Origin: Patescibacteria group bacterium
GTDB taxonomy: Bacteria > Patescibacteriota > Microgenomatia > PFEM01 > JAHIFH01
NCBI GenBank assembly: GCA_018900995.1
Contig: JAHIFH010000012.1
Span: 1 to 47,373 of the forward strand
Direction of reading: 5' to 3'
Length of the DNA: 47,373 bases
In this document: one piece after another, positions 1-47,373 of the stretch
Position numbering within the stretch: position 1 is the first letter of the stretch
Layout: each line of letters starts with the position of its first letter
Notes under the pieces: model-generated
Seen by the model: the letters and a program-made list of their open reading frames with translations, nothing else
Databases searched by the model: none
What the model was told of the DNA's origin: nothing
Translations under genes and position numbers: made by a program

Positions 1-373
1 TTAAACTTTTTTTGGCCACATCAGGATAAGAACAGTTAGAAATGGGATTGATAATTCTTTTAATTTTAAATTTCCTGGCACATTCAAATAAATTTAAATT
101 AATCAAACTATTGTTATAAAAAATTTCTCCCTCATGTTCCATGCCAAACTTAATCCCTCCCACAAAAGCGGCACAATTTATTAGAACTGAAGGTTTATTT
201 TTACGAAAGAATTTTTCAGTTTGATGTAAATCTCTAAAATCAACCCCTAAACTTTTAGCCGTCATCGTATAAGGACAATCAATTTCTCTCAATCTCCTCA
301 CTACCCTTTGGCCTACAAAACCTGTTCCTCCCGCCACCATAATTTTTTCTTTTTTTAAGTTGGTTATCTTCAT
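1..373 (-). CDS. NAD-dependent sugar-nucleotide epimerase/reductase (GDP-L-fucose synthase-like), N-terminal part; continues past the left edge
   Basis: Not in the ORF track. My own minus-strand translation from ATG 373-371 gives MKITNLKKEKIMVAGGTGFVGQRVV...LINCAAFVGGIKF...PISNCSYPDVAKKSL, open to base 2. It has a GGTGFVG Rossmann motif and an SxCxYP motif typical of the extended-SDR Fcl/WcaG type. Confidence 0.65.
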   Translation of the reverse strand, partial: MKITNLKKEKIMVAGGTGFVGQRVVRRLREIDCPYTMTAKSLGVDFRDLHQTEKFFRKNKPSVLINCAAFVGGIKFGMEHEGEIFYNNSLINLNLFECARKFKIKRIINPISNCSYPDVAKKSL

Positions 374-422
374 AAAGGATTATTTTCCCAGGGACTTATC
401 TTACATTATAGTCCTCTCCTGA

Positions 423-1247
423 CTACAAAAATTTTCTGATTTTGTTAAATAGCCAAAGTTTTTGATTTGGAGTAATTATTGGCATCACCACAGTTATAAA
501 AAGCAGAAAAGTATAAATTCTATCCCAAATTGACGCTTGATATAAATCATAAAACTTTTTTCTTGCCTTAATTGTTTTAAATTCCATTGCTCTTAATCCA
601 CCCACTGTCATCGAATCAGAAACAACTCGATACTTGATTAACTTATCTTTTAGATTGGCAAATTTTGCCTGTAAGCCTATCCTAAAATAGAGTTCATAAT
701 CCTCTGCCGGATTGTAATAATGGTTATATAGCCCAGAATCAGTCAACACCGCCTTTCTAATTATAACTGCCGGATGACAAAAAGGACTATATCTGAAAAT
801 CTTTTTTCTAATTTTTTCGTCTGTCGTGTGATAGCTTCGTTCCCCCGTCACTCTTCCTGACGCATCCGTAATGACCATTGTCCCTCCAGAAACACCTACT
901 TCGGGGTTTGCTTCCATGAACTTAACTTGTTTTTCAAGTCTGTCCGGAAATGAGATATCATCAGCATCCATTCTGGCAATATATTTCCCTTTAGCCACCC
1001 TTATGCCTCTGTTTAAAGTCCGGCTTAGTTTTAAGTTCTTATTATTCCTAAAGGCAATTACCCTTTTATCAATCTTACGATATTTATTAATAATCTGCCA
1101 AGTTTTATCCGTCGAACAATCATCAATAATGATTAGTTTAAAATTCTCGAAAGTCTGGTTTAAAATACTTTTAATCGCCTCAGAAATGTATTTCTCTGCA
1201 TTGTAGGCAGGCATAATCACAGAAACCAAAGGATTAGTGTTTCTCAT
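423..1247 (-). CDS. GT2 family glycosyltransferase
   Basis: VSVIMPAYNAEKYISEAIKSILNQTFENFKLIIIDDCSTD and RMDADD (DxD) motifs are classic GT-A/GT2. Confidence 0.9.
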   Translation of the reverse strand: MRNTNPLVSVIMPAYNAEKYISEAIKSILNQTFENFKLIIIDDCSTDKTWQIINKYRKIDKRVIAFRNNKNLKLSRTLNRGIRVAKGKYIARMDADDISFPDRLEKQVKFMEANPEVGVSGGTMVITDASGRVTGERSYHTTDEKIRKKIFRYSPFCHPAVIIRKAVLTDSGLYNHYYNPAEDYELYFRIGLQAKFANLKDKLIKYRVVSDSMTVGGLRAMEFKTIKARKKFYDLYQASIWDRIYTFLLFITVVMPIITPNQKLWLFNKIRKFL

Positions 1248-1330
1248 TTCTCTGTCGATAGAAATTAAAATCTTTCTTTCTACTAAAAAATTTCCAAGCC
1301 AGCAAAGTGTAATATCTAAACCTATCCCAG

Positions 1331-1555
1331 TTAGTTAAGCCTTCTTTCAATTTTCGCTCCATCGCGTTTGACACGACCATATTTTTTGGCGATCTCTAAA
1401 GTCTTATCTGTCGACCCCCCATGAGCAATGATAATTTCAATTTTGTTTTTTGGATAATCTTGTTCAACTATTGATTTAAGACACTTCCCTAAAACACTAG
1501 CAGCGTTTAGTGTAGGAATTAAAACAGAAATGGATGGCAAGTTTTTAGATACCAT
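1331..1555 (-). pseudogene. Truncated GT2 glycosyltransferase remnant (N-terminal ~60 aa only)
   Basis: ISVLIPTLNAASVLGKCLKSIVEQDYPKNKIEIIIAHGGSTDKTLEIAKKYG then stops. There is no DxD region, and the canonical VDGGS is changed to AHGGS. 83 nt of non-coding sequence follow. Confidence 0.55.
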
Positions 1556-2003
1556 TAAAACCCTCTAAACTAAAATTACTTAATAAACGATAAATAAAAG
1601 AATAAGCCCAAAAGGGAGCAGGAACAGCAAAGCTATCCCAAAGCAAATGACCTAAATAAGAGAGTGAAATTGCCCACTCCAGACCATCAATCTTCAACTT
1701 CCTGCCTATTCCCTTGCCCAATAACCAAGAAAGAATAACAAATTCCCAGCCATGGAGGAGAACGTATATTTTACCAGCAGGCTCCATATAGCTACCAACA
1801 TCAAAAAAGTTTGAAAGATTAACCCCTAAGCCAAAGTAAGAAAAATAATCAAACCAGTGGTCAACATCAATGAAAATTCCGAACACGAAAGACGCGAAAA
1901 TCAGGCGAAAATCGCGAAAGCGCCAAAAAAGAAAAATGGCAACTAAAGCTGTTAAAACAAGGTGAATTATTTCGTGTCCAAAAAAATTTAAGTGGGCGCT
2001 CAT
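1545..2003 (-). CDS. Small polytopic membrane protein, YdjM/DUF457-like putative metal-dependent hydrolase
   Basis: Four to five hydrophobic helices with a His/Asp pattern: GHEIIH, IDVDHW, LLHGWE, GHLLWD. Confidence 0.45.
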   Translation of the reverse strand: MSAHLNFFGHEIIHLVLTALVAIFLFWRFRDFRLIFASFVFGIFIDVDHWFDYFSYFGLGVNLSNFFDVGSYMEPAGKIYVLLHGWEFVILSWLLGKGIGRKLKIDGLEWAISLSYLGHLLWDSFAVPAPFWAYSFIYRLLSNFSLEGFNGI

Positions 2004-2056
2004 TTTAGTTCTCTATCGACATTCTTGTTTTTATTTGCTATATTATTGATAATTCG

Positions 2057-2086
2057 CCCCGTATGCATGCATACGGGGGCTTTTTT
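2057..2086. terminator. Perfect 22-nt palindrome CCCCGTATGCATGCATACGGGG followed by T6 on the plus strand
   Basis: Read directly: palindrome at 2057-2078, T-run at 2081-2086. It lies between two minus-strand genes, and the T-tract is on the plus strand, so its role as a minus-strand terminator is uncertain. Confidence 0.35.
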
Positions 2087-2088
2087 AT

Positions 2089-2700
2089 TCAATACTTCTT
2101 TCTCTTCGCAATGATATGCTTTATAGAAACCAAATCTATAAACTCAGGACCAACCAATTTTTTAAGCGAAATGGCTGTAGATCGGGTCTCTCCAATTATC
2201 CTTACCTCTCTTCCCTTCTTCATTAGGAACTCAACTAATGGATAAAAATCTCCATCTCCACTAATCAGAATCATCTTGGAGTAATCGGAGACATGTCTCA
2301 TAGCATCAAATGTTAAATCTACATCACAATTAGCTTTTTGTTCTGGAGGACGGTAGATTTTTTTCTTAAAAACATGGCCACATTTCGGGCACTTACTCTT
2401 TCTCTCAATCGGTTTTTTCCTATAAATTCTCAGCTCTTTTAATCTTAAAATATATCCAAATTTTTGGAGTTTATTGAACTTATTCTTCGTTAAAGACTTA
2501 ACGCCAGCGTAGAAAAATATTTTAGAAGCTTTATAACGTGAGTTGAGATATTTTGAGAGTTTTTGATAATTAATTTCCCATTTCCCGGTTCTCTTAGCCC
2601 CATAGATTAAATTGGAAACATCAATAAAAACATAAGTTTTATTAGGCAATTTCTTCTCACTTGACATCTTTGTTTTTGTATTATATAATACAGCCAACAC
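2089..2700 (-). CDS. NYN-domain (LabA/DUF88-like) predicted RNase with a CPKCGH knuckle insert
   Basis: YVFIDVSNLIYG, NCDVDLTFDAM and LISGDGDFYPLVEFL are NYN/LabA signatures. The start may instead be ATG 2667 (MSSEKKLP...). Confidence 0.7.
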   Translation of the reverse strand: MLAVLYNTKTKMSSEKKLPNKTYVFIDVSNLIYGAKRTGKWEINYQKLSKYLNSRYKASKIFFYAGVKSLTKNKFNKLQKFGYILRLKELRIYRKKPIERKSKCPKCGHVFKKKIYRPPEQKANCDVDLTFDAMRHVSDYSKMILISGDGDFYPLVEFLMKKGREVRIIGETRSTAISLKKLVGPEFIDLVSIKHIIAKRKKY

Positions 2701-2702
2701 CT

Positions 2703-2737
2703 AAAGAGAGATTCGTTCGTAGAGTCTCTCTTTTTTT
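2703..2737. terminator. Hairpin AGAGAGATTC-loop-GAGTCTCTCT plus T7
   Basis: A2705-A2711 pairs with T2725-T2731, extended by T2712:G2724, T2713:A2723 and C2714:G2722. The T-run is 2731-2737 on the plus strand and the A-run is on the minus-strand side. It lies 10-40 nt past the radical SAM stop codon. Confidence 0.4.
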
Positions 2738-2746
2738 ATTTCAACC

Positions 2747-4231
2747 TCATCTTCTGCCGAAATCAGCTAAATGCCCTAAGACTTTTCTGCCTGCCATTGA
2801 AATAAACTTTACATCGTCCAAACTTCTTATACTAATCAACCTTTTAATAATAAACCTTGGATCAAAAGCAACTTTATAAATTTCCTGAACTAACCTCTTC
2901 AGTTCGCCATCTTTCATTTTGGTTTTCAAAACAGGCCTACGCATATCATATCTATCCCAATTTAAAGTCTTCAGCCAGTCTTTCTCCTTAGCCTCCCTAA
3001 ACAGAGCTGTACCTGGATACGGGATTATTAAAGTAGCCTGCAATGTATCGGCATAGCCTTTTTTTAACAGCTCTCTTCCAAGCCTAACAGTTTCCAGAAC
3101 ATCCCTTCTGGTTTCCCATGGAAAACCCAGCATTATTGTGAGATGAGGAGATAATCCAGCTTTTTTTGCTTTCTTACAAGAATCTGTTATTTGCTCTACT
3201 TTCAAGTTTTTATTAATCTTGTCCAAAGTTTCCTGATTAGCTGATTCCAAACCAAACAAAAGCATCCTAAAACCTGCTTTTTTCATTAGTTTATAGTCAT
3301 CAAAACTACAAGCACCAAAACGCATATTACAACTAAAATCAATTTTTTTATTATAGCCCCTTTTTATCATTAGCCTACAGAATTTTCTCAGCTGATCCCC
3401 AACAATAAAGGTCCCGGTGTCATCAAACACAGTTTTAACTCCATAGCTGTCTATTAAAAAGCCAATCTCATCAATGAGCAACTCTGGTTTCCTAGCTCTC
3501 CAAGTGGGAAAGAGAGTCGTCCAACTACAAAAAGTGCAACCACCTTTTATCCTGTGCCAACAATCCCGCCCGGCCATGATGTAGGTACCGGGAGTTCGTT
3601 TATAATTTCCATTCTCATAAGCATAAAGTCTCCACTTAGTCAGTTCCCTATTAATAAAAGGCAACTTATTTAAATCATGATTTAAAAGAAATTTACCAGT
3701 GTTTTTAACTTTCTTTCCCTCCCGATAATAAATACCTGGTTCAAGTTTAGAAGTTTGAAGTTTGGAGTTTGGAGTTTGGAGTGAATTACAAAGATTAAGC
3801 AATAGAAAATCATAATCTCCGCCGGTTAAAACAAAATCAACTTTGGATTTTTCAAATGATTCCTCGGGCAGGGCAGTAACATGGTCACCAACGAGAACAG
3901 TGATCAGTGACCAGTGATCAGTGACCAGTGATTTTAGGTCATTAATAATTTCCCAATGTTTTTTAACCACTGGGGTTTTGGTTTCCATAACAATTAAATC
4001 CGGCTTTTCTCTTATTATCTCCTTTAACCATTTTTGATAGCTCCATTTTTCGGCAATACCGTCAAGCCAAACAACATCGTAGCCGGCATTTTTTAATAAA
4101 GTTGCCGCATAAGCAGGTACCATCGGATAAATATAAGTCGGATTATGAAAAACCTGATATTGCCGGTTTTGAGATAGCAAGGGTGTCCCTTTAATATCGT
4201 CAAATGGGGGATAGGTTATTGCTATTTTCAT
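2747..4231 (-). CDS. B12-binding-domain radical SAM enzyme (class B-like)
   Basis: N-terminal flavodoxin-like region (DLIVMETKTPVV...VLVGDHVTALPE). Cys cluster GRDCWHRIKGGCTFCSW. LLFGLESANQETL and TIMLGFPWET motifs match the radical SAM barrel. Confidence 0.8.
   Translation of the reverse strand: MKIAITYPPFDDIKGTPLLSQNRQYQVFHNPTYIYPMVPAYAATLLKNAGYDVVWLDGIAEKWSYQKWLKEIIREKPDLIVMETKTPVVKKHWEIINDLKSLVTDHWSLITVLVGDHVTALPEESFEKSKVDFVLTGGDYDFLLLNLCNSLQTPNSKLQTSKLEPGIYYREGKKVKNTGKFLLNHDLNKLPFINRELTKWRLYAYENGNYKRTPGTYIMAGRDCWHRIKGGCTFCSWTTLFPTWRARKPELLIDEIGFLIDSYGVKTVFDDTGTFIVGDQLRKFCRLMIKRGYNKKIDFSCNMRFGACSFDDYKLMKKAGFRMLLFGLESANQETLDKINKNLKVEQITDSCKKAKKAGLSPHLTIMLGFPWETRRDVLETVRLGRELLKKGYADTLQATLIIPYPGTALFREAKEKDWLKTLNWDRYDMRRPVLKTKMKDGELKRLVQEIYKVAFDPRFIIKRLISIRSLDDVKFISMAGRKVLGHLADFGRR
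3744..3783. repeat. Heptamer tandem array AGTTTGR (one 8-mer plus four 7-mers plus a partial unit)
   Basis: AGTTT starts at 3744, 3752, 3759, 3766 and 3773. It is translated on the minus strand as LQTPNSKLQTSKLE inside the radical SAM ORF. Confidence 0.85.
3898..3932. repeat. Heptamer tandem array CAGTGAY x5
   Basis: cagtgat cagtgac cagtgat cagtgac cagtgat read directly. It encodes SLVTDHWSLIT in the B12-binding domain. Confidence 0.9.
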
Positions 4232-4255
4232 TTTAGATTTTTTCTTTACTCCTCT

Positions 4256-5008
4256 TCACTGCGCTTTCTTTCCTGTAATAAAAGGTTGCAGATTCTCTTT
4301 TACTCTAATTCTAGTTGATTCCAAGAAACTTCTCCAATTTCCTTCTAACAAATCAGCACAATCCTGAATCAGCTCACTTGCTTTTTGAATGTCTACTTTA
4401 TCTTTCTCTGGCAGTCCACTTACTTGTCTTGCCCAAATTCTTGCCAAGCCCTCAGCAGAAGTCAAATCCTCGGGTCGATAGAAATTTTTGAAAAGGGTTT
4501 CAACCATCACCCTAACTTTAGTCTCATTCTTCTTAAATTCTTCTGCCAATAAATGGCTAATTTCCTTAATGTCGACTTCTCTTAAGATTTTTTGAACCTC
4601 CTTCACTAACTCTGGCTCGTTTTGAACCAGCAACCAATCAATTGCTAAACCAACATAGTTATGAAGTCTTATTTTGGCTACTTCTCTACTAACAGAGTTA
4701 GCTTCGCTTATTTCTCTTAGTAATTGACTCCGTTTTTCACCCACCAACTGCTCTGATTCTTTGCCAAATTTATCAGCCCCAAATTCAACCCCATAAGACA
4801 ATAAACCCAAAGCCAAATCTCGCTTCTCAGGATAATTCTTATTAAGATATTCGAGCAATTTCCTTCCACCCTCGTGAAACTCTTTATATTCAAAAACATC
4901 ATTGGGGATGTAGGGAAGCATTTCCGGCAGAAAGGCTCCAGCAATCAATAGCTGGTTATCACCATCAACAGCGCGAGTGGCAATGTAAGCATGTCCTAAA
5001 ATCTTCAT
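4256..5008 (-). CDS. Hypothetical all-helical protein (possible metal-dependent hydrolase)
   Basis: 250-aa ORF starting 24 nt downstream of the radical SAM gene's upstream end. It has an N-terminal MKILGHAYIA and several conserved-looking His residues. No family recognised. Confidence 0.5.
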   Translation of the reverse strand: MKILGHAYIATRAVDGDNQLLIAGAFLPEMLPYIPNDVFEYKEFHEGGRKLLEYLNKNYPEKRDLALGLLSYGVEFGADKFGKESEQLVGEKRSQLLREISEANSVSREVAKIRLHNYVGLAIDWLLVQNEPELVKEVQKILREVDIKEISHLLAEEFKKNETKVRVMVETLFKNFYRPEDLTSAEGLARIWARQVSGLPEKDKVDIQKASELIQDCADLLEGNWRSFLESTRIRVKENLQPFITGKKAQ

Positions 5009-5059
5009 CTTTTTTTTCGATCTGGATTATTTTATCATAGATTCACGAGGAAGCTCTCA

Positions 5060-6178
5060 ATGAACTGCAAGTCGGTCTTTTTTAGGATTTACGGTTTTTT
5101 TCTCATCTTCATCCTGGCAGTCAATATTGGTCGAGGATTTTTATCGTTATGGTTCATTCAAAATGGATTCGGTTTTCCCCAAATAACCCTTTTTTATTTC
5201 ATTGCTTTCCTTGTTCCCTCACTTATTCTCTTATTCGCTAAAAAATTTTCTACTGCTAGAAGTTTTACTATTGCTTTAATTTCAGAAATTCTTTTGATGT
5301 TATCTGTTTTTCATTTTCATCACCCTCTTCAGCTATATTTTGCCGGAGTTTTCGCCGGCGCAACCGTCGTTTTCTTTTACATCACCTACAATACTCTCTA
5401 TTTTGAAAATACCCCAAAAGATAAAAGAGCTTTTAGTTCCAGCCTTTTTACTCTTGCCGGTCCATTTTTGGGAATTCTTGTTCCTCTTGCCGTAGGTTTT
5501 TTCGGACAAAAATGGGGGCTTTCATCAATCTTCTTGGTTGCTGCTTCAATTTATCTAATCAACCTTTATCTCATCAGATTTTTGCCTAAAATTGAAATCG
5601 AATGTAATCTTCGCCAAAACTTGATAAAAACCAGTCGAATAAATTTTTTGCTCCTTCTTGAAGGAATTAAAGAATCGGTATATTTTGCCGCCATTCCCAT
5701 TTTCACCCTCTTTTTTATCAACCAGCCTCTCCCCTATGGCGCTTATTTTAGTTATCTTGCTTTTATTTCCATCGCTGCCACTATGTTTTTTGGATTCCTT
5801 TCTGACAAATTTAAAAAAAGAGCCATCATTCTTTACCCTGTAACCATCATGGTAGCTTTGACCATCATTGCCCTCGGTTTCGCCCAAAGTCTTTCCTGGT
5901 GGACAATAATCTCAGGCGCCCTAGGCTTCCTTTTGGTTCTCAATGGTACTTTTGTCACCACTTTAGTCCTGGATCAGGTGTCTGAGGTTAAAGTAGGAAT
6001 GATCAGTAGAGAATTTTTACTGGGTGTTGGTAGGACAATTGGTATGGCTATTGTCTTTGCCTCTCTCGCCTTATTTAATTCACCAAAACTAGCTCTAATT
6101 CTTATTGGTTCACTATATCTTCTCTTCCCTCTAACTGTCTATGTCAAGAAAATTTATCAAAAAGGATTATTGTCTTAA
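5060..6178 (+). CDS. Polytopic membrane transporter, MFS-like
   Basis: About 11-12 hydrophobic helices with a central loop. Assignment is weak and made by topology only. Confidence 0.45.
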   Translation: MNCKSVFFRIYGFFLIFILAVNIGRGFLSLWFIQNGFGFPQITLFYFIAFLVPSLILLFAKKFSTARSFTIALISEILLMLSVFHFHHPLQLYFAGVFAGATVVFFYITYNTLYFENTPKDKRAFSSSLFTLAGPFLGILVPLAVGFFGQKWGLSSIFLVAASIYLINLYLIRFLPKIEIECNLRQNLIKTSRINFLLLLEGIKESVYFAAIPIFTLFFINQPLPYGAYFSYLAFISIAATMFFGFLSDKFKKRAIILYPVTIMVALTIIALGFAQSLSWWTIISGALGFLLVLNGTFVTTLVLDQVSEVKVGMISREFLLGVGRTIGMAIVFASLALFNSPKLALILIGSLYLLFPLTVYVKKIYQKGLLS

Positions 6179-7195
6179 TTTTGGGGAGAAAAATCCTTTG
6201 ATAAACAAAACTCCATAAACAAGATGGGTAACAAAAATCGAAGGCACTATCAATAAGGCAAGTCTGAGATTTCTTTCTTTAAGATAAACTTCGGCAACTG
6301 TAATCAAGAGTAATAGGAGGTAAACAAAAACTGAAAATAAATATAAAAGAAAAAGAGGAATTGAAATTATACAAAGCTGAAAAATCTCCAGGACAAAGAT
6401 TAAAAGCGGTCCCCCAAAAAGTCCCAAAACAAAAATCGTCGGCATAAAATAACCAATTCGGAAAGAAGTCTCCGGTAAAATCCTAGCAAAATGACCTCGA
6501 TGAATGGCATAGCGAGAGATTTGTTTTAAATGGGGTCCAAAAACTTCTCGACGATGATGATAAACAAGAACTTTTGGGTCATAAATAATTTTCTTTTTCA
6601 ATTTTTTGGTTAAAAGCAGACATAAGCGCGTGTCCTCGCCTGGCCAGAAATGGGAATCAAATCCGCCAACTTTGACAAAGTCTCTTTTTCTCACTAAAAA
6701 ATTAACGGTTGGGTAGTCGTCGATTTCTTTTCTAGGATAAATTGCACAACGATAAGTCCCTGCCCCACTGCTCCCCAACCAAGTCGACCAAACATATCCC
6801 GAGGCTTTTTGACGGAGATTATTATGCGGCGGGGTTAAACTGGGTCCACAAACAGCAGCAATTGGCTGGTGACTAGTGGCTGGTGGTTGGTGACTGGTGA
6901 AAATTTTAACCGCATTTTTCAGCCAATTTTTGTCAGGATAGGAGTCATCATCTAAAAAAGCGAGAATTTCACCCTTTGCTTTTCTAGCGCCGATATCTCT
7001 TTTATCCGCTGGTCCGGTTTTTGGATAAGTAGGGATAATTCTGGTTTGGGGAAATCTTTCTTTTGTTTTCTTATCAGGGAGGATGATAATCTCGAAGTTT
7101 TTATAAGTCTGTTTTAGAATCGCGGGAATCGTTTCTTGACGAAGATAATCATTTATTTTTTTAACAGGAATAATGATAGAAACCTTAGGAGTCAT
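6167..7195 (-). CDS. GT2 glycosyltransferase with C-terminal transmembrane helices
   Basis: VSIIIPVKKINDYLRQETIPAILKQTYKNFEIIILPD and FLDDDSYP (DxD). The C-terminal ~100 aa are hydrophobic. Confidence 0.85.
   Translation of the reverse strand: MTPKVSIIIPVKKINDYLRQETIPAILKQTYKNFEIIILPDKKTKERFPQTRIIPTYPKTGPADKRDIGARKAKGEILAFLDDDSYPDKNWLKNAVKIFTSHQPPATSHQPIAAVCGPSLTPPHNNLRQKASGYVWSTWLGSSGAGTYRCAIYPRKEIDDYPTVNFLVRKRDFVKVGGFDSHFWPGEDTRLCLLLTKKLKKKIIYDPKVLVYHHRREVFGPHLKQISRYAIHRGHFARILPETSFRIGYFMPTIFVLGLFGGPLLIFVLEIFQLCIISIPLFLLYLFSVFVYLLLLLITVAEVYLKERNLRLALLIVPSIFVTHLVYGVLFIKGFFSPKLRQ
6864..6898. repeat. Heptamer tandem array GRYTRGT x5
   Basis: ggctggt gactagt ggctggt ggttggt gactggt. It encodes TSHQPPATSHQP. 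Confidence 0.9.
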
Positions 7196-7200
7196 TAAAA

Positions 7201-8004
7201 TTAGCTAATATCGGCTTTAAAATTTAAATCCGGATCATGGCGCCATTTCCGTTTATTATGACCGTCGTAATAGCGAAGAATTTTGAGGCGGTAAAAAACT
7301 GCCAAAGTATCTACAAGCATACCCCAAATTGTCCCAGTCCCTATGCTGGAATATTTTAGTCTTCTGGCATCCATTTCTACCGGACCATCATGAATTTTTT
7401 CAAATCCCAACCTCTTGGCTACTGACAACATCTCAATATCAAAAGCAAAATTTTTCACTAAAAGACGCGGCAAAACCTTTTCCAGAGCTTTCCTTTTGAA
7501 AATCTTCAAACCTCGCTGGCTATCAGTAATCCGCAATCCAAAAAGCCATTTAGTCAGGACATGATACCCCCAACTTAAAATTTTCCTTTTCAGGGGATAC
7601 CCATAAACTTTAGAAGCTGAGTGGCGAATGGAGCCAACGATAATATCGGAACCATACCAAATCATATGTTCCAAGAGTATCGATAAACCATTGGGGTCAA
7701 TATCCATTCCGGCATCAATAAAGGCAATTAGATCCCCTTTTGTTTTTGCCATCCCGTATCGGACTGCATGTCCTTTACCTTTATTTTCCTTGTAGCCAAT
7801 GACCTTTAGTTTTTTAGATTTAACCTTCTTAGCATTTTCATAAGTTTTATCTACTCTTCCATCAATTACACAAATAATTTCATAATCATAACGAATCTGC
7901 TTGAGGACTTCCTCAATCCGCTGAAGGTCTTTTTTAATTGTCTTTTCCTGCTTATAGGCGGGAACGATAACTGAAAGTAGGTGCTTTTTTGGTTTTGTTA
8001 TCAC
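7201..8004 (-). CDS. GT2, polyprenol-phosphate sugar synthase-like (DPM1/GtrB type)
   Basis: LSVIVPAYKQEKTI..., ENKGKGHAVRYGMAKTKGDLIAFIDAG. It overlaps the upstream flippase ORF by 53 nt, so the start is uncertain. Confidence 0.75.
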   Translation of the reverse strand: MITKPKKHLLSVIVPAYKQEKTIKKDLQRIEEVLKQIRYDYEIICVIDGRVDKTYENAKKVKSKKLKVIGYKENKGKGHAVRYGMAKTKGDLIAFIDAGMDIDPNGLSILLEHMIWYGSDIIVGSIRHSASKVYGYPLKRKILSWGYHVLTKWLFGLRITDSQRGLKIFKRKALEKVLPRLLVKNFAFDIEMLSVAKRLGFEKIHDGPVEMDARRLKYSSIGTGTIWGMLVDTLAVFYRLKILRYYDGHNKRKWRHDPDLNFKADIS

Positions 8005-9256
8005 TATAAATATAATATACCAAAAGGCTGATGAGGAGCAAGCTTAGAATAGAAATTGAGACCCAAACTATTTGAGATAAGCTTTGGTGGAAAAGAAAAA
8101 TCAAAATAACTTGGGCAGCAGCAGCAATAACTGGTAAGACAACCACTTTAACTTTTTTTACCGAAAGATAAAAGTTTACTAACAGAGAAGAAAGTGAATA
8201 CAGACTTAAGAATATAGCGAAAAGAAAGAGATAAGGTGAAGCCGAAAGATATTGGCGGCCATAAAGGATATTAATCATTAACTTGGGAAAAAGAAAATAA
8301 ATTCCACTAATCCCCAAACAAGTAAGCAAAACCAAACCCAGGCTTAAACTGAGAAGATTAATGTATTTTTTCCCGTTAGCGTGTCGCTCAGAAACCATCG
8401 GGAACATTACCATAATTATCGGGCTTGAGGCAAAGAAAATGATTTTGCCTAAAGTCGCTAAAGCGGCATAAAAGCCCGCTTCCTGAGCTGGTAAAAAATG
8501 TCTTACCAATACAATGTCAGTCGTATAAAGCGAGGTAAAAGCAAGAGTGGAAAAAAACACTGGAACAGCATATCTAACAATCTCCTGGCTGTTTATCGTT
8601 TTCTTTCTTTCTTTCTTTCTTTCAAATAAACGCCTAACAAAAAAAGCTGTCAATAAATAGCCAATCAGCGCACTTACTAAAAAGGCTAAAACTGCACCTA
8701 AAACTTTCCATCCCAAATAAACTAATAAAACAGCTATTCCAAGTTTTAAGACGACTTGAACTGCTCCTGAAATTGACATTAAACCGAAACGAAGGAATCC
8801 CTGAAGGGTAGTAACGTTAACCATAAAATAGACTCCAACTAAGCTCGATGTTATTATTAACAGCAAAGGTAAAATCGATTTAAGATGAAGAAATGAGGCA
8901 ATTAATGGAGAGATTATTATTAATAACAGAAACCCAGCTAAACTAAAAATTACTAACTTTTTATTTAACCAAGAATAAAAATAAAAAATTGTCCCAAAAT
9001 CCTTTTTCCCTCGTAAGGCAGAGACATATTTAACTACTACCAAACTTAAACTATTAACGGGAATGCTGATTAGATAACTGAAGGAAATCAACGAAGCAAG
9101 AATGCCATAATCAATGGGTCCCAACATCCGCCCCATCAAAAGATGATAAAGATAGTTGCCAAAATTGGCAAACATATTACCGGCAAATAAAATAGCACTA
9201 CCAGCAATCAGCTGATTTTCGATTAATTTCAGTAATTTTAGTTTAAGAGGGTTCAT
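7952..9256 (-). CDS. Wzx/MOP-superfamily oligosaccharide flippase
   Basis: About 12-14 TM helices. The N-terminal AGSAILFAGNMFANFGNYLYHLLMGRMLGPIDYG is typical of polysaccharide-export flippases. Confidence 0.7.
   Translation of the reverse strand: MNPLKLKLLKLIENQLIAGSAILFAGNMFANFGNYLYHLLMGRMLGPIDYGILASLISFSYLISIPVNSLSLVVVKYVSALRGKKDFGTIFYFYSWLNKKLVIFSLAGFLLLIIISPLIASFLHLKSILPLLLIITSSLVGVYFMVNVTTLQGFLRFGLMSISGAVQVVLKLGIAVLLVYLGWKVLGAVLAFLVSALIGYLLTAFFVRRLFERKKERKKTINSQEIVRYAVPVFFSTLAFTSLYTTDIVLVRHFLPAQEAGFYAALATLGKIIFFASSPIIMVMFPMVSERHANGKKYINLLSLSLGLVLLTCLGISGIYFLFPKLMINILYGRQYLSASPYLFLFAIFLSLYSLSSLLVNFYLSVKKVKVVVLPVIAAAAQVILIFLFHQSLSQIVWVSISILSLLLISLLVYYIYSDNKTKKAPTFSYRSRL
8600..8623. repeat. 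Tetranucleotide repeat (TTTC)x6
   Basis: Read directly. On the minus strand it is (GAAA)6, encoding ERKKERKK in the central loop of the flippase. Confidence 0.95.
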
Positions 9257-9270
9257 TTAAAAAAGAGTTA

Positions 9271-10584
9271 CTAAGCCAGCCAGTATCCTCGAGTGAAAAA
9301 TAATAGAGAAATAATTAATAGTGGAATAGCGATGAGCGGATACAAGATTCTCACCCACCTATATTTCTCTGCCCAAATAGCAAGAAGAATAAAGCCAGGA
9401 AAAAGAACCAGGGCATAGCGAGGTAAAGAGGAAAAAGTGCCAGTCAGAGTAGGGGTGATATAAGCTAAAGCCATAAAAGTAACATAAGGATACCAGCGCC
9501 GAAGCCAGGCAAAGAGACTTAGAACTAAAAAGGCAGTGCCACTGAAAAATTCCAAAATAACAACAAAGTAAGTAGGAGTTAACTTTTCACAGGTCACGAG
9601 CATCTTTAGGTAACGCCAAAAAACTTGATAAAGAAGTACTAATTTAGTCGCTGTTCTCCCGGCCCCAAAATAAGGTTGGACGTGAAGAAACAAAAGTGGA
9701 TCCTGGAATTTGGTAGCTAAATAGGACATATAACCAATTAATCCCAAAGGGATAAATAAAAGCGGGATTAAAGTGATCGGTGATCGGTGAGTGGTGGTCG
9801 GTTTTTTTCTGGTCGCTGGTGGCTGGTGGCTGGTAGCTCCTTGCTGCCACCATTCAACAAGCAAGGCTGGAAAGAGAAAAACTCCTGGCAAACGAGTTGA
9901 TGTCGCTAACAAGCCGAAAATACCTGCTAGCCACCAGTGTTTGGTTCTGGCAAAATAAAAACTGGCGAGAACGAGCATTAGGAACAATGACTCGGTATAA
10001 ACGGCGGCAAAGTAAAAAGCCGTCGGGAAAATTAGCAAATAGACAACTGCTCTTTTGGCTATACTTTTTTGATAGTCCAGTCTGATCAATTTATAGAAAA
10101 TTAATAGAGCAAAAAATAAACTAACGGTTGAGACAAACAAACCGGCCACCAAATCACGACCATAAAAAAAGGGGGTTAGAGCCTTGATTAACTTCGGATA
10201 AAGAGGAAAAAAGGCCTGCTGATAAATTCCATATCCCTTTCGGGCAATATCCAAATAATGAATTCCATCAAAATTAGCTCGACTCCAAAGCCAACGGGGG
10301 CTAACCACTTGCTTCTCGGTATAAAGATATTCCATAGTGGTGGGAAAATACTGTTCGCCAAGAACAATTAGACCACCAATCAATACTTGCCAGATGACAA
10401 AAACTGACAGAATAAAAGGAAGAGTTTTTTTACTACACCGGCTGCAAGGCGACACTAGTCGCCGCAGTCCCGCACTAGAACGGTGCGGGATAGCACAGCC
10501 CCGTACGAAAACTCTCTCAGCTTTAGCGCTGGAGGCGTTTTCATTTTTTCGTAATAATTTCCTGATATACTTTGTAAGTTTCAT
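9271..10584 (-). CDS. PIG-V-like (GT76-type) polytopic mannosyltransferase
   Basis: NFDGIHYLDIARKGYG...QAFFPLYP matches the PIG-V family signature. Multiple TM helices. The N-terminal 55 aa are atypical and GC-rich. Confidence 0.65.
   Translation of the reverse strand: MKLTKYIRKLLRKNENASSAKAERVFVRGCAIPHRSSAGLRRLVSPCSRCSKKTLPFILSVFVIWQVLIGGLIVLGEQYFPTTMEYLYTEKQVVSPRWLWSRANFDGIHYLDIARKGYGIYQQAFFPLYPKLIKALTPFFYGRDLVAGLFVSTVSLFFALLIFYKLIRLDYQKSIAKRAVVYLLIFPTAFYFAAVYTESLFLMLVLASFYFARTKHWWLAGIFGLLATSTRLPGVFLFPALLVEWWQQGATSHQPPATRKKPTTTHRSPITLIPLLFIPLGLIGYMSYLATKFQDPLLFLHVQPYFGAGRTATKLVLLYQVFWRYLKMLVTCEKLTPTYFVVILEFFSGTAFLVLSLFAWLRRWYPYVTFMALAYITPTLTGTFSSLPRYALVLFPGFILLAIWAEKYRWVRILYPLIAIPLLIISLLFFTRGYWLA
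9773..9838. repeat. Composite element: 4 heptamers, GTTTTTTTCT, 4 heptamers (66 nt)
   Basis: gtgatcg gtgatcg gtgagtg gtggtcg gtttttttct ggtcgct ggtggct ggtggct ggtagct. It encodes ATSHQPPATRKKPTTTHRSPIT. Confidence 0.9.
10442..10490. other. GC-rich twin hairpin element
   Basis: Hairpin A: CTGC-aa-GGCGAC ACTA GTCGCC-GCAG (10442-10467). Hairpin B: TCCCGCAC TAGAACG GTGCGGGA (10468-10490). Both were verified base by base. Confidence 0.8.
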
Positions 10585-11587
10585 TGGCTACCTTTTCCCA
10601 ACTAAATTTTTTCGCTTGCTTTAATCCCTTTTCTATTAAATCCTCTCTTAAATCTTCGTCTTCAATGACAACTGTCAAACCATTAGCAATATCATTTATA
10701 TCATAAGGGTCAACGAAAACTGCTGCCTTGCCTGCGATTTCCGGCAAACTCGCCTTTTTGCTCGTTACTACTGGAGTTCCGCAAGCCATCGCTTCGAGAA
10801 CCGGCAAGCCAAAGCCTTCGTAAAATGACGGCTGACAATAAACGGTGGCTAAATTATAAAGGACGACTAAATCTTTATCGGGAACAAAACCAGTGAGGAT
10901 GATTGATGATTTGCAGTAATCCTGCAACCAAACTAAATCGCGGTTTTCAGGATGGCTTCGGTCAATTTTTCTCTCAACTGCCTGTTTGCCGACAATAACT
11001 AAGGGTATTTTTGCTTTCTCGCAAGCCTTGACCAGGCCGCGAATATTTTTATTGTAATTAACGTCACCGACGTATAAAACAAACTTACTGGGAAGATGAT
11101 ATTTTTGTTTTACAGTAACCAGTGATTGGTGACTAGTAATCGGTTTAAAAATATCAGCCGCCGCCAAATAAACAACATGAATTTTTTCTTTTGAATAATC
11201 TAAATATTTAGTGATGTCTTTTTTAGAGTTTTTAGAATCGGTAATGACACCACTCGCTGTTCTTAGAGCCAGCTTTTGGGCTCTAAATTTCAACTTACCC
11301 TTTATTCCAGGCGGATAATGTTCTGGAAAAACTAGCGGCGTAGTGTCGTGAATGGTGACTACCGTCTTTTTCTTTCTCATTAAAGGTAAAGTCATAAAAA
11401 ACAAATCAAAATAAGAATAATGAATTAAGTCGCAATCTTGAGGAATTTCTCCTTCTTCCACTAAAACCAACTCAAAATCAGCCCTTTTGAAAGACTGCAA
11501 AGCCTTAACAAGATTCTTAGTATAGGCGCCAATGCCCCGAAATTGATGGGCTGACTTTAATGGAGAAATATCAATGGCAACTTTCAT
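10541..11587 (-). CDS. GT4 family (GT-B) glycosyltransferase
   Basis: PSFYEGFGLPVLEAMACGTPVVTS is the Glycos_transf_1 E-x7-E region. Confidence 0.9.
   Translation of the reverse strand: MKVAIDISPLKSAHQFRGIGAYTKNLVKALQSFKRADFELVLVEEGEIPQDCDLIHYSYFDLFFMTLPLMRKKKTVVTIHDTTPLVFPEHYPPGIKGKLKFRAQKLALRTASGVITDSKNSKKDITKYLDYSKEKIHVVYLAAADIFKPITSHQSLVTVKQKYHLPSKFVLYVGDVNYNKNIRGLVKACEKAKIPLVIVGKQAVERKIDRSHPENRDLVWLQDYCKSSIILTGFVPDKDLVVLYNLATVYCQPSFYEGFGLPVLEAMACGTPVVTSKKASLPEIAGKAAVFVDPYDINDIANGLTVVIEDEDLREDLIEKGLKQAKKFSWEKVANETYKVYQEIITKK
11115..11142. repeat. Heptamer tandem array GTRAYYR x4
   Basis: gtaacca gtgattg gtgacta gtaatcg, then gttt. It encodes KPITSHQSLVT. Confidence 0.85.
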
Positions 11588-11597
11588 AATTCTATTT

Positions 11598-12467
11598 TTA
11601 CTTTCTTACTAAGTATCGCCAGTAGGCCCTAGGAAATCTTAGGGCAGAGAAAAAAGAAAAAACAATTCCTTGAAAGCTATCAAGAATTCCTTTATGCCTA
11701 ATAAGAGTTAACAAGAACCAATGAATAGGTTTTATCAAGGAATAATTTAGGAACTGAATTGGATTTTTACCTAATCGGGCTTCTTTAAACTCAGCTGTGA
11801 TTAAATCAATATACTTACTGTTCCTTTCAAGATATCTTTTAAATGTCGGGTCAGCTAGATGAATAAGGTCATTCTGCAACCAGCCTATCCTGCCATTAAT
11901 TACAATCTGTTCATGAACACTTTTGCACGGAAAATATGCTTTGCCATTCTTGACTAGACGAATGACCCCATCAGGATAAACACCGCCATAGCGAAGGTAT
12001 TTACCCAAAAAGTAATTTAAGCGGGGCATAAAAAATCCAGCATATTCTCCGCTGTCTTTACCAATTTTCCCATCTCTTTTTTCTATTATCCTTTGATGCC
12101 TTTGAAACAAATTCTTATTTGGAAGCGTTTCTTGATATTTCTTGATTTTCCTTTCACTTAAGGAAACAATCATTTTAATCTCCTCAGCTAATTTCTTTGT
12201 CACCCTCTCATCAGCATCCAATTGGAGAATCCACTCTCCCTTACAAGCATCAAGGGCTTTTTGTTTATTAATGTGAAAGATAGGTGGATTATCAGTCACC
12301 ATTACTTTGGCGCCGTGTTTTTTAGCGATGGCAACCGTATCATCTTCAGAAGAACCATCAACCACAACAATCTCATCCGCTAAATCTTTCACTGACTCCA
12401 AACAGGAGCCAATATTTTCTTCCTCGTTATAGGTGGCTAGGGCTACAGAAATAGTTTTTTTCTTCAT
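11598..12467 (-). CDS. GT2 glycosyltransferase (WaaE/KdtX-like subgroup with helical C-terminal domain)
   Basis: ISVALATYNEEENIGSCLESVKDLADEIVVVDGSSEDDT and LQLDADERV. Paralogous to 31940..32716 and 33599..34501. Confidence 0.9.
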   Translation of the reverse strand: MKKKTISVALATYNEEENIGSCLESVKDLADEIVVVDGSSEDDTVAIAKKHGAKVMVTDNPPIFHINKQKALDACKGEWILQLDADERVTKKLAEEIKMIVSLSERKIKKYQETLPNKNLFQRHQRIIEKRDGKIGKDSGEYAGFFMPRLNYFLGKYLRYGGVYPDGVIRLVKNGKAYFPCKSVHEQIVINGRIGWLQNDLIHLADPTFKRYLERNSKYIDLITAEFKEARLGKNPIQFLNYSLIKPIHWFLLTLIRHKGILDSFQGIVFSFFSALRFPRAYWRYLVRK

Positions 12468-13609
12468 TTAATCCCCATCTTCTTTGTTTCAACTTTTTCT
12501 GGCAGCATGAACTTAACCGAGTCATCAGCGGTAATGCCCTTTTCATCCGCTAAAACTAAATTAATAGCATGAACAATAACTAAATGGGCGGTTTGAATTT
12601 TTGATGAAGATGGACCCTCGGGTTTGGAATTACTTTTAATAATGTATTCCGCCTGTTTTCCTAAGGGGGTATCAATATTCTCGGTAATAGCAACGGTAAT
12701 TGCTTTTTTCTTTCTCGCCTGTCTTAAGGTCTCGTAAACAAAGCCTGTCCCTCCGCTAGCAGAGACACTAATAACCACATCTCCTTTATTAACTACAAAA
12801 TTAATATAACGAGAAAGTCCGGCTTCTTCTTCAGCAGTACCCTTAGCAAAACTCACTGGTTGGGCCTCAGCTAAATCATTAGTAAAAGCCAAAATAGGCA
12901 AACCTGTCTCTAAACCTTGACCCGCCATTTCTTTAGCCACCAAAGCCGAGGCGCCCGCCCCTGTAACAATAATTTTTTTGCCTTTTTTAATTTGCCGATC
13001 GATCATCTTGATTACCTTAATAATCCCTTCCTCGCTAGTGTGATAAGTTTCGGCTAAACCTTTTTGCTCCTCATCAAACACTCGCTTTATCTTATCCTCT
13101 ATTGTTTTACAGCCTTCAAAATCAATGGAAACCATCATCGGTTTGTTAATATCAATTAGCTGGCCAACACTATCGATCAAAATTAGGTCCTTATAAGAAG
13201 TTTTGGTGAATTCCAGAGTCGTTCCCGGCAAATCACCAACTTTATAGGCAGTCCCACAGAGATAGTTAATCAAGCTCGTTTTACCAGCATTGAAAACTCC
13301 GAGAACAATTACTCTGTCTTTGTTAAAAAAGTCATCTATTTTTCTTTTTAACTTCAAAAGGTTCTTTCTGGTCTTTAAAGAAATTGGCAAAACATTGTCT
13401 TTCAATTCTTTCTCTATCTTAAGGTAAGAATTATTCCTCACCCTGTCATTCTTGTTTCCAACTACAAAGTACTTCAACCCCTTTTCTTGACAAGCATCAA
13501 TAAAGGCTTTGATGGTATTAATTTGGGGGTCGACTAAATTGGCTATCACAATCGCCCCAGAGGGTCTAGCTTGTAAAAATGGTGCCGAAATTTTTTTGGT
13601 TACTCTCAT
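12464..13609 (-). CDS. Circularly permuted GTPase domain fused to a SIS (sugar-phosphate isomerase/binding) domain
   Basis: Motif order is G4 GNKND, then G1 GVFNAGKTS, then G2 PGTT, then G3 DSVG. The SIS domain follows: KIIVTGAGASALVAKEMAGQG and VVISVSASGGT. ATGA-type 4-nt overlaps occur at both ends. Confidence 0.7.
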   Translation of the reverse strand: MRVTKKISAPFLQARPSGAIVIANLVDPQINTIKAFIDACQEKGLKYFVVGNKNDRVRNNSYLKIEKELKDNVLPISLKTRKNLLKLKRKIDDFFNKDRVIVLGVFNAGKTSLINYLCGTAYKVGDLPGTTLEFTKTSYKDLILIDSVGQLIDINKPMMVSIDFEGCKTIEDKIKRVFDEEQKGLAETYHTSEEGIIKVIKMIDRQIKKGKKIIVTGAGASALVAKEMAGQGLETGLPILAFTNDLAEAQPVSFAKGTAEEEAGLSRYINFVVNKGDVVISVSASGGTGFVYETLRQARKKKAITVAITENIDTPLGKQAEYIIKSNSKPEGPSSSKIQTAHLVIVHAINLVLADEKGITADDSVKFMLPEKVETKKMGIK

Positions 13610-15291
13610 GTTTTAACAATTTGAAAGGCGATGCTTCCATCTTTAAAATAAATTTCTTTAGTTATCTTCGGTGGGGGTGGGATTTTTCCTTCCTCTATTA
13701 ACCTTCGGGTTTTTTCATCGATTGTTAGTTCTGGAATTTCTTTATCAGTTCCAATAATAAGAACATTCTTCTGCTTTTTCAGTTCTTCAAAATTAATTGA
13801 TGCAAAATGATATTTATCAAAATCACGAACCGTTGAAAAACCAAATTTATCTCGAGGAGTCAACTTGACCTCTTGCTGAAATTGTTCTGGAGGATATTTC
13901 AGATAAAAAAGAAATAAAATGTAGGGTTGATCATACTTATCAGTGACGTAAATCCGTTCGTACTTCCCTTCGACTTCTTGAACATAACTAACTAATTGAT
14001 CAAAGCCATATTCCCAAGCATCTGGGTAAGTTTTAGGATAGTGAACATAGTATTGATGTAAATAATAAGTCGTACTCCAAAGAAGAACAACAGCAACCAG
14101 TAACCAGTAACTAGTAACCAGTGGTTTCTTTGCTTTCGTCTTAACCCATAACCAGCTTTGATAAAAACCATAAGCGCTAATGATAATTAAAGGGATAACC
14201 ATCATTAAAGACCGAAGAGCATGGGGAGTTTGGAAAGTCATTGCTGCCGCCACTGGCGCCACTGCTAACCAAAGAAAAACCACTAACCAATTTTTTGGCT
14301 GCTTTTTAAGAAGAAAATAAATCCCTAAAACAACGAGAAGAATATCAAATAAATACATCTGTCCCATGTCGGGAACACGACTTCTCTCGATTACATCGCC
14401 TGTTATGAATAAATATTCTCCCTGAAGATGGTCGAACCAGTTTTTGGCAAAAGCAATTGAATAACCAATGAACCGATTGTGAATTAAGCGTACTGGTAAA
14501 GCCATTGTATCTCCATGATGACCTCGTAGTTCATTAATTCTCCATAATGGTCCCGTGTCTGCCAGTAATCCCACTCCCGCAAACCGCGAAATCCCTGCTG
14601 GACCAAAGAAACTAATGATCAAAGGAATTAGAATTATGAACCCCACGATTCCACTAATTAATACCCATTGGCGATTTTTTCGTTGGAAAAGCCTCTTACG
14701 ATAAAGAAAAATTAATCCTAAGCCCAAAAGTGGAACAATTATCCGCGCGCTATGGTAGGTATAAAAAGATAAACCATAAAACAAAACAGAGAAGACAAAA
14801 AATCTTGGCTTCTCTAATCCCTTGAAAAATAGCCAGCTACCCAAAAGAATAAGGCAAGTAGCCGCGTTTGTTTCCCATCCTCCGCGGGAAAAATGTAGAT
14901 GCCAAGGGGAAATGGCTAAGAAAAACGCTGATAACAACCCCCAAACTTCGTTTTTAAACAACTCTTTAACCAATAAATAAATCAACCAAACGCTGAGAGT
15001 TCCCAAAATCGCTGATGGCAATCTAACCGCCAGAACATTAAGTCCTAAAATCTTGACCAAGGGAAGAACAAGATAAAAATAAAGTCCAGGCTTGTAATCG
15101 CCAAATGACTTGAAATGTATCGGCCACGAATTACCATGCTCATCCTTTCCAGTCAAAATCAGAGAATAAGCGTTATAGCCAATTGCTGCCTCATCGGCAT
15201 TAAGACCAGCAGGGTAACTGCTAAGACCCCATAATCGTAAGATTGAGGCGAGTAATAAGATTAACCCCAAGCAAAAAATTTTAAATTTCAT
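13606..15291 (-). CDS. GT39/PMT_2-type polytopic glycosyltransferase (GT-C), paralogue 1
   Basis: LNADEAAIGYNAYSLILTGKDEHGNSWPIHFKSFGDYKPGLYFY loop-1 DE motif. More than 10 TM helices. C-terminal soluble domain with PYILFLFYLKYPPEQF. Confidence 0.85.
   Translation of the reverse strand: MKFKIFCLGLILLLASILRLWGLSSYPAGLNADEAAIGYNAYSLILTGKDEHGNSWPIHFKSFGDYKPGLYFYLVLPLVKILGLNVLAVRLPSAILGTLSVWLIYLLVKELFKNEVWGLLSAFFLAISPWHLHFSRGGWETNAATCLILLGSWLFFKGLEKPRFFVFSVLFYGLSFYTYHSARIIVPLLGLGLIFLYRKRLFQRKNRQWVLISGIVGFIILIPLIISFFGPAGISRFAGVGLLADTGPLWRINELRGHHGDTMALPVRLIHNRFIGYSIAFAKNWFDHLQGEYLFITGDVIERSRVPDMGQMYLFDILLVVLGIYFLLKKQPKNWLVVFLWLAVAPVAAAMTFQTPHALRSLMMVIPLIIISAYGFYQSWLWVKTKAKKPLVTSYWLLVAVVLLWSTTYYLHQYYVHYPKTYPDAWEYGFDQLVSYVQEVEGKYERIYVTDKYDQPYILFLFYLKYPPEQFQQEVKLTPRDKFGFSTVRDFDKYHFASINFEELKKQKNVLIIGTDKEIPELTIDEKTRRLIEEGKIPPPPKITKEIYFKDGSIAFQIVKT
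14093..14120. repeat. Heptamer tandem array GYAACYA x4
   Basis: gcaacca gtaacca gtaacta gtaacca, then gtggttt. It encodes part of KKPLVTSYWLLV. Confidence 0.85.
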
Positions 15292-16964
15292 AATGTTTCT
15301 ACCACCCGATAAGCTACTTTGCCGTCAAGAAAATGTATTGTTTTTAAAACTTTTGCTCCGGGTGTTCGGGCAATATCATCAAGCGGCAGCTCGAACTCGT
15401 CACCAATAAAAAGATAGTTTTGGCGATTTCTGTCTTCTGGCCAATAAATATTTCTGAATTCGATGTTATCAACATTCTCAACTAAACCAACATCACCCCA
15501 AGGGTCTTCTTTTAAATAGGCTTGAGGCTGATAATCTTTAGGCGGATATTTGGTGTAAAAAAGATAAAAGATATACGGCTGACCATATTCTTGAGTTACC
15601 ACTACTTTCTTATACTTTTCTTTCCCCTCTTCAATTATATTGGCTACCTCTTCCATGCCATAATTCCAACCCGCAGAGTTTTTCTTGGGAAAATGAATAT
15701 AGTAAAGATCAAAATAAAGGGTCAAACAAAATAGATAACCACAGACAATCAAAAAAACTCCGATTAACGAAAACCGCTTAAATCTTTTCTTAAGCCATAA
15801 GTAAAAAACACATATTCCCATGGCAGTAAAAATTATTAAAGGAATGACCATCCAATATGACCTTAATCCATGAACAGCATCCCGGGTGACAGCCGCAGGG
15901 ACCGGGCCAGTAATTAGCCACCAAAAGAAAAGGTTCTTTTCTCGGCTTTTTTCTTTTGCCAAAGCATATCCTATTCCAACAATAAGAAAAGGGATTTCAA
16001 TATAATACATCATTCCCATATAAGGAGCGCTATGTCTAGGCGACTGCCAGTCACCTTCAAAAAAGAGAAATTTTCCCGTAAAGTGATTAAAGTAGCGATC
16101 GGCAATCCAGCGCATCTTGTTTAAAGCCTCATTGTGGAAAAGATAAAAACTCAAATTGGGAAACGTTTCTTCCTGAGAGATAATTTCTGCCACTTCTTCC
16201 TCAGACCTCGTATAAGAAAAAAGACTTGTCACTCTGGCTCTTCTCGCACTGCCTTTAAACGAAAGCAATAAAGGAAACAGGAGGAAAATAAGCAAGAGCA
16301 ATCCAATTATCTTTTTCTTCTTTGGTAAACTCAGTAAATTTTGCCAAAAAATTGCTAATGCCCCACCCAGAAGAACAATTAAGAACACCTTCGCTCCGTG
16401 ATAAATGTTCATGGAAACCGCAAAAAAGAAAAAGGTGAGCAAGAAAAATTTGAGTGCTTTTGTTTGAATGGCTTTTAAAAAGAAAATAATCCCTAAAACA
16501 ATGGTGAAAAGAGCTAAATTAACTTCCCAAGCCCCTCGAGAAAAATTAATGTTCCAAGGCGAAATCGCTAAAAGTAAAGAAGAAAGATAAGGAAGATAGG
16601 TAAACTCTTTTCTTTTGGCAAAAAGCATCTTAGTTAAGAAGAATATGGCTATTACTGTGCCAACACCAGCTAAAGCAGAGGGAAACCTAATGGCAAATTT
16701 TGTTAAACCAAAAATAGCTACCGAGGGAATGATATAGTAAAAAAAGAATCCAGGTTTGTCATCGCCAAAAGACTTAAAAGTAAGGGGTAGTAACTTTCCA
16801 TATTCGTCTTTGCCGGTTTTCAAAATTGAATAAGCGTTATAGCCTACGGCTGGCTCATCCCAAGTTATTCCAACAGGATATTCGCCAAGCTTATAGACTC
16901 TTAAAGAAAATGCCAAAATGGCAATCAAAATCAGTGGCCAATATTTTTTTAGAAATTCTTTCAT
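15288..16964 (-). CDS. GT39/PMT_2-type polytopic glycosyltransferase, paralogue 2
   Basis: ITWDEPAVGYNAYSILKTGKDEYGKLLPLTFKSFGDDKPGFFFY and the C-terminal QPYIFYLFYTKYPPKDYQ. Confidence 0.85.
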   Translation of the reverse strand: MKEFLKKYWPLILIAILAFSLRVYKLGEYPVGITWDEPAVGYNAYSILKTGKDEYGKLLPLTFKSFGDDKPGFFFYYIIPSVAIFGLTKFAIRFPSALAGVGTVIAIFFLTKMLFAKRKEFTYLPYLSSLLLAISPWNINFSRGAWEVNLALFTIVLGIIFFLKAIQTKALKFFLLTFFFFAVSMNIYHGAKVFLIVLLGGALAIFWQNLLSLPKKKKIIGLLLLIFLLFPLLLSFKGSARRARVTSLFSYTRSEEEVAEIISQEETFPNLSFYLFHNEALNKMRWIADRYFNHFTGKFLFFEGDWQSPRHSAPYMGMMYYIEIPFLIVGIGYALAKEKSREKNLFFWWLITGPVPAAVTRDAVHGLRSYWMVIPLIIFTAMGICVFYLWLKKRFKRFSLIGVFLIVCGYLFCLTLYFDLYYIHFPKKNSAGWNYGMEEVANIIEEGKEKYKKVVVTQEYGQPYIFYLFYTKYPPKDYQPQAYLKEDPWGDVGLVENVDNIEFRNIYWPEDRNRQNYLFIGDEFELPLDDIARTPGAKVLKTIHFLDGKVAYRVVETL

Positions 16965-16991
16965 TTTGAGCCTGCGAAAAACAAGCTTTGC

Positions 16992-18653
16992 TTATCTTTC
17001 TAAAATCTCAAAAGCCGAACTACCATCAAGAAAATCAATTGTTTTTATTTTACTCCATCCCTCCGGATAATTCCCAGGGCTAGTAATCAGCAAACTCCTG
17101 GCTCCTGACTCCTGGCTCCTGACTCCTGAAATTTCCCAGTCATTAACAAAGACAAACTTATCAAAAGAATCAACCCAATACCAATCGGTCTTAAAATAAC
17201 GGATTAAATAAGGATCGCTGCGATATTTTTCGGGATCCCATTTCAAATAAAAAAGCAAAAATTCATGGGGTTCACCATACTTCTTGGTAATGAAAATTTT
17301 ATCGTAGTCATTGTAGTGAGACTGAATGTAATTAGCCACTTCTTTATAGCCATATTGCCAAGACCATGAGTAGTCTTGGCGATAGGAGCCGAAATAGGCG
17401 TTTAAATAACTAAAAAACGAAATGAAAATTGTTAAAAGAAAAGCAACTAACAAAATTTGCCCTGTTTTTTTTCTTTTTTGAATGAAAAGAGTCAGCTGAA
17501 AAACGCCAAGAGCGCTTAAAATCTGAGGCAAAGGAAGGATGGTCGAAGCTCTGATAACATGACTCCCTCCGCGAGTCAACGCCGCTGGGATTGGCGCCAG
17601 AAGAAGCCAAAGTAAAACCGCCTGGGCAAATTTTTTCTTTTTAATCAATACCCAAAAGACTAAAAAGCCAAGCCCGAGGTAGAAAAAAGGCATCTCAACC
17701 GGATATAAAACCCCCCTTCCTGGAACACTGAACTGATACTGAGTTCCTCCCTTGAAAAAAAGAAACCGAGGAGAAAAATAGCCAAGATAATTAATAAAGA
17801 AATGGGTTAAAAAATATGTTGGTCGATTATAAACTAAACGAGTTAAAAATTCGGGTAGATTTGATTGAAGCCGGTCCTCAATAATCTGATTAATTGCCCC
17901 TTCATCAATAATTGAAACCCAGTGGGCTCTGGCTCGGCCCTCAGAGCCTAGGAGAATAGGTACTAGGGGAACAAAAAAGACTAAAAGCAAAAGGATCGCT
18001 ACTATCAGATAAATCCTTTTCTTTTGCCACCATCTTTTCCATTCATCTTGATAAAGAAAAGCTAAGGCAACAATTAACAAGGGAACGAAAATCCGAGCAT
18101 TATGATAAGAATAAACTGAAATTCCTAACGCCAAAGCCGCCAAGGGTAAAAAGAACGCTCTTTTCTTTCGATGAAAGAAAAGAGCCATTCCTGTGGTAAT
18201 AAAAAATAAACTAACGTTTGACTGAACCACAAATCTCGAAGGAAACAAAGTCCAGGGGCTAATTGCCACCAGCAAAGCCGCAAGAAGACTAATTCCAACA
18301 CTAAATCCTATCCCCTGAGCAAGAAAAAAACAAGCAAGGATGGTTAAAGCCCCCATAAAAGCATGTGGAGCCCGAATTCCAAACTCGTTTAAACCAAATA
18401 ACGAAATGCTAGGAATAGTAATGTAAAGATTAACTGGCAAGGGATAATCACCGTAGGCACGAAAATTAGCCAGGGGCATAAATTGACCCCACTCATCCTT
18501 ACCGTTTTTCAAAATTGAATAAGCGTTATAGCCGTGACTGACTTCATCCCAATTTAAAGCCGGGGGCATGGTGGCTAAATTGAAAAACCTTAAGATTAAA
18601 CCTAAAAAGAAGATTAAAATAATCAGAGTGAAATGAATTTTTCTCTTAGCCAT
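16992..18653 (-). CDS. GT39/PMT_2-type polytopic glycosyltransferase, paralogue 3
   Basis: LNWDEVSHGYNAYSILKNGKDEWGQFMPL and the C-terminal EPHEFLLFYLKWDPEKYR. Confidence 0.85.
   Translation of the reverse strand: MAKRKIHFTLIILIFFLGLILRFFNLATMPPALNWDEVSHGYNAYSILKNGKDEWGQFMPLANFRAYGDYPLPVNLYITIPSISLFGLNEFGIRAPHAFMGALTILACFFLAQGIGFSVGISLLAALLVAISPWTLFPSRFVVQSNVSLFFITTGMALFFHRKKRAFFLPLAALALGISVYSYHNARIFVPLLIVALAFLYQDEWKRWWQKKRIYLIVAILLLLVFFVPLVPILLGSEGRARAHWVSIIDEGAINQIIEDRLQSNLPEFLTRLVYNRPTYFLTHFFINYLGYFSPRFLFFKGGTQYQFSVPGRGVLYPVEMPFFYLGLGFLVFWVLIKKKKFAQAVLLWLLLAPIPAALTRGGSHVIRASTILPLPQILSALGVFQLTLFIQKRKKTGQILLVAFLLTIFISFFSYLNAYFGSYRQDYSWSWQYGYKEVANYIQSHYNDYDKIFITKKYGEPHEFLLFYLKWDPEKYRSDPYLIRYFKTDWYWVDSFDKFVFVNDWEISGVRSQESGARSLLITSPGNYPEGWSKIKTIDFLDGSSAFEILER
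17095..17129. repeat. Heptamer tandem array CTCCTGR x5
   Basis: ctcctgg ctcctga ctcctgg ctcctga ctcctga. It encodes SGVRSQESGARS. Confidence 0.9.
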
Positions 18654-18662
18654 TTTGCCACT

Positions 18663-19310
18663 TCAAATCACTAAACTTAAACTAAAAGTCAAAAACAAAA
18701 GGAACAAATAAGAAATGATAAAGCCCTTATCAGTAAATAATCTAGAAGTAAAATCTTTAATCGTTTCTCTAATCACATTCTTTTTCGAGCCGGGATAATA
18801 ATAACTAACAAAGCGTAGTTCACCAACAGCACTTTTATCATTAAGAATCATCTCTCCTTCTGAATAGACATCTTTGGGGGAATGAAAAATTTCGACTGCG
18901 TCGAATACGGTTGAAGAAGGCGACTCAAGGTAAAAATAATAACTTTTTCCCGCTGAGTCCGAAATTGGCTCAAACTGAAATCTCACTGAGCCTGGATCGC
19001 CGACATTAAGACCACTGATTTGGATTTCTCTTAAATCACGGTCAGTACCCATCTCCCTTAGGTGAAAAACAATTGGTTGTTCATTTTTTAACATCGCATT
19101 TCTTAAATCAAGAACAATAATATTCAAATTATCTTTATTAGCAACAAAAGTCTGTCCTACTTTCCTATCCTCATAAATTTGATAAAGGTAATCACCACTT
19201 GTCTGGGCAATATCAACTCTTTTCCTTATCCCAAAAACAGAAAATAATAAAACAACCAACAATGCTGTTACCAAAATAAGAATAACTTTTAGCCAGACTT
19301 TCTTATTCAT
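18663..19310 (-). CDS. Hypothetical bitopic membrane protein with an extracytoplasmic beta-rich domain
   Basis: N-terminal and C-terminal hydrophobic helices flank about 160 aa. 8-nt overlap with the upstream gene. Confidence 0.5.
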   Translation of the reverse strand: MNKKVWLKVILILVTALLVVLLFSVFGIRKRVDIAQTSGDYLYQIYEDRKVGQTFVANKDNLNIIVLDLRNAMLKNEQPIVFHLREMGTDRDLREIQISGLNVGDPGSVRFQFEPISDSAGKSYYFYLESPSSTVFDAVEIFHSPKDVYSEGEMILNDKSAVGELRFVSYYYPGSKKNVIRETIKDFTSRLFTDKGFIISYLFLLFLTFSLSLVI

Positions 19311-20550
19311 TTTTCTTCAGGCTTTGCCAGCCTATCCAAAAAGCCGCTCCTGCTAAAACGCTATGTCCAAGGCTCTGAATTAGGAAAGGATCAATGATTT
19401 TTCTGTCTCTTAGTAATTCAAAAAAACTCGGTACCCCAAGAAAGCTTGGATTAACTGGAACCAATAAACCAAAAAGCTGAGCACGATCATTAAACAGAAA
19501 GACAACCCCTAAAAAGGCAAAATAGAAAACAAGCTGAGGAAAAAGAAGTGAAGGTTTTTTGACTAAAATAATCGTTAGAGGAGGCAAAATCCAGATTATC
19601 CATTGCGGATGGAAGTGGCTCAGGGAAAAAACCAACAGAAAGATTGCCAGAAAGAAAGGAATAATTCTTTCCCTTTCTGATGAAAAATGATGAAAAGCCA
19701 AAAAGAAAAGAAAGGTTAAAGCAGTCATAAAAATGATTAAATTTTCTCCAAAACCCAAAGGGATGCTAGCTAGAAATAGCCGTTGGCTCAATCCCGAAAA
19801 AAGAACTGATTGGCGAAAAGCCATTGAATTTAAGAAAGGCAAGATACTAATCACATAAGGAATGATGCCTAGAATAAAAATCATCAATCTCTCTCTTGTT
19901 TTTTTGCTTCCCAGGATAACCAAAAATGGCAAAAGCAATAAAGGATAGGTTTTGAAAGCAGCTGCCACCCCTAGGGTTAATCCTCCAAGTTTTTTTCTAT
20001 CTCTCAAAACTAAAAGGACAGCTAGTAAGACAAGAAGTGAGGGTAAAATATCAAAATGGCTAAGTCCATAAATGGCATAAAGAACAACTGGATTAAAGAG
20101 CCAAAATAAAAAGACTCTCTGTTTTTGCTTTTTCTCCTTAAAGAATTGGGTCAAAACAAAAGCCGTCACGATATCTAAGATGAGATAGGGTATTTTGAGG
20201 ACAAAAAGATAATGAAAAATTCGGGGATTAAAAATTCGCTCTGGTCCCCAATCAAAAATCCAGTTAACAAAACCACTGCCTAAAAAGGGACGAAGTAAAA
20301 TCTGGATTGATCCGAATAAGAAATAAACTAAAGGAGGGTAATTAAAAGTATCAGTATAAGGAAGGCTTTGGATGTTACCAGCCAGATATTGATAAATATT
20401 AAACACTCTTTGAGAGAGAAAGTAGAAATGAAAATGGTGGCTTTTTATATCGGGGTGAAAAAGAAACGGCATTAATAAAAATCGAATAAAAAGAGCCATC
20501 AAAAGCACTTGACCATAAAAAGATTTTAAGAATTTTTTCATCCTTTCCAT
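19303..20550 (-). CDS. Polytopic GT-C-like glycosyltransferase (DUF2029/GT87-like)
   Basis: FHPDIKSH, YPPLVYFLFG and AAAFKTYPLLLLPFL. Paralogue of 28201..29469. Confidence 0.55.
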   Translation of the reverse strand: MERMKKFLKSFYGQVLLMALFIRFLLMPFLFHPDIKSHHFHFYFLSQRVFNIYQYLAGNIQSLPYTDTFNYPPLVYFLFGSIQILLRPFLGSGFVNWIFDWGPERIFNPRIFHYLFVLKIPYLILDIVTAFVLTQFFKEKKQKQRVFLFWLFNPVVLYAIYGLSHFDILPSLLVLLAVLLVLRDRKKLGGLTLGVAAAFKTYPLLLLPFLVILGSKKTRERLMIFILGIIPYVISILPFLNSMAFRQSVLFSGLSQRLFLASIPLGFGENLIIFMTALTFLFFLAFHHFSSERERIIPFFLAIFLLVFSLSHFHPQWIIWILPPLTIILVKKPSLLFPQLVFYFAFLGVVFLFNDRAQLFGLLVPVNPSFLGVPSFFELLRDRKIIDPFLIQSLGHSVLAGAAFWIGWQSLKKNE

Positions 20551-20574
20551 TGAATTATTACCCTTCTTATATTG

Positions 20575-20664
20575 TATAATACTCGAAGAGAATTTTCGAG
20601 GTGTAAAACACCGCTGAATAATACTCGAAGAGGATTATCGAGGCACGAAGTGCCGCTGTATAAT
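20575..20664. repeat. 42-bp tandem repeat x2 plus a third TATAAT, in the divergent intergenic hub
   Basis: Unit 1 (20575-20616): TATAATACTCGAAGAGAATTTTCGAGGTGTAAAACACCGCTG. Unit 2 (20617-20658): AATAATACTCGAAGAGGATTATCGAGGCACGAAGTGCCGCTG. TATAAT follows at 20659-20664. Confidence 0.85.
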
Positions 20665-20669
20665 AAACC

Positions 20670-22343
20670 ATGATGAAAGGAAAATTGGGCCGGTTAATAA
20701 TCCTAGGAATTTTGGTTGCTCTATGTCTTGGCAATTTTATTCTCGGTATTAAGCTTAATTATCCACCTTATGAAAACGAGCTGGTCACTCTAATTAACAC
20801 CAGATTAACATTTAACAATTTGGGATTGGATCAACAATCCCGAGCAACAATTCTCAATAATATTTTAGGTGAAGAGCAATATTTTTCTGAAAAAATTTTC
20901 CCCTTAAGAAGCTGGCTTCAAGCTTTGGGCGGGACTAAAGGCATTTTTAACCTGAGGTTGGTCAACTTTATTATTTTTATTATGACCCTTATTCTCTTTT
21001 ATTTTTTCTTGAAGCAAGTTGGATGGACATCACCAATCACCCTTTTTCCCCTTATTTCAATTACAATCTCTCCTCTATCACTTTCTCTCTGGTTATTTAG
21101 ACCAAAAATTTGTTTAACCATTTTTCTTCTTATTTCTTGGCTACTTATCTGGTCTAGAAAAGAAAGAAAATTCATTCATGACATTTTTTGGGTAATAAAT
21201 ACCCTTCTTCTCTTTTACTCATCGTTTCAAGGATTAATAATTGGCCTTTTACTCTTGACTCCTATAACGCTGTTTAGATTCTACCGAGCCAAAAAATACT
21301 CTATTTTTTTGACTTTAGCCATCTTAGTGCTCTTCTTAATAATTCCTATTATTAAAAATCCTCTTTTTAAAAAAAGCTTAACTCAGTCAGCACCTTTTAA
21401 TGCCGTCAATCCAACTCAAGTCGGGCAGCAAATAACCGAGAGATTTACTCAAGAAGATGGTCTCCAGGTAAGGGTCATTTTTCCTCTTTTGTTCAGAAGA
21501 ATGGGATACAATAAAATTTTCTTCGCCTATCGAAATTTCACCAAGGAAGTTCTAAATTTTTTTGATCTAGAGACACTCTTTTTCCAAGAAGTTCATCCAA
21601 TGCAACAAAAATCTGAGGTCACATTTTATTGGCCCGAAATTTTTGTCTTTCTTGTTGGCATTTTTTGGTTTATTAAAAGCGGTTTTGGAAAAAAACAAAA
21701 AAATTTACTATTTCTAATTTTTTTGTCATTCATTTTTCATCTTTTTACTCAAAACGACACATTTGCCGGAAGATACGCCTTAACTCTCTTTACTCTGGCT
21801 ATTGTTATTGGAATAGGTTTTAAACAAATGCCACGAGGCTTATCTTTGATTATTCTTCCTCTTATTATCTGGGCAATTTATATCAACACTTATGATATCC
21901 TTAAAAGACCCCTTTTTTGGTATGACAATCGCCCCTATGTCTATGCTCAAGGAATAAAAGCAATTAAGATGATAGAAACAGAATCAGTCTCATACAAAAA
22001 TATTTATTTAACTTCTCTTGTTGGCAATCCAAAAATTTACTATTTTTACTATTTCTCACCCCAACCTGAACTCTTTCTCAAAGATCCCCTCTTCATTGAA
22101 GATAAGGGTAAAATTGTCTATTTTAACAGCTTTGACCTCGTCAGTAATCTTCCTCAAAAAAATTCACTTTATTTTGGCTTTCTGGGAGAGTTCATCGGTC
22201 CCAATTCTTTAAACGAATTTTCTGAGCAGGACATCAATAAAATAGAACCAATCGGGCTCAAGATAGAAAAGGTTTGGAAACTCGATAATACAATTGCTTT
22301 TCGCTACAGTGATTATTTTGTTCTTGCCTCATTGAAGGAATAA
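20670..22343 (+). CDS. Divergent GT39-like polytopic membrane paralogue lacking the DE/GYNAYS loop motif
   Basis: Same length class (557 aa) and a related C-terminal domain (KIYYFYYFSPQPELF). Loop 1 reads PPYENELVTLINT instead of xDExxxGYNAYS. Confidence 0.55.
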   Translation: MMKGKLGRLIILGILVALCLGNFILGIKLNYPPYENELVTLINTRLTFNNLGLDQQSRATILNNILGEEQYFSEKIFPLRSWLQALGGTKGIFNLRLVNFIIFIMTLILFYFFLKQVGWTSPITLFPLISITISPLSLSLWLFRPKICLTIFLLISWLLIWSRKERKFIHDIFWVINTLLLFYSSFQGLIIGLLLLTPITLFRFYRAKKYSIFLTLAILVLFLIIPIIKNPLFKKSLTQSAPFNAVNPTQVGQQITERFTQEDGLQVRVIFPLLFRRMGYNKIFFAYRNFTKEVLNFFDLETLFFQEVHPMQQKSEVTFYWPEIFVFLVGIFWFIKSGFGKKQKNLLFLIFLSFIFHLFTQNDTFAGRYALTLFTLAIVIGIGFKQMPRGLSLIILPLIIWAIYINTYDILKRPLFWYDNRPYVYAQGIKAIKMIETESVSYKNIYLTSLVGNPKIYYFYYFSPQPELFLKDPLFIEDKGKIVYFNSFDLVSNLPQKNSLYFGFLGEFIGPNSLNEFSEQDINKIEPIGLKIEKVWKLDNTIAFRYSDYFVLASLKE

Positions 22344-22351
22344 ATTAGAAA

Positions 22352-24025
22352 ATGAAAAAAACTCTAAAAATATTATTGGTAATTGGCGGATTATTAAGTA
22401 TCATCTTGACCTCTCTTTACTTGAGAATCTCCTGGTTGGAAATTTCCCCTCATACGGTTGGTTTCGATGAAGCTGCTTTAGGGTATAACGCCTATTCCCT
22501 TTTAAAAACTGGTAAAGATGAACACGGACGAGGCTACTCTATTTCTCTGGCTTCATTTAACGATTACAAGCCCGCCCTTTATGCTTACTTAAGTATGCCT
22601 TTCATTAAATATATGGGGTTGAACCAGACCTCAACCAGAATTGTCTCTGGTATAGTTGGTACTGCCACCTTATTGTTTATATTTCTTATTAGCTACAATT
22701 TCTTTTCTAGAAATCTACTAATAGCCTTTTTCACCTTATTAATTGCTGCCATTCAACCATGGAATCTCCATTATTCCCGCACTGCCTTTGAGTCTAACTT
22801 GTGTACTACTTTTTTTACCGCTGGCGTTCTTTTAATTTTAATTAATCGAGGAATCAAAAGTGAGCTAGCGGCGGTTTTCTTTTTTGTCCTCTCTATGTTT
22901 AGTTATCACCAAGCTCGATTAGCCGCACCAATATTCCTCTTGTTTTATCTCCTCATTAAAATTAGCAAAAAAAGAGGGTTTAAATTCTCATTAAATAACT
23001 TAATCAAGCTTGTAATTCCATTAATTGTTCTTTTGATTATCACTCTACCTATTTGGCTAAACTTAAAAGAAGGCTTAATTCTTGCCCGCCTAAGGCAAGA
23101 AAGCGCCCTAAAGAGACTGTATCCTTATTCTCCACCTGAACTCGTCAATCCCCAAAACATCTGGCTCACGTTTCCCGCCCACCCTCTCTACTATTTGCTG
23201 GCGAATTTTGTTGGTCATTTTTTTGCCTACTTTTCACCAATCAACTTAGGTTTAAAACTTTTTCATTGGGTGAGAAACTCTCCTCAAAATATTGCCACCT
23301 TCAGCATGATTGGTTGGGGAGAATGTCTCTTTTTTCTTCTTGGTCTCTTCTATTTAATTAAACACTGGCAGAAAAGAAACAACATGATTTTTCTCGCCTG
23401 GATAATTAGTGGAATTACCCCAGCGGTCGTTACTTGGAACTGGTTTCATCCCCTAAGAAGTTTAGCTATTTATCCAGCCATAACTATTATTTGTGTGTTG
23501 GGAATGGTCATTATTTTTAAACTTATGCCTCGGCCAATGAGGATAATTACTCTCATAGGCTTCACAATTTTATTCTTGATGCAGGCTTCTTATGTCATTA
23601 ATAATGAATTGGTCTACAATGTTTATGAATCTCACGGCGAATACCAACCTGGAGGATTTAAAGAGGGCGTTCCTGAATTAGCCAAGATCCAAGACGACTA
23701 TGATAAAGTCATTATTGAAACTCCCCACGCCCAGGGCTATATTTTCTTCCTCTTTTACCAATCTTTTCCCCCAGAAATTCTTCAACAATTTACCAAGAAT
23801 CGCAAGCTCCCAGGTACTGAAGGCGATCTCAGCTTTAATTTCTATAAATATGAATTCAGAAAGATATATTGGCCAGAAGACAAAAAATTGAGACGGACGA
23901 TTTTTTGGGGTTCTAATCTAAGCCTACCAATTGATGAGATTTCAAAAGAGCCAGGTGTTAAAATGATAAGGGATTATCATCATGTTGCGGGTAATCCCGC
24001 GGCAGTAATGGTTGTCAAAGATTAA
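22352..24025 (+). CDS. GT39/PMT_2-type polytopic glycosyltransferase, paralogue 4
   Basis: VGFDEAALGYNAYSLLKTGKDEHGRGYSISLASFNDYKPALYAY and the C-terminal QGYIFFLFYQSFPPEILQ. Confidence 0.85.
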   Translation: MKKTLKILLVIGGLLSIILTSLYLRISWLEISPHTVGFDEAALGYNAYSLLKTGKDEHGRGYSISLASFNDYKPALYAYLSMPFIKYMGLNQTSTRIVSGIVGTATLLFIFLISYNFFSRNLLIAFFTLLIAAIQPWNLHYSRTAFESNLCTTFFTAGVLLILINRGIKSELAAVFFFVLSMFSYHQARLAAPIFLLFYLLIKISKKRGFKFSLNNLIKLVIPLIVLLIITLPIWLNLKEGLILARLRQESALKRLYPYSPPELVNPQNIWLTFPAHPLYYLLANFVGHFFAYFSPINLGLKLFHWVRNSPQNIATFSMIGWGECLFFLLGLFYLIKHWQKRNNMIFLAWIISGITPAVVTWNWFHPLRSLAIYPAITIICVLGMVIIFKLMPRPMRIITLIGFTILFLMQASYVINNELVYNVYESHGEYQPGGFKEGVPELAKIQDDYDKVIIETPHAQGYIFFLFYQSFPPEILQQFTKNRKLPGTEGDLSFNFYKYEFRKIYWPEDKKLRRTIFWGSNLSLPIDEISKEPGVKMIRDYHHVAGNPAAVMVVKD

Positions 24026-25724
24026 AGTGGCTAAAATAAGATTTTTCCGTCCATTGATTCTTTTGTCTGTTATTGTAATTGTTGCTTTTTTACTCAGAAC
24101 GATTGCTCTTGATAAAAATCCTCCTGAACTTTTTGGTGATGAACTTGATGTTGGTTATCAAGCCTTTTCCCTGCTGAAAACCGCCCATGACTATAAGGGT
24201 CATTTTTTGCCAACTTATCTCCAAAGTTTTGCTGAGTGGCGAACACCATTTTTAATGTACGTCACCGCGCCTTTTGTTGCCATTTTTGGTCTCAATGAAT
24301 GGGGGGTAAGATTGCCTAGCGCTGTTTTTGGTTCCCTGACTATTGTTTTACTCTATTTTCTTGTTCTCCATTTGAGCAAGAATGAAAAACTTTCTTTGCT
24401 TTCTGCTTTCTTTTTAACTATTTCTCCCTGGCATATACAATACAGCCGGGCGGCTTTTGAAGTAGCTTTAATGCTCTTTTTAATAGTTGGTGGCCTTTTG
24501 GCTTTTTTTCAAGCAGGACAAAAAGGGAGTTTTAAGATGGGTGTCTTGGCTGGAGTTCTTTTTGCCTTATCTCTTTATTCTTACAACACCGCTAATGTTT
24601 TTGTTCCATTAATGATGATATTCACCACATTTTGTTTCTTCTCCTTTAAAAAACAAAAGAAGAAGATAATGGCTGTTTGGTTTATATTTATAATCATAAT
24701 TATTCCCCTGATTTACAATATCGTCTTTGGCCATGCCGCTACTCGCTATAGTCAATTTTCTATTTTCAATGATCAAGAAACTGTCAGAAGAATTAATTCA
24801 ATGAGGTCTTACCCAGGTACTAACCCCATCTTGGAACAAGTCTTTCACAATAAACCAATCGAATGGTCTAAAAAAATAATTCAAAACTACGCTACCGCCT
24901 TCTCCCCTCAATTTCTCTTTATTCATGGCGATGTCACCTTCCGCCATTCTCTTCATGAGATAGGTCAGATTCTTTGGTTCCAACTACCTTTGATTTTGTT
25001 AGGACTCTACTGGGTTGTTAAAAATTTCCGTCTTAAACAAAATCTTTTTTGGCTAAGCTGGCTTCTAATTGCCCCAATTCCTGCCAGTTTAACTATCGAT
25101 GGAGGTTATCATGCAAGTCGACTAATCTTAATGGTTGTCCCTCTTTCTGTCTTATCAGCTTACGGAGGATTGTTAATTATTGAAAAGTTAATTAGTTTTA
25201 GGAAGAAATCAAGTGTATTATTTGGACTTCTCTTAATTCCAATTCTCTTTATTCCTTTGATGGAATTTCTCCATTACCAGCATTATTATTGGAAACATTA
25301 TCCCATTGACTCCTGGCGCTGGTGGCATTACGGTTACAAAGAGGCAATGACTTCCTTAATCTCCCTGGAGAAAGATTTCAATCAAGTTCTCATTGAAACA
25401 ACTTATGAACCTGCTCTAATTAGATATATTTTTTGGAAAAAGTACGACCCTCAAAAAATCTATCATTTGGATGACCAATTAAAAGAAAATGCAGTTGAAG
25501 GGCTAACTGGCTTTTGTCTTGACGAAAAAGTCTGTTTTGTTAATTTAAGGGGGGACCTCCGAAAAGAGCAAGTAAAAGGTAATACCCTTTACCTTATTTC
25601 TCAAGAGAAAAACATTCCTGGCGACTGGGATTGGTCCGAAAGCCCTCCTGACTGGGTTGAAGTCATCAAAACAATAAAAAATCCCTGGGGAGACCCAATC
25701 TTTTACTTGGTCACCGGCGTTTGA
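24012..25724 (+). CDS. GT39/PMT_2-type polytopic glycosyltransferase, paralogue 5
   Basis: LFGDELDVGYQAFSLLKTAHDYKGHFLP. The track start is TTG 24012; GTG 24027, just after the upstream stop, is an alternative. Confidence 0.8.
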   Translation: MSKIKVAKIRFFRPLILLSVIVIVAFLLRTIALDKNPPELFGDELDVGYQAFSLLKTAHDYKGHFLPTYLQSFAEWRTPFLMYVTAPFVAIFGLNEWGVRLPSAVFGSLTIVLLYFLVLHLSKNEKLSLLSAFFLTISPWHIQYSRAAFEVALMLFLIVGGLLAFFQAGQKGSFKMGVLAGVLFALSLYSYNTANVFVPLMMIFTTFCFFSFKKQKKKIMAVWFIFIIIIIPLIYNIVFGHAATRYSQFSIFNDQETVRRINSMRSYPGTNPILEQVFHNKPIEWSKKIIQNYATAFSPQFLFIHGDVTFRHSLHEIGQILWFQLPLILLGLYWVVKNFRLKQNLFWLSWLLIAPIPASLTIDGGYHASRLILMVVPLSVLSAYGGLLIIEKLISFRKKSSVLFGLLLIPILFIPLMEFLHYQHYYWKHYPIDSWRWWHYGYKEAMTSLISLEKDFNQVLIETTYEPALIRYIFWKKYDPQKIYHLDDQLKENAVEGLTGFCLDEKVCFVNLRGDLRKEQVKGNTLYLISQEKNIPGDWDWSESPPDWVEVIKTIKNPWGDPIFYLVTGV

Positions 25725-26553
25725 AAAATCTTCGCCATTTTTGCCCCAGCCAAATAATTGAAGTTAATAGATAATATTTGACTAAACTATTATATTTTTT
25801 GCTGCTCTCCACTAGCCATTGATGGGTAATTTCGGGCATTTCTCTACCCGCCGCTCCATGGTGGTGGAAAACCTTAGCCGAAGGTAAATAATAAACATTA
25901 AGCCCTGCTTTTTTAGCCCGGCGGCAATAATCTAAATCCTCAAAATAGAAAAAATATTTCTCATCAAATAAACCAACGTCTTTGATAACTTTTTTAGGAA
26001 TAAGCATCGCCGCTCCCGTAACGGCATCAACTTTAACTGCTTTTTTTGTTTGAGGAAAATATTTTTGGTAACTCCCTTCCTGTCCTAGCCAAAATTCTTT
26101 AATGGCTCTGATAAGAGAAGGAAAATGATAAACAGACGGCTGGATGGAACCGTCAAGATTAACTAGTTGCAAGCCAATAATTGCTAGAGGGTGATTTTCG
26201 GCAAATTCAACTGCTTCTTTCAAAGTTTCTTTTTGTATCTGGGTGTCGGAATTAAGCAAAAGAATAAATTTCCCTTTCGCTTTTTTGATACCTTTATTAA
26301 CCGCTCCAGCAAATCCCCAGTTTTGGTCAAGGAAAATAGTTTGAATCGTTCTATTTTTAGCGACTTTCTTGAGATAATTAACACTGCTGTCAGTTGAACC
26401 ATTATCAACAACAATTATTTCAGTAACCAGTGATCGGTGATCGGTGATCGGTTTTTTTCTGGTTGCTAATGGCTGGTTACTAATCACTGATTCCAGGCAT
26501 TCTTTTAGTAATTTCTTCGTATTGTAATTAGGAATAATGATTGATAAATCCAT
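25711..26553 (-). CDS. GT2 glycosyltransferase
   Basis: LSIIIPNYNTKKLLKECLESV...EIIVVDNGSTDSS and LLLNSDT. Confidence 0.9.
   Translation of the reverse strand: MDLSIIIPNYNTKKLLKECLESVISNQPLATRKKPITDHRSLVTEIIVVDNGSTDSSVNYLKKVAKNRTIQTIFLDQNWGFAGAVNKGIKKAKGKFILLLNSDTQIQKETLKEAVEFAENHPLAIIGLQLVNLDGSIQPSVYHFPSLIRAIKEFWLGQEGSYQKYFPQTKKAVKVDAVTGAAMLIPKKVIKDVGLFDEKYFFYFEDLDYCRRAKKAGLNVYYLPSAKVFHHHGAAGREMPEITHQWLVESSKKYNSLVKYYLLTSIIWLGQKWRRFFKRR
26423..26488. repeat. Second copy of the composite heptamer element (66-nt span as delimited; outer units degenerate)
   Basis: gtaacca gtgatcg gtgatcg gtgatcg gtttttttct ggttgct aatggct ggttact aatcact. It encodes (VISNQ)PLATRKKPITDHRSLVT. Confidence 0.85.
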
Positions 26554-26555
26554 TG

Positions 26556-27455
26556 CTATTGAAATATTTCAAAAATTTTTGCGTCAGAGATTTTACTTTC
26601 TTTACGCTCTTTCAAACGCCTTGGTAAAACCAATGGCAATTTAATTAGGGCGGCAAGAAATGGTCGCCAATAGCCAGGCTCAGTTAACAACCTCTTTTTT
26701 AACCAAGTTTTGTGCGTAACAATCATTTCAGGAGCAGTAATATTTTTCCAAATAAATAAAAGGTGATTACGCTCGGTAACCAAAACAATGCTTTTTTTAG
26801 AAAATCGGGTCTTGATTACTCCCCGGTGTTTATGGCGGACTATTGATCGAGGATCCCAAAGTATTTCAAAACCTCTTTTCCAAGCTCGATAGCAAAGATC
26901 AACATCTTCTAGATAAAACGGTTGGTAAAGATAATCAAAGCCTCCCAAGGCTAACCACTTTTCCCGAGAAAAAGCAGACTGTCCTCCTGAGGCCCAAAAG
27001 GCAGAGGATTTTTTCTTTAATCTTTTTTTCCTCACGAGTTCAACTGCCCCATTTTTAAAAACAGCCCAACCAGGACCACTATCAACCTCTCCACAACCAA
27101 CCGCAAAAACCTTAGTATCCAAAAAATCTTCAAGAATAGGCTCTAAAAAGCCTCTTTGAGGGACAACATCAGTATTTAAAAGAACAACTATTTCTCCTTT
27201 GGCTAAGTTCACTCCATGATTGCAAGTGGCTGCAAATCCCCTATTTTTCCTATGAACAGCAAGTCTTACTTGGGAATATGTTTTTTTAATAAAGTTAACA
27301 CTCCTATCAGTTGAGGCATCATCAACAACGATTACTTCAGCATCATCGACAGCATCTAATACCCGAGGTAAATTTTTTCGGAGAAGTTTTTCTCCATTCC
27401 AATTAGGAATAATGATACTAGATCTATTTTTATTCATCTTTTTGTATTCTAACAA
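26556..27455 (-). CDS. GT2 glycosyltransferase
   Basis: SSIIIPNWNGEKLLRKNLPRVLDAVDDAEVIVVDDASTDRS and LLNTDV. An alternative start is ATG 27437. Confidence 0.9.
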   Translation of the reverse strand: MLEYKKMNKNRSSIIIPNWNGEKLLRKNLPRVLDAVDDAEVIVVDDASTDRSVNFIKKTYSQVRLAVHRKNRGFAATCNHGVNLAKGEIVVLLNTDVVPQRGFLEPILEDFLDTKVFAVGCGEVDSGPGWAVFKNGAVELVRKKRLKKKSSAFWASGGQSAFSREKWLALGGFDYLYQPFYLEDVDLCYRAWKRGFEILWDPRSIVRHKHRGVIKTRFSKKSIVLVTERNHLLFIWKNITAPEMIVTHKTWLKKRLLTEPGYWRPFLAALIKLPLVLPRRLKERKESKISDAKIFEIFQ

Positions 27456-28158
27456 AAAATAGCTTTCGATACGCTGGAGAAAAATTAAAAAACCTCAAAA
27501 TGGGAATTAAAAAAAGAGTGTATCGATACAAGCGGCAAAGGAATTTATTCTCACTAAAACCTAAAATTAGTAAAGAAATTAGAAGAAAAACATTGGTGTT
27601 ATTGTGAATTTTAATTTCTGCCTTTTTGTTCCGAACAGACAGCTCGTCCACAAGCCATTTCTCTAATTCTTTTTTTTTCGGCAGTCCGTAGCTCAAATGC
27701 TCAGTTAAAAAGGCTAACTTGTCTTTATGTGTTCGAGAATAATACCAATCTAAAAATTTGTCAGCCAGACTAGCCCAAAAGCCAGAAGGAGTTCCAATAA
27801 TAACGCCCTTCCGAGAAACTCGAAACATCTCTTTAATTGCTAGTTTTCTTTTTCTAGCCGACAAATGCTCTAAAGCATCGATGCTTAAGACAAAGTGAAA
27901 AGCATTATCTTTAAAAGGAAGTTTTTCCGCCTTTGAGCGAACAGGATTAAGTAAACGGTGGGTCTTCTTATCAAAAACAATATCAACTCCCGTCACTTTC
28001 TCTCTAAGATAAGGACAAATACCAAATGAACCTGAACCTATTTCTAAAATCGAATCTTTTTTTGCCTTCTCTCGTTCCAAGAAAGACACCACAGGCAAAT
28101 AGCGAAGAGCAATAGTAATGTCCCAATCTTTAAACTTAGAGGGAAATTTTAAAATCAT
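27430..28158 (-). CDS. Class I SAM-dependent methyltransferase
   Basis: ILEIGSGSFGICPY (motif I) and FKDNAFHFVLSIDALEHL (Methyltransf_11-like). Confidence 0.8.
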   Translation of the reverse strand: MILKFPSKFKDWDITIALRYLPVVSFLEREKAKKDSILEIGSGSFGICPYLREKVTGVDIVFDKKTHRLLNPVRSKAEKLPFKDNAFHFVLSIDALEHLSARKRKLAIKEMFRVSRKGVIIGTPSGFWASLADKFLDWYYSRTHKDKLAFLTEHLSYGLPKKKELEKWLVDELSVRNKKAEIKIHNNTNVFLLISLLILGFSENKFLCRLYRYTLFLIPILRFFNFSPAYRKLFFVRIQKDE

Positions 28159-28200
28159 TCTACTAACCTCTTGTTTCGGCTGGAAAGAGGACGGTAAACT

Positions 28201-29469
28201 TCACGCCTTTTTTTCTTTGAACACTTGCATCACTAAAACTAAAGCCGTAGCTGTAAATAAAGAGCGAAGAAAACTCTTAAAAGTAAAAATATTAGTTAAT
28301 CCGGATAACAGACTTGTCAAAGGAATCGCCCGAGCGAGCGAGGGAGCAAGAGGGACAAACAAACCAAGATGAAGAGATGATTCAAAAAAGAGCAGAATGA
28401 CAAAATAACATGATAGCAAAATTGCAATATGGTAAAAATATTTTTTGCCGTTTTCAACTATTAGCCAAACTAAGAAAGGAGTTATCCAAAGAAACCACTG
28501 AGGATGATAATGAGTGACGGAAAAGAAAAGAAGCATTAAAACCAATCCCAACTGCCAAAGTGCTTGTTTTTCTTCAGTCAATCGAGTCGCCAAAAACAAC
28601 AAAAGGAAATAGCCCATGGCAAAAACAGAAAGATACTCAGCCCCTGATAAAGGCAATTTCATATAGAGCATTTTCTCTGTTTGACCCGCCAAAAGAGCTG
28701 ATTGGCGAAACATGGGTGAAAAAAGAAGATAAGGAGCGATTATTGCCAAATAAGGAACTATGCCAATCACTAATAGTTTTAGTCTCTGCCAAAATCGTTT
28801 GTTTAAAACCAAAACAAAGATGGGTAAAAAAAGCAAAGGAAACAGCTTGAAGGCGCCACCAATACCGAGCATTAAAACCGAAAGAGATTTCTTGTTTCTA
28901 AGAGCAAAAAATAATGCGGCGACTATCATCAAAGTGGGAAAAATATCAATTTGACCCATAGCAAAAGTAGCATAAAGAGTTAAAGGATTAACCATCCAAA
29001 GTTTAAAAGCAGTTTCCCCTTTTTTCTTAGCAAAAATTTGGTAAAGCAAGAAAGCCAAAAGAAAATCAAAAAGGAGATAAGGCAACTTTAATAAAAACAG
29101 GGTCTTAAACAAGGTTACCATGCGGTAAGTAGCTCCCATATCTAAAAGGAAAAGATTATTAAAAGAAAAATCATATAAAGGACCGAAGAAAAACATAAAA
29201 ACCCCAGGAATTAAATAAGCCAAGGGGGGATAAATGAACAAATCTGGTCCATAGATTCTGACCAATAAATTACCAGGGTCTAATCGAGAAAGATGGTCAT
29301 AAAAGGTTAACCATTCCCCTTTTTGGGAAATTAGATAGGCTCCTAAATCAATCGCGCGAATATCCGGATGAACTGTAAAAGGCATTAAAATCAGCCTTAA
29401 AGCCAAGCCGATTAAAATCCATTTGAGAAAAAACTTTTTCACCTGGTTAGTTCCTTTATTTCTTGGCAA
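28201..29469 (-). CDS. Polytopic GT-C-like glycosyltransferase (DUF2029/GT87-like), paralogue of 19303..20550
   Basis: VHPDIRAI, IYPPLAYLIPG and GGAFKLFPLLFLPIF. Confidence 0.55.
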   Translation of the reverse strand: MPRNKGTNQVKKFFLKWILIGLALRLILMPFTVHPDIRAIDLGAYLISQKGEWLTFYDHLSRLDPGNLLVRIYGPDLFIYPPLAYLIPGVFMFFFGPLYDFSFNNLFLLDMGATYRMVTLFKTLFLLKLPYLLFDFLLAFLLYQIFAKKKGETAFKLWMVNPLTLYATFAMGQIDIFPTLMIVAALFFALRNKKSLSVLMLGIGGAFKLFPLLFLPIFVLVLNKRFWQRLKLLVIGIVPYLAIIAPYLLFSPMFRQSALLAGQTEKMLYMKLPLSGAEYLSVFAMGYFLLLFLATRLTEEKQALWQLGLVLMLLFFSVTHYHPQWFLWITPFLVWLIVENGKKYFYHIAILLSCYFVILLFFESSLHLGLFVPLAPSLARAIPLTSLLSGLTNIFTFKSFLRSLFTATALVLVMQVFKEKKA

Positions 29470-30491
29470 AAATGTGCTTGAGAAAAATCTTGGGCTCTTT
29501 TTTGAGCTGCTTGAGCTAATCTCTCTCTTAATTTTTCGTCTTTAATAACTTTTAAAGTCTGCTTAATTAACTCTTTTTGGCTATTCCATAATAACCCATT
29601 TTGATTATGATTAACAATTTCCGGCTGTCCGCCTTTGTTAATCACTACCGGCACGCAGCCGGCAGCCATCGCTTCCACCGTCACGATCCCAAACTGCTCG
29701 ACTCTTTCTGGCTTCTGGTTTTCATCAACGCCAAAACCAGCTGCTGTCCAAAAAATTTTTGCTTGGGCATAAAGCTTTTTTAATTCAGAAAATGGGGAAT
29801 TTTCAATGATTTTCACTGGCAAGTTTTTTGCTTTCTTTTTTAATTTGTCAAACGCCTCATCCTTACCCACATCAGTTCCCCCAGCCAAGATTAATTGCCA
29901 GTCCTTTAATTCTTCACTCATTTGCCTAAAAACATCAATTAAAACATCTTGTCTTTTAGACTGCATTAGTCTGGAAAACCTGCCCACGGAAAGAATGATA
30001 TTTTTCTTTTCACCAGGCTTAAACTCCTTAACCGCTACCGGTGGATAAATCACTTTACTCTTAACTCCATATTCTTTGTCAATGAATTTCTTGGTAAAAC
30101 GAGAATTACAAATAACAGCATCAATCTTTCTTAGCTTAATTCTATTTAAAGGCTTCTTTCCCCCAACGTCATGGAAGGGGACTTGGAAGTGAAGAAGATT
30201 CTTTTTGGCAAAAAGAAAGGGAATACTCCCATCGGACAAAAAGAAAAGCAAATCATATCTTTTCATTAACTGTTGTTTTTTAAAGAATTTTTCTTTAAAA
30301 ATATTGGGAACAAACTTAATTTTTCTTAAATCAATCCCCAGTCTCTCTTCCAACCTCTTCCCCATTCCCCTATCATCCCAAAAAACTTCCACCTGCCAGC
30401 CTTTTTTAGCTAGGCAATAAGCGACGGTCATACTGTAGCGTTCACCGCCACCAAGGGTATCTAAATAGGGATCAAAAATTCCTGCTTTCAT
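29439..30491 (-). CDS. GT4 family (GT-B) glycosyltransferase
   Basis: VEQFGIVTVEAMAAGCVPVVINKGGQPEIV. Confidence 0.9.
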   Translation of the reverse strand: MKAGIFDPYLDTLGGGERYSMTVAYCLAKKGWQVEVFWDDRGMGKRLEERLGIDLRKIKFVPNIFKEKFFKKQQLMKRYDLLFFLSDGSIPFLFAKKNLLHFQVPFHDVGGKKPLNRIKLRKIDAVICNSRFTKKFIDKEYGVKSKVIYPPVAVKEFKPGEKKNIILSVGRFSRLMQSKRQDVLIDVFRQMSEELKDWQLILAGGTDVGKDEAFDKLKKKAKNLPVKIIENSPFSELKKLYAQAKIFWTAAGFGVDENQKPERVEQFGIVTVEAMAAGCVPVVINKGGQPEIVNHNQNGLLWNSQKELIKQTLKVIKDEKLRERLAQAAQKRAQDFSQAHFCQEIKELTR

Positions 30492-30497
30492 CTGAAG

Positions 30498-31943
30498 CTA
30501 TTTTATGTCAAATCTATAAACATTCCAAATAGAATTTTTTATTTGCCACTCTTTAGTTGCGCTCATATTTCTAATCCGGTCTAGCTCGTAGGCAGGATCT
30601 TTGCGGATTGTTGCTTCATCACTACTACTAACCACGTATAAACACTCGTTATCGCGATAGTTGTCTTCCGGCAGTAAATTTATTCCTTTTAAAAAAAGAA
30701 GATCCCGATAGCGTTTCCCTTTCGTGTTTAGATCCGGACTAGCCACGACCACCAAATTGCAGTTTCGACTCTCAATATCACTACTAATAGTCATCACTAT
30801 TTTCCTAGTAGCGGCAATATTAGTACTCCAATCGTTTTTAAGAAGTTCCGATATCGATGGCTTAATACTAAAAACAAAAAATAAAAGGATGATTAATTTT
30901 TGAAAACAACTATGATGGACGCTCTTCTTACAATAAAAAAGCCAAATAACCAAAAAAACCACGCCTGATAAAAAATAATGTTGATACACTTCTCCACCAA
31001 TTAGAGACAAGCCAATAAACAGAAAAAACAAAGGTAGAAGAAGCAAGTTTTTGACCAATCTTTCTTTTAAAAAAAATAATAGTAGGAGAATCAACATCAA
31101 CCAACTAATCAATCTTTCCTGAAAAAAATAAAACAAGAATTGATAAGGAAGGCTGATGCTTCTTAAGAAGAATGTTTTCATACTAAAAGCTCCCTGAGAT
31201 AAAGATAAGGGGCTAAAATAAATCATTCTTGTGATAAAAAGTCCGGGTGGATGGGTTAAATCAAAAACCAAAAATGGTGCCAGTCCGACGCTTACACCTG
31301 TTAAAAAAATTAAAAAATAGCACCACTTCTTTTGGCGAGGAGAAGTCAAAAATACAAAAACACTGAACCCGGCTAAAGCAAAGACGGCATACCAATGATT
31401 ATGAACTGCAAGGGATTGCAAAAAACCAGAAAAAAATAACCAGATTCCGCGTTTACTTTTAAGAAAAACAGAAAAATATACAAAAAGAGATAGGATTTGC
31501 CAAAACGGGACCAAATTTGGATTCCAAGCCCAGCGTCCGGCTTGGAGAAACGGGAAAATGAAACTTAAAAACAAAATACTTCCTACTAAATTCCAGCCAA
31601 ATTTTTTCCATAAAATCACCGCCAGGAGAAAAATGGAAACAAGACTATAAAAAGCCGCGCCAATTACAGGACCAATGGGATCAAATTGAAACAGAAGAGC
31701 AAAGGGAAGAAACATATAGTATGTTAATGAACCATAAACATTTATCTTATCCTGCGAAATTGGCCCGATTAAGGTAACTTTTTTCTCTTTAAAAATCTCA
31801 TGCATCCTCACTAAGTCACCAGATTCATCCCAAATAAAGCGAGCCGAGGTGTCCAGGAAAAGAGTTCTTGTCAAAACACAGAGAATAATCGTCACTAGTA
31901 GAAGTAAAATTCTTCTTTGTTTTTTCTTTAAAAAAGCCCTCAT
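30498..31943 (-). CDS. ArnT-like (GT83/GT39-type) polytopic glycosyltransferase
   Basis: RFIWDESGDLVRMHE loop motif and many TM helices. Paralogue of 43374..44927. I place the start at ATG 31943, which forms an ATGA overlap with the upstream stop; the track ORF extends to 32024. Confidence 0.7.
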   Translation of the reverse strand: MRAFLKKKQRRILLLLVTIILCVLTRTLFLDTSARFIWDESGDLVRMHEIFKEKKVTLIGPISQDKINVYGSLTYYMFLPFALLFQFDPIGPVIGAAFYSLVSIFLLAVILWKKFGWNLVGSILFLSFIFPFLQAGRWAWNPNLVPFWQILSLFVYFSVFLKSKRGIWLFFSGFLQSLAVHNHWYAVFALAGFSVFVFLTSPRQKKWCYFLIFLTGVSVGLAPFLVFDLTHPPGLFITRMIYFSPLSLSQGAFSMKTFFLRSISLPYQFLFYFFQERLISWLMLILLLLFFLKERLVKNLLLLPLFFLFIGLSLIGGEVYQHYFLSGVVFLVIWLFYCKKSVHHSCFQKLIILLFFVFSIKPSISELLKNDWSTNIAATRKIVMTISSDIESRNCNLVVVASPDLNTKGKRYRDLLFLKGINLLPEDNYRDNECLYVVSSSDEATIRKDPAYELDRIRNMSATKEWQIKNSIWNVYRFDIK

Positions 31944-32716
31944 TTCTCCTTTTTGACTTGCATTTCCCAGAGTTGCATGTAAATAATCATCGTGTGGAAA
32001 GCCTGATAAATTGATTCGATCCAACCTTCAGTTCCATCACGAAATCCTTGCTTTTTTATAAGCCTATCGAACAAGGTCGTTGCTCCCATCCGCAAAATTC
32101 GCCACCAGGTAACTGGCGGATGATTAGCTTCATGTAAAAGCTTTGCTTCTATCTTTGACCATCTTATTGACTTTTCAAGCATGGGCTCAATTGATTTTGG
32201 CTGAAGATGAATCATCGGCTCCTTCAAATGACCCAATTCGCCCTCAAAAACTGGCTCCTCGTGCAGCTCTCCTCTCCATCTTTTCAATTTATCTCGTTTA
32301 TAAAGTCGCTTAACATAACCCGGCCACCAACCTCCCCAACGAAGTTCTTTGCCTAAAAGGAAGTTTCTCCTCGGAATGGCAAAAGCCGTGTATTGCGTAT
32401 TAGGCATTGTCTCTTGAATTTCCTTCCGCAATTCTGGTGTTATCCTTTCATCGGCATCAACATAGAGTATCCATTCTCCTTTTGCTTCTCTTAATCCCCT
32501 ATTTCTCCATTGAGAGTAAGCTAATCCTTTAAAAGGAAGATTAATAGATTTAGTGGCATATTGCTTGGCAATTTGGGAGGTTTTGTCGGTCGAGCCGGTA
32601 TCGATATATATTATTTCATCCGCCAGCTGGCGGACTGATTCTAGACAGTCCTTAATCATCTTTTCTTCATTTTTAGCAATAATAATGACACTAAGCTTCA
32701 TAACTCCCCTTGCCAA
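31940..32716 (-). CDS. GT2 glycosyltransferase (WaaE/KdtX-like subgroup)
   Basis: LSVIIIAKNEEKMIKDCLESVRQLADEIIYIDTGSTDKT and YVDADERI. Confidence 0.9.
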   Translation of the reverse strand: MARGVMKLSVIIIAKNEEKMIKDCLESVRQLADEIIYIDTGSTDKTSQIAKQYATKSINLPFKGLAYSQWRNRGLREAKGEWILYVDADERITPELRKEIQETMPNTQYTAFAIPRRNFLLGKELRWGGWWPGYVKRLYKRDKLKRWRGELHEEPVFEGELGHLKEPMIHLQPKSIEPMLEKSIRWSKIEAKLLHEANHPPVTWWRILRMGATTLFDRLIKKQGFRDGTEGWIESIYQAFHTMIIYMQLWEMQVKKEK

Positions 32717-33599
32717 ATCGATTAATTAAAAAATCCCGAAAAGCAATTTTTTGCCAAGGACGACCGACAATCAAGCGACTCAAGCCCCATTTGAACAAAG
32801 CAATTTTCGCCCTCAAAGGAGCAAATTTCATCCCAAACAAAAGCCTATTCCTGGCCATATAGTAATCATGTAAAGGACCACCGACTTCACTAGAACCAGC
32901 ATTAAAATGCCACATTCTTGCTTGGGGAACAAACAATAATTTCCAACCCGCTTTTTTGGCTCTAACAGAAATATCATCATCTTCATAATAAAGAAAATAT
33001 CTTTCGTCAAAGAAACCAATCTCATCCAAAACTTCTCGCTTGATAAACATGCCGCAGCCAGAAACATAATCAGTTTCTTCGATCTGGTCATACTGTCCTT
33101 TATCAACCTCATTAACGCCTCGGCCAGTGCCAATTACGTTTGGCCAATCTATTTCGCCACCAGCATTCCAAAAGACTTTTCCTCGCTCGGATTTTTTATA
33201 GCGGTCGCGATGATATTCATAACCAGGAGCAAAATAAATTTTGGGTCCCAAAATGCCTGCCCCTTTTTTCTCCTCTGCCACTTTAGTCAATTGAACCAGA
33301 ACATCTGAAGCTAGCGTCGTATCATTGTTAATCAAGAAGATATAATCCGCTTTATCTTTAAGCGCTCTTTTGATTCCAAAATTGTTTCCCCCAACAAATC
33401 CAAGATTTTTCCCAGTTTCGAGAAAAACAAAGTTTTTAAATTTTCTCTTAAGCTCATCTAAATTCTCTTGAGGATTATTGTTAACAACAATTATTTCTAT
33501 CTTAAAATTATCAGTTTGAAGTTTTTTAACCGATTCTAAACATTGCCCAGTAAAATCTTTCCCTTTGTAATGAAGAATAATCAAAGCAATTTTTTTCAT
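32691..33599 (-). CDS. GT2 glycosyltransferase (rhamnosyltransferase-like subgroup)
   Basis: IALIILHYKGKDFTGQCLESV, IIVVNNNPQEN, FLINNDT and YYEDDDISVRAKKAGW. Confidence 0.85.
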   Translation of the reverse strand: MKKIALIILHYKGKDFTGQCLESVKKLQTDNFKIEIIVVNNNPQENLDELKRKFKNFVFLETGKNLGFVGGNNFGIKRALKDKADYIFLINNDTTLASDVLVQLTKVAEEKKGAGILGPKIYFAPGYEYHRDRYKKSERGKVFWNAGGEIDWPNVIGTGRGVNEVDKGQYDQIEETDYVSGCGMFIKREVLDEIGFFDERYFLYYEDDDISVRAKKAGWKLLFVPQARMWHFNAGSSEVGGPLHDYYMARNRLLFGMKFAPLRAKIALFKWGLSRLIVGRPWQKIAFRDFLINRFGKGSYEA

Positions 33600-34501
33600 T
33601 AACTTATTTTGCGCTTAATTCTTAGTTGAAGTTTTTTCAGAGGGTTTTTTAGTTCTTTTATGGCGGTGGTCGTCCACCAATAAGCCATCTCTTTACCTAA
33701 TTGCTGCATTTCCGCAATAAAGTCTTGTAAAGGCAATTCTTGGGTCTTGAAGCCTTGTTTTTCCCAAACCTTGAGGTATAAAACAAATTCAGAAAAAGCT
33801 TGAAGTAATGCTAAAACCAAACCATGAAGACCATCCTTATACCCCTCGCCAGCAAAAAAGCGGCTTAAAAACTCACCAGTCGGTTTTTTAATCAAATCCT
33901 GCCATTGAAATTGATATTTCTCATCAATTAATTCCTGAAGTTGAATATCCGTATAACGATTAAGCCGCTCCAAGTATTGAGAAATTGATTCGTAATGATA
34001 GTGAATAATGGCATTCGCTTTTTTTGCTTCCAAGTCTTTCCCTTCACCCTTAGTCAAAGGAACACTATGGATCTTATCTGACCAAGCAACCGAGCCTTTT
34101 CTAAAAAAACGAACAATCAGGTCTGGCCACCAGCGAGAGTATTTCATCCATTTGCCAAAAATAATATTTTTCCTTGGCAAACGGAAAAAATTAGGTCCTT
34201 TAGGATTTTTAGCTAATTTTTTCAGAATCTTGGCTAATGACAAAGGAATCTCTTCATCAGTATCAAGAACTAAAACCCAATCACTCGTTGCCTTAGAGAT
34301 AGCAAAATTCCTGGCTGGTTCAACATAGCGGGTATAGCGGTGGGTAAAGGTCTTGGCACCATCTTTTTTAGCCAGAGTAACAGTTTTGTCAGTCGATTCC
34401 ATGTCCACGACGACAACCTCGTCCGCCCATTTGACTGAGTCAAGACAGCGCTTGATATTCTTTTCTTCGTTTCTTGTATTAATAACAACCGAAATTGCCA
34501 T
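33599..34501 (-). CDS. GT2 glycosyltransferase (WaaE/KdtX-like subgroup)
   Basis: ISVVINTRNEEKNIKRCLDSVKWADEVVVVDMESTDKT and VLDTDEEI. Confidence 0.9.
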   Translation of the reverse strand: MAISVVINTRNEEKNIKRCLDSVKWADEVVVVDMESTDKTVTLAKKDGAKTFTHRYTRYVEPARNFAISKATSDWVLVLDTDEEIPLSLAKILKKLAKNPKGPNFFRLPRKNIIFGKWMKYSRWWPDLIVRFFRKGSVAWSDKIHSVPLTKGEGKDLEAKKANAIIHYHYESISQYLERLNRYTDIQLQELIDEKYQFQWQDLIKKPTGEFLSRFFAGEGYKDGLHGLVLALLQAFSEFVLYLKVWEKQGFKTQELPLQDFIAEMQQLGKEMAYWWTTTAIKELKNPLKKLQLRIKRKIS

Positions 34502-34509
34502 CGCTCTAT

Positions 34510-36237
34510 CTAAATGATACCACGAACCTGGTAAATTCTCGCTTCACCATTATCAAAAATTTTGTCTACTCCCAATTCATCTTCAGGTAATAAAAACCTT
34601 TGTCTATCAGTCAAATAAATATAGCCAATTTGATTGTTAAGCAGAAATCCTCGCGCCCAAATTTTATCTTCGGAAATAAAAAACTTCAATTCATCCCCAC
34701 CTCTTTGCTTAATATCATAGCCAGAGATAAGCAGATTCATTTCATCTTCTAAAAATGTTTGTTTCCCGGAAAAAGCAGAAACGTAAGCGGTTGTTTCATA
34801 CACATATAAAGGAATTGGTGTCTGTTTAAATCTTTCCTTTTCAAAAGGATTATAAAAAAAGGTTAAGACAGTAGCTTCCTTCTGTTTTTTCAAAAAATCT
34901 AGTGCTTCCAGTTCGCCTTTTGACAAAGCAGTTGGCGGTGGCCAACCTAAATAGCCCTTGAGAGTAGAAAAACTAGTAGGAATAGTCAATAAAATAATTA
35001 TTCCTAGTAAAATCCATTTATAGTTCTTTTTAATTTTCATCATTTTTGATAAAGCCACTGCGGCATAGAAATTGGCAAAAAAGAGAAAATAATAGAAAAA
35101 TTGAATCGTATTCCAAGCGGTTCCTTTTTGGACAAAAACCAGAGGAATTAACAAACCCACCGCTCCCCCAATTAGAATAAAAGCATCAAGATCAGTAAAA
35201 TCTTTTTTAATATTTTTTTCAATCAAAGTCTTCAAGCCAATAACTCTCGTTCCTAAATTGCCAAGTAAAAAAATTCCCAAGGTACCAAGTTCAAGAGCAA
35301 ATAGCCTCGGCCCAAACTTGCCTTCAATTAAAGTGTACCTTGCTAAAGCTAATCTCTGCAGATAAAACCGATCCGAAGATTCAATCATTGTATGAATAAA
35401 CCAAAGAGGTTCAAAAACCAGTAAAGAAGCCGCTTTTTTGTTGATGAGAAAAAAAGTTGCCAAAGAGGTAACTAAGGCAACCAAAAACACCCCCAGATAT
35501 TGTTTTTTGTTTTGCCATAATTTAAAGAGAGCAAAAACTAACAAGGCGGGTAAGGCAATAATGCCGGCATAAACTTTAATATCAATCAACATCCCAAAAA
35601 GTAAACCAAGACCGATAATTTTCCAGCGGTTCCAATTCTTTACTCGTAATAACAAGTACATTCCCGCCAATAAAACCACTAAAGAAAAAGCAAAAGGAGG
35701 ATTTACTAAAGTAGAAATTGATTGCATTGACCAAAACAGAGATTCACCCCCCAATTCGCCGGTGCGCCATAATGTGACTAGAAAACCAAAAGAACCAGCA
35801 AAATAATTAAAAAAGGCAAGCCAAAAACCAGTCCAAAAATCTTTTTGCCAATAATAACCAACCAAAAACGATAACCAGCCGATTCCTAAAGCCAAAAAGA
35901 AAGGAAAAATTTGAAAATAGAGATGGCGAATAGGAATGAAGGTTAATTTATTAACAATAGCTATAACTAAATCATAAAAATAATGGTAGTTAGTTAATTC
36001 AAAGCTAGCCAAAGTTGGATGAGGAGGAGGAAAACCTTTCAAAACCTGATTAGCTAAAGCCAAATGCCAAACTCCATCATGACCATTTGGGCCCCAAAAA
36101 CCCATGCCAAAATCATAAATCAAACCACTCCGGAACATAGTTATTCCTTGGGCTAAGACACCAAAGGAAAGTAAAATAGTTAGAAAAATTTTATGCTTTC
36201 TTTTTAAGGGCATGGATAACTTTCTTGCTGTCAGCAA
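34510..36237 (-). CDS. Large polytopic membrane protein, unclassified (candidate GT-C / polymerase-ligase-like)
   Basis: More than 12 hydrophobic helices, a GPNGHDGVWHLALANQ loop, and a C-terminal soluble domain. No family recognised with confidence. Confidence 0.45.
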   Translation of the reverse strand: MLTARKLSMPLKRKHKIFLTILLSFGVLAQGITMFRSGLIYDFGMGFWGPNGHDGVWHLALANQVLKGFPPPHPTLASFELTNYHYFYDLVIAIVNKLTFIPIRHLYFQIFPFFLALGIGWLSFLVGYYWQKDFWTGFWLAFFNYFAGSFGFLVTLWRTGELGGESLFWSMQSISTLVNPPFAFSLVVLLAGMYLLLRVKNWNRWKIIGLGLLFGMLIDIKVYAGIIALPALLVFALFKLWQNKKQYLGVFLVALVTSLATFFLINKKAASLLVFEPLWFIHTMIESSDRFYLQRLALARYTLIEGKFGPRLFALELGTLGIFLLGNLGTRVIGLKTLIEKNIKKDFTDLDAFILIGGAVGLLIPLVFVQKGTAWNTIQFFYYFLFFANFYAAVALSKMMKIKKNYKWILLGIIILLTIPTSFSTLKGYLGWPPPTALSKGELEALDFLKKQKEATVLTFFYNPFEKERFKQTPIPLYVYETTAYVSAFSGKQTFLEDEMNLLISGYDIKQRGGDELKFFISEDKIWARGFLLNNQIGYIYLTDRQRFLLPEDELGVDKIFDNGEARIYQVRGII

Positions 36238-37684
36238 TAAATTGCTGACCTATCATCAGATAAATTATCCCAAAATAAACTAGACCGCCCAAAACGGTCA
36301 AACCAATAATCCCAAGAATATTCTTGGCTAACCAAGGAGTTAAGATAAAAATCAAAATTCCCATTACCAAACTAGCCATTATTGGCTTGATAATGGAAGC
36401 AATAAACCTAAATTCAATGTATTGCTTCGTTATCCAAATCGCTATTACTGAACTAAAACCAACTATCGCTGAGGCGGCTGCTACTCCATTAAAACCGAAT
36501 TTGATGGCTAATAAAGGAAAGAAAATCCAAGTAAGAATTGTCCACATAACCATTAATTTGAAAACTGTTTTGATTTTTCCGATAGCGGTCAAAGCATTAG
36601 TCAAGGGAGTCGTCACTGCTCCCCAAAGACTATTGATGGCATAAAGATATAAAGCTAGAAGAGCAATTTCCCACTTGCTGTACCGGGGAAGAATCAGTAC
36701 TAAAGGCCGTGCGATCAAACAAAGACCAATTATCATTGGAAAAACAAGCAAAGTAATAAAAAACAAAGTTTTTTCTATTGCTTGACTGAGTTCTTTTTTT
36801 TGCTCCTGCATTCGGGCATAGGCAGGAAAGGTCACCTTAATCACCGCATCCATAATAAAGCGAAGGGGCATTTGGGCCCATTTTTGCGCCCAACCAAGAA
36901 TCCCCACTCCCGTAGCACCAATAATTTTCCAAAGAAAAACATTCATTAAGCGGTCTTTAATCACTGCCAAAAAAGTATTAGCTTGATATGGAACACCAAA
37001 GCGAAGCAGATGTTTTAAGGAATCTTTTTCAAAAGCAAACCCAATCTTCCAAGGCGAAAGAAGATAAATTAGAATCACTCCGGCAATCCCTCTTGCCAGA
37101 ACCGCCCAAGCATAGCTGACAACGCCAAAGCCCTGCCAAGCTAAAAGAACAGCCAAACCATAAAAAAGTAGGCTTTCAATAATTTCCACGATTACTAAAA
37201 GGTCGAATCGCAATTTTCTCTCTAAAAGGACAGAAGGAATTGTTTTTAAGGAAGCCAGAAAAAAACCAGCAGCTAAAGCCCAAAGTAGCCAAATTCCTGG
37301 TTGGCTGATGTTATAAAAATTGCGCAACCAGGGAGTGAGAACAAAAACCAAAACTATCAAAGTCAAAACTAGAGCTTGTTGAATAGTAAAAGTGCTTCGA
37401 ATATCCGCAAGTTTCGGTTTTTCTTTTTTTTGAATTAAAGCGGCGGCTAAGCCAATATCGGAAAAATAACCCAAAATAGCAATCAATTCAGAGACGGCAA
37501 AAAACAAGCCAATTTCCGCTGTGCCAAGGAAGACAGTTAAAAGAAAGAAGCCAAAAAAAGAAATAATTTGAAGAAAAAAAGTCCGCCCTGTTAGAGCAAC
37601 TACCCCTTTAACTGCCCGTCCTTTAACCGTTTCCAAATCAATTTCCAAAGCGCTTTCCGGCATGCCTTCAACCATTTCTTCCAT
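36191..37684 (-). CDS. Wzx/MOP-superfamily polysaccharide flippase
   Basis: About 14 TM helices. The N-terminal VKGVVALTGRTFFLQIISFFGFFLLTVFLG...GLAAALIQKK is typical of polysaccharide biosynthesis (PST) proteins. Confidence 0.75.
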   Translation of the reverse strand: MEEMVEGMPESALEIDLETVKGRAVKGVVALTGRTFFLQIISFFGFFLLTVFLGTAEIGLFFAVSELIAILGYFSDIGLAAALIQKKEKPKLADIRSTFTIQQALVLTLIVLVFVLTPWLRNFYNISQPGIWLLWALAAGFFLASLKTIPSVLLERKLRFDLLVIVEIIESLLFYGLAVLLAWQGFGVVSYAWAVLARGIAGVILIYLLSPWKIGFAFEKDSLKHLLRFGVPYQANTFLAVIKDRLMNVFLWKIIGATGVGILGWAQKWAQMPLRFIMDAVIKVTFPAYARMQEQKKELSQAIEKTLFFITLLVFPMIIGLCLIARPLVLILPRYSKWEIALLALYLYAINSLWGAVTTPLTNALTAIGKIKTVFKLMVMWTILTWIFFPLLAIKFGFNGVAAASAIVGFSSVIAIWITKQYIEFRFIASIIKPIMASLVMGILIFILTPWLAKNILGIIGLTVLGGLVYFGIIYLMIGQQFIADSKKVIHALKKKA

Positions 37685-37713
37685 GCCCTAATTTTATCAC
37701 AATTACCCCAGAT

Positions 37714-39405
37714 TTATCTCTCTCGCCTTTCTTGCCAAAAAATAGCTAAAATCAATAGAGAAAAACTAAAAAGACTAATCGCATTGGCTGTTTTTCTTAG
37801 AGGGGTATTTCTCAGCCAAGCAGTAACGGTTCGCTTATTCAGAGGAACTTGTACCTGAATAACCCCAGTTTCTGGATTAACTTGGTAATCAATTTTGTCT
37901 AAATCGGCAAAAACTTCCCATTGGGGAAAATCAAAAATAGGCACTTCTACCATTGGGTTTTGGTCGCCAATTGTTTCAATGGTGAAACGCCAGAAATTTG
38001 ACCTTTTTCTAAATTGACTCACTTTTGCCTCGCCTTCAATTACTCGCGGTTCTTCAGGTGCCAGTTCTCGAGGATATTCTTTCATTCCTTTGGGCACATA
38101 ATCATTGAGAGTAGTCATTGATTGTCTCCGCCATTCTTCTCCAGAGAGTTTTGTTTGGTCAGTCATTTGAAAATCATATTTTTCTGGATGAAAATAACCC
38201 CAATTAAGCACCGCCACCAAAAAAACCAAAATTAAACTTAATAACATTTGTCGTCGCCTATTTTTCAAGAAAACAAACAGTCCACCAGCTAAAAATGAGC
38301 TGGCTAATATGGCAATCGCTAAAAACCGCCAAGGAAACTGAACAAAGGACAAAAGAGGTAGTGCTTTCCAGATAAAGACTGACTTAGCGTGAGCCATAAA
38401 AACAGCCAAACCAAAAAGAGCAAGAAAAAAGGCAAACGTCCAAAGAAATTTTCTTTTTTTACGTAAGAAAAAATAGACAAAAACACCGCCGGCAATAATC
38501 ACCACCCACCAATGAAGCCAACCAATTTGGAAAGAGAGGTCATCATCAGGACCCGGTTTTGAAGGACCAAAACCCCAGTGCCGAGAGATAAAGAGCTGTT
38601 TGACAGTGGCAAAATGTTGGTGGAAATTGTAATAACCAGCGGTGTGTTGTTCTAGGGTTACCAAAGATTTTTCAAAAAAAGCGGGTAAAACAAAGAAAGC
38701 TGCCAAACCAATTGCCCATACAAAAACAACACCCAAAGGAATCACTTTTCTCCATTTTTTGGTTTGAAAAATCCAATAAATCCCCCAAATAAAAGCAATA
38801 GGAGTAAAAAGCAAAGCCATAACATTGTGGGAAAGAAACAAGAAAGTTAAAGAAAAAAGGCTAGCCAAAAACAAAGAAAACTTGGAAGTTTTAATTAATT
38901 TATAAATGCTCCAAAGGATTAAAGGAAAAAAGACCACTGCCCAGGATTCAGTCATGGCACCCCTAACATAAACATCTACTGCATGATACGGCGCTAAAAC
39001 ATAAAATGCGCTAGCAACCATTCCTGCCCACTTGCCAAAAAACTCTTTAACCAACAAATACATAAAAATTCCTGATAAAAGAAAGGTTAAGAAGAAAAGA
39101 ATTTTAACAATATCAACAAAGCTCAAACTCAGTAAGCGAAAAATCATCCCTAAGTAATAGGGAAAAACAGGGTGATAGTTAAACAAAGGGTGTCCGTAAC
39201 CAGCTCCCATATCAGGAATCCAACGACAAGGGATTTGTCCGTCCTGGAAGCATTTCTCCATTTCATAAAGACGCATTACTTGAACATCATCGTGCATAGA
39301 GAAATAACCAGGTCTTAATAAAGCCTGACCAGCTAAAATAGCAATAATAATTACTAATATAAATGGAATTAAGTTTTTTACTCTATCTAGACTTTCTTTT
39401 TTCAT
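37714..39405 (-). CDS. COG5617 / PTPS-related-type polytopic membrane protein (GT-C-like)
   Basis: GYFSMHDDVQVMRLYEMEKCFQDGQIPCRWIPDMGAGYGHPLFNYHP, many TM helices and a C-terminal soluble domain. Confidence 0.5.
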   Translation of the reverse strand: MKKESLDRVKNLIPFILVIIIAILAGQALLRPGYFSMHDDVQVMRLYEMEKCFQDGQIPCRWIPDMGAGYGHPLFNYHPVFPYYLGMIFRLLSLSFVDIVKILFFLTFLLSGIFMYLLVKEFFGKWAGMVASAFYVLAPYHAVDVYVRGAMTESWAVVFFPLILWSIYKLIKTSKFSLFLASLFSLTFLFLSHNVMALLFTPIAFIWGIYWIFQTKKWRKVIPLGVVFVWAIGLAAFFVLPAFFEKSLVTLEQHTAGYYNFHQHFATVKQLFISRHWGFGPSKPGPDDDLSFQIGWLHWWVVIIAGGVFVYFFLRKKRKFLWTFAFFLALFGLAVFMAHAKSVFIWKALPLLSFVQFPWRFLAIAILASSFLAGGLFVFLKNRRRQMLLSLILVFLVAVLNWGYFHPEKYDFQMTDQTKLSGEEWRRQSMTTLNDYVPKGMKEYPRELAPEEPRVIEGEAKVSQFRKRSNFWRFTIETIGDQNPMVEVPIFDFPQWEVFADLDKIDYQVNPETGVIQVQVPLNKRTVTAWLRNTPLRKTANAISLFSFSLLILAIFWQERRER

Positions 39406-41044
39406 TGATTAACCACCCGCCAACGAATATTAAACTAGAAACAGTAAGCAAATCACCCAATATTCTTATTGGCGTTCTTTTCAACTTAACATAAAAATCA
39501 TGCTCTCCTTGATCAATATCAAAAGTGATTAAGCCCAAATCATTTTGATAATCAATTGGGGCTTTCTTGTCATCAATTTTCAACTCAAAATTAGGAAAGT
39601 AAAACAAAGGTAAACGAATCCTGGCTTGCTGAGAAAGAGTCCTAATTTTTCCCTTTTGCCAATCTGTTCCCTTTTCAAAGTGGATGACTTCGGCTTCTCC
39701 GGCTATTATCTCTGGTCCCTCAGGTGCTTTTTTACCAGGAGGAGCTTTGGCAAAAACGGGTAAGTAATCGAAAATACTTGCCGTTATCTGTTTTTGCCAT
39801 TCCTCTCCCGAAAGTTTATCTTGGTCAGAAATATCAAACCAGTCCGCTGGTCTAAAGTAGTTAACATTTAGCATCATTACTCCGAGAATCATTAAAACAC
39901 TGACTAACAAAACATATTTTCTTAAATAGGAAACTACTGCCCCTGCCGCAAGGGAAAAGGCAAAAAGAACGATGGTTAAAAATCTCCAAGGGAACTGGAG
40001 ATAAGCCAAGAGAGCAATTTTTTTCCAAATAAAAGTTGACCGTTGATGGGCAAGAAAAGCGCTGAATAAACCAATGGCAATCAAAAATACAAGTACTAAA
40101 AACGAAAATCTCTCTTTCCTCGCTTTTCCTAAACCAATCATTAAAGCAATTAAGGCAAATAGCCAATGGAAAACGCCCACCGCAAAAGTAAAATCATCAT
40201 TAGGACCAAACTCGCTTGAACCATACCCCCAGTGAGTGGAAAAAAATAATTGCCGAATGGAAGCAAAGTGGGCTAAATAATTAAAGTAACCAACAATCAT
40301 TGACTCAACATGGACAAGGTTTTTTTCAAAAACAGCCGGAAGGATAAAAAACCCAGCTAGACATACGCTTAAGACTGCCCCTAAAAATAACTGAGGTAAT
40401 ATTTCCCATCTTCGGTAATACCAAAGTAAAAAAAGCCCCCAAGCTACGGCAATGGGAGTAAAAATTAAGGAAGTAATATTGTGTGTCAAAAGTAAACCAG
40501 CATAACTCAGCCCTAAGAAAATAAGATACTTCGTTTTCTTTTGACGAACGAATTCAAGGATCGCCCAAAAAATCAAAGGCAGAAAAATCAAAGCCGTAAA
40601 CTCCCCGACTGCCCCTCGGCTATAAACATCAGTCGCCCGGTAAGGGGCATAAACATAAAAAATTGCCGCAATCAGTCCGCCAAAATCTCCCCATAAAGAT
40701 CTCGCTAATAAAAACATGGCTAAGCCTGAAAAAATAAAACTCAAAATAAACTCAATCTTGATTGAAGCTAAGATGGAAAAACCTAAGAGATGAAAGGCTT
40801 CCATTAAATAATAAACTAAAGGAGGGTAATAAATGTATAAAGGGTATCCATAACCATAGCCCAAATCAGGTACCCAACGACACGGTATTTGACCATCTCG
40901 AACACATTTATCCATTCCTAAAACCCTGATTGGTTGCATATCATCATGCATCGGAAAATAGCCAGGCTTTAATAAAGATTTATAAGAAAAAAAGGTTAAG
41001 ATGATAACCAGAGAAATAAAAAGAAGCAGCTTTAACTTTTTCAT
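39383..41044 (-). CDS. COG5617 / PTPS-related-type polytopic membrane protein, tandem paralogue
   Basis: GYFPMHDDMQPIRVLGMDKCVRDGQIPCRWVPDLGYGYGYPLYIYYP. ATG 41044 gives an ATGA overlap with the upstream stop; the track uses TTG 41056. Confidence 0.5.
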   Translation of the reverse strand: MKKLKLLLFISLVIILTFFSYKSLLKPGYFPMHDDMQPIRVLGMDKCVRDGQIPCRWVPDLGYGYGYPLYIYYPPLVYYLMEAFHLLGFSILASIKIEFILSFIFSGLAMFLLARSLWGDFGGLIAAIFYVYAPYRATDVYSRGAVGEFTALIFLPLIFWAILEFVRQKKTKYLIFLGLSYAGLLLTHNITSLIFTPIAVAWGLFLLWYYRRWEILPQLFLGAVLSVCLAGFFILPAVFEKNLVHVESMIVGYFNYLAHFASIRQLFFSTHWGYGSSEFGPNDDFTFAVGVFHWLFALIALMIGLGKARKERFSFLVLVFLIAIGLFSAFLAHQRSTFIWKKIALLAYLQFPWRFLTIVLFAFSLAAGAVVSYLRKYVLLVSVLMILGVMMLNVNYFRPADWFDISDQDKLSGEEWQKQITASIFDYLPVFAKAPPGKKAPEGPEIIAGEAEVIHFEKGTDWQKGKIRTLSQQARIRLPLFYFPNFELKIDDKKAPIDYQNDLGLITFDIDQGEHDFYVKLKRTPIRILGDLLTVSSLIFVGGWLINEKRKSR

Positions 41045-42624
41045 CTTTTCCACCAAAATTCCCTGTCTAACTCAAAGAATAACAGCTGGTCTTGTTCGCC
41101 TTCTGGAGTAAGTGCTTTGGGATACTCTCCAACTAATTTCAATCCATAAGCCTCCGGCGGTATCTGTAGACGGCTTTGATTAACCACCAGATAAACATCA
41201 TTATCAACAAGCGAATTAACCAAACTGGAATGAACTCCAGTAATCGGATAACCCACCCCAATCACAGTCACATTGGGAACTTTTTCCAAATAAATCTGTA
41301 AACCATCAGGGAGGGTCCCAAAAGAGCCTTCAGTTCCCACCAAAACATTCTTTTCTTTTGCTTTTTCCTTAATAAAATCAGCAATTTCTCTAATCCCTTG
41401 CCCCGCCGTCCACTCCTCAAGATAACCAGAGCGCATCCTTCTTGGCAACGGTGCTTTTTCGGGCTCGGTTAATAATAAATAATTATAGTAAAGCGAAGGA
41501 ATGATGATTAACAGAATTAATAAGGCAAGGAGATTAGTTTTGATTTTTAATTTTTTAACCATTACTGAGAAAAAATAGGCAGCGATAATGAGAAGGGGCC
41601 AAATAGTAAAAAGAATATAGCGGGGAGTAAAAACCTTAGCAAAAACTGATTGAACCAACAAGGGCACGGCGCTAACTGAAAACAGCCAACTGGCCTGACG
41701 CCAATTTTCTCTTTTCAACCACATCCAAACCAAACCAGCCACGGCTAATAATAAAACTGGCCAAGTCAACAAATTGGGCAACCATTGAGCCAAATCAAAT
41801 AAATGGGGTTTAAGTGGATCAAAAGGATGGGAAAGAATCCATTCAAAAGAGAAAACGTAATCTTTGTTCCGAATAGCAATCATCTGAAAATTTGGACCTA
41901 AACGAAGCAAGTTATAAATCCCAAAAGCAAAAACATAAACTACTCCCCAGAGAATAACTATCTTTCCCAGATTTAGTAAGTGTTTTTTCTGAACAAAACG
42001 GCGTCGGCTAGGAAAAGGGTAAAATAGAAAAGTCGTTGGCAATAAAATTGCGTAAAAAAGCGCTGGTGATTTAGTGATTAATGCCGCGCCCAATATCATC
42101 CCAGTAATCATGGCTAAATCAAGGCGTAAATTTTTTATTAATAATAAGCCAAAATAAAAAAACCAGATCCCAAACATTGCCAGTAAAGAGTCAACCAAAG
42201 CCATCCGGTCGAAAAAAACAAAAAAGGGAACAACAGCATAAAACAAGGAAGTAATTAAAGAGGTTTTTTTATCTTTAAACAACTCATAGCTCAGTAAAAA
42301 GATACCAATCAGCGATCCCAAGCCAGCCAAAACTGATAAAAATCTGCCAGTAAAAAGAGGGTTTTTAATCACTCCTAAAGCAAACATTAACATCCACATA
42401 AAAAAGGGCTGTTTACCGTCAGAAAGAGGCAAAAAACGCAAAGTCGGCTCGGCTTTCATTACTTGAGACCAACGAATATAAATGGCTTCATCAGCAAAAA
42501 TAGGAAGAATGGTGAGATTAATCAGCCTCAATAAAAAGAAAACAATAAGAATCCCAATCCCGAAAATAATTGTCCATTTCCATTCTCGAAAAAATTTCTT
42601 AATCATACTTACCTCTCCAGTCAT
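41041..42624 (-). CDS. ArnT/GT39-like polytopic glycosyltransferase
   Basis: PIFADEAIYIRWSQ loop-1 motif, many TM helices and a C-terminal soluble domain. Confidence 0.7.
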   Translation of the reverse strand: MTGEVSMIKKFFREWKWTIIFGIGILIVFFLLRLINLTILPIFADEAIYIRWSQVMKAEPTLRFLPLSDGKQPFFMWMLMFALGVIKNPLFTGRFLSVLAGLGSLIGIFLLSYELFKDKKTSLITSLFYAVVPFFVFFDRMALVDSLLAMFGIWFFYFGLLLIKNLRLDLAMITGMILGAALITKSPALFYAILLPTTFLFYPFPSRRRFVQKKHLLNLGKIVILWGVVYVFAFGIYNLLRLGPNFQMIAIRNKDYVFSFEWILSHPFDPLKPHLFDLAQWLPNLLTWPVLLLAVAGLVWMWLKRENWRQASWLFSVSAVPLLVQSVFAKVFTPRYILFTIWPLLIIAAYFFSVMVKKLKIKTNLLALLILLIIIPSLYYNYLLLTEPEKAPLPRRMRSGYLEEWTAGQGIREIADFIKEKAKEKNVLVGTEGSFGTLPDGLQIYLEKVPNVTVIGVGYPITGVHSSLVNSLVDNDVYLVVNQSRLQIPPEAYGLKLVGEYPKALTPEGEQDQLLFFELDREFWWKR

Positions 42625-43351
42625 TAATTTTAACCCGCAAGATCTCTAAAAGCATCTCTTTAGATTCTTTGATAAAGCTTCTTTGTTTTCCTACGGCAAC
42701 GTCTCTGTCTTCCCAGGCTACTGGCACCTCTTTGATTTTATAACCCAATTTTTCCGCCACATAAAGCATTTCTACATCCCAGGCTCCCACTCGCCAACCT
42801 TTGGCTTCTCTTGTTTGTTTAAATATTTGCATTTTTTTAAAAATCTCTTTGCCTGCTTTTTGACCAAAAACTTTGAAACCACATTGAGTATCAATGATAT
42901 TTCGGAGTAAAAGTGTTCTTCTAAAAAAGCGAAAACCCCAAGAAATGATTTTTCGGTACCAGGGAAAGTGCCTCCTTTCCTTACCTCGCGAGCCAATAAC
43001 CACGTCAAATCCTTTTTTGAACCAAGGCAGTAACTTTTCTATCTCAGAGGCTGGGGCTGACTGGTCCATATCAGTAAACAAAACAATCTCTCCTTTAGCT
43101 TTCGTTAGACCAGATTTAATCGCAAAGGGCTTACCCGCATGCTTATTTCTTAATAATTTAAAACGAGAATGATATTTAACGTATTTCTCAACTATTTTTA
43201 AACTAGCATCAGTGGAACCATCATCAGAAACAATCACCTCACTGGCGTAGTCTTGTTTCTTAAGATAATTTTCTATTTCTTCCAAAACCCCTCGTTTGAG
43301 GTTTCTTTCCTCATTGAACATTGGGATGATAACTGAAAGATAGGGTTTCAT
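42599..43351 (-). CDS. GT2 polyprenol-phosphate sugar synthase-like (DPM1/ALG5/ArnC type)
   Basis: LSVIIPMFNEERNL..., EVIVSDDGSTDAS, HAGKPFAIKSGLTKAKGEIVLFTDMDQS. Confidence 0.75.
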   Translation of the reverse strand: MKPYLSVIIPMFNEERNLKRGVLEEIENYLKKQDYASEVIVSDDGSTDASLKIVEKYVKYHSRFKLLRNKHAGKPFAIKSGLTKAKGEIVLFTDMDQSAPASEIEKLLPWFKKGFDVVIGSRGKERRHFPWYRKIISWGFRFFRRTLLLRNIIDTQCGFKVFGQKAGKEIFKKMQIFKQTREAKGWRVGAWDVEMLYVAEKLGYKIKEVPVAWEDRDVAVGKQRSFIKESKEMLLEILRVKINDWRGKYD

Positions 43352-43373
43352 TTAATTATCCTCAATCTTTTCC

Positions 43374-44927
43374 TTATCGGCTATGGATTAAACGATAAAC
43401 TTCCACTCCTTCTAATTCCCACTTTTGCTCAATTTTTGACCAGCCAAAGTTGGCTATTTCTGCTGCAGGAGCTGTTGTCGGCTGACAGGGAAGTTTCTCG
43501 CAAATAACGAATAATTGTTCTGTGATCGTCTCTTCGGCGCGCAACGGCTCGATATCAGTGGGCGGAGTTCTCCATCTCTCCATAAAATAAGCATAGGCAG
43601 CTGGATAATTTCTTTCGGCAATCAATCCGAGATTAAATGGTTTTTCTTTAGCCTCATCAATAATAAAGCGGGCAATTTTCTGGGTTCGGCCTAACTGATT
43701 ATTAGGCTTATTTTTCAACGGACATTTTTGAAAAGAAAGAAAAACTAAGAAACACAAAGCAAGAATGACAATCACCTTTCCATAGACTCTTTTTTCCCAA
43801 ACTTGAGAAAGCACCCAACCCACTAAAAGGAAGGGAGCGGGAAAGAAGAAACCAAAATAATGGTCATAAATATGCTGTTTGTAATTGCCTAAGCCGAATA
43901 AACCGATTGTTAGCCAAACCAAAATCAAAATCAATTCCCGATTATCCTGCCAGATTTTTTGCCAATTTAGTTTTTTGTAATAACGCTCCGTACTGAAACC
44001 AGCTAATCCCAAAATCATTAGCAGCGCCAGCCAACTTCCATAGGTTTCGTTTTTACCGGCTATTAATCTCGTAGACACTTGAGAAACTAAATCCCAAAGA
44101 TTAGGAATGGCTTTGTAAACTTTCAAATTAACAGTGGTTTGGCGAACAGTAAAAAAGGTTTTAAAAGCTTGGAAATTAATGAAATTATGACGCAAATCAA
44201 ACCAAACCATGGGTGCTATTGTAAGGATACTAAAGATAAGAATACAGTAGATTGTGTATCGTATTAGTGATTTAAGCCTTGATTTTTTCTTAAAAACATT
44301 TTTGAAAGCCAAAAGCCAAAAAATTGAGACTGTTGGAATTAAAAGCAAGCCCAAATAATGGGATTGAAGAGCAAAAGAAAGAGCAATACCGACAATGGGA
44401 ATCCACCAATATTTTTTCTTAACCCAAAATTGATAAATACCATAAATGGTTAAAAGAGCAAAGAAAGGCATAATATTGGGATTCCAAGAAGAACGAGAAT
44501 AAATAATCACTACTGGGGCAAGAGCATAAAGAAAAGCAGCTATTAAACCAGCTTGTTTATCAAACCACTCTCGTCCCACCCACCAAACAAATCCGACCGT
44601 TACCACACCTAGAAACGCCACCATTGCTGACGGCCCAACGGGTGATAAACCAAACAACAAAAACCAGGGTAAAGCAAAATAATAATACAAAGGCCCCAAA
44701 TACATATTGCCAATTGAAGTCACCGGTCCGATTAAAACAAACTTCCCTTTTCTTATCATCCTTAGCCAAACCAAAGCATCTCGCCCTTCATCGCCTAAAA
44801 AAGTCATGTATTCAGGCAAACGATAAAAACGGAGGAAAGCAGCCACAAAAAGAACTAAAGACAAAAGAATAGCTTCGGTCCGATTGGCTTCTATAAACTC
44901 GGTTACTTTCTTTTTTATCTCTTTCAT
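43374..44927 (-). CDS. ArnT-like polytopic glycosyltransferase
   Basis: MTFLGDEGRDALVWL loop motif and GPVTSIGNMYLGPLYYY. Paralogue of 30498..31943. Confidence 0.7.
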   Translation of the reverse strand: MKEIKKKVTEFIEANRTEAILLSLVLFVAAFLRFYRLPEYMTFLGDEGRDALVWLRMIRKGKFVLIGPVTSIGNMYLGPLYYYFALPWFLLFGLSPVGPSAMVAFLGVVTVGFVWWVGREWFDKQAGLIAAFLYALAPVVIIYSRSSWNPNIMPFFALLTIYGIYQFWVKKKYWWIPIVGIALSFALQSHYLGLLLIPTVSIFWLLAFKNVFKKKSRLKSLIRYTIYCILIFSILTIAPMVWFDLRHNFINFQAFKTFFTVRQTTVNLKVYKAIPNLWDLVSQVSTRLIAGKNETYGSWLALLMILGLAGFSTERYYKKLNWQKIWQDNRELILILVWLTIGLFGLGNYKQHIYDHYFGFFFPAPFLLVGWVLSQVWEKRVYGKVIVILALCFLVFLSFQKCPLKNKPNNQLGRTQKIARFIIDEAKEKPFNLGLIAERNYPAAYAYFMERWRTPPTDIEPLRAEETITEQLFVICEKLPCQPTTAPAAEIANFGWSKIEQKWELEGVEVYRLIHSR

Positions 44928-45640
44928 CTCTTTTTCAATTTTCGGTAAAAACGTAAAAGATCAACATAGCCACTAAGAGCGACTTTTAGAGTGATGCCCG
45001 TCGCTTGGCCAGCTTTTCGCGGGTAGTGATGAACTCCAACCTGGCTAATCTTAAATCCCTCTTTTTTAGCTTTAACTAAAAGCTCGGTAGTGATAAACGG
45101 TCCCCGCTCAGCTTCGAGCCGAGGAATTTTATCAATTACTTTTTTACTAATAAGCTTAAATCCGCAGTCAATATCCCTAGCTCTAAGTCCAAAAAGAAGA
45201 AAAACAGGCAACTCCCAAAGAATTTTTGAAATTAAAATCCGATAAAAAGGTTCCGCCCTTTTAAGATAATAGCCAATCACCAAATCTGCTTTAGACTGGT
45301 GTTGTTCTTTAATAAATTTTGTGATTTCGGAAAAGTCAAATTGACCATCGGCGTCGGTGAAAGCAATCAATTCATATCGAGCATTGTAAACGCCACTTTT
45401 AATGGTTGCGCCATAGCCTCGATTTGGGGTATGGGTAATCATCTTGATTCGTGGTTCTTTTTTGATTAATTCCTCAACAATCTCGCCGGTCTTATCAGTT
45501 GAGCCATCATCAATAACAATAATCTCCCATTTCTTAGCTACCTTAGGAAGGATTTTAATGGCTTTAGTTACCGTTGTTTTAATATTGTCTTCTTCGTTGT
45601 AAGCCGGAAAGAAAACCGAAAGCTCCTTCACCTTCTCCAT
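44924..45640 (-). CDS. GT2 polyprenol-phosphate glycosyltransferase (GtrB/DPM1-like)
   Basis: LSVFFPAYNEEDNI, EIIVIDDGSTDKTGEIV, NRGYGATIKSG and AFTDADGQF. Confidence 0.8.
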   Translation of the reverse strand: MEKVKELSVFFPAYNEEDNIKTTVTKAIKILPKVAKKWEIIVIDDGSTDKTGEIVEELIKKEPRIKMITHTPNRGYGATIKSGVYNARYELIAFTDADGQFDFSEITKFIKEQHQSKADLVIGYYLKRAEPFYRILISKILWELPVFLLFGLRARDIDCGFKLISKKVIDKIPRLEAERGPFITTELLVKAKKEGFKISQVGVHHYPRKAGQATGITLKVALSGYVDLLRFYRKLKKR

Positions 45641-45670
45641 AATTTTCCTTTCAGTTAAATTATAGCAGAA

Positions 45671-45675
45671 GGAGG
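45671..45675 (+). promoter_or_regulatory. Shine-Dalgarno-like GGAGG upstream of ATG 45688
   Basis: GGAGG read directly, 12 nt before the ATG. Most other genes here lack an obvious SD sequence. Confidence 0.35.
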
Positions 45676-45687
45676 ATATTTTGTGCT

Positions 45688-46890
45688 ATGATGATAGTGA
45701 TGAAGGCAATTCAAAAATCCTGGCGAGATCTCCTGATTATCTGCCTTGTTTCCTTGGGCGCCACCGCCCTCATTTGGTTACCTTTTTTTCTTAGATTAAC
45801 GAGTTTTTGGAAAATTTCTTTACCAGCTGAAGGCATGGCAACAATAATGAAGAACTTTGATGGACTTTATTATGTTGTTATTGCCAAATCTCTTTATAAT
45901 CCCGAAATTATCAAAAATCTTGTCCCCTTTAATTTGCCAGCGATTTATTATGCCGCTCATTTTCCTCTTTATCCTTTACTAATTAAAATTGGTGGATTGG
46001 TCGTTAACCACACTTGGTCTATGCTTTCGATTAGTGTGATTGCTTCTTTGCTTTCAGCTATTGTTTTTTATCTTTTTCTCAAAGAGTTTAAACTCTCCAA
46101 GGACCCACTATGGCTAACAATCATTTATCTTCTCTTCCCCGCCCGCTGGTTAATTGTTCGCTCAGTTGGCTCACCTGAGTCTTTGTTTATGCTCTTTTTA
46201 CTAACTTCCTTTTATTATTTTAAAAAGAAAAACTACTTGTTCGCCGGTGGCTTTGGGGCTTTAGCCCAACTAACCAAACCCCCTGGTATTCTTCTTTTTG
46301 TTGCCTATGCTATTTATCTTTTTTGGCAAGAATCTAAGGAAACTTGGTTTACTCGTTTAGCCCAAGTATTTCGTTTATCTCGTCCAACTTGGCTAGCTCA
46401 ATTAACTAAAAAGGTTTATCCTCTCCTTTTAATCCCCTTAGCCTCAATAGGCGTCTGCCTATACTATTTATATATATACGGCGATTTCTTTGCCTATTTC
46501 CATTCTGGCGACAATATCCACCTTTTTTGGCCTCCACTTCAAGTTTTTAATGCCGCTGCTGCTTGGGTAGGAACTTATTGGCTTGAAGAAGTAATTTATG
46601 TTTATCTTTTGGGGATTTTGGGAGTGATTTATTTATTCAAACAGAAACGCTATGATTTAGGAATTTTTGCCGCTATCTTTTATTACACCATTCTTTTCAT
46701 TTCTCATCGCGATATCAGTCGCTACAGTTTACCCATGCTGCCTTTTATTTTAATTGCTTTTGATAAATTCTTGGTCAGGAAAGAATTCAAAATTGCTTTT
46801 GCCGTCATTCTCTTACCAATTTATCTTTATGTCATCAACTTCATTGCCGGGAATACTTTAGCTATCGCTGACTGGGCGCCTTTTCTTTAG
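45688..46890 (+). CDS. PIG-V-like polytopic mannosyltransferase, paralogue of 9271..10584
   Basis: NFDGLYYVVIAKSLY...AAHFPLYPLLI and multiple TM helices. Confidence 0.6.
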   Translation: MMIVMKAIQKSWRDLLIICLVSLGATALIWLPFFLRLTSFWKISLPAEGMATIMKNFDGLYYVVIAKSLYNPEIIKNLVPFNLPAIYYAAHFPLYPLLIKIGGLVVNHTWSMLSISVIASLLSAIVFYLFLKEFKLSKDPLWLTIIYLLFPARWLIVRSVGSPESLFMLFLLTSFYYFKKKNYLFAGGFGALAQLTKPPGILLFVAYAIYLFWQESKETWFTRLAQVFRLSRPTWLAQLTKKVYPLLLIPLASIGVCLYYLYIYGDFFAYFHSGDNIHLFWPPLQVFNAAAAWVGTYWLEEVIYVYLLGILGVIYLFKQKRYDLGIFAAIFYYTILFISHRDISRYSLPMLPFILIAFDKFLVRKEFKIAFAVILLPIYLYVINFIAGNTLAIADWAPFL

Positions 46891-46924
46891 CCCGTTCAAC
46901 GGGCTGTAAGTGCGTTTAACGCAC
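46889..46924. terminator. Two short GC-rich hairpins between convergent genes
   Basis: AGCCCG(T) TCA (A)CGGGCT at 46889-46905 and GTGCG TTTAA CGCAC at 46910-46924. Each overlaps the stop codon of one flanking gene. There is no clear T-tract. Confidence 0.4.
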
Positions 46925-47340
46925 TAGCCAGCCCTTTCCTGAAACCAGCCGAAGAGTTTTGATTTTCTGGTTTTCCAAATAAAAGTGGTGTACATGAAAA
47001 AGTTATAGGGCAAGACAAGGAAGCCGATGGCGAAAATCAATAGAATTTGTCGCCACTGGTCGCCAAAGAAAGCTGTACCAACCCAAACAACAATAGTTTG
47101 AATAATTAAAGCGCCCAAAGAAGTAAAATTGAACTGGAGAAATTTATAGGGAATCCGAGTCCAGGAGATAATTTTCTTCTCCGCAAAAGTCCAGATATTA
47201 TTAAGAATAAAGTTATTAATAATGGCTAATTCGGTAGCGACAGCTGTCGCTGGTCCCGGTGATAATCCAGCGCGATAAAATACTTCGAGACCAACGGCAT
47301 TAACAATGTAACCAATAAACCCAACCACAGCAAATTTCAT
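46924..47340 (-). CDS. GtrA-family small membrane protein (lipid-linked sugar translocation)
   Basis: MKFAVVGFIGYIVNAVGLEVFY... with 4 TM helices and a size typical of GtrA. ATG 47340 is preferred over the edge-touching TTG 47373. Confidence 0.7.
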   Translation of the reverse strand: MKFAVVGFIGYIVNAVGLEVFYRAGLSPGPATAVATELAIINNFILNNIWTFAEKKIISWTRIPYKFLQFNFTSLGALIIQTIVVWVGTAFFGDQWRQILLIFAIGFLVLPYNFFMYTTFIWKTRKSKLFGWFQERAG

Positions 47341-47373
47341 AAATTGTTGGGTTTTCGGATCTTGGAGTCGCAA

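Follow-up and report, generated by a model that had tools for sequence, protein, structure and literature searches.

Heptanucleotides have been described as the most abundant class of long simple sequence repeats in many prokaryotes and ascribed to polymerase slippage (Mrazek 2007, as cited in PMC4679880 and PMC4692102). In the LSSR5-11 repeats (Mrazek, Guo & Shah 2007) and the cyanobacterial STRR sequences (Mazel et al. 1990) a 7-nt tandem period is dominant and abundance is lineage-specific. Both properties recur in the 47,373-nt stretch of a contig analysed here (the window), which is from an uncultured bacterium of ultra-small size (Patescibacteria), and in its relatives. The LSSR5-11/STRR cases, however, are mainly intergenic or in hypothetical open reading frames, whereas the arrays described here are in frame in conserved enzymes, with homologous arrays at identical loops across phyla. 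The STRR units are CCCCAGT, TTGGTCA and CAACAGT (Mazel et al. 1990). They overlap with the present unit families, since their reverse complements (STRR1, ACTGGGG; STRR3, ACTGTTG; STRR2, ACCAATG after rotation) are comparable to ACTGGTC, ACTGTTA and ACCAATC in the present sequences.

Heptamers in Xanthomonas are conserved in position but variable in length and sequence between relatives (PMC4692102), and the same is seen here. TAACTGA direct repeats of Beggiatoaceae, cyanobacteria and Bacteroidetes consist of 2–6 heptamer copies in an orientation constrained by stop codons (MacGregor 2015, PMC4679880), features that are shared by the window arrays. The few intragenic TAACTGA copies are at protein peripheries and encode LSVISYQ-type peptides (PMC4679880); SVISNQ and SVISHQ are found here. 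In that system a single dominant unit lies just upstream of start codons, and a regulatory role has been suggested (PMC4679880). Unlike it, the window arrays have many different units, are all intragenic and show no 5′-UTR preference. Intragenic tandem repeats of Borgs have units that are multiples of 3 nt and form fast-evolving, disordered protein segments (Schoelmerich et al. 2023, PMC9879509). The present arrays are also fast-evolving repeats in open reading frames, but with a 7-nt unit only the 21-nt super-period is frame-compatible. No report of heptamer arrays in Patescibacteria (CPR) genomes was found in the literature.

The small dispersed repeats (SDRs) of Nostoc punctiforme are reportedly elements of tens of nt, tied to heptamer repeats, which occupy non-homologous sites that are filled or empty between relatives. 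Size, heptamers, copies at non-homologous sites and filled/empty sites are alike here; the sequence and the phylum are different, and all copies seen are in frame in coding loops. The Rickettsia palindromic elements (RPEs) are said to be palindromes of 100–150 bp inserted in frame at surface-exposed positions with gene function intact. Tolerated in-frame surface insertion is common to both, but the elements described here are 28–66 nt, consist of tandem heptamers and form no consistent hairpin. Contingency loci of Haemophilus, Neisseria and Campylobacter (Moxon et al.) are similar in having non-triplet repeats inside surface-glycan genes. Classical contingency tracts, however, are long and pure, usually with units of 1–5 nt, lie towards the 5′ end and vary between ON and OFF from isolate to isolate; at the consensus level none of this holds here. 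The present heptamer arrays are in frame in conserved enzymes, and for one of these enzymes related arrays recur in matching loops in many bacterial phyla.

Period-7 arrays of the glycosylation cluster

All window arrays are within intact minus-strand open reading frames of a Patescibacteria glycosylation cluster:

3743..3783, minus strand: heptamer array ("site 2"), unit CTCCAAA/CTTCAAA, about 5.6 units (TRF and scan), encoding LQTPNSKLQTSK; loop 152–166 of the B12-radical SAM protein in the AlphaFold (AF2) model, periodic loops homologous in orthologues
3898..3932, minus strand: heptamer array ("site 1"), unit TCACTGG/TCACTGA, 5 units with exact 14-nt period, encoding SLVTDHWSLIT; radical SAM loop 102–109 (AF2), 81-nt class, register ACTNNNN
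6863..6899, minus strand: heptamer array in GT2 gene 6167-7195, ACCAGCC-type units, encoding TSHQPPATSHQP
9773..9838, minus strand: 66-nt composite in the PIG-V-like gene, (ACCAGCC)n arm, AGAAAAAAACCG core and (CACCGAT)n arm, directly after an EWWQQ motif; product ATSHQPPATRKKPTTTHRSPIT
11115..11142, minus strand: degenerate half-element in the GT4 gene, coding strand AAACCGATTACTAGTCACCAATCACTGGTTACTG, encoding KPITSHQSLVT
14091..14122, minus strand: heptamer array in GT39-like gene 13606-15291, unit TTACTGG/TTACTAG, 4.6 units, encoding KKPLVTSYWLLVA
17094..17129, minus strand: heptamer array in GT39-like gene 16992-18653, unit TCAGGAG/CCAGGAG, 5 units with exact 14-nt period; product SGVRSQESGARS, roughly residues 508–520 of 553, near the C-terminus
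26423..26488, minus strand: 66-nt composite in GT2 gene 25711-26553, AGTGATT/AGTAACC arm, AGAAAAAAACCG core and (GATCACC)3-GGTTACT arm; product residues 23–44 (VISNQPLATRKKPITDHRSLVT), alpha1-beta2 loop

TRF gives period-7 intervals at 3743–3782, 3898–3932, 6863–6899, 9773–9802, 9809–9838, 14091–14122, 17094–17129 and 26430–26452. An autocorrelation scan shows six strict period-7 arrays against 0.005 expected from 200 codon-block shuffles. The same scan of the window gives no array at periods 5, 6, 8–13 and 15, one at period 4 (TTTC x6), and three at period 14 that are the same loci as period-7 arrays. Period 7 is the sole enriched repeat period of the window. An earlier note on this sequence had listed eight strict arrays, and both methods recover period-7 arrays; 11115–11142, however, was missed by TRF, has about 3/7 matches between neighbouring units and alone is no significant tandem array, being recognisable only by its likeness to the 26423 element. 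The units and peptides quoted in that note (TSHQPPATSHQP, SLVTDHWSLIT, SGVRSQESGARS and KKPITDHRSLVT) are all correct.

The arrays are in frame as proposed: three heptamers make 21 nt, so that the loop peptide encoded by each tract repeats every 7 residues. In every third unit a variant avoids a stop codon, with TGG, CAA, CAG or CGA in place of TGA or TAG. The tracts are short (3–5.6 units) and impure (76–93% matches by TRF), and for six arrays the flanking sequence on both sides can be aligned to orthologues. Pfam searches bear out the proposed identities as B12-binding/radical SAM, two GT2, one GT4 (Glycos_transf_1) and two PMT/PMT_2 (GT39-like) genes. The PIG-V-like gene itself has no Pfam match, and its orthologue in L001 (L numbers designate loci of relatives) has a weak match to PF04188.

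That all arrays are in minus-strand genes is true but uninformative, because the minus strand holds 84% of the window coding sequence (P = 0.21). The lack of arrays beyond 26.5 kb is slightly unusual (P about 0.005, post hoc); in one relative the orthologue of window gene 31940-32716 contains an array. With regard to the palindromes said to be dense in the arrays, GATC (7 vs. 1.1 expected) and ACTAGT (3 vs. 0.1 expected) are enriched, but GGTNACC is not (0 within arrays). The CGGTTT junction is real and common to four arrays; its coding-strand form is AAACC(G/A).

Arrays in two radical SAM loops

For the radical SAM arrays, which fall in loops in the AF2 model, homologous arrays occupy the corresponding two loops in Omnitrophota, Planctomycetia, Nitrospinota and other bacteria. 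The 81-nt class of site 1 (n = 40) has a median match of 0.60 at period 7 and of 0.14–0.22 at other periods. Unit positions 1–3 are ACT in nearly all genomes, and positions 4–7 are uniform inside an array and different between genomes. Between L001 and L004 all four units have changed jointly with length constant. On the interpretation favored below, the two radical SAM arrays are old, locus-specific and concertedly evolving. In many phyla the arrays are in register with the conserved T-V-L codons beside them (ACTGTT), an indication that they arose in situ. None of the 189 non-redundant site-1 alleles, about 27 of them with strong arrays, is out of frame, and the loop is 72 or 81 nt in 162 of the 189.

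Other arrays and a dispersed composite element

The earlier note had proposed alignment of the host proteins with orthologues. This fixes the 6863 array as an insertion of 7 aa (21 nt) relative to the L001 orthologue of GT2 6167-7195, but at 11115 an equal-length segment is replaced, with no length change vs. the L001 orthologue. The 14093 array likewise replaces an equal-length segment, with no net length gain vs. its paralogues; from its hydrophobic sequence it appears to encode the start of a transmembrane helix. In the AlphaFold models, made for the radical SAM protein and for GT2 25711-26553, the arrays fall in helix-to-strand loops. Contrary to the earlier note, not every array is an insertion in a short loop, as these two equal-length replacements show. 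At the C-terminal GT39 site (17094) the L209 and L216 orthologues have the unrelated units ACCCTAW and CAATATC; the length difference to L209 is 6 nt.

The composites at 9773–9838 and 26423–26488 are identical at 51 of 66 positions (77%), although their host genes are unrelated. Both are laid out as heptamers, A7, heptamers. The 11115 element shows 70% ungapped identity to the 26423 element over a 47-nt stretch that includes flanks (about 80% over the 39-nt core, judged by eye). In the L001 and L097 orthologues of the PIG-V-like gene, different arrays take the place of the composite. Orthologues of GT2 25711-26553 show filled sites, empty sites (in L211, a 36-nt difference) and one 21-nt-deleted allele (L210). 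An extra copy is found in L208, in the orthologue of window gene 31940-32716, which is itself without a copy. The AF2 model of GT2 25711-26553 has a mean pLDDT of 92.6, and its sole segment with pLDDT <50 is residues 32–38, in the alpha1-beta2 loop (residues 26–44). The dispersed family is lineage-specific and small, with YCACYRR units around an A7 core. The L208 contig ends inside a copy, and L216 has two composites in tandem.

Distribution in relatives and origin of the arrays

The coding vs. intergenic tabulation proposed earlier was made for 207 non-redundant loci of relatives (2.0 Mb). Non-ORF DNA has 25 arrays in 118 kb (1 per 4.7 kb) and ordinary open reading frames 25 in about 1.6 Mb (1 per 64 kb), a density about 14x higher in non-ORF DNA. 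This is the expectation for a general mutational process filtered by selection. Radical SAM open reading frames (286 kb) have 63 arrays, or about 1 per 220 nt of the two loops if the loop DNA is put roughly at about 14 kb. Period 7 accounts for 53 arrays in 1.17 Mb of related loci, compared with 2–8 for periods 6 and 8–12. L214 has no array in 21 kb of the syntenic cluster and L216 has five in 12 kb; array density is a lineage property. Three independent assemblies of the window organism agree on every array covered, and array lengths are identical in six assemblies of a relative, although these are consensus assemblies, which would not reveal out-of-frame subpopulations of low frequency. Relatives differ in length by 21, 36 or 6 nt, all multiples of 3.

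On balance we favor the interpretation that the arrays are heptanucleotide microsatellites, together with a small dispersed repeat family, tolerated in loops. Repeats of this kind are long known, mostly intergenic, from cyanobacteria, Xanthomonas, Burkholderia and Beggiatoaceae; in the present case they persist within genes. Slippage in replication or transient template misalignment with a preferred 7-nt register may produce the tandem copies and continue to homogenise them. Within genes, selection would retain an array whose net length is a multiple of 3, in which every unit that falls into the stop-prone frame (one in three) is a variant free of stops, and which is placed in a structurally permissive surface loop. 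The window would then have two sub-populations: locus-specific arrays and the lineage-specific dispersed family. The latter would spread by copy-paste (gene conversion or some mobilisation), as suggested by copies in unrelated genes together with presence/absence polymorphism. The evidence favors the second suggestion of the earlier note, a tolerated STRR-like repeat that invades coding sequence; however, the arrays are non-palindromic, unlike RPEs, and some are ancient and positionally conserved, not recent invaders. The arrays most probably serve no switching function; what they visibly bring about is a fast turnover of loop sequence.

Several observations count against the microsatellite interpretation. 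Arrays are much more densely packed in the two radical SAM loops than in intergenic DNA. Tolerance alone does not account for this; common ancestry with continuing homogenisation, or site-specific hypermutability or selection, is needed. The equal-length replacements at 11115 and 14093 are not predicted by simple slippage. The wholly unrelated units at the GT39 C-terminal site in close relatives (about 87% protein identity) resemble replacement, not drift. No enzyme or mobilisation mechanism was found for the dispersed family.

It is unlikely that every array derives, as a copy or remnant, from a single miniature mobile element inserted in frame, comparable to Nostoc SDRs or RPEs, with the heptamers as its internal structure. 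The composite in two unrelated genes, the common ends of four arrays (AAACC(G/A) and ...GGTTACTG), the filled and empty sites, the extra L208 copy, the contig break and the tandem pair are consistent with such an element. The radical SAM register, however, points to origin in situ, and the units at 3744 (CTCCAAA) and 17095 (CAGGAGY) are unrelated to the family. Hairpin formation is inconsistent (z −0.6 to −2.7, none in the PIG-V-like copy), the window has no transposase, and no target-site duplication was seen. No further family copies were found in 2 Mb of other loci, or in other protein families by a peptide-profile search, which is a weak search.

Contingency loci were the first suggestion of the earlier note. 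On this reading the tracts are hypermutable, and a frameshift caused by adding or removing one or two units would turn glycan-synthesis genes stochastically off and on; the surface would in this way be diversified against phages or hosts. In its favor, the unit is not divisible by 3, the hosts are envelope-glycan genes, homogenised units imply ongoing slippage, several arrays are early in the gene (GT2 element, residues 23–44; radical SAM, residues 101–162), and a frameshift would meet a stop inside the array almost immediately. Nevertheless this is rather improbable and is supported by none of the tests made here, since the tracts are short and impure, their unit variants are arranged for long-term translation, site 1 has no out-of-frame allele, assemblies agree (3 + 6), and indels keep the frame. 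One array is 35–45 residues from the C-terminus, and in relatives arrays of this kind are frequent outside coding sequence.

A further reading is selected in-frame loop diversification, an evolvability device without on/off switching: through changes of ±21 nt and the turnover of units, the exposed loops of envelope enzymes would vary rapidly but stay intact. This would account for arrays that persist in corresponding loops of different phyla with closely similar units inside each array, for the 21-nt in-frame length variant and for different units at one site in close relatives. It is very improbable, as conservation of the site-1 loop length argues against selection for length diversity, the loops belong to intracellular enzymes with no obvious reason to diversify, and arrays occur at least as often in non-coding DNA.

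Period-7 arrays in the window

The window (47,373 nt, 37% G+C) carries envelope-glycan genes with almost no gaps, mostly on the minus strand, and intergenic DNA is almost nil. Two window proteins have 100% identical counterparts in databases, encoded on a metagenome contig of 49,162 nt, and NCBI lists one of them under a Patescibacteria group bacterium. TRF detects the following period-7 arrays, all in minus-strand genes.

3743–3782, minus strand: radical SAM gene 2747–4231 (site 2)
3898–3932, minus strand: radical SAM gene 2747–4231 (site 1)
6863–6899, minus strand: GT2 gene (GT2_6167)
9773–9802 and 9809–9838, minus strand: PIG-V-like gene, within a composite element
14091–14122, minus strand: GT39 gene 13606–15291
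17094–17129, minus strand: second GT39 gene (GT39_16992)
26430–26452, minus strand: second GT2 gene (GT2_25711), within a composite element

The arrays have 3.3–5.6 units with 76%–93% matches at period 7; two are perfect at period 14 only, with 2.5 copies. An autocorrelation scan gives six strict period-7 arrays in the window, compared with a mean of 0.005 in 200 codon-block shuffles, and zero strict arrays at the other periods between 5 and 13. A stricter three-unit scan has the same outcome, with period 7 alone. The period-7 observation is real and statistically robust. As in LSSR/STRR-type repeats, a unit of 5–11 nt is iterated beyond chance, and period 7 is dominant.

On re-reading the window, all unit sequences and peptides quoted in the earlier note proved correct. 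Most of its eight arrays are recovered by TRF and the scan; the exception is 11115–11142 in a GT4 gene, which shows no significant tandem repeat, only a likeness to the element at 26423. A high density of palindromes had also been described. This holds for GATC (7 sites, 1.1 expected) and ACTAGT (enriched), but GGTNACC displays no enrichment. Over the whole window GATC (66 occurrences) and CTAG (78 occurrences) are under-represented relative to the ~159 expected from base composition, and 7 of the 66 GATC sites fall inside the 333 nt of arrays. The restriction of arrays to minus-strand genes was observed as described, but it is uninformative as a signal (P = 0.21), since the minus strand holds 84% of the coding DNA. 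When the window was scanned against Rfam and for tRNAs there were zero matches, thus the arrays have no RNA-related explanation.

All window arrays are inside intact open reading frames. With a unit of 7 nt (7 mod 3 = 1), each unit is read in the frame next to that of the unit before it. The main unit family on the coding strand is YCACYRR, where YRR is a codon in one frame. Units read in this frame carry TGG, CAA, CAG or CGA, and variants containing TGA or TAG are confined to the other two frames. Stop-free variants are thus found exactly in the stop-prone frame, which indicates that the tracts are not raw slippage products, but were filtered for uninterrupted translation. A proposal that array orientation is fixed by a stop-rich opposite strand is only partly right: the composites have AGTGATT-type arms on the left in the stop-rich orientation, yet these too are translated by way of variant units.

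The arrays had been said to lie mostly where paralogues or the family consensus have short loops. In alignments of the host proteins with orthologues, six arrays are flanked by aligned sequence on both sides. The GT4 array at 11115 and the GT39 array at 14093 take the place of equally long segments and add no residues; the hydrophobic sequence of the 14093 array suggests that a membrane helix begins within it. AlphaFold models of the radical SAM and GT2 proteins place arrays in predicted connecting loops. In the radical SAM model (pTM 0.83), site 1 comprises a helix (89–101), a loop (102–109) and a strand (110–114), and site 2 a helix (140–151), a loop (152–166) and a strand (167–171). In the GT2 model (mean pLDDT 92.6) the composite is in the alpha1–beta2 loop (residues 26–44), and the sole segment with pLDDT <50 (residues 32–38) is within this loop. 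Peptides such as SLVTDHW, TSHQPPA and SVISHQ are loop filler derived from repeats, and not functional motifs.

Array density and the radical SAM loops

The reading favoured here is a refined form of one alternative in the earlier note, that of heptamers which invade coding sequence and are tolerated in loops. The window arrays would be locus-specific microsatellites, some of them ancient, together with a lineage-specific dispersed composite. The kind of repeat is already known, i.e. heptanucleotide LSSR/STRR-type repeats and SDR-like elements. Published work ascribes long SSRs of 5–11 nt, with heptamers the commonest, to a tendency towards expansion by polymerase slippage and not to a dedicated function (Mrazek 2007, via PMC4679880 and PMC4692102), and the two articles describe heptamer repeats as chiefly intergenic and hardly studied before (PMC4679880, PMC4692102).

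The earlier note called for a tabulation of coding and intergenic arrays in relatives. A census of 207 non-redundant related loci (2.0 Mb) yielded 113 period-7 arrays.

Period-7 arrays in related loci by class of DNA
Non-ORF DNA: 25 arrays, 118 kb, 1 per 4.7 kb
ORFs other than radical SAM: 25 arrays, about 1.6 Mb, 1 per 64 kb
Radical SAM ORFs: 63 arrays, 286 kb, 1 per 4.5 kb

Arrays are far denser in non-ORF DNA than in ORFs other than radical SAM, which is consistent with a general mutational origin, and the census densities agree with the published slippage view. In 1.17 Mb of related loci there are 53 period-7 arrays compared with 2–8 at neighbouring periods. How densely arrays occur depends on the lineage: none are present in 21 kb of the syntenic cluster of L214, a relative whose GT2 site is empty, compared with five in 12 kb of another Patescibacteria genome (L216). 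A general mutational process may generate arrays, with selection then acting as a filter.

The radical SAM gene does not follow this pattern of low coding density. Its loop DNA amounts to ~14 kb by a rough estimate, i.e. ~1 array per 220 nt. This is far above the intergenic density, thus tolerance alone is insufficient as an explanation.

The protein is a B12-binding radical SAM protein (window 2747–4231, loci L008–L087) with 57%–63% identity across Bacteria and Archaea. Homologues are found in Methanocaldococcus, Bathyarchaeia, Micrarchaeota, Lachnospiraceae, Omnitrophota and others. The family numbers more than 6,000 homologues. Within class B the protein falls in an uncharacterised subfamily; the best NCBIfam matches, HpnJ and BchE, are far under their cut-offs, and no curated family is matched above cut-off. 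It is thus a very conserved and widely transferred enzyme. In both Patescibacteria loci looked at, the window and that of a related organism (L001), the gene is within a glycosylation cluster.

Archaeal, Firmicute, Spirochaete and Dehalococcoidia orthologues have loops of 8 and 7–8 residues with no periodicity. Both loops are heptamer-periodic in the window, L001, Omnitrophota, Planctomycetia, Brocadiaceae, Nitrospinota and others. Site 1 has a 72-nt class of 122 alleles and an 81-nt class of 40. The 81-nt class has a median period-7 match of 0.60, compared with 0.14–0.22 for periods 5, 6, 8 and 9. In nearly every genome of this class ACT occupies unit positions 1–3, and at the 3′ boundary the ACT register runs on into the codons of a conserved Thr-Val-Leu (ACTGTT). 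This shared register suggests that the arrays originated in situ from flank sequence. Unit positions 4–7 are uniform within an array but different between genomes (ACTGGTC, ACTGTTA, ACTATCG, ACTTAGG and so on). Between genomes, the loop DNA is 55% identical and the flanks 67%; units within an array are ~73% identical. A comparable case is an array in the PIG-V-like gene, where L001 and L004 differ by a joint change of all four units (AAATTTC to GAAATTC) with length constant.

Homogenisation within arrays is thus accompanied by turnover of sequence and length at a conserved site, as in LSSR/STRR repeats. The radical SAM loop arrays are a positionally conserved coding microsatellite in concerted evolution, and the simplest account is common ancestry with continuing homogenisation. 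Homogenisation at constant length may proceed by transient misalignment, by conversion within an array, or by cycles of −1/+1 unit changes. Alternatively, hypermutability directed at these sites, or selection that favours repetition as such, could account for these arrays. A more specific proposal is that both arrays descend from an ancient coding microsatellite, with the same loops, ACTNNNN register and 81-nt loop in at least five bacterial phyla and concerted rewriting by lineage; this is considered unlikely. Tracts this short should be lost to point mutation, and their persistence would imply an active, site-directed writing or homogenising of heptamers, or selection for the repeat state. 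If true, what is selected might be, e.g. a glycan-modifying enzyme switched by frameshifts at low frequency, hidden by consensus assemblies.

The commonest class of long microsatellite in many prokaryotes is the heptanucleotide repeat, recognised decades ago. Such repeats are described as essentially intergenic; here they are in frame in conserved enzymes, in Patescibacteria, Omnitrophota, Planctomycetia and other phyla. Their in-frame occurrence in such enzymes, in Patescibacteria as well as in other uncultured phyla, is new, as is the cross-phylum conservation of position and register with concerted turnover of units; a literature search found no report of either. The hundreds of radical SAM alleles offer a natural comparative system for measuring how repeats arise, become uniform and are replaced through 7-nt slippage when the reading frame is constrained.

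Recurrent positions are also found in other proteins. In the PIG-V-like protein, the loop that follows EWWQQ has arrays in the window, L001 and L097, and the C-terminal site of GT39 has three unrelated units across the window, L209 and L216. The radical SAM alignment displays a third variable insertion site at columns ~236–272, after GIYYR (window residues ~170–176). Some orthologues have repeat-like inserts there (TSEVK...TSEVK, KRQTLSV, KNKNEKLQSKIENYS), and the window has none.

The composite element

Two copies of a 66-nt element consisting of heptamers, A7 and heptamers are present in the window.

9773–9838, minus strand: composite in the PIG-V-like gene
26423–26488, minus strand: composite in GT2_25711

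These are identical at 51 of 66 positions, ungapped, and both have the core ACCAGAAAAAAACCGA. Half-copies in the GT4 gene (11115) and the GT39 gene (14093) have the ends AAACC(G/A) and GGTTACTG, which are also the shared termini of the composite; no target-site duplication was recognised. As in SDR-like elements, similar copies are at non-homologous sites of one genome (the window, and two copies in L208), and filled and empty sites are found among relatives.

State of the GT2 site in orthologues
Composite present: P0122–P0128 (77%–85% identity)
Composite present, more distant orthologues: P0143, P0150, P0151, P0189, P0197
Precise 21-nt deletion in the composite: L210
Empty site: P0129, P0130, P0133, L211

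In L208 (85% GT2 protein identity) the right arm is present a second time, in the orthologue of window gene 31940–32716. The window gene is empty and has unrelated sequence of similar length at that position. The L208 contig end falls within this second copy; heptamer arrays can be break points of contigs. A DNA search of 2 Mb of fetched loci found no further copies beyond the window's own assemblies. A duplicated 42-column profile of the 21-aa element peptide yielded only repeat-derived hypothetical proteins of Burkholderia pseudomallei (E>0.1) and missed even the GT2 orthologues, thus its outcome is uninformative as to dispersal into other protein families.

The window encodes no transposase or RT. 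Spread of the composite may have been through gene conversion from array to array, or it may have been truly mobilised. It is more like the small dispersed repeats of Nostoc than RPE/REP palindromes. A hairpin or palindrome model was rejected, as DNA folding gave z values of −0.77 and −2.73 for the two strands at 26423 and −1.35 and −0.57 at 9773, i.e. no consistent hairpin.

The GT2 orthologue in L216 (1051–1251) has two complete composites in tandem, with an AGTGRTY arm, A6 and a CACCAAT arm, and is ~22 residues longer than the window allele. Several intergenic arrays in relatives are inverted pairs, in which an array and its reverse complement are 30–80 nt apart.

L098 4745–4838: intergenic inverted pair
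L068 4562–4724: intergenic inverted pair
L017 3933–4052 and 7118–7237: intergenic inverted pairs

This layout is the same as that of the two arms of the GT2 composite. An inverted-pair architecture, similar to these intergenic arrays, has been reported for heptamer repeats of Xanthomonas.

Allele lengths and other window features

The main idea of the earlier note was that the arrays are contingency loci. In accordance with this, the unit of 7 nt is indivisible by 3 and the arrays are within intact open reading frames. Some arrays are also early enough for a frameshift to abolish the product, at residues 23–44 of 280 in GT2_25711 and 101–162 of 494 in the radical SAM protein. This does not apply to GT39_16992, where the array is at ~residues 508–520 of 553, 35–45 residues from the C-terminus. 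The tracts (3.3–5.6 units, 76%–93% matches) are neither long nor pure enough for hypermutability, and their unit variants are fixed by reading-frame constraints.

Alleles were also compared. In consensus assemblies, none of 189 non-redundant site-1 alleles obtained with a looser anchor is out of frame, ~27 of them having strong heptamer periodicity. A frame-blind degenerate pattern (ATGGARACNAARACNCCNGT N{61,91} GGNGAYCAYGTNAC) used on a metagenome collection gave 120 matches at site 1, all 120 in frame. An apparent site-2 frameshift in L028 was an artefact of the anchor pattern, and the gene is in frame. At the consensus level array lengths are the same in three assemblies of the window organism; an ENA assembly (L007) matches the window over 14,231 nt with two substitutions and no indel, and a Logan assembly (L218) matches exactly over 12,192 nt. 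Six assemblies of the related P0009 organism from different samples (L001–L006) also have identical array lengths. Between relatives, the length differences found at arrays are 21 nt (GT2_6167 and L001; L210 and other GT2 orthologues), 36 nt (the empty GT2 site in L211) and 6 nt (GT39 and L209). With no ON/OFF alleles at the consensus level, the population signature that defines contingency loci is missing there and this reading is not supported, although rare out-of-frame subpopulations, visible only in reads, may exist.

The only non-heptamer SSR of the window is a perfect (GAAA)6 at 8600–8623, on the coding strand of a minus-strand Polysacc_synt/Wzx-like flippase gene (7952–9256), which translates to ERKKERKK (residues 212–219). 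Its unit size and purity are nearer to a classical phase-variable tract than those of any heptamer array.

The only sizeable intergenic gap has a 42-nt direct repeat (20576–20665; 2.1 copies, 79% identity), directly upstream of a plus-strand GT39-like gene starting at 20670. Each copy has a TATAAT-like sequence and short inverted repeats, and the duplicated unit may be a promoter or a regulatory module. Three plus-strand GT39-like paralogues at 20670–25724 are missing from the syntenic L209 (858–3007), where the GT2 gene directly adjoins a 415-aa gene. Thus either L209 has lost a ~5-kb block of opposite orientation, or the lineage of the window acquired it by insertion.

Follow-up and report, generated by a model that had tools for sequence, protein, structure and literature searches.

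In GT-C glycosyltransferases, the catalytic acidic residue sits just after the first membrane helix. True oligosaccharyltransferases carry a WWDYG motif, and the solved GT2 enzymes GtrB and ArnC possess C-terminal membrane helices. These systems are compared here with a glycosylation locus from an uncultured bacterium with a Patescibacteria/Microgenomates-like genome of 0.71 Mb. The window analysed is a whole contig of 47,373 nt; thus, the locus is truncated on either side, and its size is at least the 41 kb found on this contig. We consider it likely that it is an instance of a composite locus for cell-surface glycosylation conserved across the class of Microgenomates-type Patescibacteria, acting through the pathway proposed below.

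Layout and gene content

The glycosylation-gene region (6167-47340) comprises a 12-gene and a 17-gene minus-strand run separated by three plus-strand genes, along with a pair of short divergent hubs (Table 1; genes are named by their lower coordinate), which exactly reproduces the runs, gaps and hubs described in an earlier note on this DNA. Neighbouring ORFs overlap at 6 of 11 junctions in run 1 (6167-20550; largest gap 27 nt) and at 10 of 16 in run 2 (25711-45640; largest gap 42 nt), and four junctions in the locus are ATGA-type 4-nt overlaps. The longer overlaps did not arise artificially from choosing the longest ORF, since most N-termini align with orthologues in the relative G001 from residue 1 and overlaps recur there, e.g., that between the Wzx gene and 34510 (47 nt here, 41 nt in G001). 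The locus genes are packed more tightly than the genome average: compared with a baseline from a crude gene call (~741 genes), same-strand junctions have a median distance of −4 nt vs. 6 nt, are at most 42 nt in 100% vs. 71% of cases, and overlap in 59% vs. 39%. Long one-strand runs are a common feature of the genome, with 34 genes on contig C28 and 31 on C66. The genes of each run may be co-transcribed; scans of the locus for consensus promoters and terminators gave matches at chance level. The uniform GC content across the window (0.335-0.387) indicates that the locus DNA is native. Hub 1, a tandem repeat (period 42, 2.1 copies by TRF), is conserved in the relative L028 although the L028 proteins are only ~61% identical, and G001 has a hub 2 counterpart of the same size (46 nt).

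Classes were assigned by homology (Pfam, NCBIfam, PDB), profile comparison and one fold prediction, yielding 16 GT-C, 10 GT2 (three of them polyprenyl-phosphate sugar synthase-like, PPGS-like), two GT4, two Wzx, one methyltransferase and one GtrA protein. At the level of homology, the region consists almost purely of glycosylation genes. The class calls of the earlier note stood, including its roughly 16 GT-C enzymes, except that its 11 GT2 enzymes (3 + 8 cytoplasmic) become 10 (3 + 7) when counted inside the coordinates. Its view that nucleotide-sugar genes are absent from the runs and that one lies at the left edge holds for the edge (the epimerase/dehydratase), but 12464 within run 1 has a SIS domain. 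The glycan genes on the left flank (2..1247, minus strand) run on to the contig end.

Pfam and NCBIfam searches with 18663 gave no match. Its AF2 model (pLDDT 77) consists of an N-terminal helix, a beta-sandwich of ~135 aa and two C-terminal helices; Foldseek returned weak jelly-roll/CBM matches and nothing stronger, and the protein is possibly glycan-binding. It always adjoins the GT87 gene 19303, here and in the relatives compared. An initiating phosphoglycosyl transferase and a Wzy/ligase are not present in the window and were found on other contigs of the genome. As noted earlier, no acceptor protein is encoded within the window.

Table 1. Features of the window. Percentages are protein identities to orthologues in relatives unless a paralogue is named.
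Coordinates	Strand	Feature	Evidence and relatives
2-373	-	Left flank: NAD-dependent sugar epimerase/dehydratase, N-terminal part	PF01370 E 5.9e-19
423-1247	-	Left flank: GT2	PF00535 E 2.1e-42
6167..7195	-	GT2, two C-terminal hydrophobic segments (near residues 282, 314)	PF00535 E 5.5e-14; orthologue not found in G001 syntenic block
7201..8004	-	Short GT2, PPGS-like (PPGS 3)	PF00535 E 3.6e-25; NCBIfam partial matches PgfS, ArnC, PpgS below curated cut-offs; paralogous to 42599 and 44924 (31-32%)
7952..9256	-	Wzx-type (MOP) flippase 2	PF13440 E 1.2e-18, PF01943 E 9.7e-16; ~10 hydrophobic segments; 55% in G001
9271..10584	-	Polytopic membrane protein, GT-C-like (PIG-V-like)	Paralogue of 45688, BLASTP E 8e-15; PF13231 six-frame E 4.5e-5 (below cut-off); 65% in G001; L028 orthologue has weak PF04188 Mannosyl_trans2 match
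10541..11587	-	GT4 (GT-B fold)	PF00534 E 7.6e-33; 73% in G001
11598..12467	-	GT2, SunS/GmaR-type N-terminal subfamily, trio member 1	PF00535 E 2.2e-18, residues 7-95; best solved relatives GmaR, SunS (N-terminal part only)
12464..13609	-	GTPase (MMR_HSR1/RsgA-like) fused to SIS sugar-phosphate-isomerase-type domain	Pfam SIS, SIS_2, MMR_HSR1; NCBIfam partial matches MurQ, GmhA, YqeH; 75-77%, same position in G001 and G002; missing from that position in L028
13606..15291	-	GT-C, PMT_2 type, five-paralogue family member	PF13231 E 6.6e-14; NADE motif after TM1; 74% in G001
15288..16964	-	GT-C, PMT_2 type	PF13231 E 7.5e-10; motif WDE; 76% in G001
16992..18653	-	GT-C, PMT/PMT_2 type	PF02366 E 2.6e-15; motif WDE; 71% in G001
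18663..19310	-	215-aa membrane-anchored protein, predicted extracytoplasmic beta-sandwich domain	AF2 model
19303..20550	-	GT-C, GT87 type, first gene of run 1	PF09594 27.7 bits vs. cut-off 25; motif HPD; paralogous to 28201, E 1.6e-51
20551..20669		Divergent hub 1 (119 nt)	Two 42-bp tandem units, each with TGTATAAT-type box and hairpin
20670..22343	+	Divergent GT-C, first gene of plus-strand trio	hhalign vs. PMT_2 paralogue profile: probability 98.8%, E 5.5e-17, 434 columns
22352..24025	+	GT-C, PMT_2-like paralogue	BLASTP vs. 13606 E 1e-46, vs. 15288 E 9e-65; PF13231 six-frame E 1.9e-4; motif FDE
24012..25724	+	GT-C, PMT_2 type	PF13231 E 8.8e-15; convergent with 25711, 3′ ends overlap by 14 nt
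25711..26553	-	GT2 (cytoplasmic), last gene of run 2	PF00535 E 1.5e-30; 69% in G001, 37-40% in L015, L016
26556..27455	-	GT2 (cytoplasmic)	PF00535 E 6.9e-24; orthologues in G001, L015, L016
27430..28158	-	Class I SAM methyltransferase	PF08241 E 1.6e-10; no counterpart at same position in G001
28201..29469	-	GT-C, GT87 type	PF09594 E 4.1e-9, 37 bits; 77% in G001
29439..30491	-	GT4 (GT-B fold), conserved backbone	PF00534 E 3.5e-29; 79% in G001, 41-51% in L014-L016
30498..32024	-	GT-C, paralogue of 43374, variable insert	BLASTP vs. 43374 E 1.3e-23, 519 residues; motif WDE; orthologue not found in G001 block
31940..32716	-	GT2, SunS/GmaR-type, trio member 2, backbone	PF00535 E 3.4e-24; 43-62%
32691..33599	-	GT2, backbone	PF13641 E 4.9e-15; 41-70%
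33599..34501	-	GT2, SunS/GmaR-type, trio member 3, backbone	PF00535 E 2.8e-20; directly downstream of 34510; 47-76%
34510..36237	-	Unannotated GT-C, GHDGxWH family, candidate en-bloc glycan transferase	AF2 and Foldseek; overlaps upstream Wzx gene
36191..37684	-	Wzx-type (MOP) flippase 1	PF13440 E 6.9e-51
37714..39405	-	GT-C, YfhO/PTPS_related type	PF10131 E 9.3e-12, PF13231; PF09586 below cut-off; motif HDD; 41% identical to 39383
39383..41056	-	GT-C, YfhO/PTPS_related type	PF10131 E 3.7e-7; motif HDD; orthologues in L015, L016, G039
41041..42624	-	GT-C, PMT_2 type, paired with PPGS 42599	PF13231 E 1.8e-12; motif ADE
42599..43351	-	Short GT2, PPGS-like (PPGS 2)	PF00535 E 1e-27; NCBIfam partial matches PgfS, ArnC, haloarchaeal Dol-P hexose transferase below cut-offs; 50-79%
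43374..44927	-	GT-C, PMT_2 type, paired with PPGS 44924	PF13231 E 6.7e-11; motif GDE
44924..45640	-	Short GT2, PPGS-like (PPGS 1), first gene of run 2	PF00535 E 3.1e-30; best solved relatives ArnC, DPMS, GtrB over residues 4-213 of 238; 63% in L015, L016
45641..45687		Divergent hub 2 (47 nt)	AGGAGG ribosome-binding site serving 45688
45688..46890	+	GT-C-like membrane protein, paralogue of 9271	PF13231 E 2e-6, 28.6 bits; 80% in G001
46924..47373	-	GtrA-family small membrane protein, putative polyprenyl-phosphate-sugar flippase	PF04138 E 7.2e-16; contig ends at its 5′ end; 85% in G001

Membrane glycosyltransferases and their partners

The 16 GT-C candidates are supported by the Pfam families PMT_2, PMT, GT87 or PTPS_related for 12 of them, by paralogy for 22352, 30498 and 9271, by hhalign for 20670, and by AF2/Foldseek for 34510. 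An acidic motif (DE, HDD, HD, PD or FDG) is retained just past the first membrane helix in 15 of the 16. The family of 20670 is rare (23 proteins found); a Pfam search with it gave no match, and it has no DE motif, though E37 is invariant. The only STT3-Pfam match of the genome is 43374 (PF02516, 27.5-27.7 bits vs. cut-off 24.5), in which a WWD motif was looked for and not found.

Two of the three PPGS-like genes lie directly upstream of a GT-C gene (44924 before 43374 with a 4-nt overlap, 42599 before 41041 with a 26-nt overlap). These pairs are conserved in distant relatives, the 42599-41041 pair being kept in G001, L015, L016, G024 and G098; in G039, the 7201 orthologue (57% identity) adjoins the 9271 orthologue. 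The earlier proposal that such enzymes feed the GT-C enzymes thus gains support at the level of homology and from the two conserved pairs. Unlike GtrB and ArnC, the short GT2 enzymes lack C-terminal membrane helices, and all score below NCBIfam cut-offs. The GT2 trio 11598, 31940 and 33599, previously termed WaaE/KdtX-like, is a real paralogue group (11598 is 29-31% identical to the other two). The searches did not bear out that label; over the N-terminal 95 residues, the trio is similar to GT2 domains of the SunS/GmaR type. By homology, the cytoplasmic GT2 and GT4 enzymes and the Wzx flippases are consistent with a lipid-linked oligosaccharide being assembled and exported, as the note had suggested.

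Gene 34510 has more than 1600 homologues and gave no match in Pfam, NCBIfam or PDB sequence searches. Its AF2 model (pLDDT 87.9, pTM 0.89) predicts an oligosaccharyltransferase-like fold, with STT3, AglB, PglB and DPY19 occupying Foldseek ranks 1-19 (E 3e-9 to 8e-6) and with the globular domain of AglB matched by the C-terminal domain as well. In all 12 lineages examined, the best 34510 homologue has a Wzx gene immediately upstream. However, the WWDYG motif is missing from 34510, which also has no sequence-level match to true oligosaccharyltransferases; it may therefore be no more than a further elongating GT-C comparable to AftD, which is also among its fold-search matches. We prefer to treat it as a candidate for en-bloc glycan transfer, with the leading fold matches and the Wzx pair on that side.

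Conservation and turnover in relatives

The gene order 44924-43374-42599-41041-39383-36191-34510-33599-32691-31940-29439-26556-25711-(variable)-19303-18663-GT-C is conserved and collinear in relatives at 37-63% protein identity and in G001 at 50-86%, the Wzx gene 36191 being the most conserved of the locus (86% in G001, 42-55% across the class). G001 has one continuous run and no plus-strand trio, L028 carries the trio, and L016 has a single opposite-strand GT-C gene there; the two runs are thus a single ancestral array, and the two-run architecture is not fundamental. Also absent from G001 are 30498, 27430, 6167 and 7201, and it carries two extra GT-C genes. Directly upstream of GtrA, where the present contig ends, G001 has a further GT2 gene. 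In G002, the GT-C genes flanking the conserved GTPase-SIS gene lack orthologues here (closest matches 23-36% identical). The backbone of the array is ancient, whereas single GT-C genes have come, gone or been exchanged from genus to genus, a turnover that would diversify the glycan.

Proposed pathway and comparison with known loci

As the same gene order recurs across the class, the locus probably builds an elaborate, so far uncharacterised surface sugar coat. We infer the enzymatic steps, their order and the acceptor from family and fold similarity, which leaves donor, acceptor and order of action unfixed. The soluble GT2/GT4 enzymes 33599, 32691, 31940, 29439, 26556 and 25711 would assemble an oligosaccharide attached to a polyprenyl-phosphate carrier on the cytoplasmic side of the membrane, started by either a phosphoglycosyl transferase from another contig or an AglJ/ArnC-like short GT2. 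Wzx 36191 would flip this glycan, still lipid-linked, across the membrane, and on the outer face 34510 may transfer it en bloc to an acceptor encoded outside the window. In a parallel branch, 44924, 42599 and 7201 would load single sugars onto polyprenyl phosphate, GtrA 46924 would flip them, and the other 15 GT-C enzymes (PMT_2, YfhO-like, GT87, PIG-V-like) would add them singly outside the membrane; the methyltransferase would modify the glycan product. Alternatively, instead of forming a single pathway, the locus genes may act on a number of unrelated acceptors.

The genome share, a check the note had called for, is about 12%: the assembly has 67 or more GT or flippase ORFs, which take up 11.8% of it. 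The genome has 24 PF13231 (PMT_2) matches, and the median is 17 in 40 class relatives vs. 3 in 95 genomes from the other classes within the phylum; glycosylation-gene clusters in complete relatives span 60-130 kb. A GT-C-rich locus of this kind is normal for the class as a whole. Its description as far beyond a normal cluster does not hold as a peculiarity of this genome, but it does hold in comparison with O-antigen loci.

Gene content and layout

A six-frame list of open reading frames reproduced exactly the gene map of the earlier note, i.e., 12 minus-strand genes from 20550 down to 6167 (run 1), three plus-strand genes over 20670-25724 and 17 minus-strand genes from 45640 down to 25711 (run 2). 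Genes are named here by their start coordinates, and GT-C denotes the membrane glycosyltransferases that act on the outer face. The window is the largest contig of a 708-kb, 72-contig assembly that is 91% complete, and the locus is truncated at both contig ends. GC content is even across the window. The assembly carries an estimated contamination of 5.9%; nonetheless, synteny with a genome from another genus of the same family (G001) ties the window contig to the lineage.

Features of the window. PMT-type stands for a Pfam match of the PMT/PMT_2/PTPS_related group; DE marks a first-loop ADE, WDE, FDE or GDE after the first membrane helix; PPGS-like marks a short GT2 resembling polyprenyl-phosphate sugar synthases.
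Feature	Strand	Assignment	Detail
2-373		epimerase/dehydratase	partial, left edge
2747-4231		B12-binding radical SAM enzyme	left flank
6167	-	GT2 (Pfam)
7201	-	GT2 (Pfam)	PPGS-like
7952	-	Wzx-type flippase (Pfam)	PF13440, E 1.2e-18
9271	-	GT-C	paralogy, E 8e-15
10541	-	GT4 (Pfam)
11598	-	GT2 (Pfam)
12464-13609	-	GTPase-SIS	GTPase fused to SIS sugar-phosphate-isomerase-type domain
13606	-	GT-C, PMT-type	DE
15288	-	GT-C, PMT-type	DE
16992	-	GT-C, PMT-type	DE
18157-18185	-	hairpin	inside 16992
18663	-	membrane-anchored beta-sandwich	215 aa
19303	-	GT-C, GT87 (Pfam)	PF09594, 27.7 bits (cut-off 25)
20551-20669		hub 1	two 42-bp tandem units
20670	+	GT-C	profile-profile, 98.8%, E 5.5e-17
22352	+	GT-C	paralogy, E 1e-46; DE
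24012	+	GT-C, PMT-type	DE
25711	-	GT2 (Pfam)
26556	-	GT2 (Pfam)
27430	-	methyltransferase (Pfam)
28201	-	GT-C, GT87 (Pfam)	PF09594, 37 bits (cut-off 25)
29439	-	GT4 (Pfam)
30498	-	GT-C	paralogy, E 1e-23; DE
31940	-	GT2 (Pfam)
32691	-	GT2 (Pfam)
33599	-	GT2 (Pfam)
34510-36237	-	GT-C	predicted structure
36191	-	Wzx-type flippase (Pfam)	PF13440, E 6.9e-51
37714	-	GT-C, PMT-type
39383	-	GT-C, PMT-type
41041	-	GT-C, PMT-type	DE
42599	-	GT2 (Pfam)	PPGS-like
43374	-	GT-C, PMT-type	DE
44924	-	GT2 (Pfam)	PPGS-like
45688-46890	+	GT-C, PMT-type
46924-47373	-	GtrA family (Pfam)	PF04138, 58.9 bits (cut-off 26.1); cut by contig end
6167-6178; 25711-25724		3' overlaps of convergent gene pairs	12 nt; 14 nt
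3743-3782; 3898-3932; 6863-6899; 9773-9838; 14091-14122; 17094-17129; 26430-26452		7-nt tandem arrays

The earlier estimate of about 16 GT-C enzymes held, since 16 were counted from Pfam, paralogy, profile-profile comparison and fold; the GT2 total of 11 was lowered to 10 within the locus. All nine PMT-type proteins lie above the Pfam cut-off for PMT/PMT_2, with 39383 marginal in the genome scan. Six membrane proteins are without a Pfam match, five of which are tied to GT-C by other means, i.e., by paralogy (22352, 30498 and 9271), by profile-profile comparison with the PMT_2 paralogues (20670) or by predicted structure (34510), and the sixth is 18663. The first protein of the plus-strand trio, 20670, lacks the DE motif usual in its PMT_2 relatives and comes from a very rare family, with 23 members among 5.8 billion proteins at E 1e-5. 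The catalytic acid of GT-C enzymes sits just after the first membrane helix, and an acidic motif was found right after this helix in 15 of the 16 proteins. Across the genome, the cut-off of the Pfam STT3 model PF02516 is reached only by the gene 43374 (27.7 bits vs. 24.5), whose PMT_2 match is stronger; in the control genomes this model matched archaea only. A WWD-type motif is absent from every window protein, 43374 included.

The three PPGS-like GT2 enzymes are paralogous to one another. Among solved structures, ArnC, Pyrococcus DPMS and Synechocystis GtrB come closest to 44924, aligning over residues 4-213 of 238, i.e., the catalytic domain. The NCBIfam matches of the three proteins, which include partial matches to AglJ and to a haloarchaeal Dol-P hexose transferase, all score well under the curated cut-offs, and the three lack the membrane helices that GtrB/ArnC have at the C-terminus. 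Two of them are paired with a GT-C gene, 44924 with 43374 (4-nt overlap) and 42599 with 41041 (26-nt overlap), and both pairs are kept in the relatives L015, L016, G024 and G098. The genes 11598, 31940 and 33599, previously described as WaaE/KdtX-like, form a genuine paralogue group, whose best matches (SunS, an arsenosugar-type GT2 and GmaR) are confined to the N-terminal 95 residues; no WaaE model was returned from NCBIfam. No Wzy/ligase match (PF04932) above the cut-off was found in the window, sub-threshold matches being confined to 37714, and no initiating phosphoglycosyl transferase was found in the window or within 10 kb in the related loci L014-L016.

The nucleotide-sugar gene reported at the left edge was confirmed as a partial epimerase/dehydratase. 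The SIS domain of 12464, in run 1, weakens the view that the runs are free of sugar-metabolism genes. This GTPase-SIS gene occupies the same position in two sister genera (75-77% identity) and is not at that position in the related contig L028. Its homologues at 56% identity lie on MAG contigs of 50-67% GC labelled Bipolaricaulota or Thermotogae, with glycosylation neighbours not conserved, a distribution that seems odd for a gene within an operon-like run. On the related contig L001, which shares synteny with the window, this gene is 77% identical, and the record label, 'uncultured Gammaproteobacteria bacterium', looks wrong. The record titles of close relatives, which span three unrelated phyla, were judged unreliable; homologues of three other locus genes are found in records named Patescibacteria group, Candidatus Microgenomates and Candidatus Shapirobacteria.

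The gene junctions measure 5, -53, 14, -44, 10, -4, -4, -4, 27, 9 and -8 nt in run 1 and 2, -26, 42, -31, 6, -85, -26, -1, 8, -47, 29, -23, -16, -26, 22 and -4 nt in run 2, i.e., all 27 are 42 nt or shorter. For the most part the long overlaps are genuine, as the N-termini of the longest ORFs align from residue 1 with the G001 orthologues, in which the same overlaps are seen; that of -85 at 30498 is probably shorter, should translation begin at an internal Met. Compared with a genome baseline from a crude gene call (~741 genes, 94% coding), the locus is tighter than average, with a same-strand junction median of -4 nt (genome 6 nt), 100% of junctions at 42 nt or less (genome 71%) and 59% overlapping (genome 39%). 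Run length alone is unremarkable, since co-oriented runs of 34 and 31 genes lie on other contigs.

Rfam and tRNA scans gave no match. The convergent gene pairs overlap at their 3' ends, leaving no space for a terminator between the opposing units. A hairpin inside the coding sequence of 16992 has a perfect 13-bp stem, a 3-nt loop and a stability of about -21 kcal/mol, and is followed by a T-rich tail. It encodes an FFHRKKRAFF loop that is similar in G001, and it was therefore treated as probably incidental rather than an internal terminator.

Hub 1, between run 1 and the plus-strand trio, is the only clearly conserved non-coding element of the locus. Each of its units consists of a TGTATAAT box and a hairpin, and both units are conserved in L028 (9881-10000), whose proteins are only ~61% identical; the hairpin stems show paired changes. 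With the end of the final TATAAT 5 nt upstream of the ATG of 20670, the mRNA of this gene would be nearly leaderless. The commonest tandem repeat of the source genome has a 7-nt period and ~4-6 copies, with a unit that differs from array to array. At 3.5 copies or more, 40 such arrays are scattered over 708 kb, six of them on the window contig, together with 28 arrays of period 14, and a role as a locus-specific mark of phase variation is therefore not supported. Two of the 7-nt arrays are carried by the B12-binding radical SAM gene, which stands amid glycosylation genes in the left flank.

Conservation and turnover across the class

Patescibacteria have a minimal metabolism and live attached to other cells. 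When the share of the source genome was measured, as the earlier note had proposed, 67 distinct glycosyltransferase and flippase ORFs made up 83.9 kb, or 11.8% of the assembly, with 37.4 kb on the window contig. HMMs built from the window proteins identified 28 GT2, 13 GT4, 22 PMT-like GT-C, 2 GT87 and 3 Wzx among the genome-wide ORFs, and a second glycan locus fills contig C66. Thus, a bacterium of ~740 genes devotes about one gene in 11 and ~12% of its DNA to glycosyl transfer, which implies that a surface glycan is central to its lifestyle, e.g., in host attachment, protection or phage evasion.

The GT-C expansion is a class trait. Matches to PF13231, which number 24 in the source genome (11 in the window), range from 0 to 40 in 40 relatives (median 17) and from 17 to 32 in five further genomes of the same class, compared with a median of 3 (range 0-21) in 95 genomes from other classes of the phylum. 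These matches are clustered in relatives whose genomes are complete or nearly so, with 26 of 32 within 128 kb (G024), 14 of 17 within 62 kb (G017), 18 within 90 kb (G023) and 10 of 14 within 63 kb (G011).

Gene order is kept over long distances. G001 has a syntenic block (C9:36.9-76.5 kb) with 27 orthologues at 47-86% identity, which lacks 30498, 27430, 6167, 7201 and the plus-strand trio, so that runs 1 and 2 form a single run there, and which has two additional GT-C genes between the orthologues of 42599 and 43374. L028 shows the arrangement of the window, i.e., a minus run, hub, plus trio and convergent minus run, and L016 carries one opposite-strand GT-C gene at the position of the trio. 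In a search for insertion scars around the trio, in which hub 1 and the junction at 25711 were set against the spacer of G001, only coding sequence could be aligned. The Shapirobacteria-like loci L015 and L016 are collinear with the window at 37-63% identity over 44924-43374-42599-41041-39383-36191-34510-33599-32691-31940-29439-26556-25711, then 19303-18663-GT-C. In another genome of the family (G002), the GTPase-SIS gene is 77% identical and adjoins six GT-C genes without an orthologue in the window genome (best identity 23-36%). The picture suggested by these comparisons is that of an ancient, fixed backbone with fast gene-by-gene turnover of GT-C genes.

The OST-fold family and the proposed pathway

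The protein 34510 has more than 1600 homologues, hardly any of which carries a Pfam domain, and it gave no Pfam match itself, PF02516 (STT3) included, even at E 5. Sequence searches of solved structures with 34510, its family profile and 13606 found no match, and neither did a sequence-level comparison of 34510 with the PMT_2 paralogues. The AlphaFold2 model (pLDDT 87.9, pTM 0.89) places 34510 among oligosaccharyltransferase (OST) folds: Foldseek ranks 1-19 are yeast and human STT3, archaeal AglB, bacterial PglB and the C-mannosyltransferase DPY19 (E 3e-9 to 8e-6, TM ~0.5), followed by AftD, with PMT, Emb and ALG3 much weaker. The predicted C-terminal soluble part separately matches the globular domain of AglB (3vu0). 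In an alignment of 30 sequences, D54 (in GHDGxWH), E165 and E286 are invariant, and the WWDYG motif is not among the invariant columns.

With a cut-off of E 1e-10, the family turned up in 7 of the 16 genomes sampled from the same class and in none of ~284 genomes of other classes. In all 12 cases considered (the window, G001, L014, L015, L016 and the seven sampled genomes), the gene immediately upstream of the best copy is the Wzx orthologue. Homologues in three genomes (L020 of G309, L021 of G280 and L025 of G185) have an extra N-terminal region of ~420 residues, giving open frames of 985-1144 aa (P0096 and P0099 among them). This region matches no Pfam family and no window protein, the window Wzx included, and Wzx is a separate gene upstream, so these proteins were rejected as Wzx fusions.

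Two PPGS/GT-C pairs and two YfhO-like GT-C genes stand ahead of the conserved block, which comprises Wzx, the OST-fold GT-C, three GT2, one GT4 and two GT2. It is likely that a lipid-linked glycan is built inside the cell, flipped, transferred and decorated outside. The specific order of steps is proposed more tentatively, with a chance just under even: a lipid-linked oligosaccharide would be assembled in the cytoplasm and flipped by Wzx, 34510 would transfer the glycan en bloc, and the GT-C enzymes would then add single sugars outside from polyprenyl-phosphate sugars that GtrA makes available. Initiation may be carried out by an AglJ/ArnC-like GT2 on polyprenyl monophosphate or equally by a transferase from another contig, either of which would agree with the fact that the conserved locus contains no phosphoglycosyl transferase. 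As had been noted earlier, no acceptor gene is linked to the locus; candidates are compositional only and lie on other contigs, i.e., at least five proteins bearing long Pro-Ser/Pro-Thr linkers (three on C56, one each on C9 and C71), three of the five with strongly hydrophobic N-termini, and three type IV pilin-like proteins (two on C51, one on C59). A wall polymer is equally possible as the acceptor, since an LCP ligase is present in the genome.

The product may instead be a wall- or lipid-anchored glycopolymer (a secondary cell-wall polysaccharide, a teichoic-acid-like polymer or a lipoglycan) that is built and decorated by GT-C enzymes acting in series outside the membrane, by analogy with mycobacterial arabinogalactan/lipoarabinomannan synthesis or YfhO/GtrC-type polymer decoration. 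The YfhO/PTPS_related and GT87 types, the presence of AftD, AftB, Emb and PimE among the fold-search matches and the tandem arrays of paralogous GT-C genes, which suggest stepwise elongation, all point in this direction. So do genes elsewhere in the genome, i.e., the single LCP ligase and six Wzy_C proteins (PF04932 above the cut-off), all on contigs outside the window, two Bac_transf (C58 and C23) and a second MraY/WecA-type transferase (C42). Glycos_transf_4 matches lie on C62 and C42, and neither this family nor Bac_transf is present on the window contig, C24. However, the conserved locus itself contains no LCP, Wzy or initiating transferase, and no SLH anchoring domains or proteins were found. 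A product of this kind is a real possibility, though it stays below an even chance.

That the locus serves mainly protein glycosylation is rather unlikely. PMT_2-type GT-C enzymes would then O-glycosylate the Ser/Thr-rich linkers of secreted or membrane-anchored proteins and the pilins, and Wzx-34510 would add a preassembled glycan to proteins. Actinobacterial Pmt O-glycosylates proteins from polyprenyl-phosphate mannose, and the locus has PMT/PMT_2 matches as well as the DE motif in loop 1 that is typical of protein O-mannosyltransferases; however, ArnT-like lipid/glycan transferases also belong to the broad PMT_2 family, and 16 GT-C enzymes far exceed the need of any known protein O-glycosylation system. 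Likewise, the OST-like predicted fold of 34510, C-terminal domain included, fits transfer to protein, as does the resemblance of the N-terminal domains of the 11598-type trio to the protein/peptide glycosyltransferases GmaR and SunS, but the WWDYG motif is missing. The linker-rich and pilin-like proteins would be suitable targets, though they are candidates by composition and none is linked to the locus.

It is rather unlikely that several unrelated glycosylation systems merely stand side by side in a compact, co-oriented genome and are transcribed from many internal promoters rather than as two operons. Long runs on one strand and short junctions are widespread across the genome, content changes gene by gene from one genus to the next, and two Wzx and at least three PPGS genes suggest more than one module. 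However, backbone order is kept down to 37-63% identity, the gene overlaps are conserved, no intra-run junction exceeds 42 nt and hub 1 is the sole clearly conserved non-coding element. Consensus promoter and terminator scans inside the runs, which are uninformative either way, gave 44 vs. 46.8, 62 vs. 51.5, 31 vs. 21.1 and 24 vs. 19.7 sites relative to shuffled sequence, i.e., no enrichment of promoter- or terminator-like sites. Finally, the six Pfam-less membrane proteins, the family-less 18663 and the missing DE motif of 20670 could be taken to mean that much of the membrane-protein set consists of transporters or of polytopic proteins of other kinds, but this is extremely improbable, as homology, which the earlier note had allowed might reassign many of them to other functions, instead tied five of the six to GT-C by paralogy, profile-profile comparison or fold, and their neighbours are all glycosylation genes.

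In its boldest form, the model of a glycan built inside, flipped, transferred and decorated outside would be a bacterial counterpart of the archaeal/eukaryotic lipid-linked-oligosaccharide pathway, with assembly on polyprenyl phosphate, flipping, GT-C extension outside and en-bloc transfer to surface proteins by a new WWDYG-less OST family confined to Microgenomates-type Patescibacteria, while GT-C turnover would tune host recognition or phage evasion. This version is a speculative one with a low probability. The conserved core for it consists of PPGS-like GT2, cytoplasmic GT2/GT4, Wzx, the OST-fold GT-C always after Wzx and many outward-facing GT-C.

Relation to known systems

In the searched literature, the scale of the locus, its class-wide collinearity, its share of a 0.7-Mb genome and the Wzx-coupled OST-fold family are not described. 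Glycosyltransferases go unmentioned in a CPR protein-family survey and in a 2024 perspective, and a preprint on pili called glycosylation in Saccharibacteria unexplored. The unannotated, class-restricted OST-fold family, strictly coupled to a flippase gene, offers a cloneable experimental entry point and is possibly a new tool for glycoengineering.

In Haloferax volcanii Agl N-glycosylation (AglJ/G/I/E, AglD, AglR, AglS, AglB), soluble glycosyltransferases build on a polyprenyl-phosphate carrier, with initiation on polyprenyl monophosphate by an AglJ-type GT2, followed by a flippase, an OST of the GT-C type and an extra GT-C that adds a sugar outside, taken from a lipid-phosphate-sugar of its own (PMC3871713). 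This pathway and that of the eukaryotic ER (ALG enzymes, DPM1, STT3) have the same logic as proposed for the locus, and 34510 matches STT3 and AglB by its predicted fold. Unlike in these pathways, 34510 is without WWDYG and an STT3 Pfam match, the organism is a bacterium, and the GT-C genes are many more.

The mycobacterial/corynebacterial GT-C ensemble (EmbA-C, AftA-D, MptA-D, PimE, Pmt) has many GT-C enzymes in series outside the membrane on polyprenyl-phosphate sugars, as proposed here. GT87-type members are common to both, and AftD, AftB, Emb and PimE appear among the fold matches; there is, however, no sequence-level orthology. The actinobacterial GT-C genes are dispersed over a genome of >4 Mb, whereas those here are ~10x denser per megabase and form one collinear array.

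In Wzx/Wzy O-antigen and capsule clusters, Wzx flippases adjoin GT2/GT4 genes, likewise here. However, the window has no Wzy, chain-length regulator or initiating transferase and almost no nucleotide-sugar genes, and the locus is far larger in size and GT-C content.

The Gtr-type three-component systems (GtrA/GtrB/GtrC of Shigella phages, CsbB/GtcA/YfhO of Bacillus and Listeria, ArnC/ArnT) share with the locus a GtrA-family protein and GT-C enzymes, some of them of YfhO/PTPS_related type, and the locus has short GT2 that resemble the synthases of these systems, their genes lying immediately upstream of a GT-C gene. In contrast to the one of each in these systems, 16 GT-C enzymes and three to four putative synthases stand in one array here; the short GT2 lack the C-terminal membrane helices of the Gtr-type synthases, and they are combined with a Wzx module and many cytoplasmic glycosyltransferases. 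The parts of the locus are of known kinds, i.e., Gtr/CsbB-YfhO three-component systems, Wzx-dependent assembly and GT-C enzymes of the PMT/GT87 type.

What the first reader, a model, noticed from the sequence alone, without database searches (positions are those of the whole stretch)
9773..9838. Composite element (4 heptamers, GTTTTTTTCT, 4 heptamers) shared by two non-homologous genes
The plus strand reads GTGATCG GTGATCG GTGAGTG GTGGTCG GTTTTTTTCT GGTCGCT GGTGGCT GGTGGCT GGTAGCT. That is 66 nt or 22 codons, translated on the minus strand as ATSHQPPATRKKPTTTHRSPIT in a loop of the PIG-V-like membrane protein. A copy with the same architecture and register lies at 26423-26488 in a soluble GT2. 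By my hand alignment 51 of 66 positions are identical, including the whole 10-nt T-rich core and the adjacent GTGATCG units. The element has the same orientation relative to the host ORF in both genes, and both copies keep the frame. That points to spread of a discrete element rather than shared ancestry of the hosts. Track ORF 9644..9853 is this same element read in a second stop-free frame.
Basis: seen in the sequence. Interest (0 to 1): 0.7.

Follow-up and report, generated by a model that had tools for sequence, protein, structure and literature searches.

The report
Tiny in-frame palindromic repeat in glycosyltransferases
A 66-base, imperfectly palindromic repeat built from 7-base units sits in frame in surface loops of unrelated sugar-transfer enzymes of an uncultivated Patescibacteria bacterium, and it comes and goes between close relatives, so it behaves like very small selfish DNA living inside genes.

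Summary
Bases 9773-9838 and 26423-26488 share 51/66 bases, the same layout (4 heptamers, GTTTTTTTCT, 4 heptamers) and the same codon frame (…TRKKP…).

It is not chance. The 13-mer junction is expected 0.03 times per window, and period-7 runs occur 6 times against 0.17 expected.

The host is a Microgenomates-group Patescibacteria MAG. The window is one large glycosylation gene cluster with no transposase.

Related contigs carry the same 66-nt composite at five sites in GT2, GT-C and GT4 genes, plus a half-element at a sixth. AlphaFold places the two window copies in low-confidence coil.

- Close orthologues have empty sites. One gene 96% identical to its window orthologue gained a copy recently.
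- Element similarity is decoupled from host-gene similarity (65/66 against 80%).
- The two heptamer arms are reverse complements around an A-rich loop, but no covariation supports a maintained hairpin.

Best reading: a non-autonomous, in-frame palindromic mini-element. It resembles Rickettsia palindromic elements and cyanobacterial STRR/SDR repeats but has not, as far as I could find, been described in Patescibacteria. How it spreads is unknown.

The parts
9811..9838 (-). Copy 1, upstream arm (coding strand GCTACCA GCCACCA GCCACCA GCGACCA), encodes ATSHQPPAT
9801..9810 (-). Copy 1, A-rich core (coding strand AGAAAAAAAC, read as R-K-K); it forms the loop of the palindrome
9773..9800 (-). Copy 1, downstream arm (coding strand CGACCAC CACTCAC CGATCAC CGATCAC), encodes PTTTHRSPIT
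9271..10584 (-). Host 1: GT-C / PIG-V-like (PF04188 in its homologues) polytopic membrane protein, 437 aa. The element is residues 250-271, a coil between helices 232-251 and 269-293
26461..26488 (-). Copy 2, upstream arm (coding strand GTGATTA GTAACCA GCCATTA GCAACCA), encodes VISNQPLAT
26451..26460 (-). Copy 2, A-rich core, identical to that of copy 1
26423..26450 (-). Copy 2, downstream arm (coding strand CGATCAC x3 + TGGTTAC), encodes PITDHRSLVT. Its 3' end CTGGTTACT pairs with AGTAACCAG in the upstream arm
25711..26553 (-). Host 2: GT2 glycosyltransferase (PF00535), 280 aa. The element is residues 23-44, a disordered loop between helix alpha1 and strand beta2 (pLDDT <50 at residues 30-39)
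11114..11146 (-). Half-element in a GT4 gene (10541..11587): AAACC followed by 4 downstream-type heptamers (GATTACT AGTCACC AATCACT GGTTACT), encoding KPITSHQSLVT. The same half-element sits at the same site in L142; L141 has none and L152 has a different array there
   Evidence: D2; 21.9 bits, model positions 34-66
32386..32425 (-). Empty site in a GT2 paralogue (31940..32716), ...EIQETMPNTQYT|AFAIPRR. The 96%-identical orthologue in L143 carries a composite copy here (...KKPITDHRSLVT|SYAIPRR)
3898..3932 (-). Related in-frame heptamer array (TGRTCAC type, SLVTDHWSLIT) in a radical-SAM gene; the syntenic relative has a different segment here
6863..6899 (-). Related in-frame heptamer array (CCAGYCA type, TSHQPPATSHQP) in a GT2 gene; a 6-aa insertion relative to the syntenic orthologue
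14091..14122 (-). Related in-frame heptamer array (TGGTTAC type, LVTSYWLLVA) in a PMT_2 gene

Best explanation
The 66-nt feature is one copy of a family of very small, non-autonomous, imperfectly palindromic repeat elements found in Microgenomates-group Patescibacteria. On the coding strand the consensus is four heptamers of type GTGAYCA, then AGAAAAAAACC, then four heptamers of the reverse-complementary type (TGRTCAC / CGAYCAC). The arms can therefore pair, with the A-rich core as the loop. Shown: copies lie in frame in disordered surface loops of unrelated glycosylation enzymes. They are present or absent between close relatives, and their sequence relationships do not follow those of their host genes. 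Inferred: new copies arise either by a copy-and-paste step or by ectopic, array-guided gene conversion, probably through a hairpin-forming single-stranded intermediate, using machinery encoded elsewhere in the genome. Selection then keeps only copies that stay open in frame and encode a hydrophilic Ser/Thr/Pro/Lys-rich coil in a tolerant loop. That filter explains the constant orientation and frame, and also why the upstream arm departs from perfect GTGATCA repeats, which would give TGA in every frame. Most probably the element has no function for the host (selfish or neutral DNA), and its side effect is to create and renew disordered loops.
For: Family and architecture: the same 4+core+4 = 66-nt layout is seen in the window (2 copies), L124, L142, L143, L146, L147 and L149, with near-variants in L144, L151 (2 copies) and L152. 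An nhmmer profile finds non-training copies at 27-42 bits, a half copy at 33 bits, and nothing above 20 bits in 957 kb of control DNA. Different hosts: GT2 loop alpha1-beta2, GT2 second loop, a second GT2 paralogue, a GT-C membrane protein and a GT4 C-terminal domain. Presence/absence: GT2 orthologues 71-84% identical (loop masked) have a conserved ancestral loop KKNKGKLSI instead. The nearest membrane orthologues (up to 83% identical) have an unrelated loop. The L143 gene-1 copy is absent from the 96%-identical window orthologue and from L144. Decoupling: L143 vs L146 share 65/66 nt in the element against 80% over the gene (63% at third codon positions), which puts the element in the top ~1% of 66-nt windows; window vs L143 share 53/66 although the genes are 87% identical. 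The eight filled GT2 alleles are never monophyletic in 200 bootstraps. The window's membrane copy is closer to the GT4 copy in L124 (17/22 aa by my count of the peptides; 55/66 nt) than to the membrane copy in L142 (13/22 aa; 45/66 nt). Palindrome: 13-19 of 26 arm positions are Watson-Crick complementary in one fixed register in all 10 copies, with P<=0.002 in 8 of them. L142 and L143 fold as full-length hairpins (-18.4 and -21.7 kcal/mol, z about -3). Loop placement. Contigs break at or near element copies (L143 starts inside one; L124 ends about 100 nt past one), which hints at multiple copies.
Against: No mobilising enzyme is encoded in the window and I saw no target-site duplications (by eye). 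Insertions replace the ancestral loop instead of adding cleanly. Copy number per genome is unknown: only 47 kb of the source genome and about 124 kb of relatives could be examined, all of it glycosylation clusters. At three of the sites the ancestral loop is already Lys-rich, so the A-rich core could partly derive from the host. The same loops carry other heptamer arrays in other lineages, so a local mutational process clearly also operates. The bootstrap result rests on a nearly star-like NJ tree. The 65/66 identity is matched by 2 of 217 other windows in the gene. No covariation supports a maintained hairpin, and the window's own copies are the least palindromic.
Confidence: 0.6

Rival explanations
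1. Local origin without transfer. A lineage-specific mutational process (replication slippage or template switching on TGAYCA-type palindromic heptamers) repeatedly seeds arrays on both sides of pre-existing A-rich (lysine) tracts in tolerant loops. The composites in different genes would then be convergent products, occasionally homogenised by gene conversion.
For: Period-7 arrays are strongly enriched and occur at many other sites. At every array site the syntenic relative has a different segment, sometimes of exactly the same length (GT4 PITSHQSLVTV vs PIKETKQLEKV). The membrane-protein loop and the GT4 linker carry unrelated heptamer arrays in other lineages (KMENGKW, KFQISNF, GAAATTG). 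Ancestral loops at GT2 loop 1 (KKNKGK), GT2 loop 2 (LKKVAK) and the membrane loop (KKSQK) are Lys-rich.
Against: Identical junctions (…CCAG AAAAAAA CCGA…) and a fixed 4+4 unit count at five unrelated sites are hard to obtain by convergence. The L143 gene-1 site had no Lys tract in its closest empty orthologue (ETMPNTQYT). Elements are nearly identical in hosts that are 20% diverged. Element length is constant where slippage would predict variable unit numbers.
Confidence: 0.2
2. A selected functional module: either a peptide linker (a Ser/Thr/Pro/Lys-rich disordered segment, for example for interaction or modification) or an RNA/DNA hairpin inside the coding region that modulates translation or mRNA stability of glycosylation genes.
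For: The reading frame is conserved (…[RS]KK(T)P…) in every copy. Three 'VIRYQ'-type copies are conserved at synonymous sites. Several copies can form a hairpin. All known hosts are glycosylation enzymes.
Against: Close orthologues function without it. The closest host pair has a more diverged element than the gene average (53/66 against 87%). There is no compensatory change, and pairing equals the shuffle expectation. The window's membrane copy has lost all pairing. The GT2 segment is disordered at pLDDT <50. The restriction to glycosylation genes may only reflect the fact that all DNA sampled came from glycosylation clusters.
Confidence: 0.1
3. Contingency (phase-variation) loci. Heptamer number changes by slippage and shifts the frame, switching surface-glycan genes on and off, as with the heptanucleotide repeats of NeuO in E. 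coli K1.
For: The unit length is not a multiple of 3. The arrays sit inside many glycosyltransferase genes of one cluster. Heptanucleotide coding repeats are an established phase-variation device (paper PMC13001214, listed). P0007 differs by exactly 21 nt, i.e. 3 units.
Against: The arrays are short and imperfect (at most 3.3 perfect units). All sequenced alleles keep 66 nt or differ in frame. No frameshifted allele was seen among the roughly 20 alleles with heptamer-type loops.
Confidence: 0.06
4. Chance resemblance of two low-complexity heptamer stretches.
For: Heptamer arrays of related sequence are common in this genome, so some similarity between arrays is expected.
Against: The shared non-repetitive 13-mer junction is expected 0.03 times. 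Both copies have the same register, the same arm lengths and the same frame. Independent copies turn up in other contigs.
Confidence: 0.01

Closest known systems
Rickettsia palindromic elements (RPE; Ogata et al. 2000, as summarised in Delihas 2011, PMC3184786)
   Same: Small palindromic repeats inserted in frame inside unrelated protein-coding genes, tolerated because they land in surface regions. Patchy presence among orthologues. No coding capacity of their own.
   Different: RPEs are about 105-146 nt, are not built from heptamer arrays and occur in Alphaproteobacteria. This element is 66 nt, its arms are 4x7-nt arrays, it occurs in Patescibacteria, and I have no evidence of any sequence relationship.
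Cyanobacterial STRR heptanucleotide repeats and the small dispersed repeats (SDR) embedded in them (Mazel 1990; Elhai et al. 2008, recalled from memory because the paper is not held; Elhai 2015, PMC4390886, cites the precise insertion of SDR5 into HIP1)
   Same: Tandem heptamers of similar sequence (cyanobacterial TTGGTCA against TGGTCAC here). A short unique core flanked by heptamer arrays. Predicted hairpins. Evidence of mobility from presence/absence between relatives. GATC-containing motifs.
   Different: A different phylum. The core is 10-11 nt instead of 21-27 nt. Here the arms are mutually inverted arrays of fixed length (4+4). The copies seen are overwhelmingly in frame inside genes. 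I could not compare sequences with SDR1-8.
REPINs (REP doublets forming hairpins, mobilised by RAYT transposases; Bertels & Rainey 2011, PMC3116915)
   Same: Two inverted short repeats separated by a short spacer, forming a hairpin of about 70-100 nt. Non-autonomous. Disseminated within genomes.
   Different: REPINs are extragenic and GC-rich and are linked to a RAYT gene. These copies are intragenic, and no RAYT could be looked for outside the 47-kb window.
[quoted passage not shown] 2010, PMC2996958)
   Same: Coding repeats whose DNA shows dyad symmetry, with a punctate distribution suggesting horizontal and intragenomic movement.
   Different: PARCELs are 25-residue domains in long tandem tracts within ORFs of unknown function, and they form amphipathic structure. 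Here single 22-codon units are inserted into enzymes and are disordered.
Phase-variable heptanucleotide coding repeats (e.g. NeuO of E. coli K1; PMC13001214)
   Same: 7-nt units inside coding regions of surface-glycan genes.
   Different: Those tracts are long, perfect and variable in unit number. The arrays here are short, imperfect and constant in length.
Tandem repeats creating intrinsically disordered regions in Borg proteins (Schoelmerich et al. 2023, PMC9879509)
   Same: Rapidly evolving nucleotide repeats that generate new disordered protein segments.
   Different: Borg repeats are simple direct tandem repeats. From memory, those within genes have unit lengths divisible by 3. They have no palindromic composite architecture and are not dispersed copies of one element.

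Membership tests
In-frame palindromic repeat elements (RPE-like 'selfish DNA in protein-coding genes') | Dispersed copies of one repeat in unrelated genes | tested here: met
   Five full sites and one half site in GT2 (two paralogues, two loops), GT-C and GT4 genes across 10 contigs. Per-genome copy number is unknown.
In-frame palindromic repeat elements (RPE-like 'selfish DNA in protein-coding genes') | Dyad symmetry / hairpin potential | tested here: met
   13-19 of 26 complementary arm positions in a fixed register, P<=0.002 in 8 of 10 copies. Full-length hairpins in L142 and L143. Weak in the two window copies; no covariation.
In-frame palindromic repeat elements (RPE-like 'selfish DNA in protein-coding genes') | In-frame, in surface-exposed regions compatible with the fold | tested here: met
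   AlphaFold models place the two window copies (GT2 residues 23-44, membrane residues 250-271) in low-pLDDT coil between secondary-structure elements. All copies seen are open in frame.
In-frame palindromic repeat elements (RPE-like 'selfish DNA in protein-coding genes') | Presence/absence among close orthologues | tested here: met
   the L143 gain against a 96%-identical window orthologue.
In-frame palindromic repeat elements (RPE-like 'selfish DNA in protein-coding genes') | Sequence homology to Rickettsia RPE families | not tested
   No RPE sequences were compared. The resemblance is one of behaviour only.
MITE | Target-site duplication flanking the element | tested here: not met
   No direct duplication at the junctions of the 10 copies inspected. 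The ancestral loop is replaced instead.
MITE | Terminal inverted repeats matching a parent IS/transposase | not testable with these tools
REPIN / REP-RAYT | Extragenic location | tested here: not met
   Every composite copy is intragenic. Only one simple array (L142 2743-2777) is intergenic.
REPIN / REP-RAYT | Associated RAYT (Y1 HUH transposase) gene in the genome | not testable with these tools
   None in the window.
STRR / SDR of cyanobacteria | Tandem heptanucleotide arrays | tested here: met
   TRF and the period test.
STRR / SDR of cyanobacteria | Unique core of 21-27 nt embedded in the arrays, matching SDR1-8 | tested here: inconclusive
   A unique core exists but is only 10-11 nt.
STRR / SDR of cyanobacteria | Occurrence in heterocyst-forming cyanobacteria | tested here: not met
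   The host proteins are 100% identical to proteins that NCBI names as from a 'Patescibacteria group bacterium', and relatives are named 'Microgenomates group'.
Phase-variable simple sequence repeat (contingency locus) | Long perfect repeat tract with unit-number variation that shifts the frame | tested here: not met
   At most 3.3 perfect units. Alleles are 66 nt or differ by 21 nt or 3 nt. Population reads were not available.
Diversity-generating retroelement (VR/TR pair) | Differences confined to adenines of a template repeat, and a nearby reverse transcriptase | tested here: not met
   Differences between the two window copies are mostly T/C and G/A on the coding strand (by eye). There is no RT in the window.

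The most novel reading that the evidence does not exclude
These composites represent an undescribed class of ultra-small (66 nt) mobile palindromic elements made of inverted heptanucleotide arrays. They would be actively mobilised by a dedicated, still unidentified machinery, and would be widespread in Patescibacteria and possibly beyond: a T9SS-type sorting domain from another organism (P0254) carries '…KSKEPITDYRSLITDHRSPIT…' in a loop. This would link them mechanistically to cyanobacterial STRR/SDR repeats and make them a general engine that writes new disordered loops into enzymes of streamlined genomes.
Probability: 0.3. Interest if true: 0.75.

Novelty: new variant of a known kind. Interest (0 to 1): 0.6.

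Why it matters
If confirmed, this would be among the smallest repeat elements shown to spread inside protein-coding genes, and the first such family I am aware of in Patescibacteria/CPR bacteria, whose genomes are usually described as streamlined. I found no report in the held literature, but that library is incomplete.

It offers a concrete way for disordered surface loops to be created and renewed in enzymes. It may explain odd 7-residue-periodic peptides (…SLVTDHW…, …PITDHRS…) in predicted proteins. It also suggests that heptanucleotide repeat systems known from cyanobacteria have counterparts elsewhere.

There are practical consequences too. These repeats produce spurious overlapping ORFs, may break assemblies (contig ends in L143 and L124), and can mislead alignments and phylogenies.

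Tried and rejected
1. Genome-contig scan with the 16-mer TCGGTTTTTTTCTGGT.

2. Metagenome-contig scan with the 20-mer GTGRTCGGTTTTTTTCTGGT. It returned 18 loci, of which only L124 is a true copy. Exact matching is too strict for a family whose arms vary.

3. Peptide-profile search. 

4. Exhaustive HMMER search with the 22-position profile. It mostly returned long translated heptamer arrays, not single composites, so it could not count host families.

5. Viral contigs scan: one chance match.

6. Hairpin covariation: no support, so I dropped the idea of a conserved functional RNA structure.

7. Rfam gathering scan of the window: nothing.

8. DGR idea: rejected. The mismatches are not adenine-specific and there is no RT.

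9. Third 13-mer site at 37255-37267: no heptamer flanks, so treated as chance.

10. Elhai et al. 2008 could not be read, either by DOI or by PMC id.

11. Support values for the GT2 tree did not print. Only the monophyly count (0 of 200) is used.
Full report
**Observation.** The sequence is as described. On the + strand, 9773-9838 reads four heptamers (GTGATCG GTGATCG GTGAGTG GTGGTCG), then GTTTTTTTCT, then four heptamers (GGTCGCT GGTGGCT GGTGGCT GGTAGCT). A second copy with the same layout lies at 26423-26488. The two share 51/66 bases without gaps, and the repeat finder reports 82% over 61 nt. Both lie on minus-strand ORFs and are read in the same frame: ATSHQPPATRKKPTTTHRSPIT (9837..9772) and VISNQPLATRKKPITDHRSLVT (26487..26422).

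Chance does not explain this.
- The non-repetitive junction GGTTTTTTTCTGG is expected 0.03 times per window and occurs three times. Two occurrences are the elements; the third, at 37255, has no heptamer flanks.
- Perfect period-7 runs number 6 against 0.17 expected, whereas every other period from 4 to 12 gives 0-1.

**Context.** Both host proteins are 100% identical to proteins that NCBI names as from a 'Patescibacteria group bacterium' (contig of 49 kb), and their relatives are labelled Microgenomates group. The window has 35-38% G+C. It is one long glycosylation cluster: about eleven GT2, at least three GT4, about a dozen GT-C/PMT_2, two GT87, two flippase-type proteins, a radical-SAM enzyme and a methyltransferase. 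It encodes no transposase, reverse transcriptase or recombinase. Host 1 (9271..10584) is a polytopic membrane protein whose homologues hit PF04188 (PIG-V-like). Host 2 (25711..26553) is a GT2.

The window also holds other in-frame heptamer arrays (3743, 3898, 6863, 14091, 17094) and a half-element at 11114-11146 in a GT4 gene.

**Orthologues.**
- *GT2 family.* The closest orthologues (P0002-P0008) carry the same 22-residue segment. Equally close ones (P0009, P0010, P0013 and others, 268 aa) instead have a short loop, KKNKGKLSI. That loop is conserved across clades and so is ancestral. More distant orthologues again carry heptamer-type peptides at the same place.
- *Membrane family.* The nearest orthologues (up to 83% identity) have an unrelated loop. 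More distant ones (P0131, P0139, P0149, P0207) have '…VVRKKPITNHQSLIT'. Others have different 7-residue-periodic peptides.
- *Syntenic relative.* In a relative covering 32 kb (L139 + L141, 66-82% protein identity), every array site of the window holds a different, mostly non-repetitive segment.

**DNA of other copies.** On the coding strand every copy has the same plan: four units of type GTGAYCA / GYSACCA, then AGAAAAAAACC, then four units of type CGAYCAC / TGGTCAC / AATCACY. The total is 66 nt in the window (2 copies), L124, L142, L143, L146, L147 and L149, with small variations in L144, L151 and L152.

The hosts differ:
- a GT4 C-terminal domain (L124);
- a second loop of the same GT2, so one gene carries two copies (L151);
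- a different GT2 paralogue (L143 positions 1-36).

An nhmmer profile built from eight copies recovers the non-training copies at 27-42 bits and the half copies at 22-33 bits. It gives at most 20 bits (core only) in 957 kb of unrelated DNA that had been selected for containing the core.

**Evidence that the element has its own history.**

1. *A recent gain.* The L143 gene-1 copy (…KKPITDHRSLVT|SYAIPRR) is absent from the window orthologue, which is 96% identical over 149 residues (…EIQETMPNTQYT|AFAIPRR). It is also absent from the more distant L144 (…EIQEAIQSKKYT|AYAIPRR). The empty state is therefore ancestral and the gain is recent. Its downstream arm matches the window's GT2 copy (27/28), not L143's own GT2 copy.

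2. *Decoupled similarity.* L143 and L146 share 65/66 element bases although the genes are 80% identical (63% at third positions), and differences resume in the flanking codons. L143/L149 and L146/L149 behave alike (62/66 and 61/66). The closest gene pair, window/L143 at 87%, has only 53/66. By rank, the element is in the top 1-2% of 66-nt windows for the first three pairs and in the lower quarter for the last. The signal is clear but not overwhelming.

3. *Non-monophyly.* With the loop masked, the eight filled GT2 alleles are never monophyletic in 200 NJ bootstraps, and element subtypes (VIRYQ…, VISNQ…) do not follow the host tree. The tree is nearly star-like, so this is moderate evidence.

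4. *Subtypes cut across host families.* The window's membrane copy resembles the GT4 copy of L124 more than the membrane copy of L142 (17/22 against 13/22 residues, my count of the peptides; 55/66 against 45/66 nt). The two copies in L151 share genome-specific features: an ACACC junction and AATCACY units.

**Anatomy.** The upstream unit GTGACCA is the reverse complement of the downstream unit TGGTCAC. Both arms are a near-palindromic hexamer (TGAYCA) plus one asymmetric base. In all ten copies, 13-19 of 26 arm positions are Watson-Crick complementary in the same register (P<=0.002 in eight). The window copies are the weakest (13/26 and 10/26). L142 and L143 fold as full-length hairpins with the A-rich core as the loop (-18.4 and -21.7 kcal/mol, z about -3). 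The window GT2 copy keeps a 9-bp stem, and the window membrane copy keeps none. Across copies there is no covariation: pairing equals the shuffle expectation, with one compensatory pair. The symmetry therefore belongs to the element's design or origin and is not a structure maintained in each host gene. A perfect (GTGATCA)3 contains TGA in every frame, which explains why the upstream arms of intragenic copies deviate (TGG or CCA variants) and why the palindrome is imperfect. This last point follows directly from the sequence.

**Placement in the proteins.**
- *GT2 model* (pLDDT 92.6): helix 13-25, coil 26-43 with pLDDT <50 at residues 30-39, strand 44-50. The element is the alpha1-beta2 loop.
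- *Membrane protein model* (pLDDT 81.6): the element lies in a low-confidence coil between helices 232-251 and 269-293.

**Interpretation.** I favour a non-autonomous, in-frame palindromic mini-element (confidence 0.6). It would spread by insertion or by array-guided ectopic conversion, with selection keeping only open, hydrophilic, loop-compatible copies. That filter accounts for the constant orientation and frame without any targeting.

The steps that are shown: the repeat family exists, it occurs in multiple unrelated hosts, the two window copies sit in loops, it is present or absent between relatives with one recent gain, its similarity is decoupled from that of its hosts, and its arms have dyad symmetry. 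The steps that are inferred: the mode of spread, the role of a hairpin intermediate, and the absence of any host function.

The main rival (0.2) is local generation of arrays on both sides of pre-existing lysine/A tracts. It is supported by the Lys-rich ancestral loops, by the replacement (not addition) of loop sequence, and by the diversity of arrays at the same loops. Against it stand the identical junctions, the fixed 4+4 layout at five sites, and the L143 gain at a site that had no Lys tract. A selected peptide or RNA module (0.1), phase variation (0.06) and chance (0.01) fit the data less well.

**Comparison with known systems.** In behaviour it is closest to Rickettsia palindromic elements, which are in-frame palindromic repeats in protein genes (Delihas 2011, PMC3184786). 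In composition it is closest to cyanobacterial STRR heptamers with embedded small dispersed repeats (Elhai 2008, recalled from memory; Elhai 2015, PMC4390886). In geometry it resembles REPINs (PMC3116915). It fails defining features of MITEs (no target-site duplication), REPINs (intragenic), phase-variable repeats (short, imperfect, constant length) and DGRs. I found no description of such elements in Patescibacteria in the held literature, which is not proof of absence. I rate it a new variant of a known kind.

**Limits.** Only 47 kb of the source genome and about 124 kb of relatives, all from glycosylation clusters, could be examined. The copy number per genome, the host range beyond glycosylation genes and the mobilising machinery therefore remain unknown.

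Noticed in passing
window 10426-10536 (minus strand), residues ~17-53 of the membrane host: A second, unrelated in-frame insertion in the same gene: 37 extra residues (NASSAKAERVFVRGCAIPHRSSAGLRRLVSPCSRCSKKT) that are absent from the syntenic orthologue. The DNA is GC-rich in an AT-rich gene and has two clear hairpins (CCCGCAC…GTGCGGG; GGCGAC-TAGT-GTCGCC). RNA fold -53 kcal/mol, z -4.2; pLDDT <50. No copy in any fetched locus and no Rfam match.
   Followed up: partly
window 20573-20665 (intergenic, between divergent genes 19303..20550 and 20670..22343): A 42-nt unit repeated about 2.1 times. Each unit carries a TATAAT-like box and two small hairpins. The second hairpin differs between units by compensatory changes (GGTGT…ACACC against GGCAC…GTGCC). 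Possibly a duplicated promoter/leader or a small RNA.
   Followed up: no
P0254 (115-aa protein from the representative library; organism unknown): A T9SS-type C-terminal sorting domain (FlgD_ig / Por_Secre_tail) with '…IGKSKEPITDYRSLITDHRSPIT…' and a second 'PITDHRSQIT' inserted between its strands. Similar Lys-core plus heptamer-array insertions therefore exist in a protein family not seen among the window's genes.
   Followed up: partly
P0241-P0284: Many small hypothetical ORFs in public data are simply long translated heptamer arrays (PITDHRS, PITNHQS, SDQWPVT, up to about 20 units). They are probably spurious gene calls across STRR-like repeats.
   Followed up: no
membrane-protein family loop (alignment); L152 2084-2117: The same loops are hot spots for unrelated heptamer arrays in other lineages: KMENGKWRMENL, KFQISNFKFQIF and KIKNLKLKIKNF in the membrane protein (inferred from the peptides), and GAAATTG x4.9 (KLEIGNWKLEI) at the GT4 linker (seen in DNA).
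   Followed up: partly
L142 2743-2777: An intergenic heptamer array (ATTAGTG x5) directly after the membrane-protein gene, with stops in all frames. Arrays are therefore not restricted to coding DNA.
   Followed up: no
window 13606-25724 and 34510-44927: About a dozen paralogous GT-C/PMT_2-type membrane glycosyltransferase genes of roughly 500-575 aa lie in two runs. The repeat finder families D1 and I1 mark conserved segments between the paralogues. This is an unusually large expansion for a small genome.
   Followed up: no
window 12464-13609 (minus strand): A single ORF combines a GTPase domain (MMR_HSR1 / RsgA-like) with a SIS sugar-isomerase domain, an unusual fusion inside the glycosylation cluster.
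   Followed up: no
L143 position 1; L124 position 2816: The L143 contig begins inside an element copy, and the L124 contig ends about 100 nt past one. This is what a multi-copy repeat does to short-read assemblies.
   Followed up: no

Follow-up and report, generated by a model that had tools for sequence, protein, structure and literature searches.

All circularly permuted GTPases characterised so far act, to our knowledge, on ribosomes, and we know of no P-loop GTPase that gates a sugar isomerase. In MurR and RpiR, the SIS domain is a sensor. The combination of a P-loop NTPase and a sugar-phosphate-binding domain is found in RapZ/YvcJ, a sensor of glucosamine-6-phosphate (GlcN6P) which controls GlmS. 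Cells cannot build an envelope without the GlcN6P/UDP-GlcNAc node, which antibiotics target, and the GlcN6P-sensing glmS ribozyme represses its downstream genes when GlcN6P is high. In two riboswitch surveys (PMC2258182, PMC5473149), this ribozyme is described only as controlling glmS.

Here we describe a protein in which the motifs of a GTPase follow each other in the order G4-G5-G1-G2-G3 and are then followed by a single SIS domain (the GTPase–SIS protein). Its gene lies in the window, the whole 47,373-nucleotide stretch of DNA of a Patescibacteria group bacterium that was analysed, within a series of genes for glycosyltransferases and a flippase (Table 1). The open reading frame is not a chance reading frame, since more than 480 full-length homologues exist. 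The original prediction had described a fusion of a permuted GTPase with a SIS domain, whose gene overlaps by 4 nt with an upstream GT39 (PMT_2) gene and with a GT2 gene on its other side; both overlaps, each an ATGA, are read in the sequence, the motifs lie where they had been placed, and profile and structure searches back both halves of the protein. The downstream gene order of the window is kept in one other locus (L001) and partly in a second (L008).

Table 1. Features of the GTPase–SIS gene and of its neighbours in the window (res, residues of the GTPase–SIS protein).
Feature	Position	Strand	Basis or remark
GTPase–SIS gene, whole ORF, circularly permuted GTPase + SIS	12464..13609	minus	intact, 381 aa plus stop
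ATGA overlap, stop of upstream PMT_2 gene / start of GTPase–SIS gene	13606..13609	minus	read directly from sequence
ATGA overlap, stop of GTPase–SIS gene / start of downstream GT2 gene	12464..12467	minus	read directly from sequence
Three tandem PMT/PMT_2 (GT-C) genes upstream	13606..18653 (13606-15291, 15288-16964, 16992-18653)	minus	Pfam
Same-strand block downstream	7952..12467	minus	ORFs and Pfam
GT2 gene downstream	11598-12467	minus	
GT4 gene downstream	10541-11587	minus	
437-aa protein downstream, no Pfam match	9271-10584	minus	
Polysacc_synt flippase downstream	7952-9256	minus	
Circularly permuted G domain, res 1-168, beta4-alpha3-beta5-G4-...-G1-G2-G3	13106..13609	minus	Pfam, NCBIfam, PDB profiles, Foldseek
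G4 NKND, res 52-55, guanine specificity	13445..13456	minus	N52, K53, D55 invariant
G1 P-loop GVFNAGKT, res 104-111	13277..13300	minus	motif
G2 PGTT, res 128-131, switch I	13217..13228	minus	motif, family alignment
G3 DSVGQ, res 146-150	13160..13174	minus	Gln150 invariant
Switch II and linker, res 151-169, IDxxKPxMVSxDxxxC	13103..13159	minus	largely invariant, low pLDDT
Single SIS domain, res 170-381, MurQ/GmhA/PHI-like fold	12467..13102	minus	Pfam, NCBIfam, structure comparison
First SIS loop GAGAS, res 217-221, followed by invariant E227, Q231	12947..12961	minus	alignment
Phosphate-binding loop SASGGT, res 283-288	12746..12763	minus	family alignment; S283 to Y292 invariant
KPEGPSSSKIQTAHLVIVH, res 329-347	12569..12625	minus	Q339, H347 align with GmhA Q175, H183
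C-terminal tail TKKMGIK, res 375-381	12467..12487	minus	family alignment; all invariant but I380

The assignment of the N-terminal half to the permuted GTPases is drawn from several searches. In Pfam, MMR_HSR1 matches residues 99-190 above its cut-off (44.7 bits), and RsgA_GTPase matches residues 19-130 with a score of 31.2 against a cut-off of 30, collinearly over G4, G1 and G2. Among profiles of PDB entries, those of YqeH, RsgA and YlqF match the G domain. An AF2 model of residues 1-171 (pLDDT 80.2) was used for a Foldseek search, in which the top 18 matches are all circularly permuted GTPases (Nog2, Lsg1, Nug1-type and YqeH) that align over about 165 columns with a TM of about 0.6, whereas Ras and Rab proteins align over 80-100 columns only. 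The predicted structure thus supports the fold of permuted GTPases for the G domain, which superposes on them in sequence order. The sequence itself scores best against Der/EngA, across the junction of GD1 and GD2, and the permutation may therefore have arisen independently in this family. Beyond the G domain, Pfam gives only SIS and SIS_2 and no RNA-binding accessory domain; switch II runs on directly into the long helix with which the SIS half begins.

In this C-terminal half, SIS_2 (residues 183-309) and SIS (residues 271-342) both match over their Pfam cut-offs, and the corresponding part of a full-length model finds MurQ, MurR, PHI, GmhA and also RpiR in Foldseek. How the two domains are placed relative to each other is uncertain in this model (pTM 0.60), and a Foldseek search with the whole model returned no solved structure spanning both. 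Comparison with the GmhA structures 5lu7 and 2x3y (B. pseudomallei numbering) equates D61 with V224, H64 with E227, E68 with Q231, Q175 with Q339 and H183 with H347, and all five residues of the GTPase–SIS protein are invariant across its family. Since E68, the catalytic Glu of GmhA, is thereby replaced by an invariant Gln and D61 by Val, a GmhA-type mechanism is excluded; the replacement of the catalytic Glu is also compatible with a pure binding role. The likeness to GmhA/KpsF-type isomerases noticed earlier consequently stands at the level of the fold, but does not extend to the D61, H64 and E68 positions of GmhA, nor to the CBS domains.

The family comprises hundreds of proteins of about 385 aa, all at least 48% identical. 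In an alignment of 45 sequences from both deep clades, 94 residues are invariant. They take in motifs G1-G4, switch II, the phosphate loops of the SIS domain together with a cluster of its polar residues, and the tail at the C-terminus; the invariant termini, RVxKK and TKKMGIK, are basic. Two relatives carry inteins, one inserted in the P-loop (P0123, GVFN^SGKT) and one in the region of residues 329-347 (P0122, KPEGP^SSSK), and the exact placement of these insertions marks both loops as critical sites. A SIS-only relative (P0128) and a G-domain-only relative (P0131) also exist; they do not adjoin each other and so say nothing on a functional coupling of the two halves. That the domain combination corresponds to no described family was borne out: no NCBIfam model passes its cut-off, a full-text literature search found no paper on the family, and the homologues are labelled in their sources only as 'SIS domain-containing protein' or 'GutQ/EngB' (in JGI, 'GutQ').

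The family is rare and patchy, being present in none of 400 sampled genomes of the phylum, and in 3 of 22 in the order, while a set of 185,579 species genomes yields about 50 loci; it is spread over Patescibacteria, DPANN archaea, Chloroflexota, Bipolaricaulota and methanotrophs. As cultured methanotrophs are among the carriers, its function is directly testable. A role as a patchy, horizontally spread defence gene was considered and rejected, as PADLOC gives P-loop noise only (LeoA, 19.9 bits; mad8, 17.5 bits).

Across the family, the recurring partners of the gene are the glmS ribozyme, GlmS, GlmM and GlmU. In 23 loci of three phyla, the ribozyme (RF00234, scored above the gathering threshold) directly precedes the GTPase–SIS gene at a distance of 100-180 nt, namely 16 in Chloroflexota, 5 in Bipolaricaulota and 2 in 'Thermotogae' MAGs. 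GlmS directly follows the GTPase–SIS gene in 13 Chloroflexota loci, and in 8 of the 23 ribozyme loci no GlmS follows it. In genomes G001-G005, the ribozyme linked to the GTPase–SIS gene is the sole copy of the genome, and GlmS is encoded on another contig without a ribozyme. In an Aenigmatarchaeota MAG in which neither GlmS nor NagB was found, the gene stands between Arch_glmU and a GlmM-like gene, with 4-nt overlaps, and this mutase is the only one of the MAG. A bona fide glmM adjoins or lies near the gene in Methylomicrobium lacus and Methylobacter, and no other neighbour recurs in as many lineages as GlmM; in some loci, genes for a UDP-sugar dehydrogenase, an epimerase or a HAD protein are found nearby. 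No Rfam match was found in the window, so that ribozyme control is a property of the relatives and not of the window's copy.

In the window's genome no GlmS, NagB or GlmU was found, and the link of the window's copy to hexosamines is therefore drawn from relatives of 49-60% identity. GlmS is retained in every larger-genome carrier tested, so the protein is not simply a replacement of GlmS, a role that is unsupported in general. None of 400 sampled GlmS-poor Patescibacteria carries the gene. Within the window's order, the GTPase–SIS gene and GlmS are each present in 4 of 23 genomes and never together, an exclusion that is not significant (C(19,4)/C(23,4), P ~0.44 by chance). In the GlmS-less carriers, no known enzyme for the conversion of Fru6P to GlcN6P was found. 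PGI of the PF00342 type is absent from many carriers, yet a bifunctional PGI/PMI of the SIS type is encoded in each of those checked (G001, G030 and G000); the protein is therefore not the generic isomerase, and its reading as the missing PGI/PMI is rejected.

Control by the glmS ribozyme, or adjacency to glmS, glmM or glmU, in other microbes indicates that the GTPase–SIS protein probably helps to supply amino sugars for the cell envelope. More specifically, we tentatively favour, at somewhat less than an even chance, a putative GTP-switch-coupled phosphosugar protein which acts positively at the entry of GlcN6P into UDP-GlcNAc and hexosamine synthesis. Its SIS domain would bind a hexose- or hexosamine-6-phosphate, and the GTP or GDP state of the G domain would, via switch II, gate the SIS site or an oligomer. 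Within this reading we favour an enzymatic role, in which the protein would most likely form GlcN6P, perhaps from Fru6P through amination and isomerisation, or would in some other way drive flux into GlcN6P. Larger genomes would then have a conditional route in addition to GlmS, and for GlmS-less Patescibacteria and DPANN it may be the sole route to GlcN6P. On the same reading, the window's copy has been recruited into the PMT_2/GT2/GT4/flippase operon and would there supply, or control the supply of, sugar-phosphate precursors of an envelope glycan. It counts against this reading that the protein has a single SIS domain and lacks a glutaminase, in which it differs from GlmS and from SIS-type deaminases. 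A bolder form of this proposal, which we consider unlikely, is a putative GlmS-independent, GTP-gated GlcN6P synthase, performing for instance an ammonia-dependent amination and isomerisation of Fru6P at an oligomer of single SIS domains, over which the invariant, Lys-rich C-terminal tail would close as a lid.

A nucleotide-gated sugar-phosphate isomerase or sensor of precursor supply had been suggested from the outset, and such a function fits the evidence; its anchoring in a glycosyltransferase pathway does not generalise, as the GT-C/GT2 neighbourhood is confined to the clade to which the window belongs (window, L001 and L008). This restricted context weighs against the reading that the protein is a pathway-specific isomerase or etherase for an envelope glycan of the heptose, Kdo or MurNAc type, serving its local glycosylation operon with no special tie to GlcN6P. 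The 4-nt overlaps with PMT_2 and GT2, the synteny in L001 and L008, the polysaccharide genes near the gene in several loci and best profile and fold matches to MurQ, PHI and GmhA are in line with it. It leaves the 23 ribozyme loci and the glmU–glmM operon unexplained, however, the catalytic residues of GmhA are not kept, and the scores against the models of GmhA (TIGR00441, 38.2 bits against a cut-off of 209.45), MurQ (PRK05441, 55.7 against 168; TIGR00274, 43.2 against 302) and KpsF (TIGR00393, 25.8 against 203.7) are far under the cut-offs, which makes it improbable. A still less credible proposal, to which we attach very little weight, is a ribosome- or RNA-associated GTPase whose SIS domain couples translation or ribosome assembly to sugar-phosphate status. 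Here, the nearest structural relatives are indeed assembly factors (Nog2, Lsg1, YqeH and RbgA), the invariant termini are basic, and CysRS or tRNA genes lie near the gene in a few loci; against this stand the lack of a Pfam RNA-binding domain, a distribution unlike that of a housekeeping gene, the metabolic neighbours and the invariant Gln after G3, for which we know of no counterpart in the permuted GTPases of ribosome assembly.

Closer to the favoured role is a non-catalytic sensor, in which GlcN6P, Fru6P or a UDP-sugar would be sensed by the SIS domain, upon which the GTP switch would bind a partner such as GlmM or GlmS and activate it. We hold this to be possible, if somewhat unlikely. The Gln that stands in for GmhA's catalytic Glu, the nature of the G domain as a classic switch module and the MurR and RpiR sensors among the Foldseek matches speak for it, as do the prevalence of GlmM as neighbour and the co-occurrence with GlmS in every non-reduced carrier tested; the invariance of both termini and of many surface-like positions suggests macromolecular contacts. 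The control of GlmS by RapZ/YvcJ and GlmR would be its functional analogue. Yet the gene is kept in genomes without GlmS, its neighbours are enzymes and not regulators, the partner interface is purely hypothetical, and repression of a mere sensor by the ribozyme would be an indirect design.

If the favoured role as a GTP-switch-coupled phosphosugar protein holds, the family would be the first in which a permuted GTPase is coupled to a domain that binds metabolites or acts as an enzyme. The family also widens the glmS ribozyme regulon, in which the sole ribozyme of some genomes controls the GTPase–SIS gene instead of glmS, and it may explain how some ultra-small symbionts without GlmS and NagB feed GlmM and GlmU. 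A previously undescribed player at the GlcN6P/UDP-GlcNAc node matters precisely because this node is essential and an antibiotic target. Should the protein be a GTP-gated GlcN6P synthase, hexosamine biosynthesis would have a second entry, and the GlcN6P gap of Patescibacteria and DPANN that lack GlmS and NagB would be filled. In some Bipolaricaulota, the sole glmS ribozyme would then have this protein's gene as its real target, and for the first time a permuted GTPase would be known to control not ribosome assembly but an enzyme of metabolism.

With RbgA/YlqF, YqeH, RsgA/YjeQ, Nog2 and Lsg1, the protein shares the permuted motif order, the fold and the attachment of a further domain directly after switch II. 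It differs from the RbgA/YqeH/RsgA group in its invariant Gln150 and in carrying a SIS phosphosugar domain where those proteins have an RNA-binding domain, and its rare, patchy and horizontally spread occurrence contrasts with the near-universal presence of the permuted ribosome-assembly GTPases. The SIS fold with its GxGxS and SxSGxT phosphate loops is common to MurQ, GmhA and 6-phospho-3-hexuloisomerase, and the GmhA-like Q...H pair of the last helix is kept (Q339, H347); the N-terminal G domain and the invariant C-terminal tail are additional to these enzymes. The resemblance to RapZ/YvcJ, in which an NTP-binding P-loop domain is likewise joined to a phosphosugar-binding domain at the GlcN6P node, is a functional analogy only: the halves of RapZ/YvcJ are a kinase-like P-loop domain and a PFK-like domain, with folds unrelated to those found here, and no homology between the two surfaced in any search. 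KpsF/GutQ offers an architectural analogy, a SIS domain fused to a nucleotide-binding regulatory module, which in KpsF/GutQ is a tandem CBS pair following the SIS domain and here, where Pfam gives no CBS match, is the N-terminal GTPase. GlmS combines a class-II glutaminase with two SIS domains, whereas the GTPase–SIS protein has one SIS domain and no GATase match in Pfam and scores 27.8 bits against the GlmS model TIGR01135 (cut-off 418). The two nevertheless share a regulon and neighbourhood, through the glmS ribozyme and the glmS operon of Chloroflexota, as well as SIS-type sugar-phosphate binding, which is predicted for the GTPase–SIS protein, and in the archaeal operon between glmU and glmM the GTPase–SIS gene sits where glmS would be expected.

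The gene under study is a single reading frame in the window whose product joins a permuted GTPase half to a SIS half, and all motifs of the original prediction were found in the predicted order. Pfam models MMR_HSR1 and RsgA_GTPase match the N-terminal half and SIS and SIS_2 the C-terminal half, all above the cut-offs, and the RsgA model is collinear with the protein from G4 via G1 to G2. The NCBIfam models for YqeH, YlqF and RsgA are likewise collinear with the protein, at scores far below their cut-offs. The NCBIfam profile search returned no family-specific model, and the searchable literature yielded no paper that connects a SIS domain to a permuted GTPase, nor one that connects such a gene to the glmS ribozyme (an earlier mention is possible in either case). 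The proposal that this combination is an undescribed family therefore holds.

Coordinates of the GTPase-SIS gene, its motifs and operon genes in the window
Feature	Position	Strand
GTPase-SIS open reading frame, intact, 381 aa	12464-13609	minus
Motifs, permuted half (residues)	NKND 52-55; GVFNAGKT 104-111; PGTT 128-131; DSVG(Q) 146-150
Motifs, SIS half (residues)	GAGAS 217-221; SASGGT 283-288
Three tandem PMT/PMT_2 (GT-C) paralogues, ~555 aa each, directly upstream	13606-18653	minus
437-aa open reading frame, same operon, without Pfam match	9271-10584

In the full-length AF2 model (pLDDT 78, pTM 0.60), a Rossmann-like G domain is followed by switch II and the linker (residues 149-160, low confidence) and by a long helix (residues 170-208) leading into an alpha/beta SIS core. 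The C-terminal half was confirmed by Foldseek matches to MurQ, MurR, PHI (YckF) and GmhA; a Foldseek search with the full-length model found no solved structure spanning both halves. For residues 1-171 modeled alone (pLDDT 80), the top 18 matches are all permuted GTPases (Nog2, Lsg1, Nug1-type, YqeH), with RbgA as a weaker match, and they align over ~165 columns as opposed to 80-100 for Ras/Rab, so the predicted circular permutation is real. The best PDB profile scores belong to Der/EngA, across the boundary between its two tandem G domains, and this sequence-profile result hints at a permutation that possibly arose separately, from an Era/EngA-like ancestor.

The homologue search returned more than 480 full-length proteins of ~385 aa, with identities of 56-83% among the best 120; the source databases label them just 'SIS domain-containing protein', 'hypothetical protein' or 'GutQ/EngB'. 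Clustering at 50% identity leaves the family with a single full-length representative in the library searched, where the next matches are generic SIS proteins at ~1e-8. A comparison of 45 sequences drawn from the two deep clades shows 94 invariant residues, including G4, G1, G2, G3, Gln150 and most of switch II/linker in the G half, the SIS loops, E227, Q231, E234, K256, E260, T309-E310-N311, KPEGPSS, Q339, H342 and H347 in the SIS half, and both termini (RVxKK... and ...TKKMGxK). Inteins are typically inserted at indispensable sites, and two relatives contain inteins carrying homing-endonuclease modules, one splitting the P-loop at GVFN^SGKT (P0123; equivalent to residues 107/108, nt 13286-13291 in the window) and one the invariant SIS loop at KPEGP^SSSK (P0122; residues 333/334, nt 12608-12613). 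Stand-alone relatives of each half are also present, namely a SIS-only gene (238 aa, 45% identical; L075 381-1097) adjoining a PTPS/QueD-like gene, and a permuted-GTPase-only gene (183 aa, 42% identical; L076 1573-2124) in surroundings that look archaeal (MJ0235, TumE, DUF1616). The 'SIDLxGC' linker is retained in each, and at the examined loci the two kinds were not found adjacent to each other.

A scan of 185,579 species genomes returned 50 loci, in Chloroflexota/Anaerolineae, Bipolaricaulota, 'Thermotogae' MAGs, Patescibacteria, two DPANN archaea, Gallionella and the cultured methanotrophs Methylobacter luteus and Methylomicrobium lacus. The gene occurs in three of 22 other genomes of the window's taxonomic order, in only one of two genomes of genus g4, and in none of a phylum-wide sample of 400 genomes. 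In the protein tree, which splits into two deep clades, Bipolaricaulota occur in both, archaeal sequences are nested among bacterial ones, and the window's lineage lies on a long branch. Given this patchy distribution and mixed tree, the gene is rare and accessory, passed on horizontally and kept under very strong purifying selection. In M. lacus, an IS110-family transposase lies just past the gene and its glmM neighbour (L048 12675-13697), which fits regional mobility.

The functional context is provided by these relatives. A glmS ribozyme (RF00234, above the gathering score) precedes the gene by 100-180 nt in 23 loci (16 Chloroflexota, five Bipolaricaulota and two 'Thermotogae' MAGs); it is full-length except in one locus, where the contig end truncates it. 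GlmS is encoded directly downstream in 13 Chloroflexota loci, and eight of the 23 ribozyme-bearing loci have no GlmS behind the gene. In five Bipolaricaulota/'Thermotogae' MAGs (G001-G005; L016, L018, L021, L023, L019), the sole glmS ribozyme of the assembly precedes the GTPase-SIS gene, and the bona fide GlmS is encoded on another contig without one (L059-L063). The ribozyme represses downstream genes at high glucosamine-6-phosphate (GlcN6P; PMC2258182, PMC5473149), so its placement before this gene alone, in three phyla, implies that the protein is wanted at low GlcN6P. An Aenigmatarchaeota MAG, in which neither GlmS nor NagB was found, encodes Arch_glmU (above the cut-off), the GTPase-SIS protein and its only GlmM-like mutase, in that order and with 4-nt overlaps, and in M. 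lacus and Methylobacter the gene adjoins, or lies three to four genes from, bona fide glmM (TIGR01455, 565-570 bits). Together, ribozyme placement and glmS, glmM and glmU neighbours mark the protein as one that promotes the supply of GlcN6P/UDP-GlcNAc. On a metagenome contig, it stands between an epimerase and a GlmM-like mutase, in a cluster with a DegT-family aminotransferase, a Polysacc_synt_2-family dehydratase and Glycos_transf_4 that would be of the bacillosamine type, consuming UDP-GlcNAc. Neighbours recurring elsewhere are a UDP-sugar dehydrogenase, an epimerase, and a HAD phosphatase with a LacI regulator. In a second group of Bipolaricaulota, which lacks the ribozyme and belongs to the tree's other deep clade (L036, L038, L041-L044, L051), most loci share parts of an arrangement of PF04008 'adenosine-specific kinase', the GTPase-SIS gene, a HAD hydrolase, a LacI regulator and two Pfam-less proteins. 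In one 'Thermotogae' MAG, a c-di-GMP-I-GGC riboswitch (RF03167, 67 bits; L035 18833-18912) lies ~8 kb from the gene.

For the window's organism, this hexosamine link would be carried over from relatives 49-60% identical in sequence, which share all 94 invariant residues, since GlmS, NagB and a GlmU-like nucleotidyltransferase were not found in its 708-kb, ~91% complete genome and Rfam detected no RNA family in the window. The genome has a single mutase of the PGM/PMM type, encoded at a contig end. It also encodes a SIS-type bifunctional phosphoglucose/phosphomannose isomerase whose 5' end is cut by the contig start (C49, bases 1-1030); a PF00342-type PGI was not found in this genome.

The window itself could suggest a glycan-specific isomerase, as the gene's start overlaps the stop of the upstream PMT_2 gene, and its stop the start of the downstream GT2 gene, each in an ATGA read from the sequence. 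The expectation that homologues always adjoin GT-C or GT2 genes failed, however: the order of three PMT_2 genes, GTPase-SIS gene, GT2, GT4 and flippase is common only to the window and one locus (L001, 75% identical), and partly to another (L008, 77%), and this reading is less likely. The 437-aa reading frame, kept at the same position in L001, could be a glycosyltransferase or polymerase that has gone unrecognised. The L008 record (CAZPFP010000020.1), titled 'uncultured Gammaproteobacteria bacterium', is probably mislabelled, as its genome (G015) is placed in the window's Patescibacteria family and it shares part of the PMT_2/GT2 synteny. A ribosome-linked GTPase is also less likely.

We favour an enzymatic role, in which the protein forms GlcN6P or pushes flux into it, because its neighbours are pathway enzymes, the carriers checked already encode PGI/PMI (which excludes the protein as such an isomerase), and the gap in carriers lacking GlmS and NagB is precisely the step from fructose-6-phosphate to GlcN6P. 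In permuted GTPases (RbgA, YqeH, RsgA), the G domain ends C-terminally in switch II, which the next domain holds; here, near-invariant switch II/linker runs into the first SIS helix, which suggests signal transfer to the SIS half, and the nucleotide state could thereby act through switch II on the phosphosugar site or the SIS oligomer. Against the enzymatic role, there is one SIS domain only, and all larger carriers tested retain GlmS. The main rival is a sensor or activator that would functionally resemble RapZ/GlmR, the regulators of GlmS. The comparison with GmhA also speaks against the enzymatic role, as its catalytic Glu and its Asp61 are replaced by Gln231 and Val224.

Follow-up and report, generated by a model that had tools for sequence, protein, structure and literature searches.

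The repeat and its gene context

The window analysed here is the whole of contig JAHIFH010000012.1 (47,373 nt), which belongs to a Patescibacteria MAG of 708 kb in 72 contigs with 40% GC (G000, referred to below as the source genome). A leftward run and a rightward run of genes diverge from a hub in this window, and a tandem repeat lies between them. The features of the hub are listed below by position and strand.

19303..20550, - strand: first gene of the leftward run, GT87-like, 415 aa (Pfam PF09594)
20571..20576, - strand: TACAAT, candidate -10 box of the leftward operon, back-to-back with unit 1 (promoter scan TCGAAA-17-TACAAT; consensus match only)
20575..20616, + strand: unit 1 of the cassette, 42 nt, TATAATACTCGAAGAGAATTTTCGAGGTGTAAAACACCGCTG (TRF; match to covariance model R1 at 20588-20622, 47.1 bits, E 2.8e-8)
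20575..20580, + strand: upstream TATAAT hexamer, -10-like, whose ATAAT is the 5' arm of hairpin A of unit 1 (sequence)
20576..20596, + strand: hairpin A of unit 1, ATAAT-A-CTC-GAA-GAG-A-ATTTT (pair counts on the full-length alignment; DNA and RNA folds)
20600..20612, + strand: hairpin B of unit 1, GGTGT-AAA-ACACC (MFE fold; covariation)
20617..20658, + strand: unit 2 of the cassette, 42 nt, starting with AATAAT, AATAATACTCGAAGAGGATTATCGAGGCACGAAGTGCCGCTG (match to covariance model R1 at 20630-20664, 56.4 bits, E 2.4e-10)
20618..20638, + strand: hairpin A of unit 2, ATAAT-A-CTC-GAA-GAG-G-ATTAT (MFE in DNA and RNA folds)
20642..20654, + strand: hairpin B of unit 2, GGCAC-GAA-GTGCC, whose loop is of the c(GAA)g mini-hairpin type (MFE fold; covariation; loop counts)
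20659..20664, + strand: terminal TATAAT, inferred active -10 box of the rightward operon (spacing only; no transcription start site data)
20670..22343, + strand: first gene of the rightward run, a 557 aa membrane protein without a Pfam match (ORF listing; Pfam; true start possibly ATG 20673)

TRF reported the repeat at 20576-20665 with a period of 42 nt, 2.1 copies and 79% matches, and the sequence contains, as an earlier note on this DNA had described, two 42-nt units in tandem followed by a third TATAAT at 20659-20664. The units are identical at 32 of 42 positions, and the note's account of the ten differences was also correct: six of them make up three compensatory pairs (T:A>C:G, G:C>A:T and T:A>C:G) in the stem of hairpin B. 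When 10 random substitutions were simulated over the 42 positions, three double hits that preserve Watson-Crick pairing in this stem had a P of approximately 1.5e-5. Both hairpins are the MFE fold with DNA parameters and with RNA parameters. Two start codons lie 3' of the terminal TATAAT, ATG 20670 at a distance of 5 nt and ATG 20673 at 8 nt, and no Shine-Dalgarno sequence precedes either of them. No intrinsic terminator was found in 20300-20900, and no T-run is present 3' of either hairpin. The orthologues of the GT87-like gene in two relatives (G003 and G004, 63-64% identity) are not in a divergent hub, and these relatives are therefore without an orthologous intergenic region.

A coding repeat was considered and ruled out. 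The + frame that begins TAT AAT ACT is open for approximately 33 codons and 42 is divisible by 3, but the compensatory changes rewrite the peptide (CKT in one unit versus HEV in the other); unit lengths of 43-48 nt also exist among the further copies described below, and RNA genes are among their downstream targets.

Further copies of the module

A BLAST search of the region against its own genome gave two further partial matches. The core pattern CGAGG-N9-13-CCGNNGTAWAAT was found at 3 sites in the source genome and at 15 in a genome of the sister genus (G002), and the reversed-pattern control gave 0 sites. Using a covariance model built on the 3' half of the module, matches were obtained in six of 23 genomes of the order (5 copies in G000, 22 in G002, 6 in G021, 3 in G020, and 1 each in G016 and G009), the other 17 having none; a 151-genome sample of the class contributed only one further genome with a match. 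From metagenomes, 65 loci were collected with an exact-flank pattern, and these carried 80 copies found by the model, 55 of them distinct. The 3' 35-mer of unit 2 is identical to copies in the sister-genus genome (G002:C21) and at metagenome loci L100, L140 and L143, so that identical 35-mers are shared across different genera. The earlier note would have given up its structural reading had there been no other copies and had the covariation vanished once more sequences were added. Neither was the case, as the module occurs at 3 more loci in the source genome as well as in relatives and metagenomes, and the covariation signal persists over the 55 distinct copies.

Read from 5' to 3', a unit consists of TATAAT, approximately 7-30 nt that close with a (G/A)ATTAT box, CGA, hairpin B, G(CT/AA)G, and the next TATAAT. 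The distance from one hexamer to the next has its mode at 42 nt (26/88 units) and falls within 38-48 nt in 65/88, and an upstream TAnAAT is present in 82/88 family units. In 'long' variants another repeat is inserted between the unit halves. Every copy of the module is oriented to face its downstream gene. The earlier note had suggested looking for the motif in front of other glycosylation operons, but no such tie exists, since it fronts tsaD, valS, obg, def, rpmH, rpmE, miaA, secG, rluA-like and uvrD-like genes, pilins, GT2s, genes for small membrane proteins, one tRNA gene (12 nt from the TATAAT) and one 5S rRNA gene. The module has been kept in several lineages and families of the order at tsaD, valS, the gene of the MPAQ... 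membrane protein and the pilC-pilin junction.

A search of Rfam 15 returned nothing relevant at E up to 10 for the window region or at E up to 0.1 for five related loci, and we found no published description of the module. The 42-nt duplication is two copies of a previously undescribed family of promoter cassettes with two hairpins, present in a subset of Microgenomates. As 17 of the 23 genomes of the order are empty, the cassette is not the general promoter type of the lineage.

Covariation of the hairpins

The inference from two units that covariation marks a selected nucleic-acid structure in a promoter-like context was borne out for hairpin B by the larger set of 55 distinct sequences. Hairpin B is 96.7% paired in this set, three of its five pairs are changed on both sides (34 cells, 11 additional pair types), its covariation score was reached by 0 of 500 shuffles, and slid controls pair at only 5-56%. 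The stems found include CAC/GTG, TGC/GCA, TGT/ACA, GC/GC, TAC/GTA, AAC/GTT and TTC/GAA, and the long stems a 7-bp GGTCGCC/GGCGACC with loops GCA or ACA and an 8-bp GTCCCGAC-GGAC-GTCGGGAC. The hairpin accordingly exists as 5 bp with a triloop, as a bulged 15-nt form, and in 7-bp and 8-bp forms, with total lengths of 13-20 nt among which 13 nt dominates, and the flanks around all of these forms are constant (ATTATCGA on one side and G(CT/AA)G-TATAAT on the other). Stems that vary between constant flanks indicate that the functional state must be folded and cannot be a linear duplex. The centre of the hairpin reads C(G/A)NAG in 68 of 79 distinct B hairpins and CGNAG in 58 of the 79.

The same observations bear on whether the palindromes could be an operator, in which a dimeric regulator of a small growth-gene regulon would bind duplex sites within the promoter spacer. 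The position of the module, which overlaps the promoter spacer, its conserved flanks, and the enrichment of its targets for translation functions (tsaD, valS, miaA, obg, rpmH, rpmE, tRNA and 5S) would all suit such a regulator, but the half-sites differ within one genome (CAC, TGC, TTC, GC and TAC) and always change symmetrically, and arms that range from 4 to 8 bp with loops of 3 to 7 nt could not be tolerated by a dimer that reads the duplex. We regard an operator as highly improbable.

For the 5' hairpin, the pairing that had first been noticed, CTCGAA (20582-87) with TTCGAG (20595-600), is physically present, with 5 bp in unit 2, but it is not the conserved pairing of the family. Over 19 full-length members it is 88% paired, with one pair broken in 9/19 and no compensation, whereas the alternative ATAAT-n-CTC-GAA-GAG-n-ATTAT is 98% paired over the same members and has one compensated pair (CTC/GAG>CAC/GTG). 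The conserved 5' hairpin, hairpin A, is a palindrome that joins the upstream TATAAT with the ATTAT box. In unit 1 this box is mutated from ATTAT to ATTTT, which weakens hairpin A and favours the CTCGAA/TTCGAG pairing at 20582-20600 in that unit. Where units have other 5' halves, the arms of hairpin A extend and covary (ATAATTTG/CAAATTAT, ATAATCTTAC/GTAAGATTAT and ATAATCT/AGATTAT), and in TATAAC/GTTATA the hexamer itself has changed together with the box. Perfect outer stems of at least 7 bp were counted in 27/72 units, compared with approximately 10 expected from shuffled partners. The loop of hairpin A is also c(GAA)g.

The terminal hexamer and inferred leaderless starts

Where the module is not in tandem, the first start codon of a long ORF lies most often 7-8 nt from the terminal TATAAT and within 5-11 nt in 29/64, and in the cases with 18-20 nt from TATAAT to the start a Shine-Dalgarno sequence is found in between. 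Genome-wide in the source genome, the arrangement TATAAT-N8-ATG was found 9 times at the first ATG of ORFs of at least 100 aa, versus 0 for the control hexamer, with the peak at 8; some of these cases have canonical TTGACA boxes. This enrichment suggests that leaderless genes are common in the source organism, and since ATG 20673 is 8 nt from the TATAAT and ATG 20670 only 5 nt, ATG 20673 may be the true start. In most relatives tsaD is preceded by a plain TATAAT-N6-9-ATG without the module. The presence of tRNA and 5S rRNA genes among the targets indicates that the element acts on transcription, not translation. We interpret the terminal TATAAT as a genuine -10 box whose genes (among them tsaD, valS, obg and rpmH) are mostly leaderless, an inference from spacing alone, as no transcript 5' ends are available; with the same restriction, the earlier suggestion that the last TATAAT is placed for a leaderless mRNA agrees with the genome-wide signature.

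The best match to a -35 box for terminal hexamers never exceeded 3/6 in 54 cases. The bases that precede the terminal TATAAT are GCTG or GAAG, which displaces the TG of an extended -10 by one position. Restoration of a -35 box by excising one or both hairpins was tried and rejected, as the resulting hexamers (ACTCGA etc.) are unlike TTGACA at 17 bp.

Two further candidates concerning sigma factors were rejected. For a sigma-54 promoter, PF04552 is absent in 5 genomes, with positive controls, and GG-N10-GC fits the bulged variant only. For an alternative sigma factor as trans partner, the gene counts of Sigma70_r2 show no clean correlation with the distribution of the module: a second sigma factor of 316-406 aa is present in G000, G002 and G021 but also in G012 and G018, and a 218-aa ECF-like sigma factor adjoins one module of G002, while its G000 counterpart has no module alongside.

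DNA or RNA structure

The choice between a DNA and an RNA structure had been left open in the earlier note. The upstream hexamer is preceded by TGn in 25/82 units, where approximately 6% would be expected, and some upstream hexamers have TTGACA or TTGTCA, that is, canonical -35 boxes, at 17-18 bp. It thus resembles a genuine (extended -10) promoter, and hairpin B is probably transcribed too, as a leader. An RNA leader motif would follow if this upstream TATAAT (often TGnTATAAT) were the real promoter and the module of approximately 40 nt a structured 5' leader, with hairpin B possibly enclosed by AUUAU/AUAAU pairing; it could work on mature or nascent RNA by affecting stability, by directing processing that yields a leaderless 5' end, by antitermination or by recruiting an RNA-binding protein, and an array would offer several such sites. 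Stems that vary in length between constant flanks are typical of RNA motifs, and some modules lie inside operons in which read-through is expected, e.g. tsaD-valS and pilC-pilin. The arm of the ATTAT box pairs with the downstream hexamer (plus 2-5 nt) at 7 bp or more in 13/76 units, compared with approximately 5 expected from shuffled partners, which is compatible with an RNA helix enclosing hairpin B.

Several observations nevertheless make us consider an RNA leader unlikely, without excluding it. Hairpin A takes in the upstream -10 hexamer and the first approximately 7 nt, which are missing from that promoter's own transcript, yet it covaries. The loops are c(GNA)g triloops and not UNCG or GNRA tetraloops, whereas c(UUCG)g loops, an RNA hallmark, are used by a second, neighbouring repeat family of the same genome. 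Among the mismatched cells of hairpin B there are 4 G.U, not above A.C, although these cells are too few to decide the strand. The distance of 4 nt from the module to the consensus TATAAT is rigid, and the spacing of this hexamer to ATG, to the tRNA and to Shine-Dalgarno-led starts fits a -10 box. Most target genes lack a Shine-Dalgarno sequence, so that a leadered mRNA would be translated poorly, and the absence of an Rfam match is a further point against a leader.

Published work on small DNA hairpins provides a precedent for the loop type. Mini-hairpins of the d(cGNAg) type have far greater stability as DNA than as RNA (PMC13037366), and in the early promoters of phage N4 the closing pair, together with the 5' G and 3' A of the loop, lets a hairpin of 5-7 bp extrude at physiological superhelicity (PMC4496689). 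When the spacer between -35 and -10 of the E. coli rrnB promoter was given an N4 hairpin, the promoter was switched in a gyrase-dependent manner (Dai et al. 1997, reviewed in PMC4496689). A DNA structure is favoured over an RNA structure by the type of loop and by the fact that a -10 box which is not transcribed takes part in pairing. As to extrusion itself, the formation of cruciforms from 5-bp stems in vivo is only inferred for the cassette sequences.

Copy-number change, origin and spread

Between close relatives, arrays differ by whole units. At the tsaD locus there are 3 units in the sister-genus genome G002 versus 1 in the metagenome relatives L144 and L150, and one array has 3 units in G002:C20 versus 4 in L127. 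In at least 5 lineages, part of the pilC 3' end (TATAATTTGACATCTCAnTTTTA) is repeated after the module at the pilC-pilin junction, and this extra copy starts at the TATAAT, as expected from tandem duplication of a TATAAT-led unit. Because the units are members of a dispersed family in which distinct stem 'alleles' occur, the array in the window need not have diverged in place. Every module is flanked by TATAAT on both sides, and no clean pair of empty and filled orthologous sites was found among the loci compared.

These features raise the question of whether the cassette is a largely selfish or neutral repeat, spread by tandem duplication together with template switching or ssDNA copying at TATAAT microhomology. 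Its palindromes would then be kept by quasi-palindrome correction and not by a cellular function, and the box would be tolerated because the distance from the -10 to the start is preserved. The patchy distribution (from 0 to 22 copies per genome, with most genomes of the order empty), the variation in unit number between close relatives, the TATAAT on both sides of the module, as from insertion or duplication right after a -10 box, the partial flank copy at the pilC loci and the 35-mers that are identical across genera are all as such a repeat would have them. The module is retained, however, at the same genes in several lineages and families, namely tsaD, valS, the MPAQ... membrane protein and pilC-pilin, and it has neither terminal inverted repeats nor a fixed-length target duplication at the modules. 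Its constant gene-ward orientation, and the conservation of loop type and closing pair across unrelated stems, point to selection on hairpin stability. Taken together, we think it quite unlikely that the cassette is largely selfish or neutral.

A REP driven by Y1/RAYT or an IS200/IS605-type MITE was rejected as the vehicle of spread, as the transposase family PF01797 is absent from G000, G002 and G021, which carry the module; it does occur in G020 and in G001, the latter without any copy of the module. The absence of a Y1/RAYT transposase from these three genomes is also a point against a selfish repeat.

Proposed mechanism and significance

The reading that we prefer, with a probability of roughly 0.45, is that the last TATAAT of the cassette drives a leaderless mRNA and that the hairpins act in DNA as supercoil-sensitive structural elements. 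The cassette would be a modular, dispersed and tandemly amplifiable promoter unit in a subset of Microgenomates, in which arrays may grow by in-place tandem duplication of the 42-nt unit. At the locus in the window, TATAAT 20659-20664 would be the working -10 and would give a leaderless or nearly leaderless mRNA of the three-gene GT39-like run, probably from ATG 20673. The hairpins are envisaged as supercoil-extruded c(GNA)g DNA mini-hairpins that could alter promoter geometry or the availability of the -10, with the result that the promoters would respond to DNA superhelicity or to a factor that binds the structure. Hairpin A is predicted to sequester upstream -10 boxes, and hairpin B may occupy the spacer position of a -35 element. 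As 42 nt correspond to four helical turns, all -10 boxes of an array lie on one face of the helix.

A broader form of this reading, which is possible but which we hold to be somewhat unlikely, is that Patescibacteria possess, in these cassettes, a natural class of sigma-70-type cellular promoters. In the upstream half of such promoters a c(GNA)g DNA mini-hairpin capable of extrusion would stand in for the -35 element, and a second hairpin could sequester the neighbouring -10; superhelicity would set promoter choice and strength and so serve as a sensor of the energy state in organisms that have very few regulators, and expression would be tuned over evolution by gain and loss of 42-bp units.

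To our knowledge, almost nothing is known of transcription control in the ultra-small, regulator-poor Patescibacteria. The cassette is a sequence-defined and easily synthesised 42-bp object that lies before core genes (tsaD, valS, obg, ribosomal protein, tRNA and 5S rRNA genes), and compensatory substitutions have preserved both of its hairpins in different families. Should the hairpins work at the DNA level, the hairpin-promoter principle of phage N4 would for the first time have a cellular counterpart, and the 1997 experiment in E. coli a natural version; if they act in RNA, they would constitute a new leader motif. For DNA and RNA alike, the results support the view that leaderless initiation is common in this lineage, and show that promoters in the lineage can be copied as cassettes.

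Comparison with known systems

The class I/II repeats of halovirus HF2 resemble the cassette in that a repeated intergenic cassette gives a promoter to the downstream gene, but they are archaeal-virus promoters without covarying hairpins (PMC8707807). The early promoters of phage N4 share with the cassette a small promoter DNA hairpin that has a stem of 5-7 bp and a 3-nt GNA loop closed by C:G (PMC4496689; PMC13037366), and in both systems conserved stem positions are found together with others that are free to covary. The engineered rrnB promoter carrying the N4 P1 hairpin is also alike, being a sigma-70 promoter that has a hairpin in its -35 to -10 spacer and depends on gyrase (Dai et al. 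1997, reviewed in PMC4496689). The N4 promoters differ from the cassette in that they are used by a single-subunit phage polymerase, have the hairpin centred at -11 with the stable fold on the template strand, and have no TATAAT. The hairpin of the cassette, by contrast, has its centre near -23 and is separated by 4 nt from the consensus -10 that follows it (the loop centre of hairpin B is approximately 16 nt upstream of T(-7) of TATAAT), with GNA on the non-template strand, and it stands in a cellular chromosome before housekeeping genes. The full N4 geometry, with its centre at -11, template-strand fold and start 8 nt from stem position -8, is not met by the cassette. A search for a T7/N4-like polymerase (PF00940) gave no match in 5 genomes, but none in any control genome either.

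Short, modular, hairpin-rich intergenic repeats are also known from BOX of Streptococcus pneumoniae and from enterobacterial REP/BIME, which have variable copy number and a patchy distribution and can affect the expression of neighbouring genes; boxB is approximately 45 nt in length and can be tandemly reiterated. The cassette shares with these families its short modular hairpin-rich form, tandem reiteration, variable copy number and patchiness. BOX and REP elements are, however, mostly located at 3' ends or in intergenic regions, in either orientation, with no consensus -10 at a fixed distance from a start, and REPs accompany RAYT (Y1) transposases. The cassette has no sequence similarity to them, has a fixed distance from -10 to start, and occurs without Y1 in the copy-rich genomes. 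Correia and other MITEs provide outward promoters and have terminal inverted repeats and target-site duplications; the supply of a promoter is common to them and the cassette, but the inverted repeats and duplications were not seen in the cassette.

The leaderless promoters of Actinobacteria and Deinococcus have their -10 box approximately 6-8 nt upstream of the start codon (for instance Cortes et al. 2013, as cited in PMC12641261). Ordinary leaderless promoters of this kind differ from the cassette in having no conserved hairpin module and no tandem repetition, but they are alike in the consensus -10 lying 6-9 nt before the ATG with no Shine-Dalgarno sequence, an arrangement for which the source genome gives a genome-wide signal.

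Apparent leaderless starts

Leaderless mRNAs appear, judging from sequence, to be common in the Patescibacterium whose genome (G000) holds the window, since TATAAT is found genome-wide 6-12 nt (peak 8) before the first ATG of long ORFs, without a Shine-Dalgarno sequence. Canonical TTGACA-16/17-TATAAT promoters are also present, for example on contigs C31 and C60. The first rightward gene in the window opens with two in-frame ATGs (20670-20675), and the second of these, at 20673, lies 8 nt from TATAAT, the modal leaderless distance; the annotation may therefore have placed the start one codon too far upstream.

A second intergenic repeat family

Besides the cassette, G000 and the sister-genus genome G002 carry another repeat between genes, of the form ATAAGAACC-[5-7 bp stem]-TTCG-[stem]-GAACCTTGTTTCTCGCAAGCTCGAAAT, often with an ATG immediately downstream.

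TTCG-loop repeats
G000 C28:27911-27933
G000 C41:19505-19527
G000 C46:2160-2184
G000 C55:13801-13827
G000 C56:4955-4977
G000 C56:9937-9959, minus strand
G000 C58:3252-3274
G002 C20 and C3 (loci L057, L063)

The stems covary (TTGCC/GGCAA, TGAGC/GCTCA, TTCCGCC/GGCGGAA and TGCGC/GCGCA), and the loop is of the RNA-like c(UUCG)g type. An Rfam search gave no match for this family. The same repeat is the insert that separates the two halves of the long variants of the proposed promoter cassette. The AGCTTG-N7-CAAGCT box of these long variants was also seen in reversed orientation (AGCTTGCGAGAAACAAGCT) at G000 C41:8556-8574, immediately 5' of a TATAAT-N9-ATG leaderless start.

Assembly and taxonomic label

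The G000 assembly contains tsaD twice.

tsaD copies
G000 C65:437-1483
G000 C55:13848-14150

On C55, both the gene copy and the sequence 5' of it are similar to comparison genome G001, and the duplication together with this likeness is consistent either with contamination of the MAG, estimated at 5.9%, or with heterogeneity of strains within it. G002 (CAZPFP01) is publicly labelled "uncultured Gammaproteobacteria bacterium", a label that is probably wrong because G002 falls in the same family as the window's Patescibacteria/Microgenomates MAG, and the tsaD and sigma-factor proteins of the two are 76-83% identical.

Cassettes at the pilC-pilin junction

At five loci the cassette is found where a pilC/GspF-like gene ends.

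Cassettes at pilC/GspF-like gene ends
L023, G020:C48
L043, G016:C30
L045, G009:C2
L072, G002:C67
L115, metagenome

A long hairpin A, the cassette's first hairpin, takes its 5' arm from the last codons of this gene (TAT AAT TTG ACA TCT CAA TTT TAA), and a near-copy of these 20-24 nt follows the cassette, 5' of a type IV pilin gene. The hairpin A arm and both copies of the pilC 3'-end stretch co-vary across lineages.
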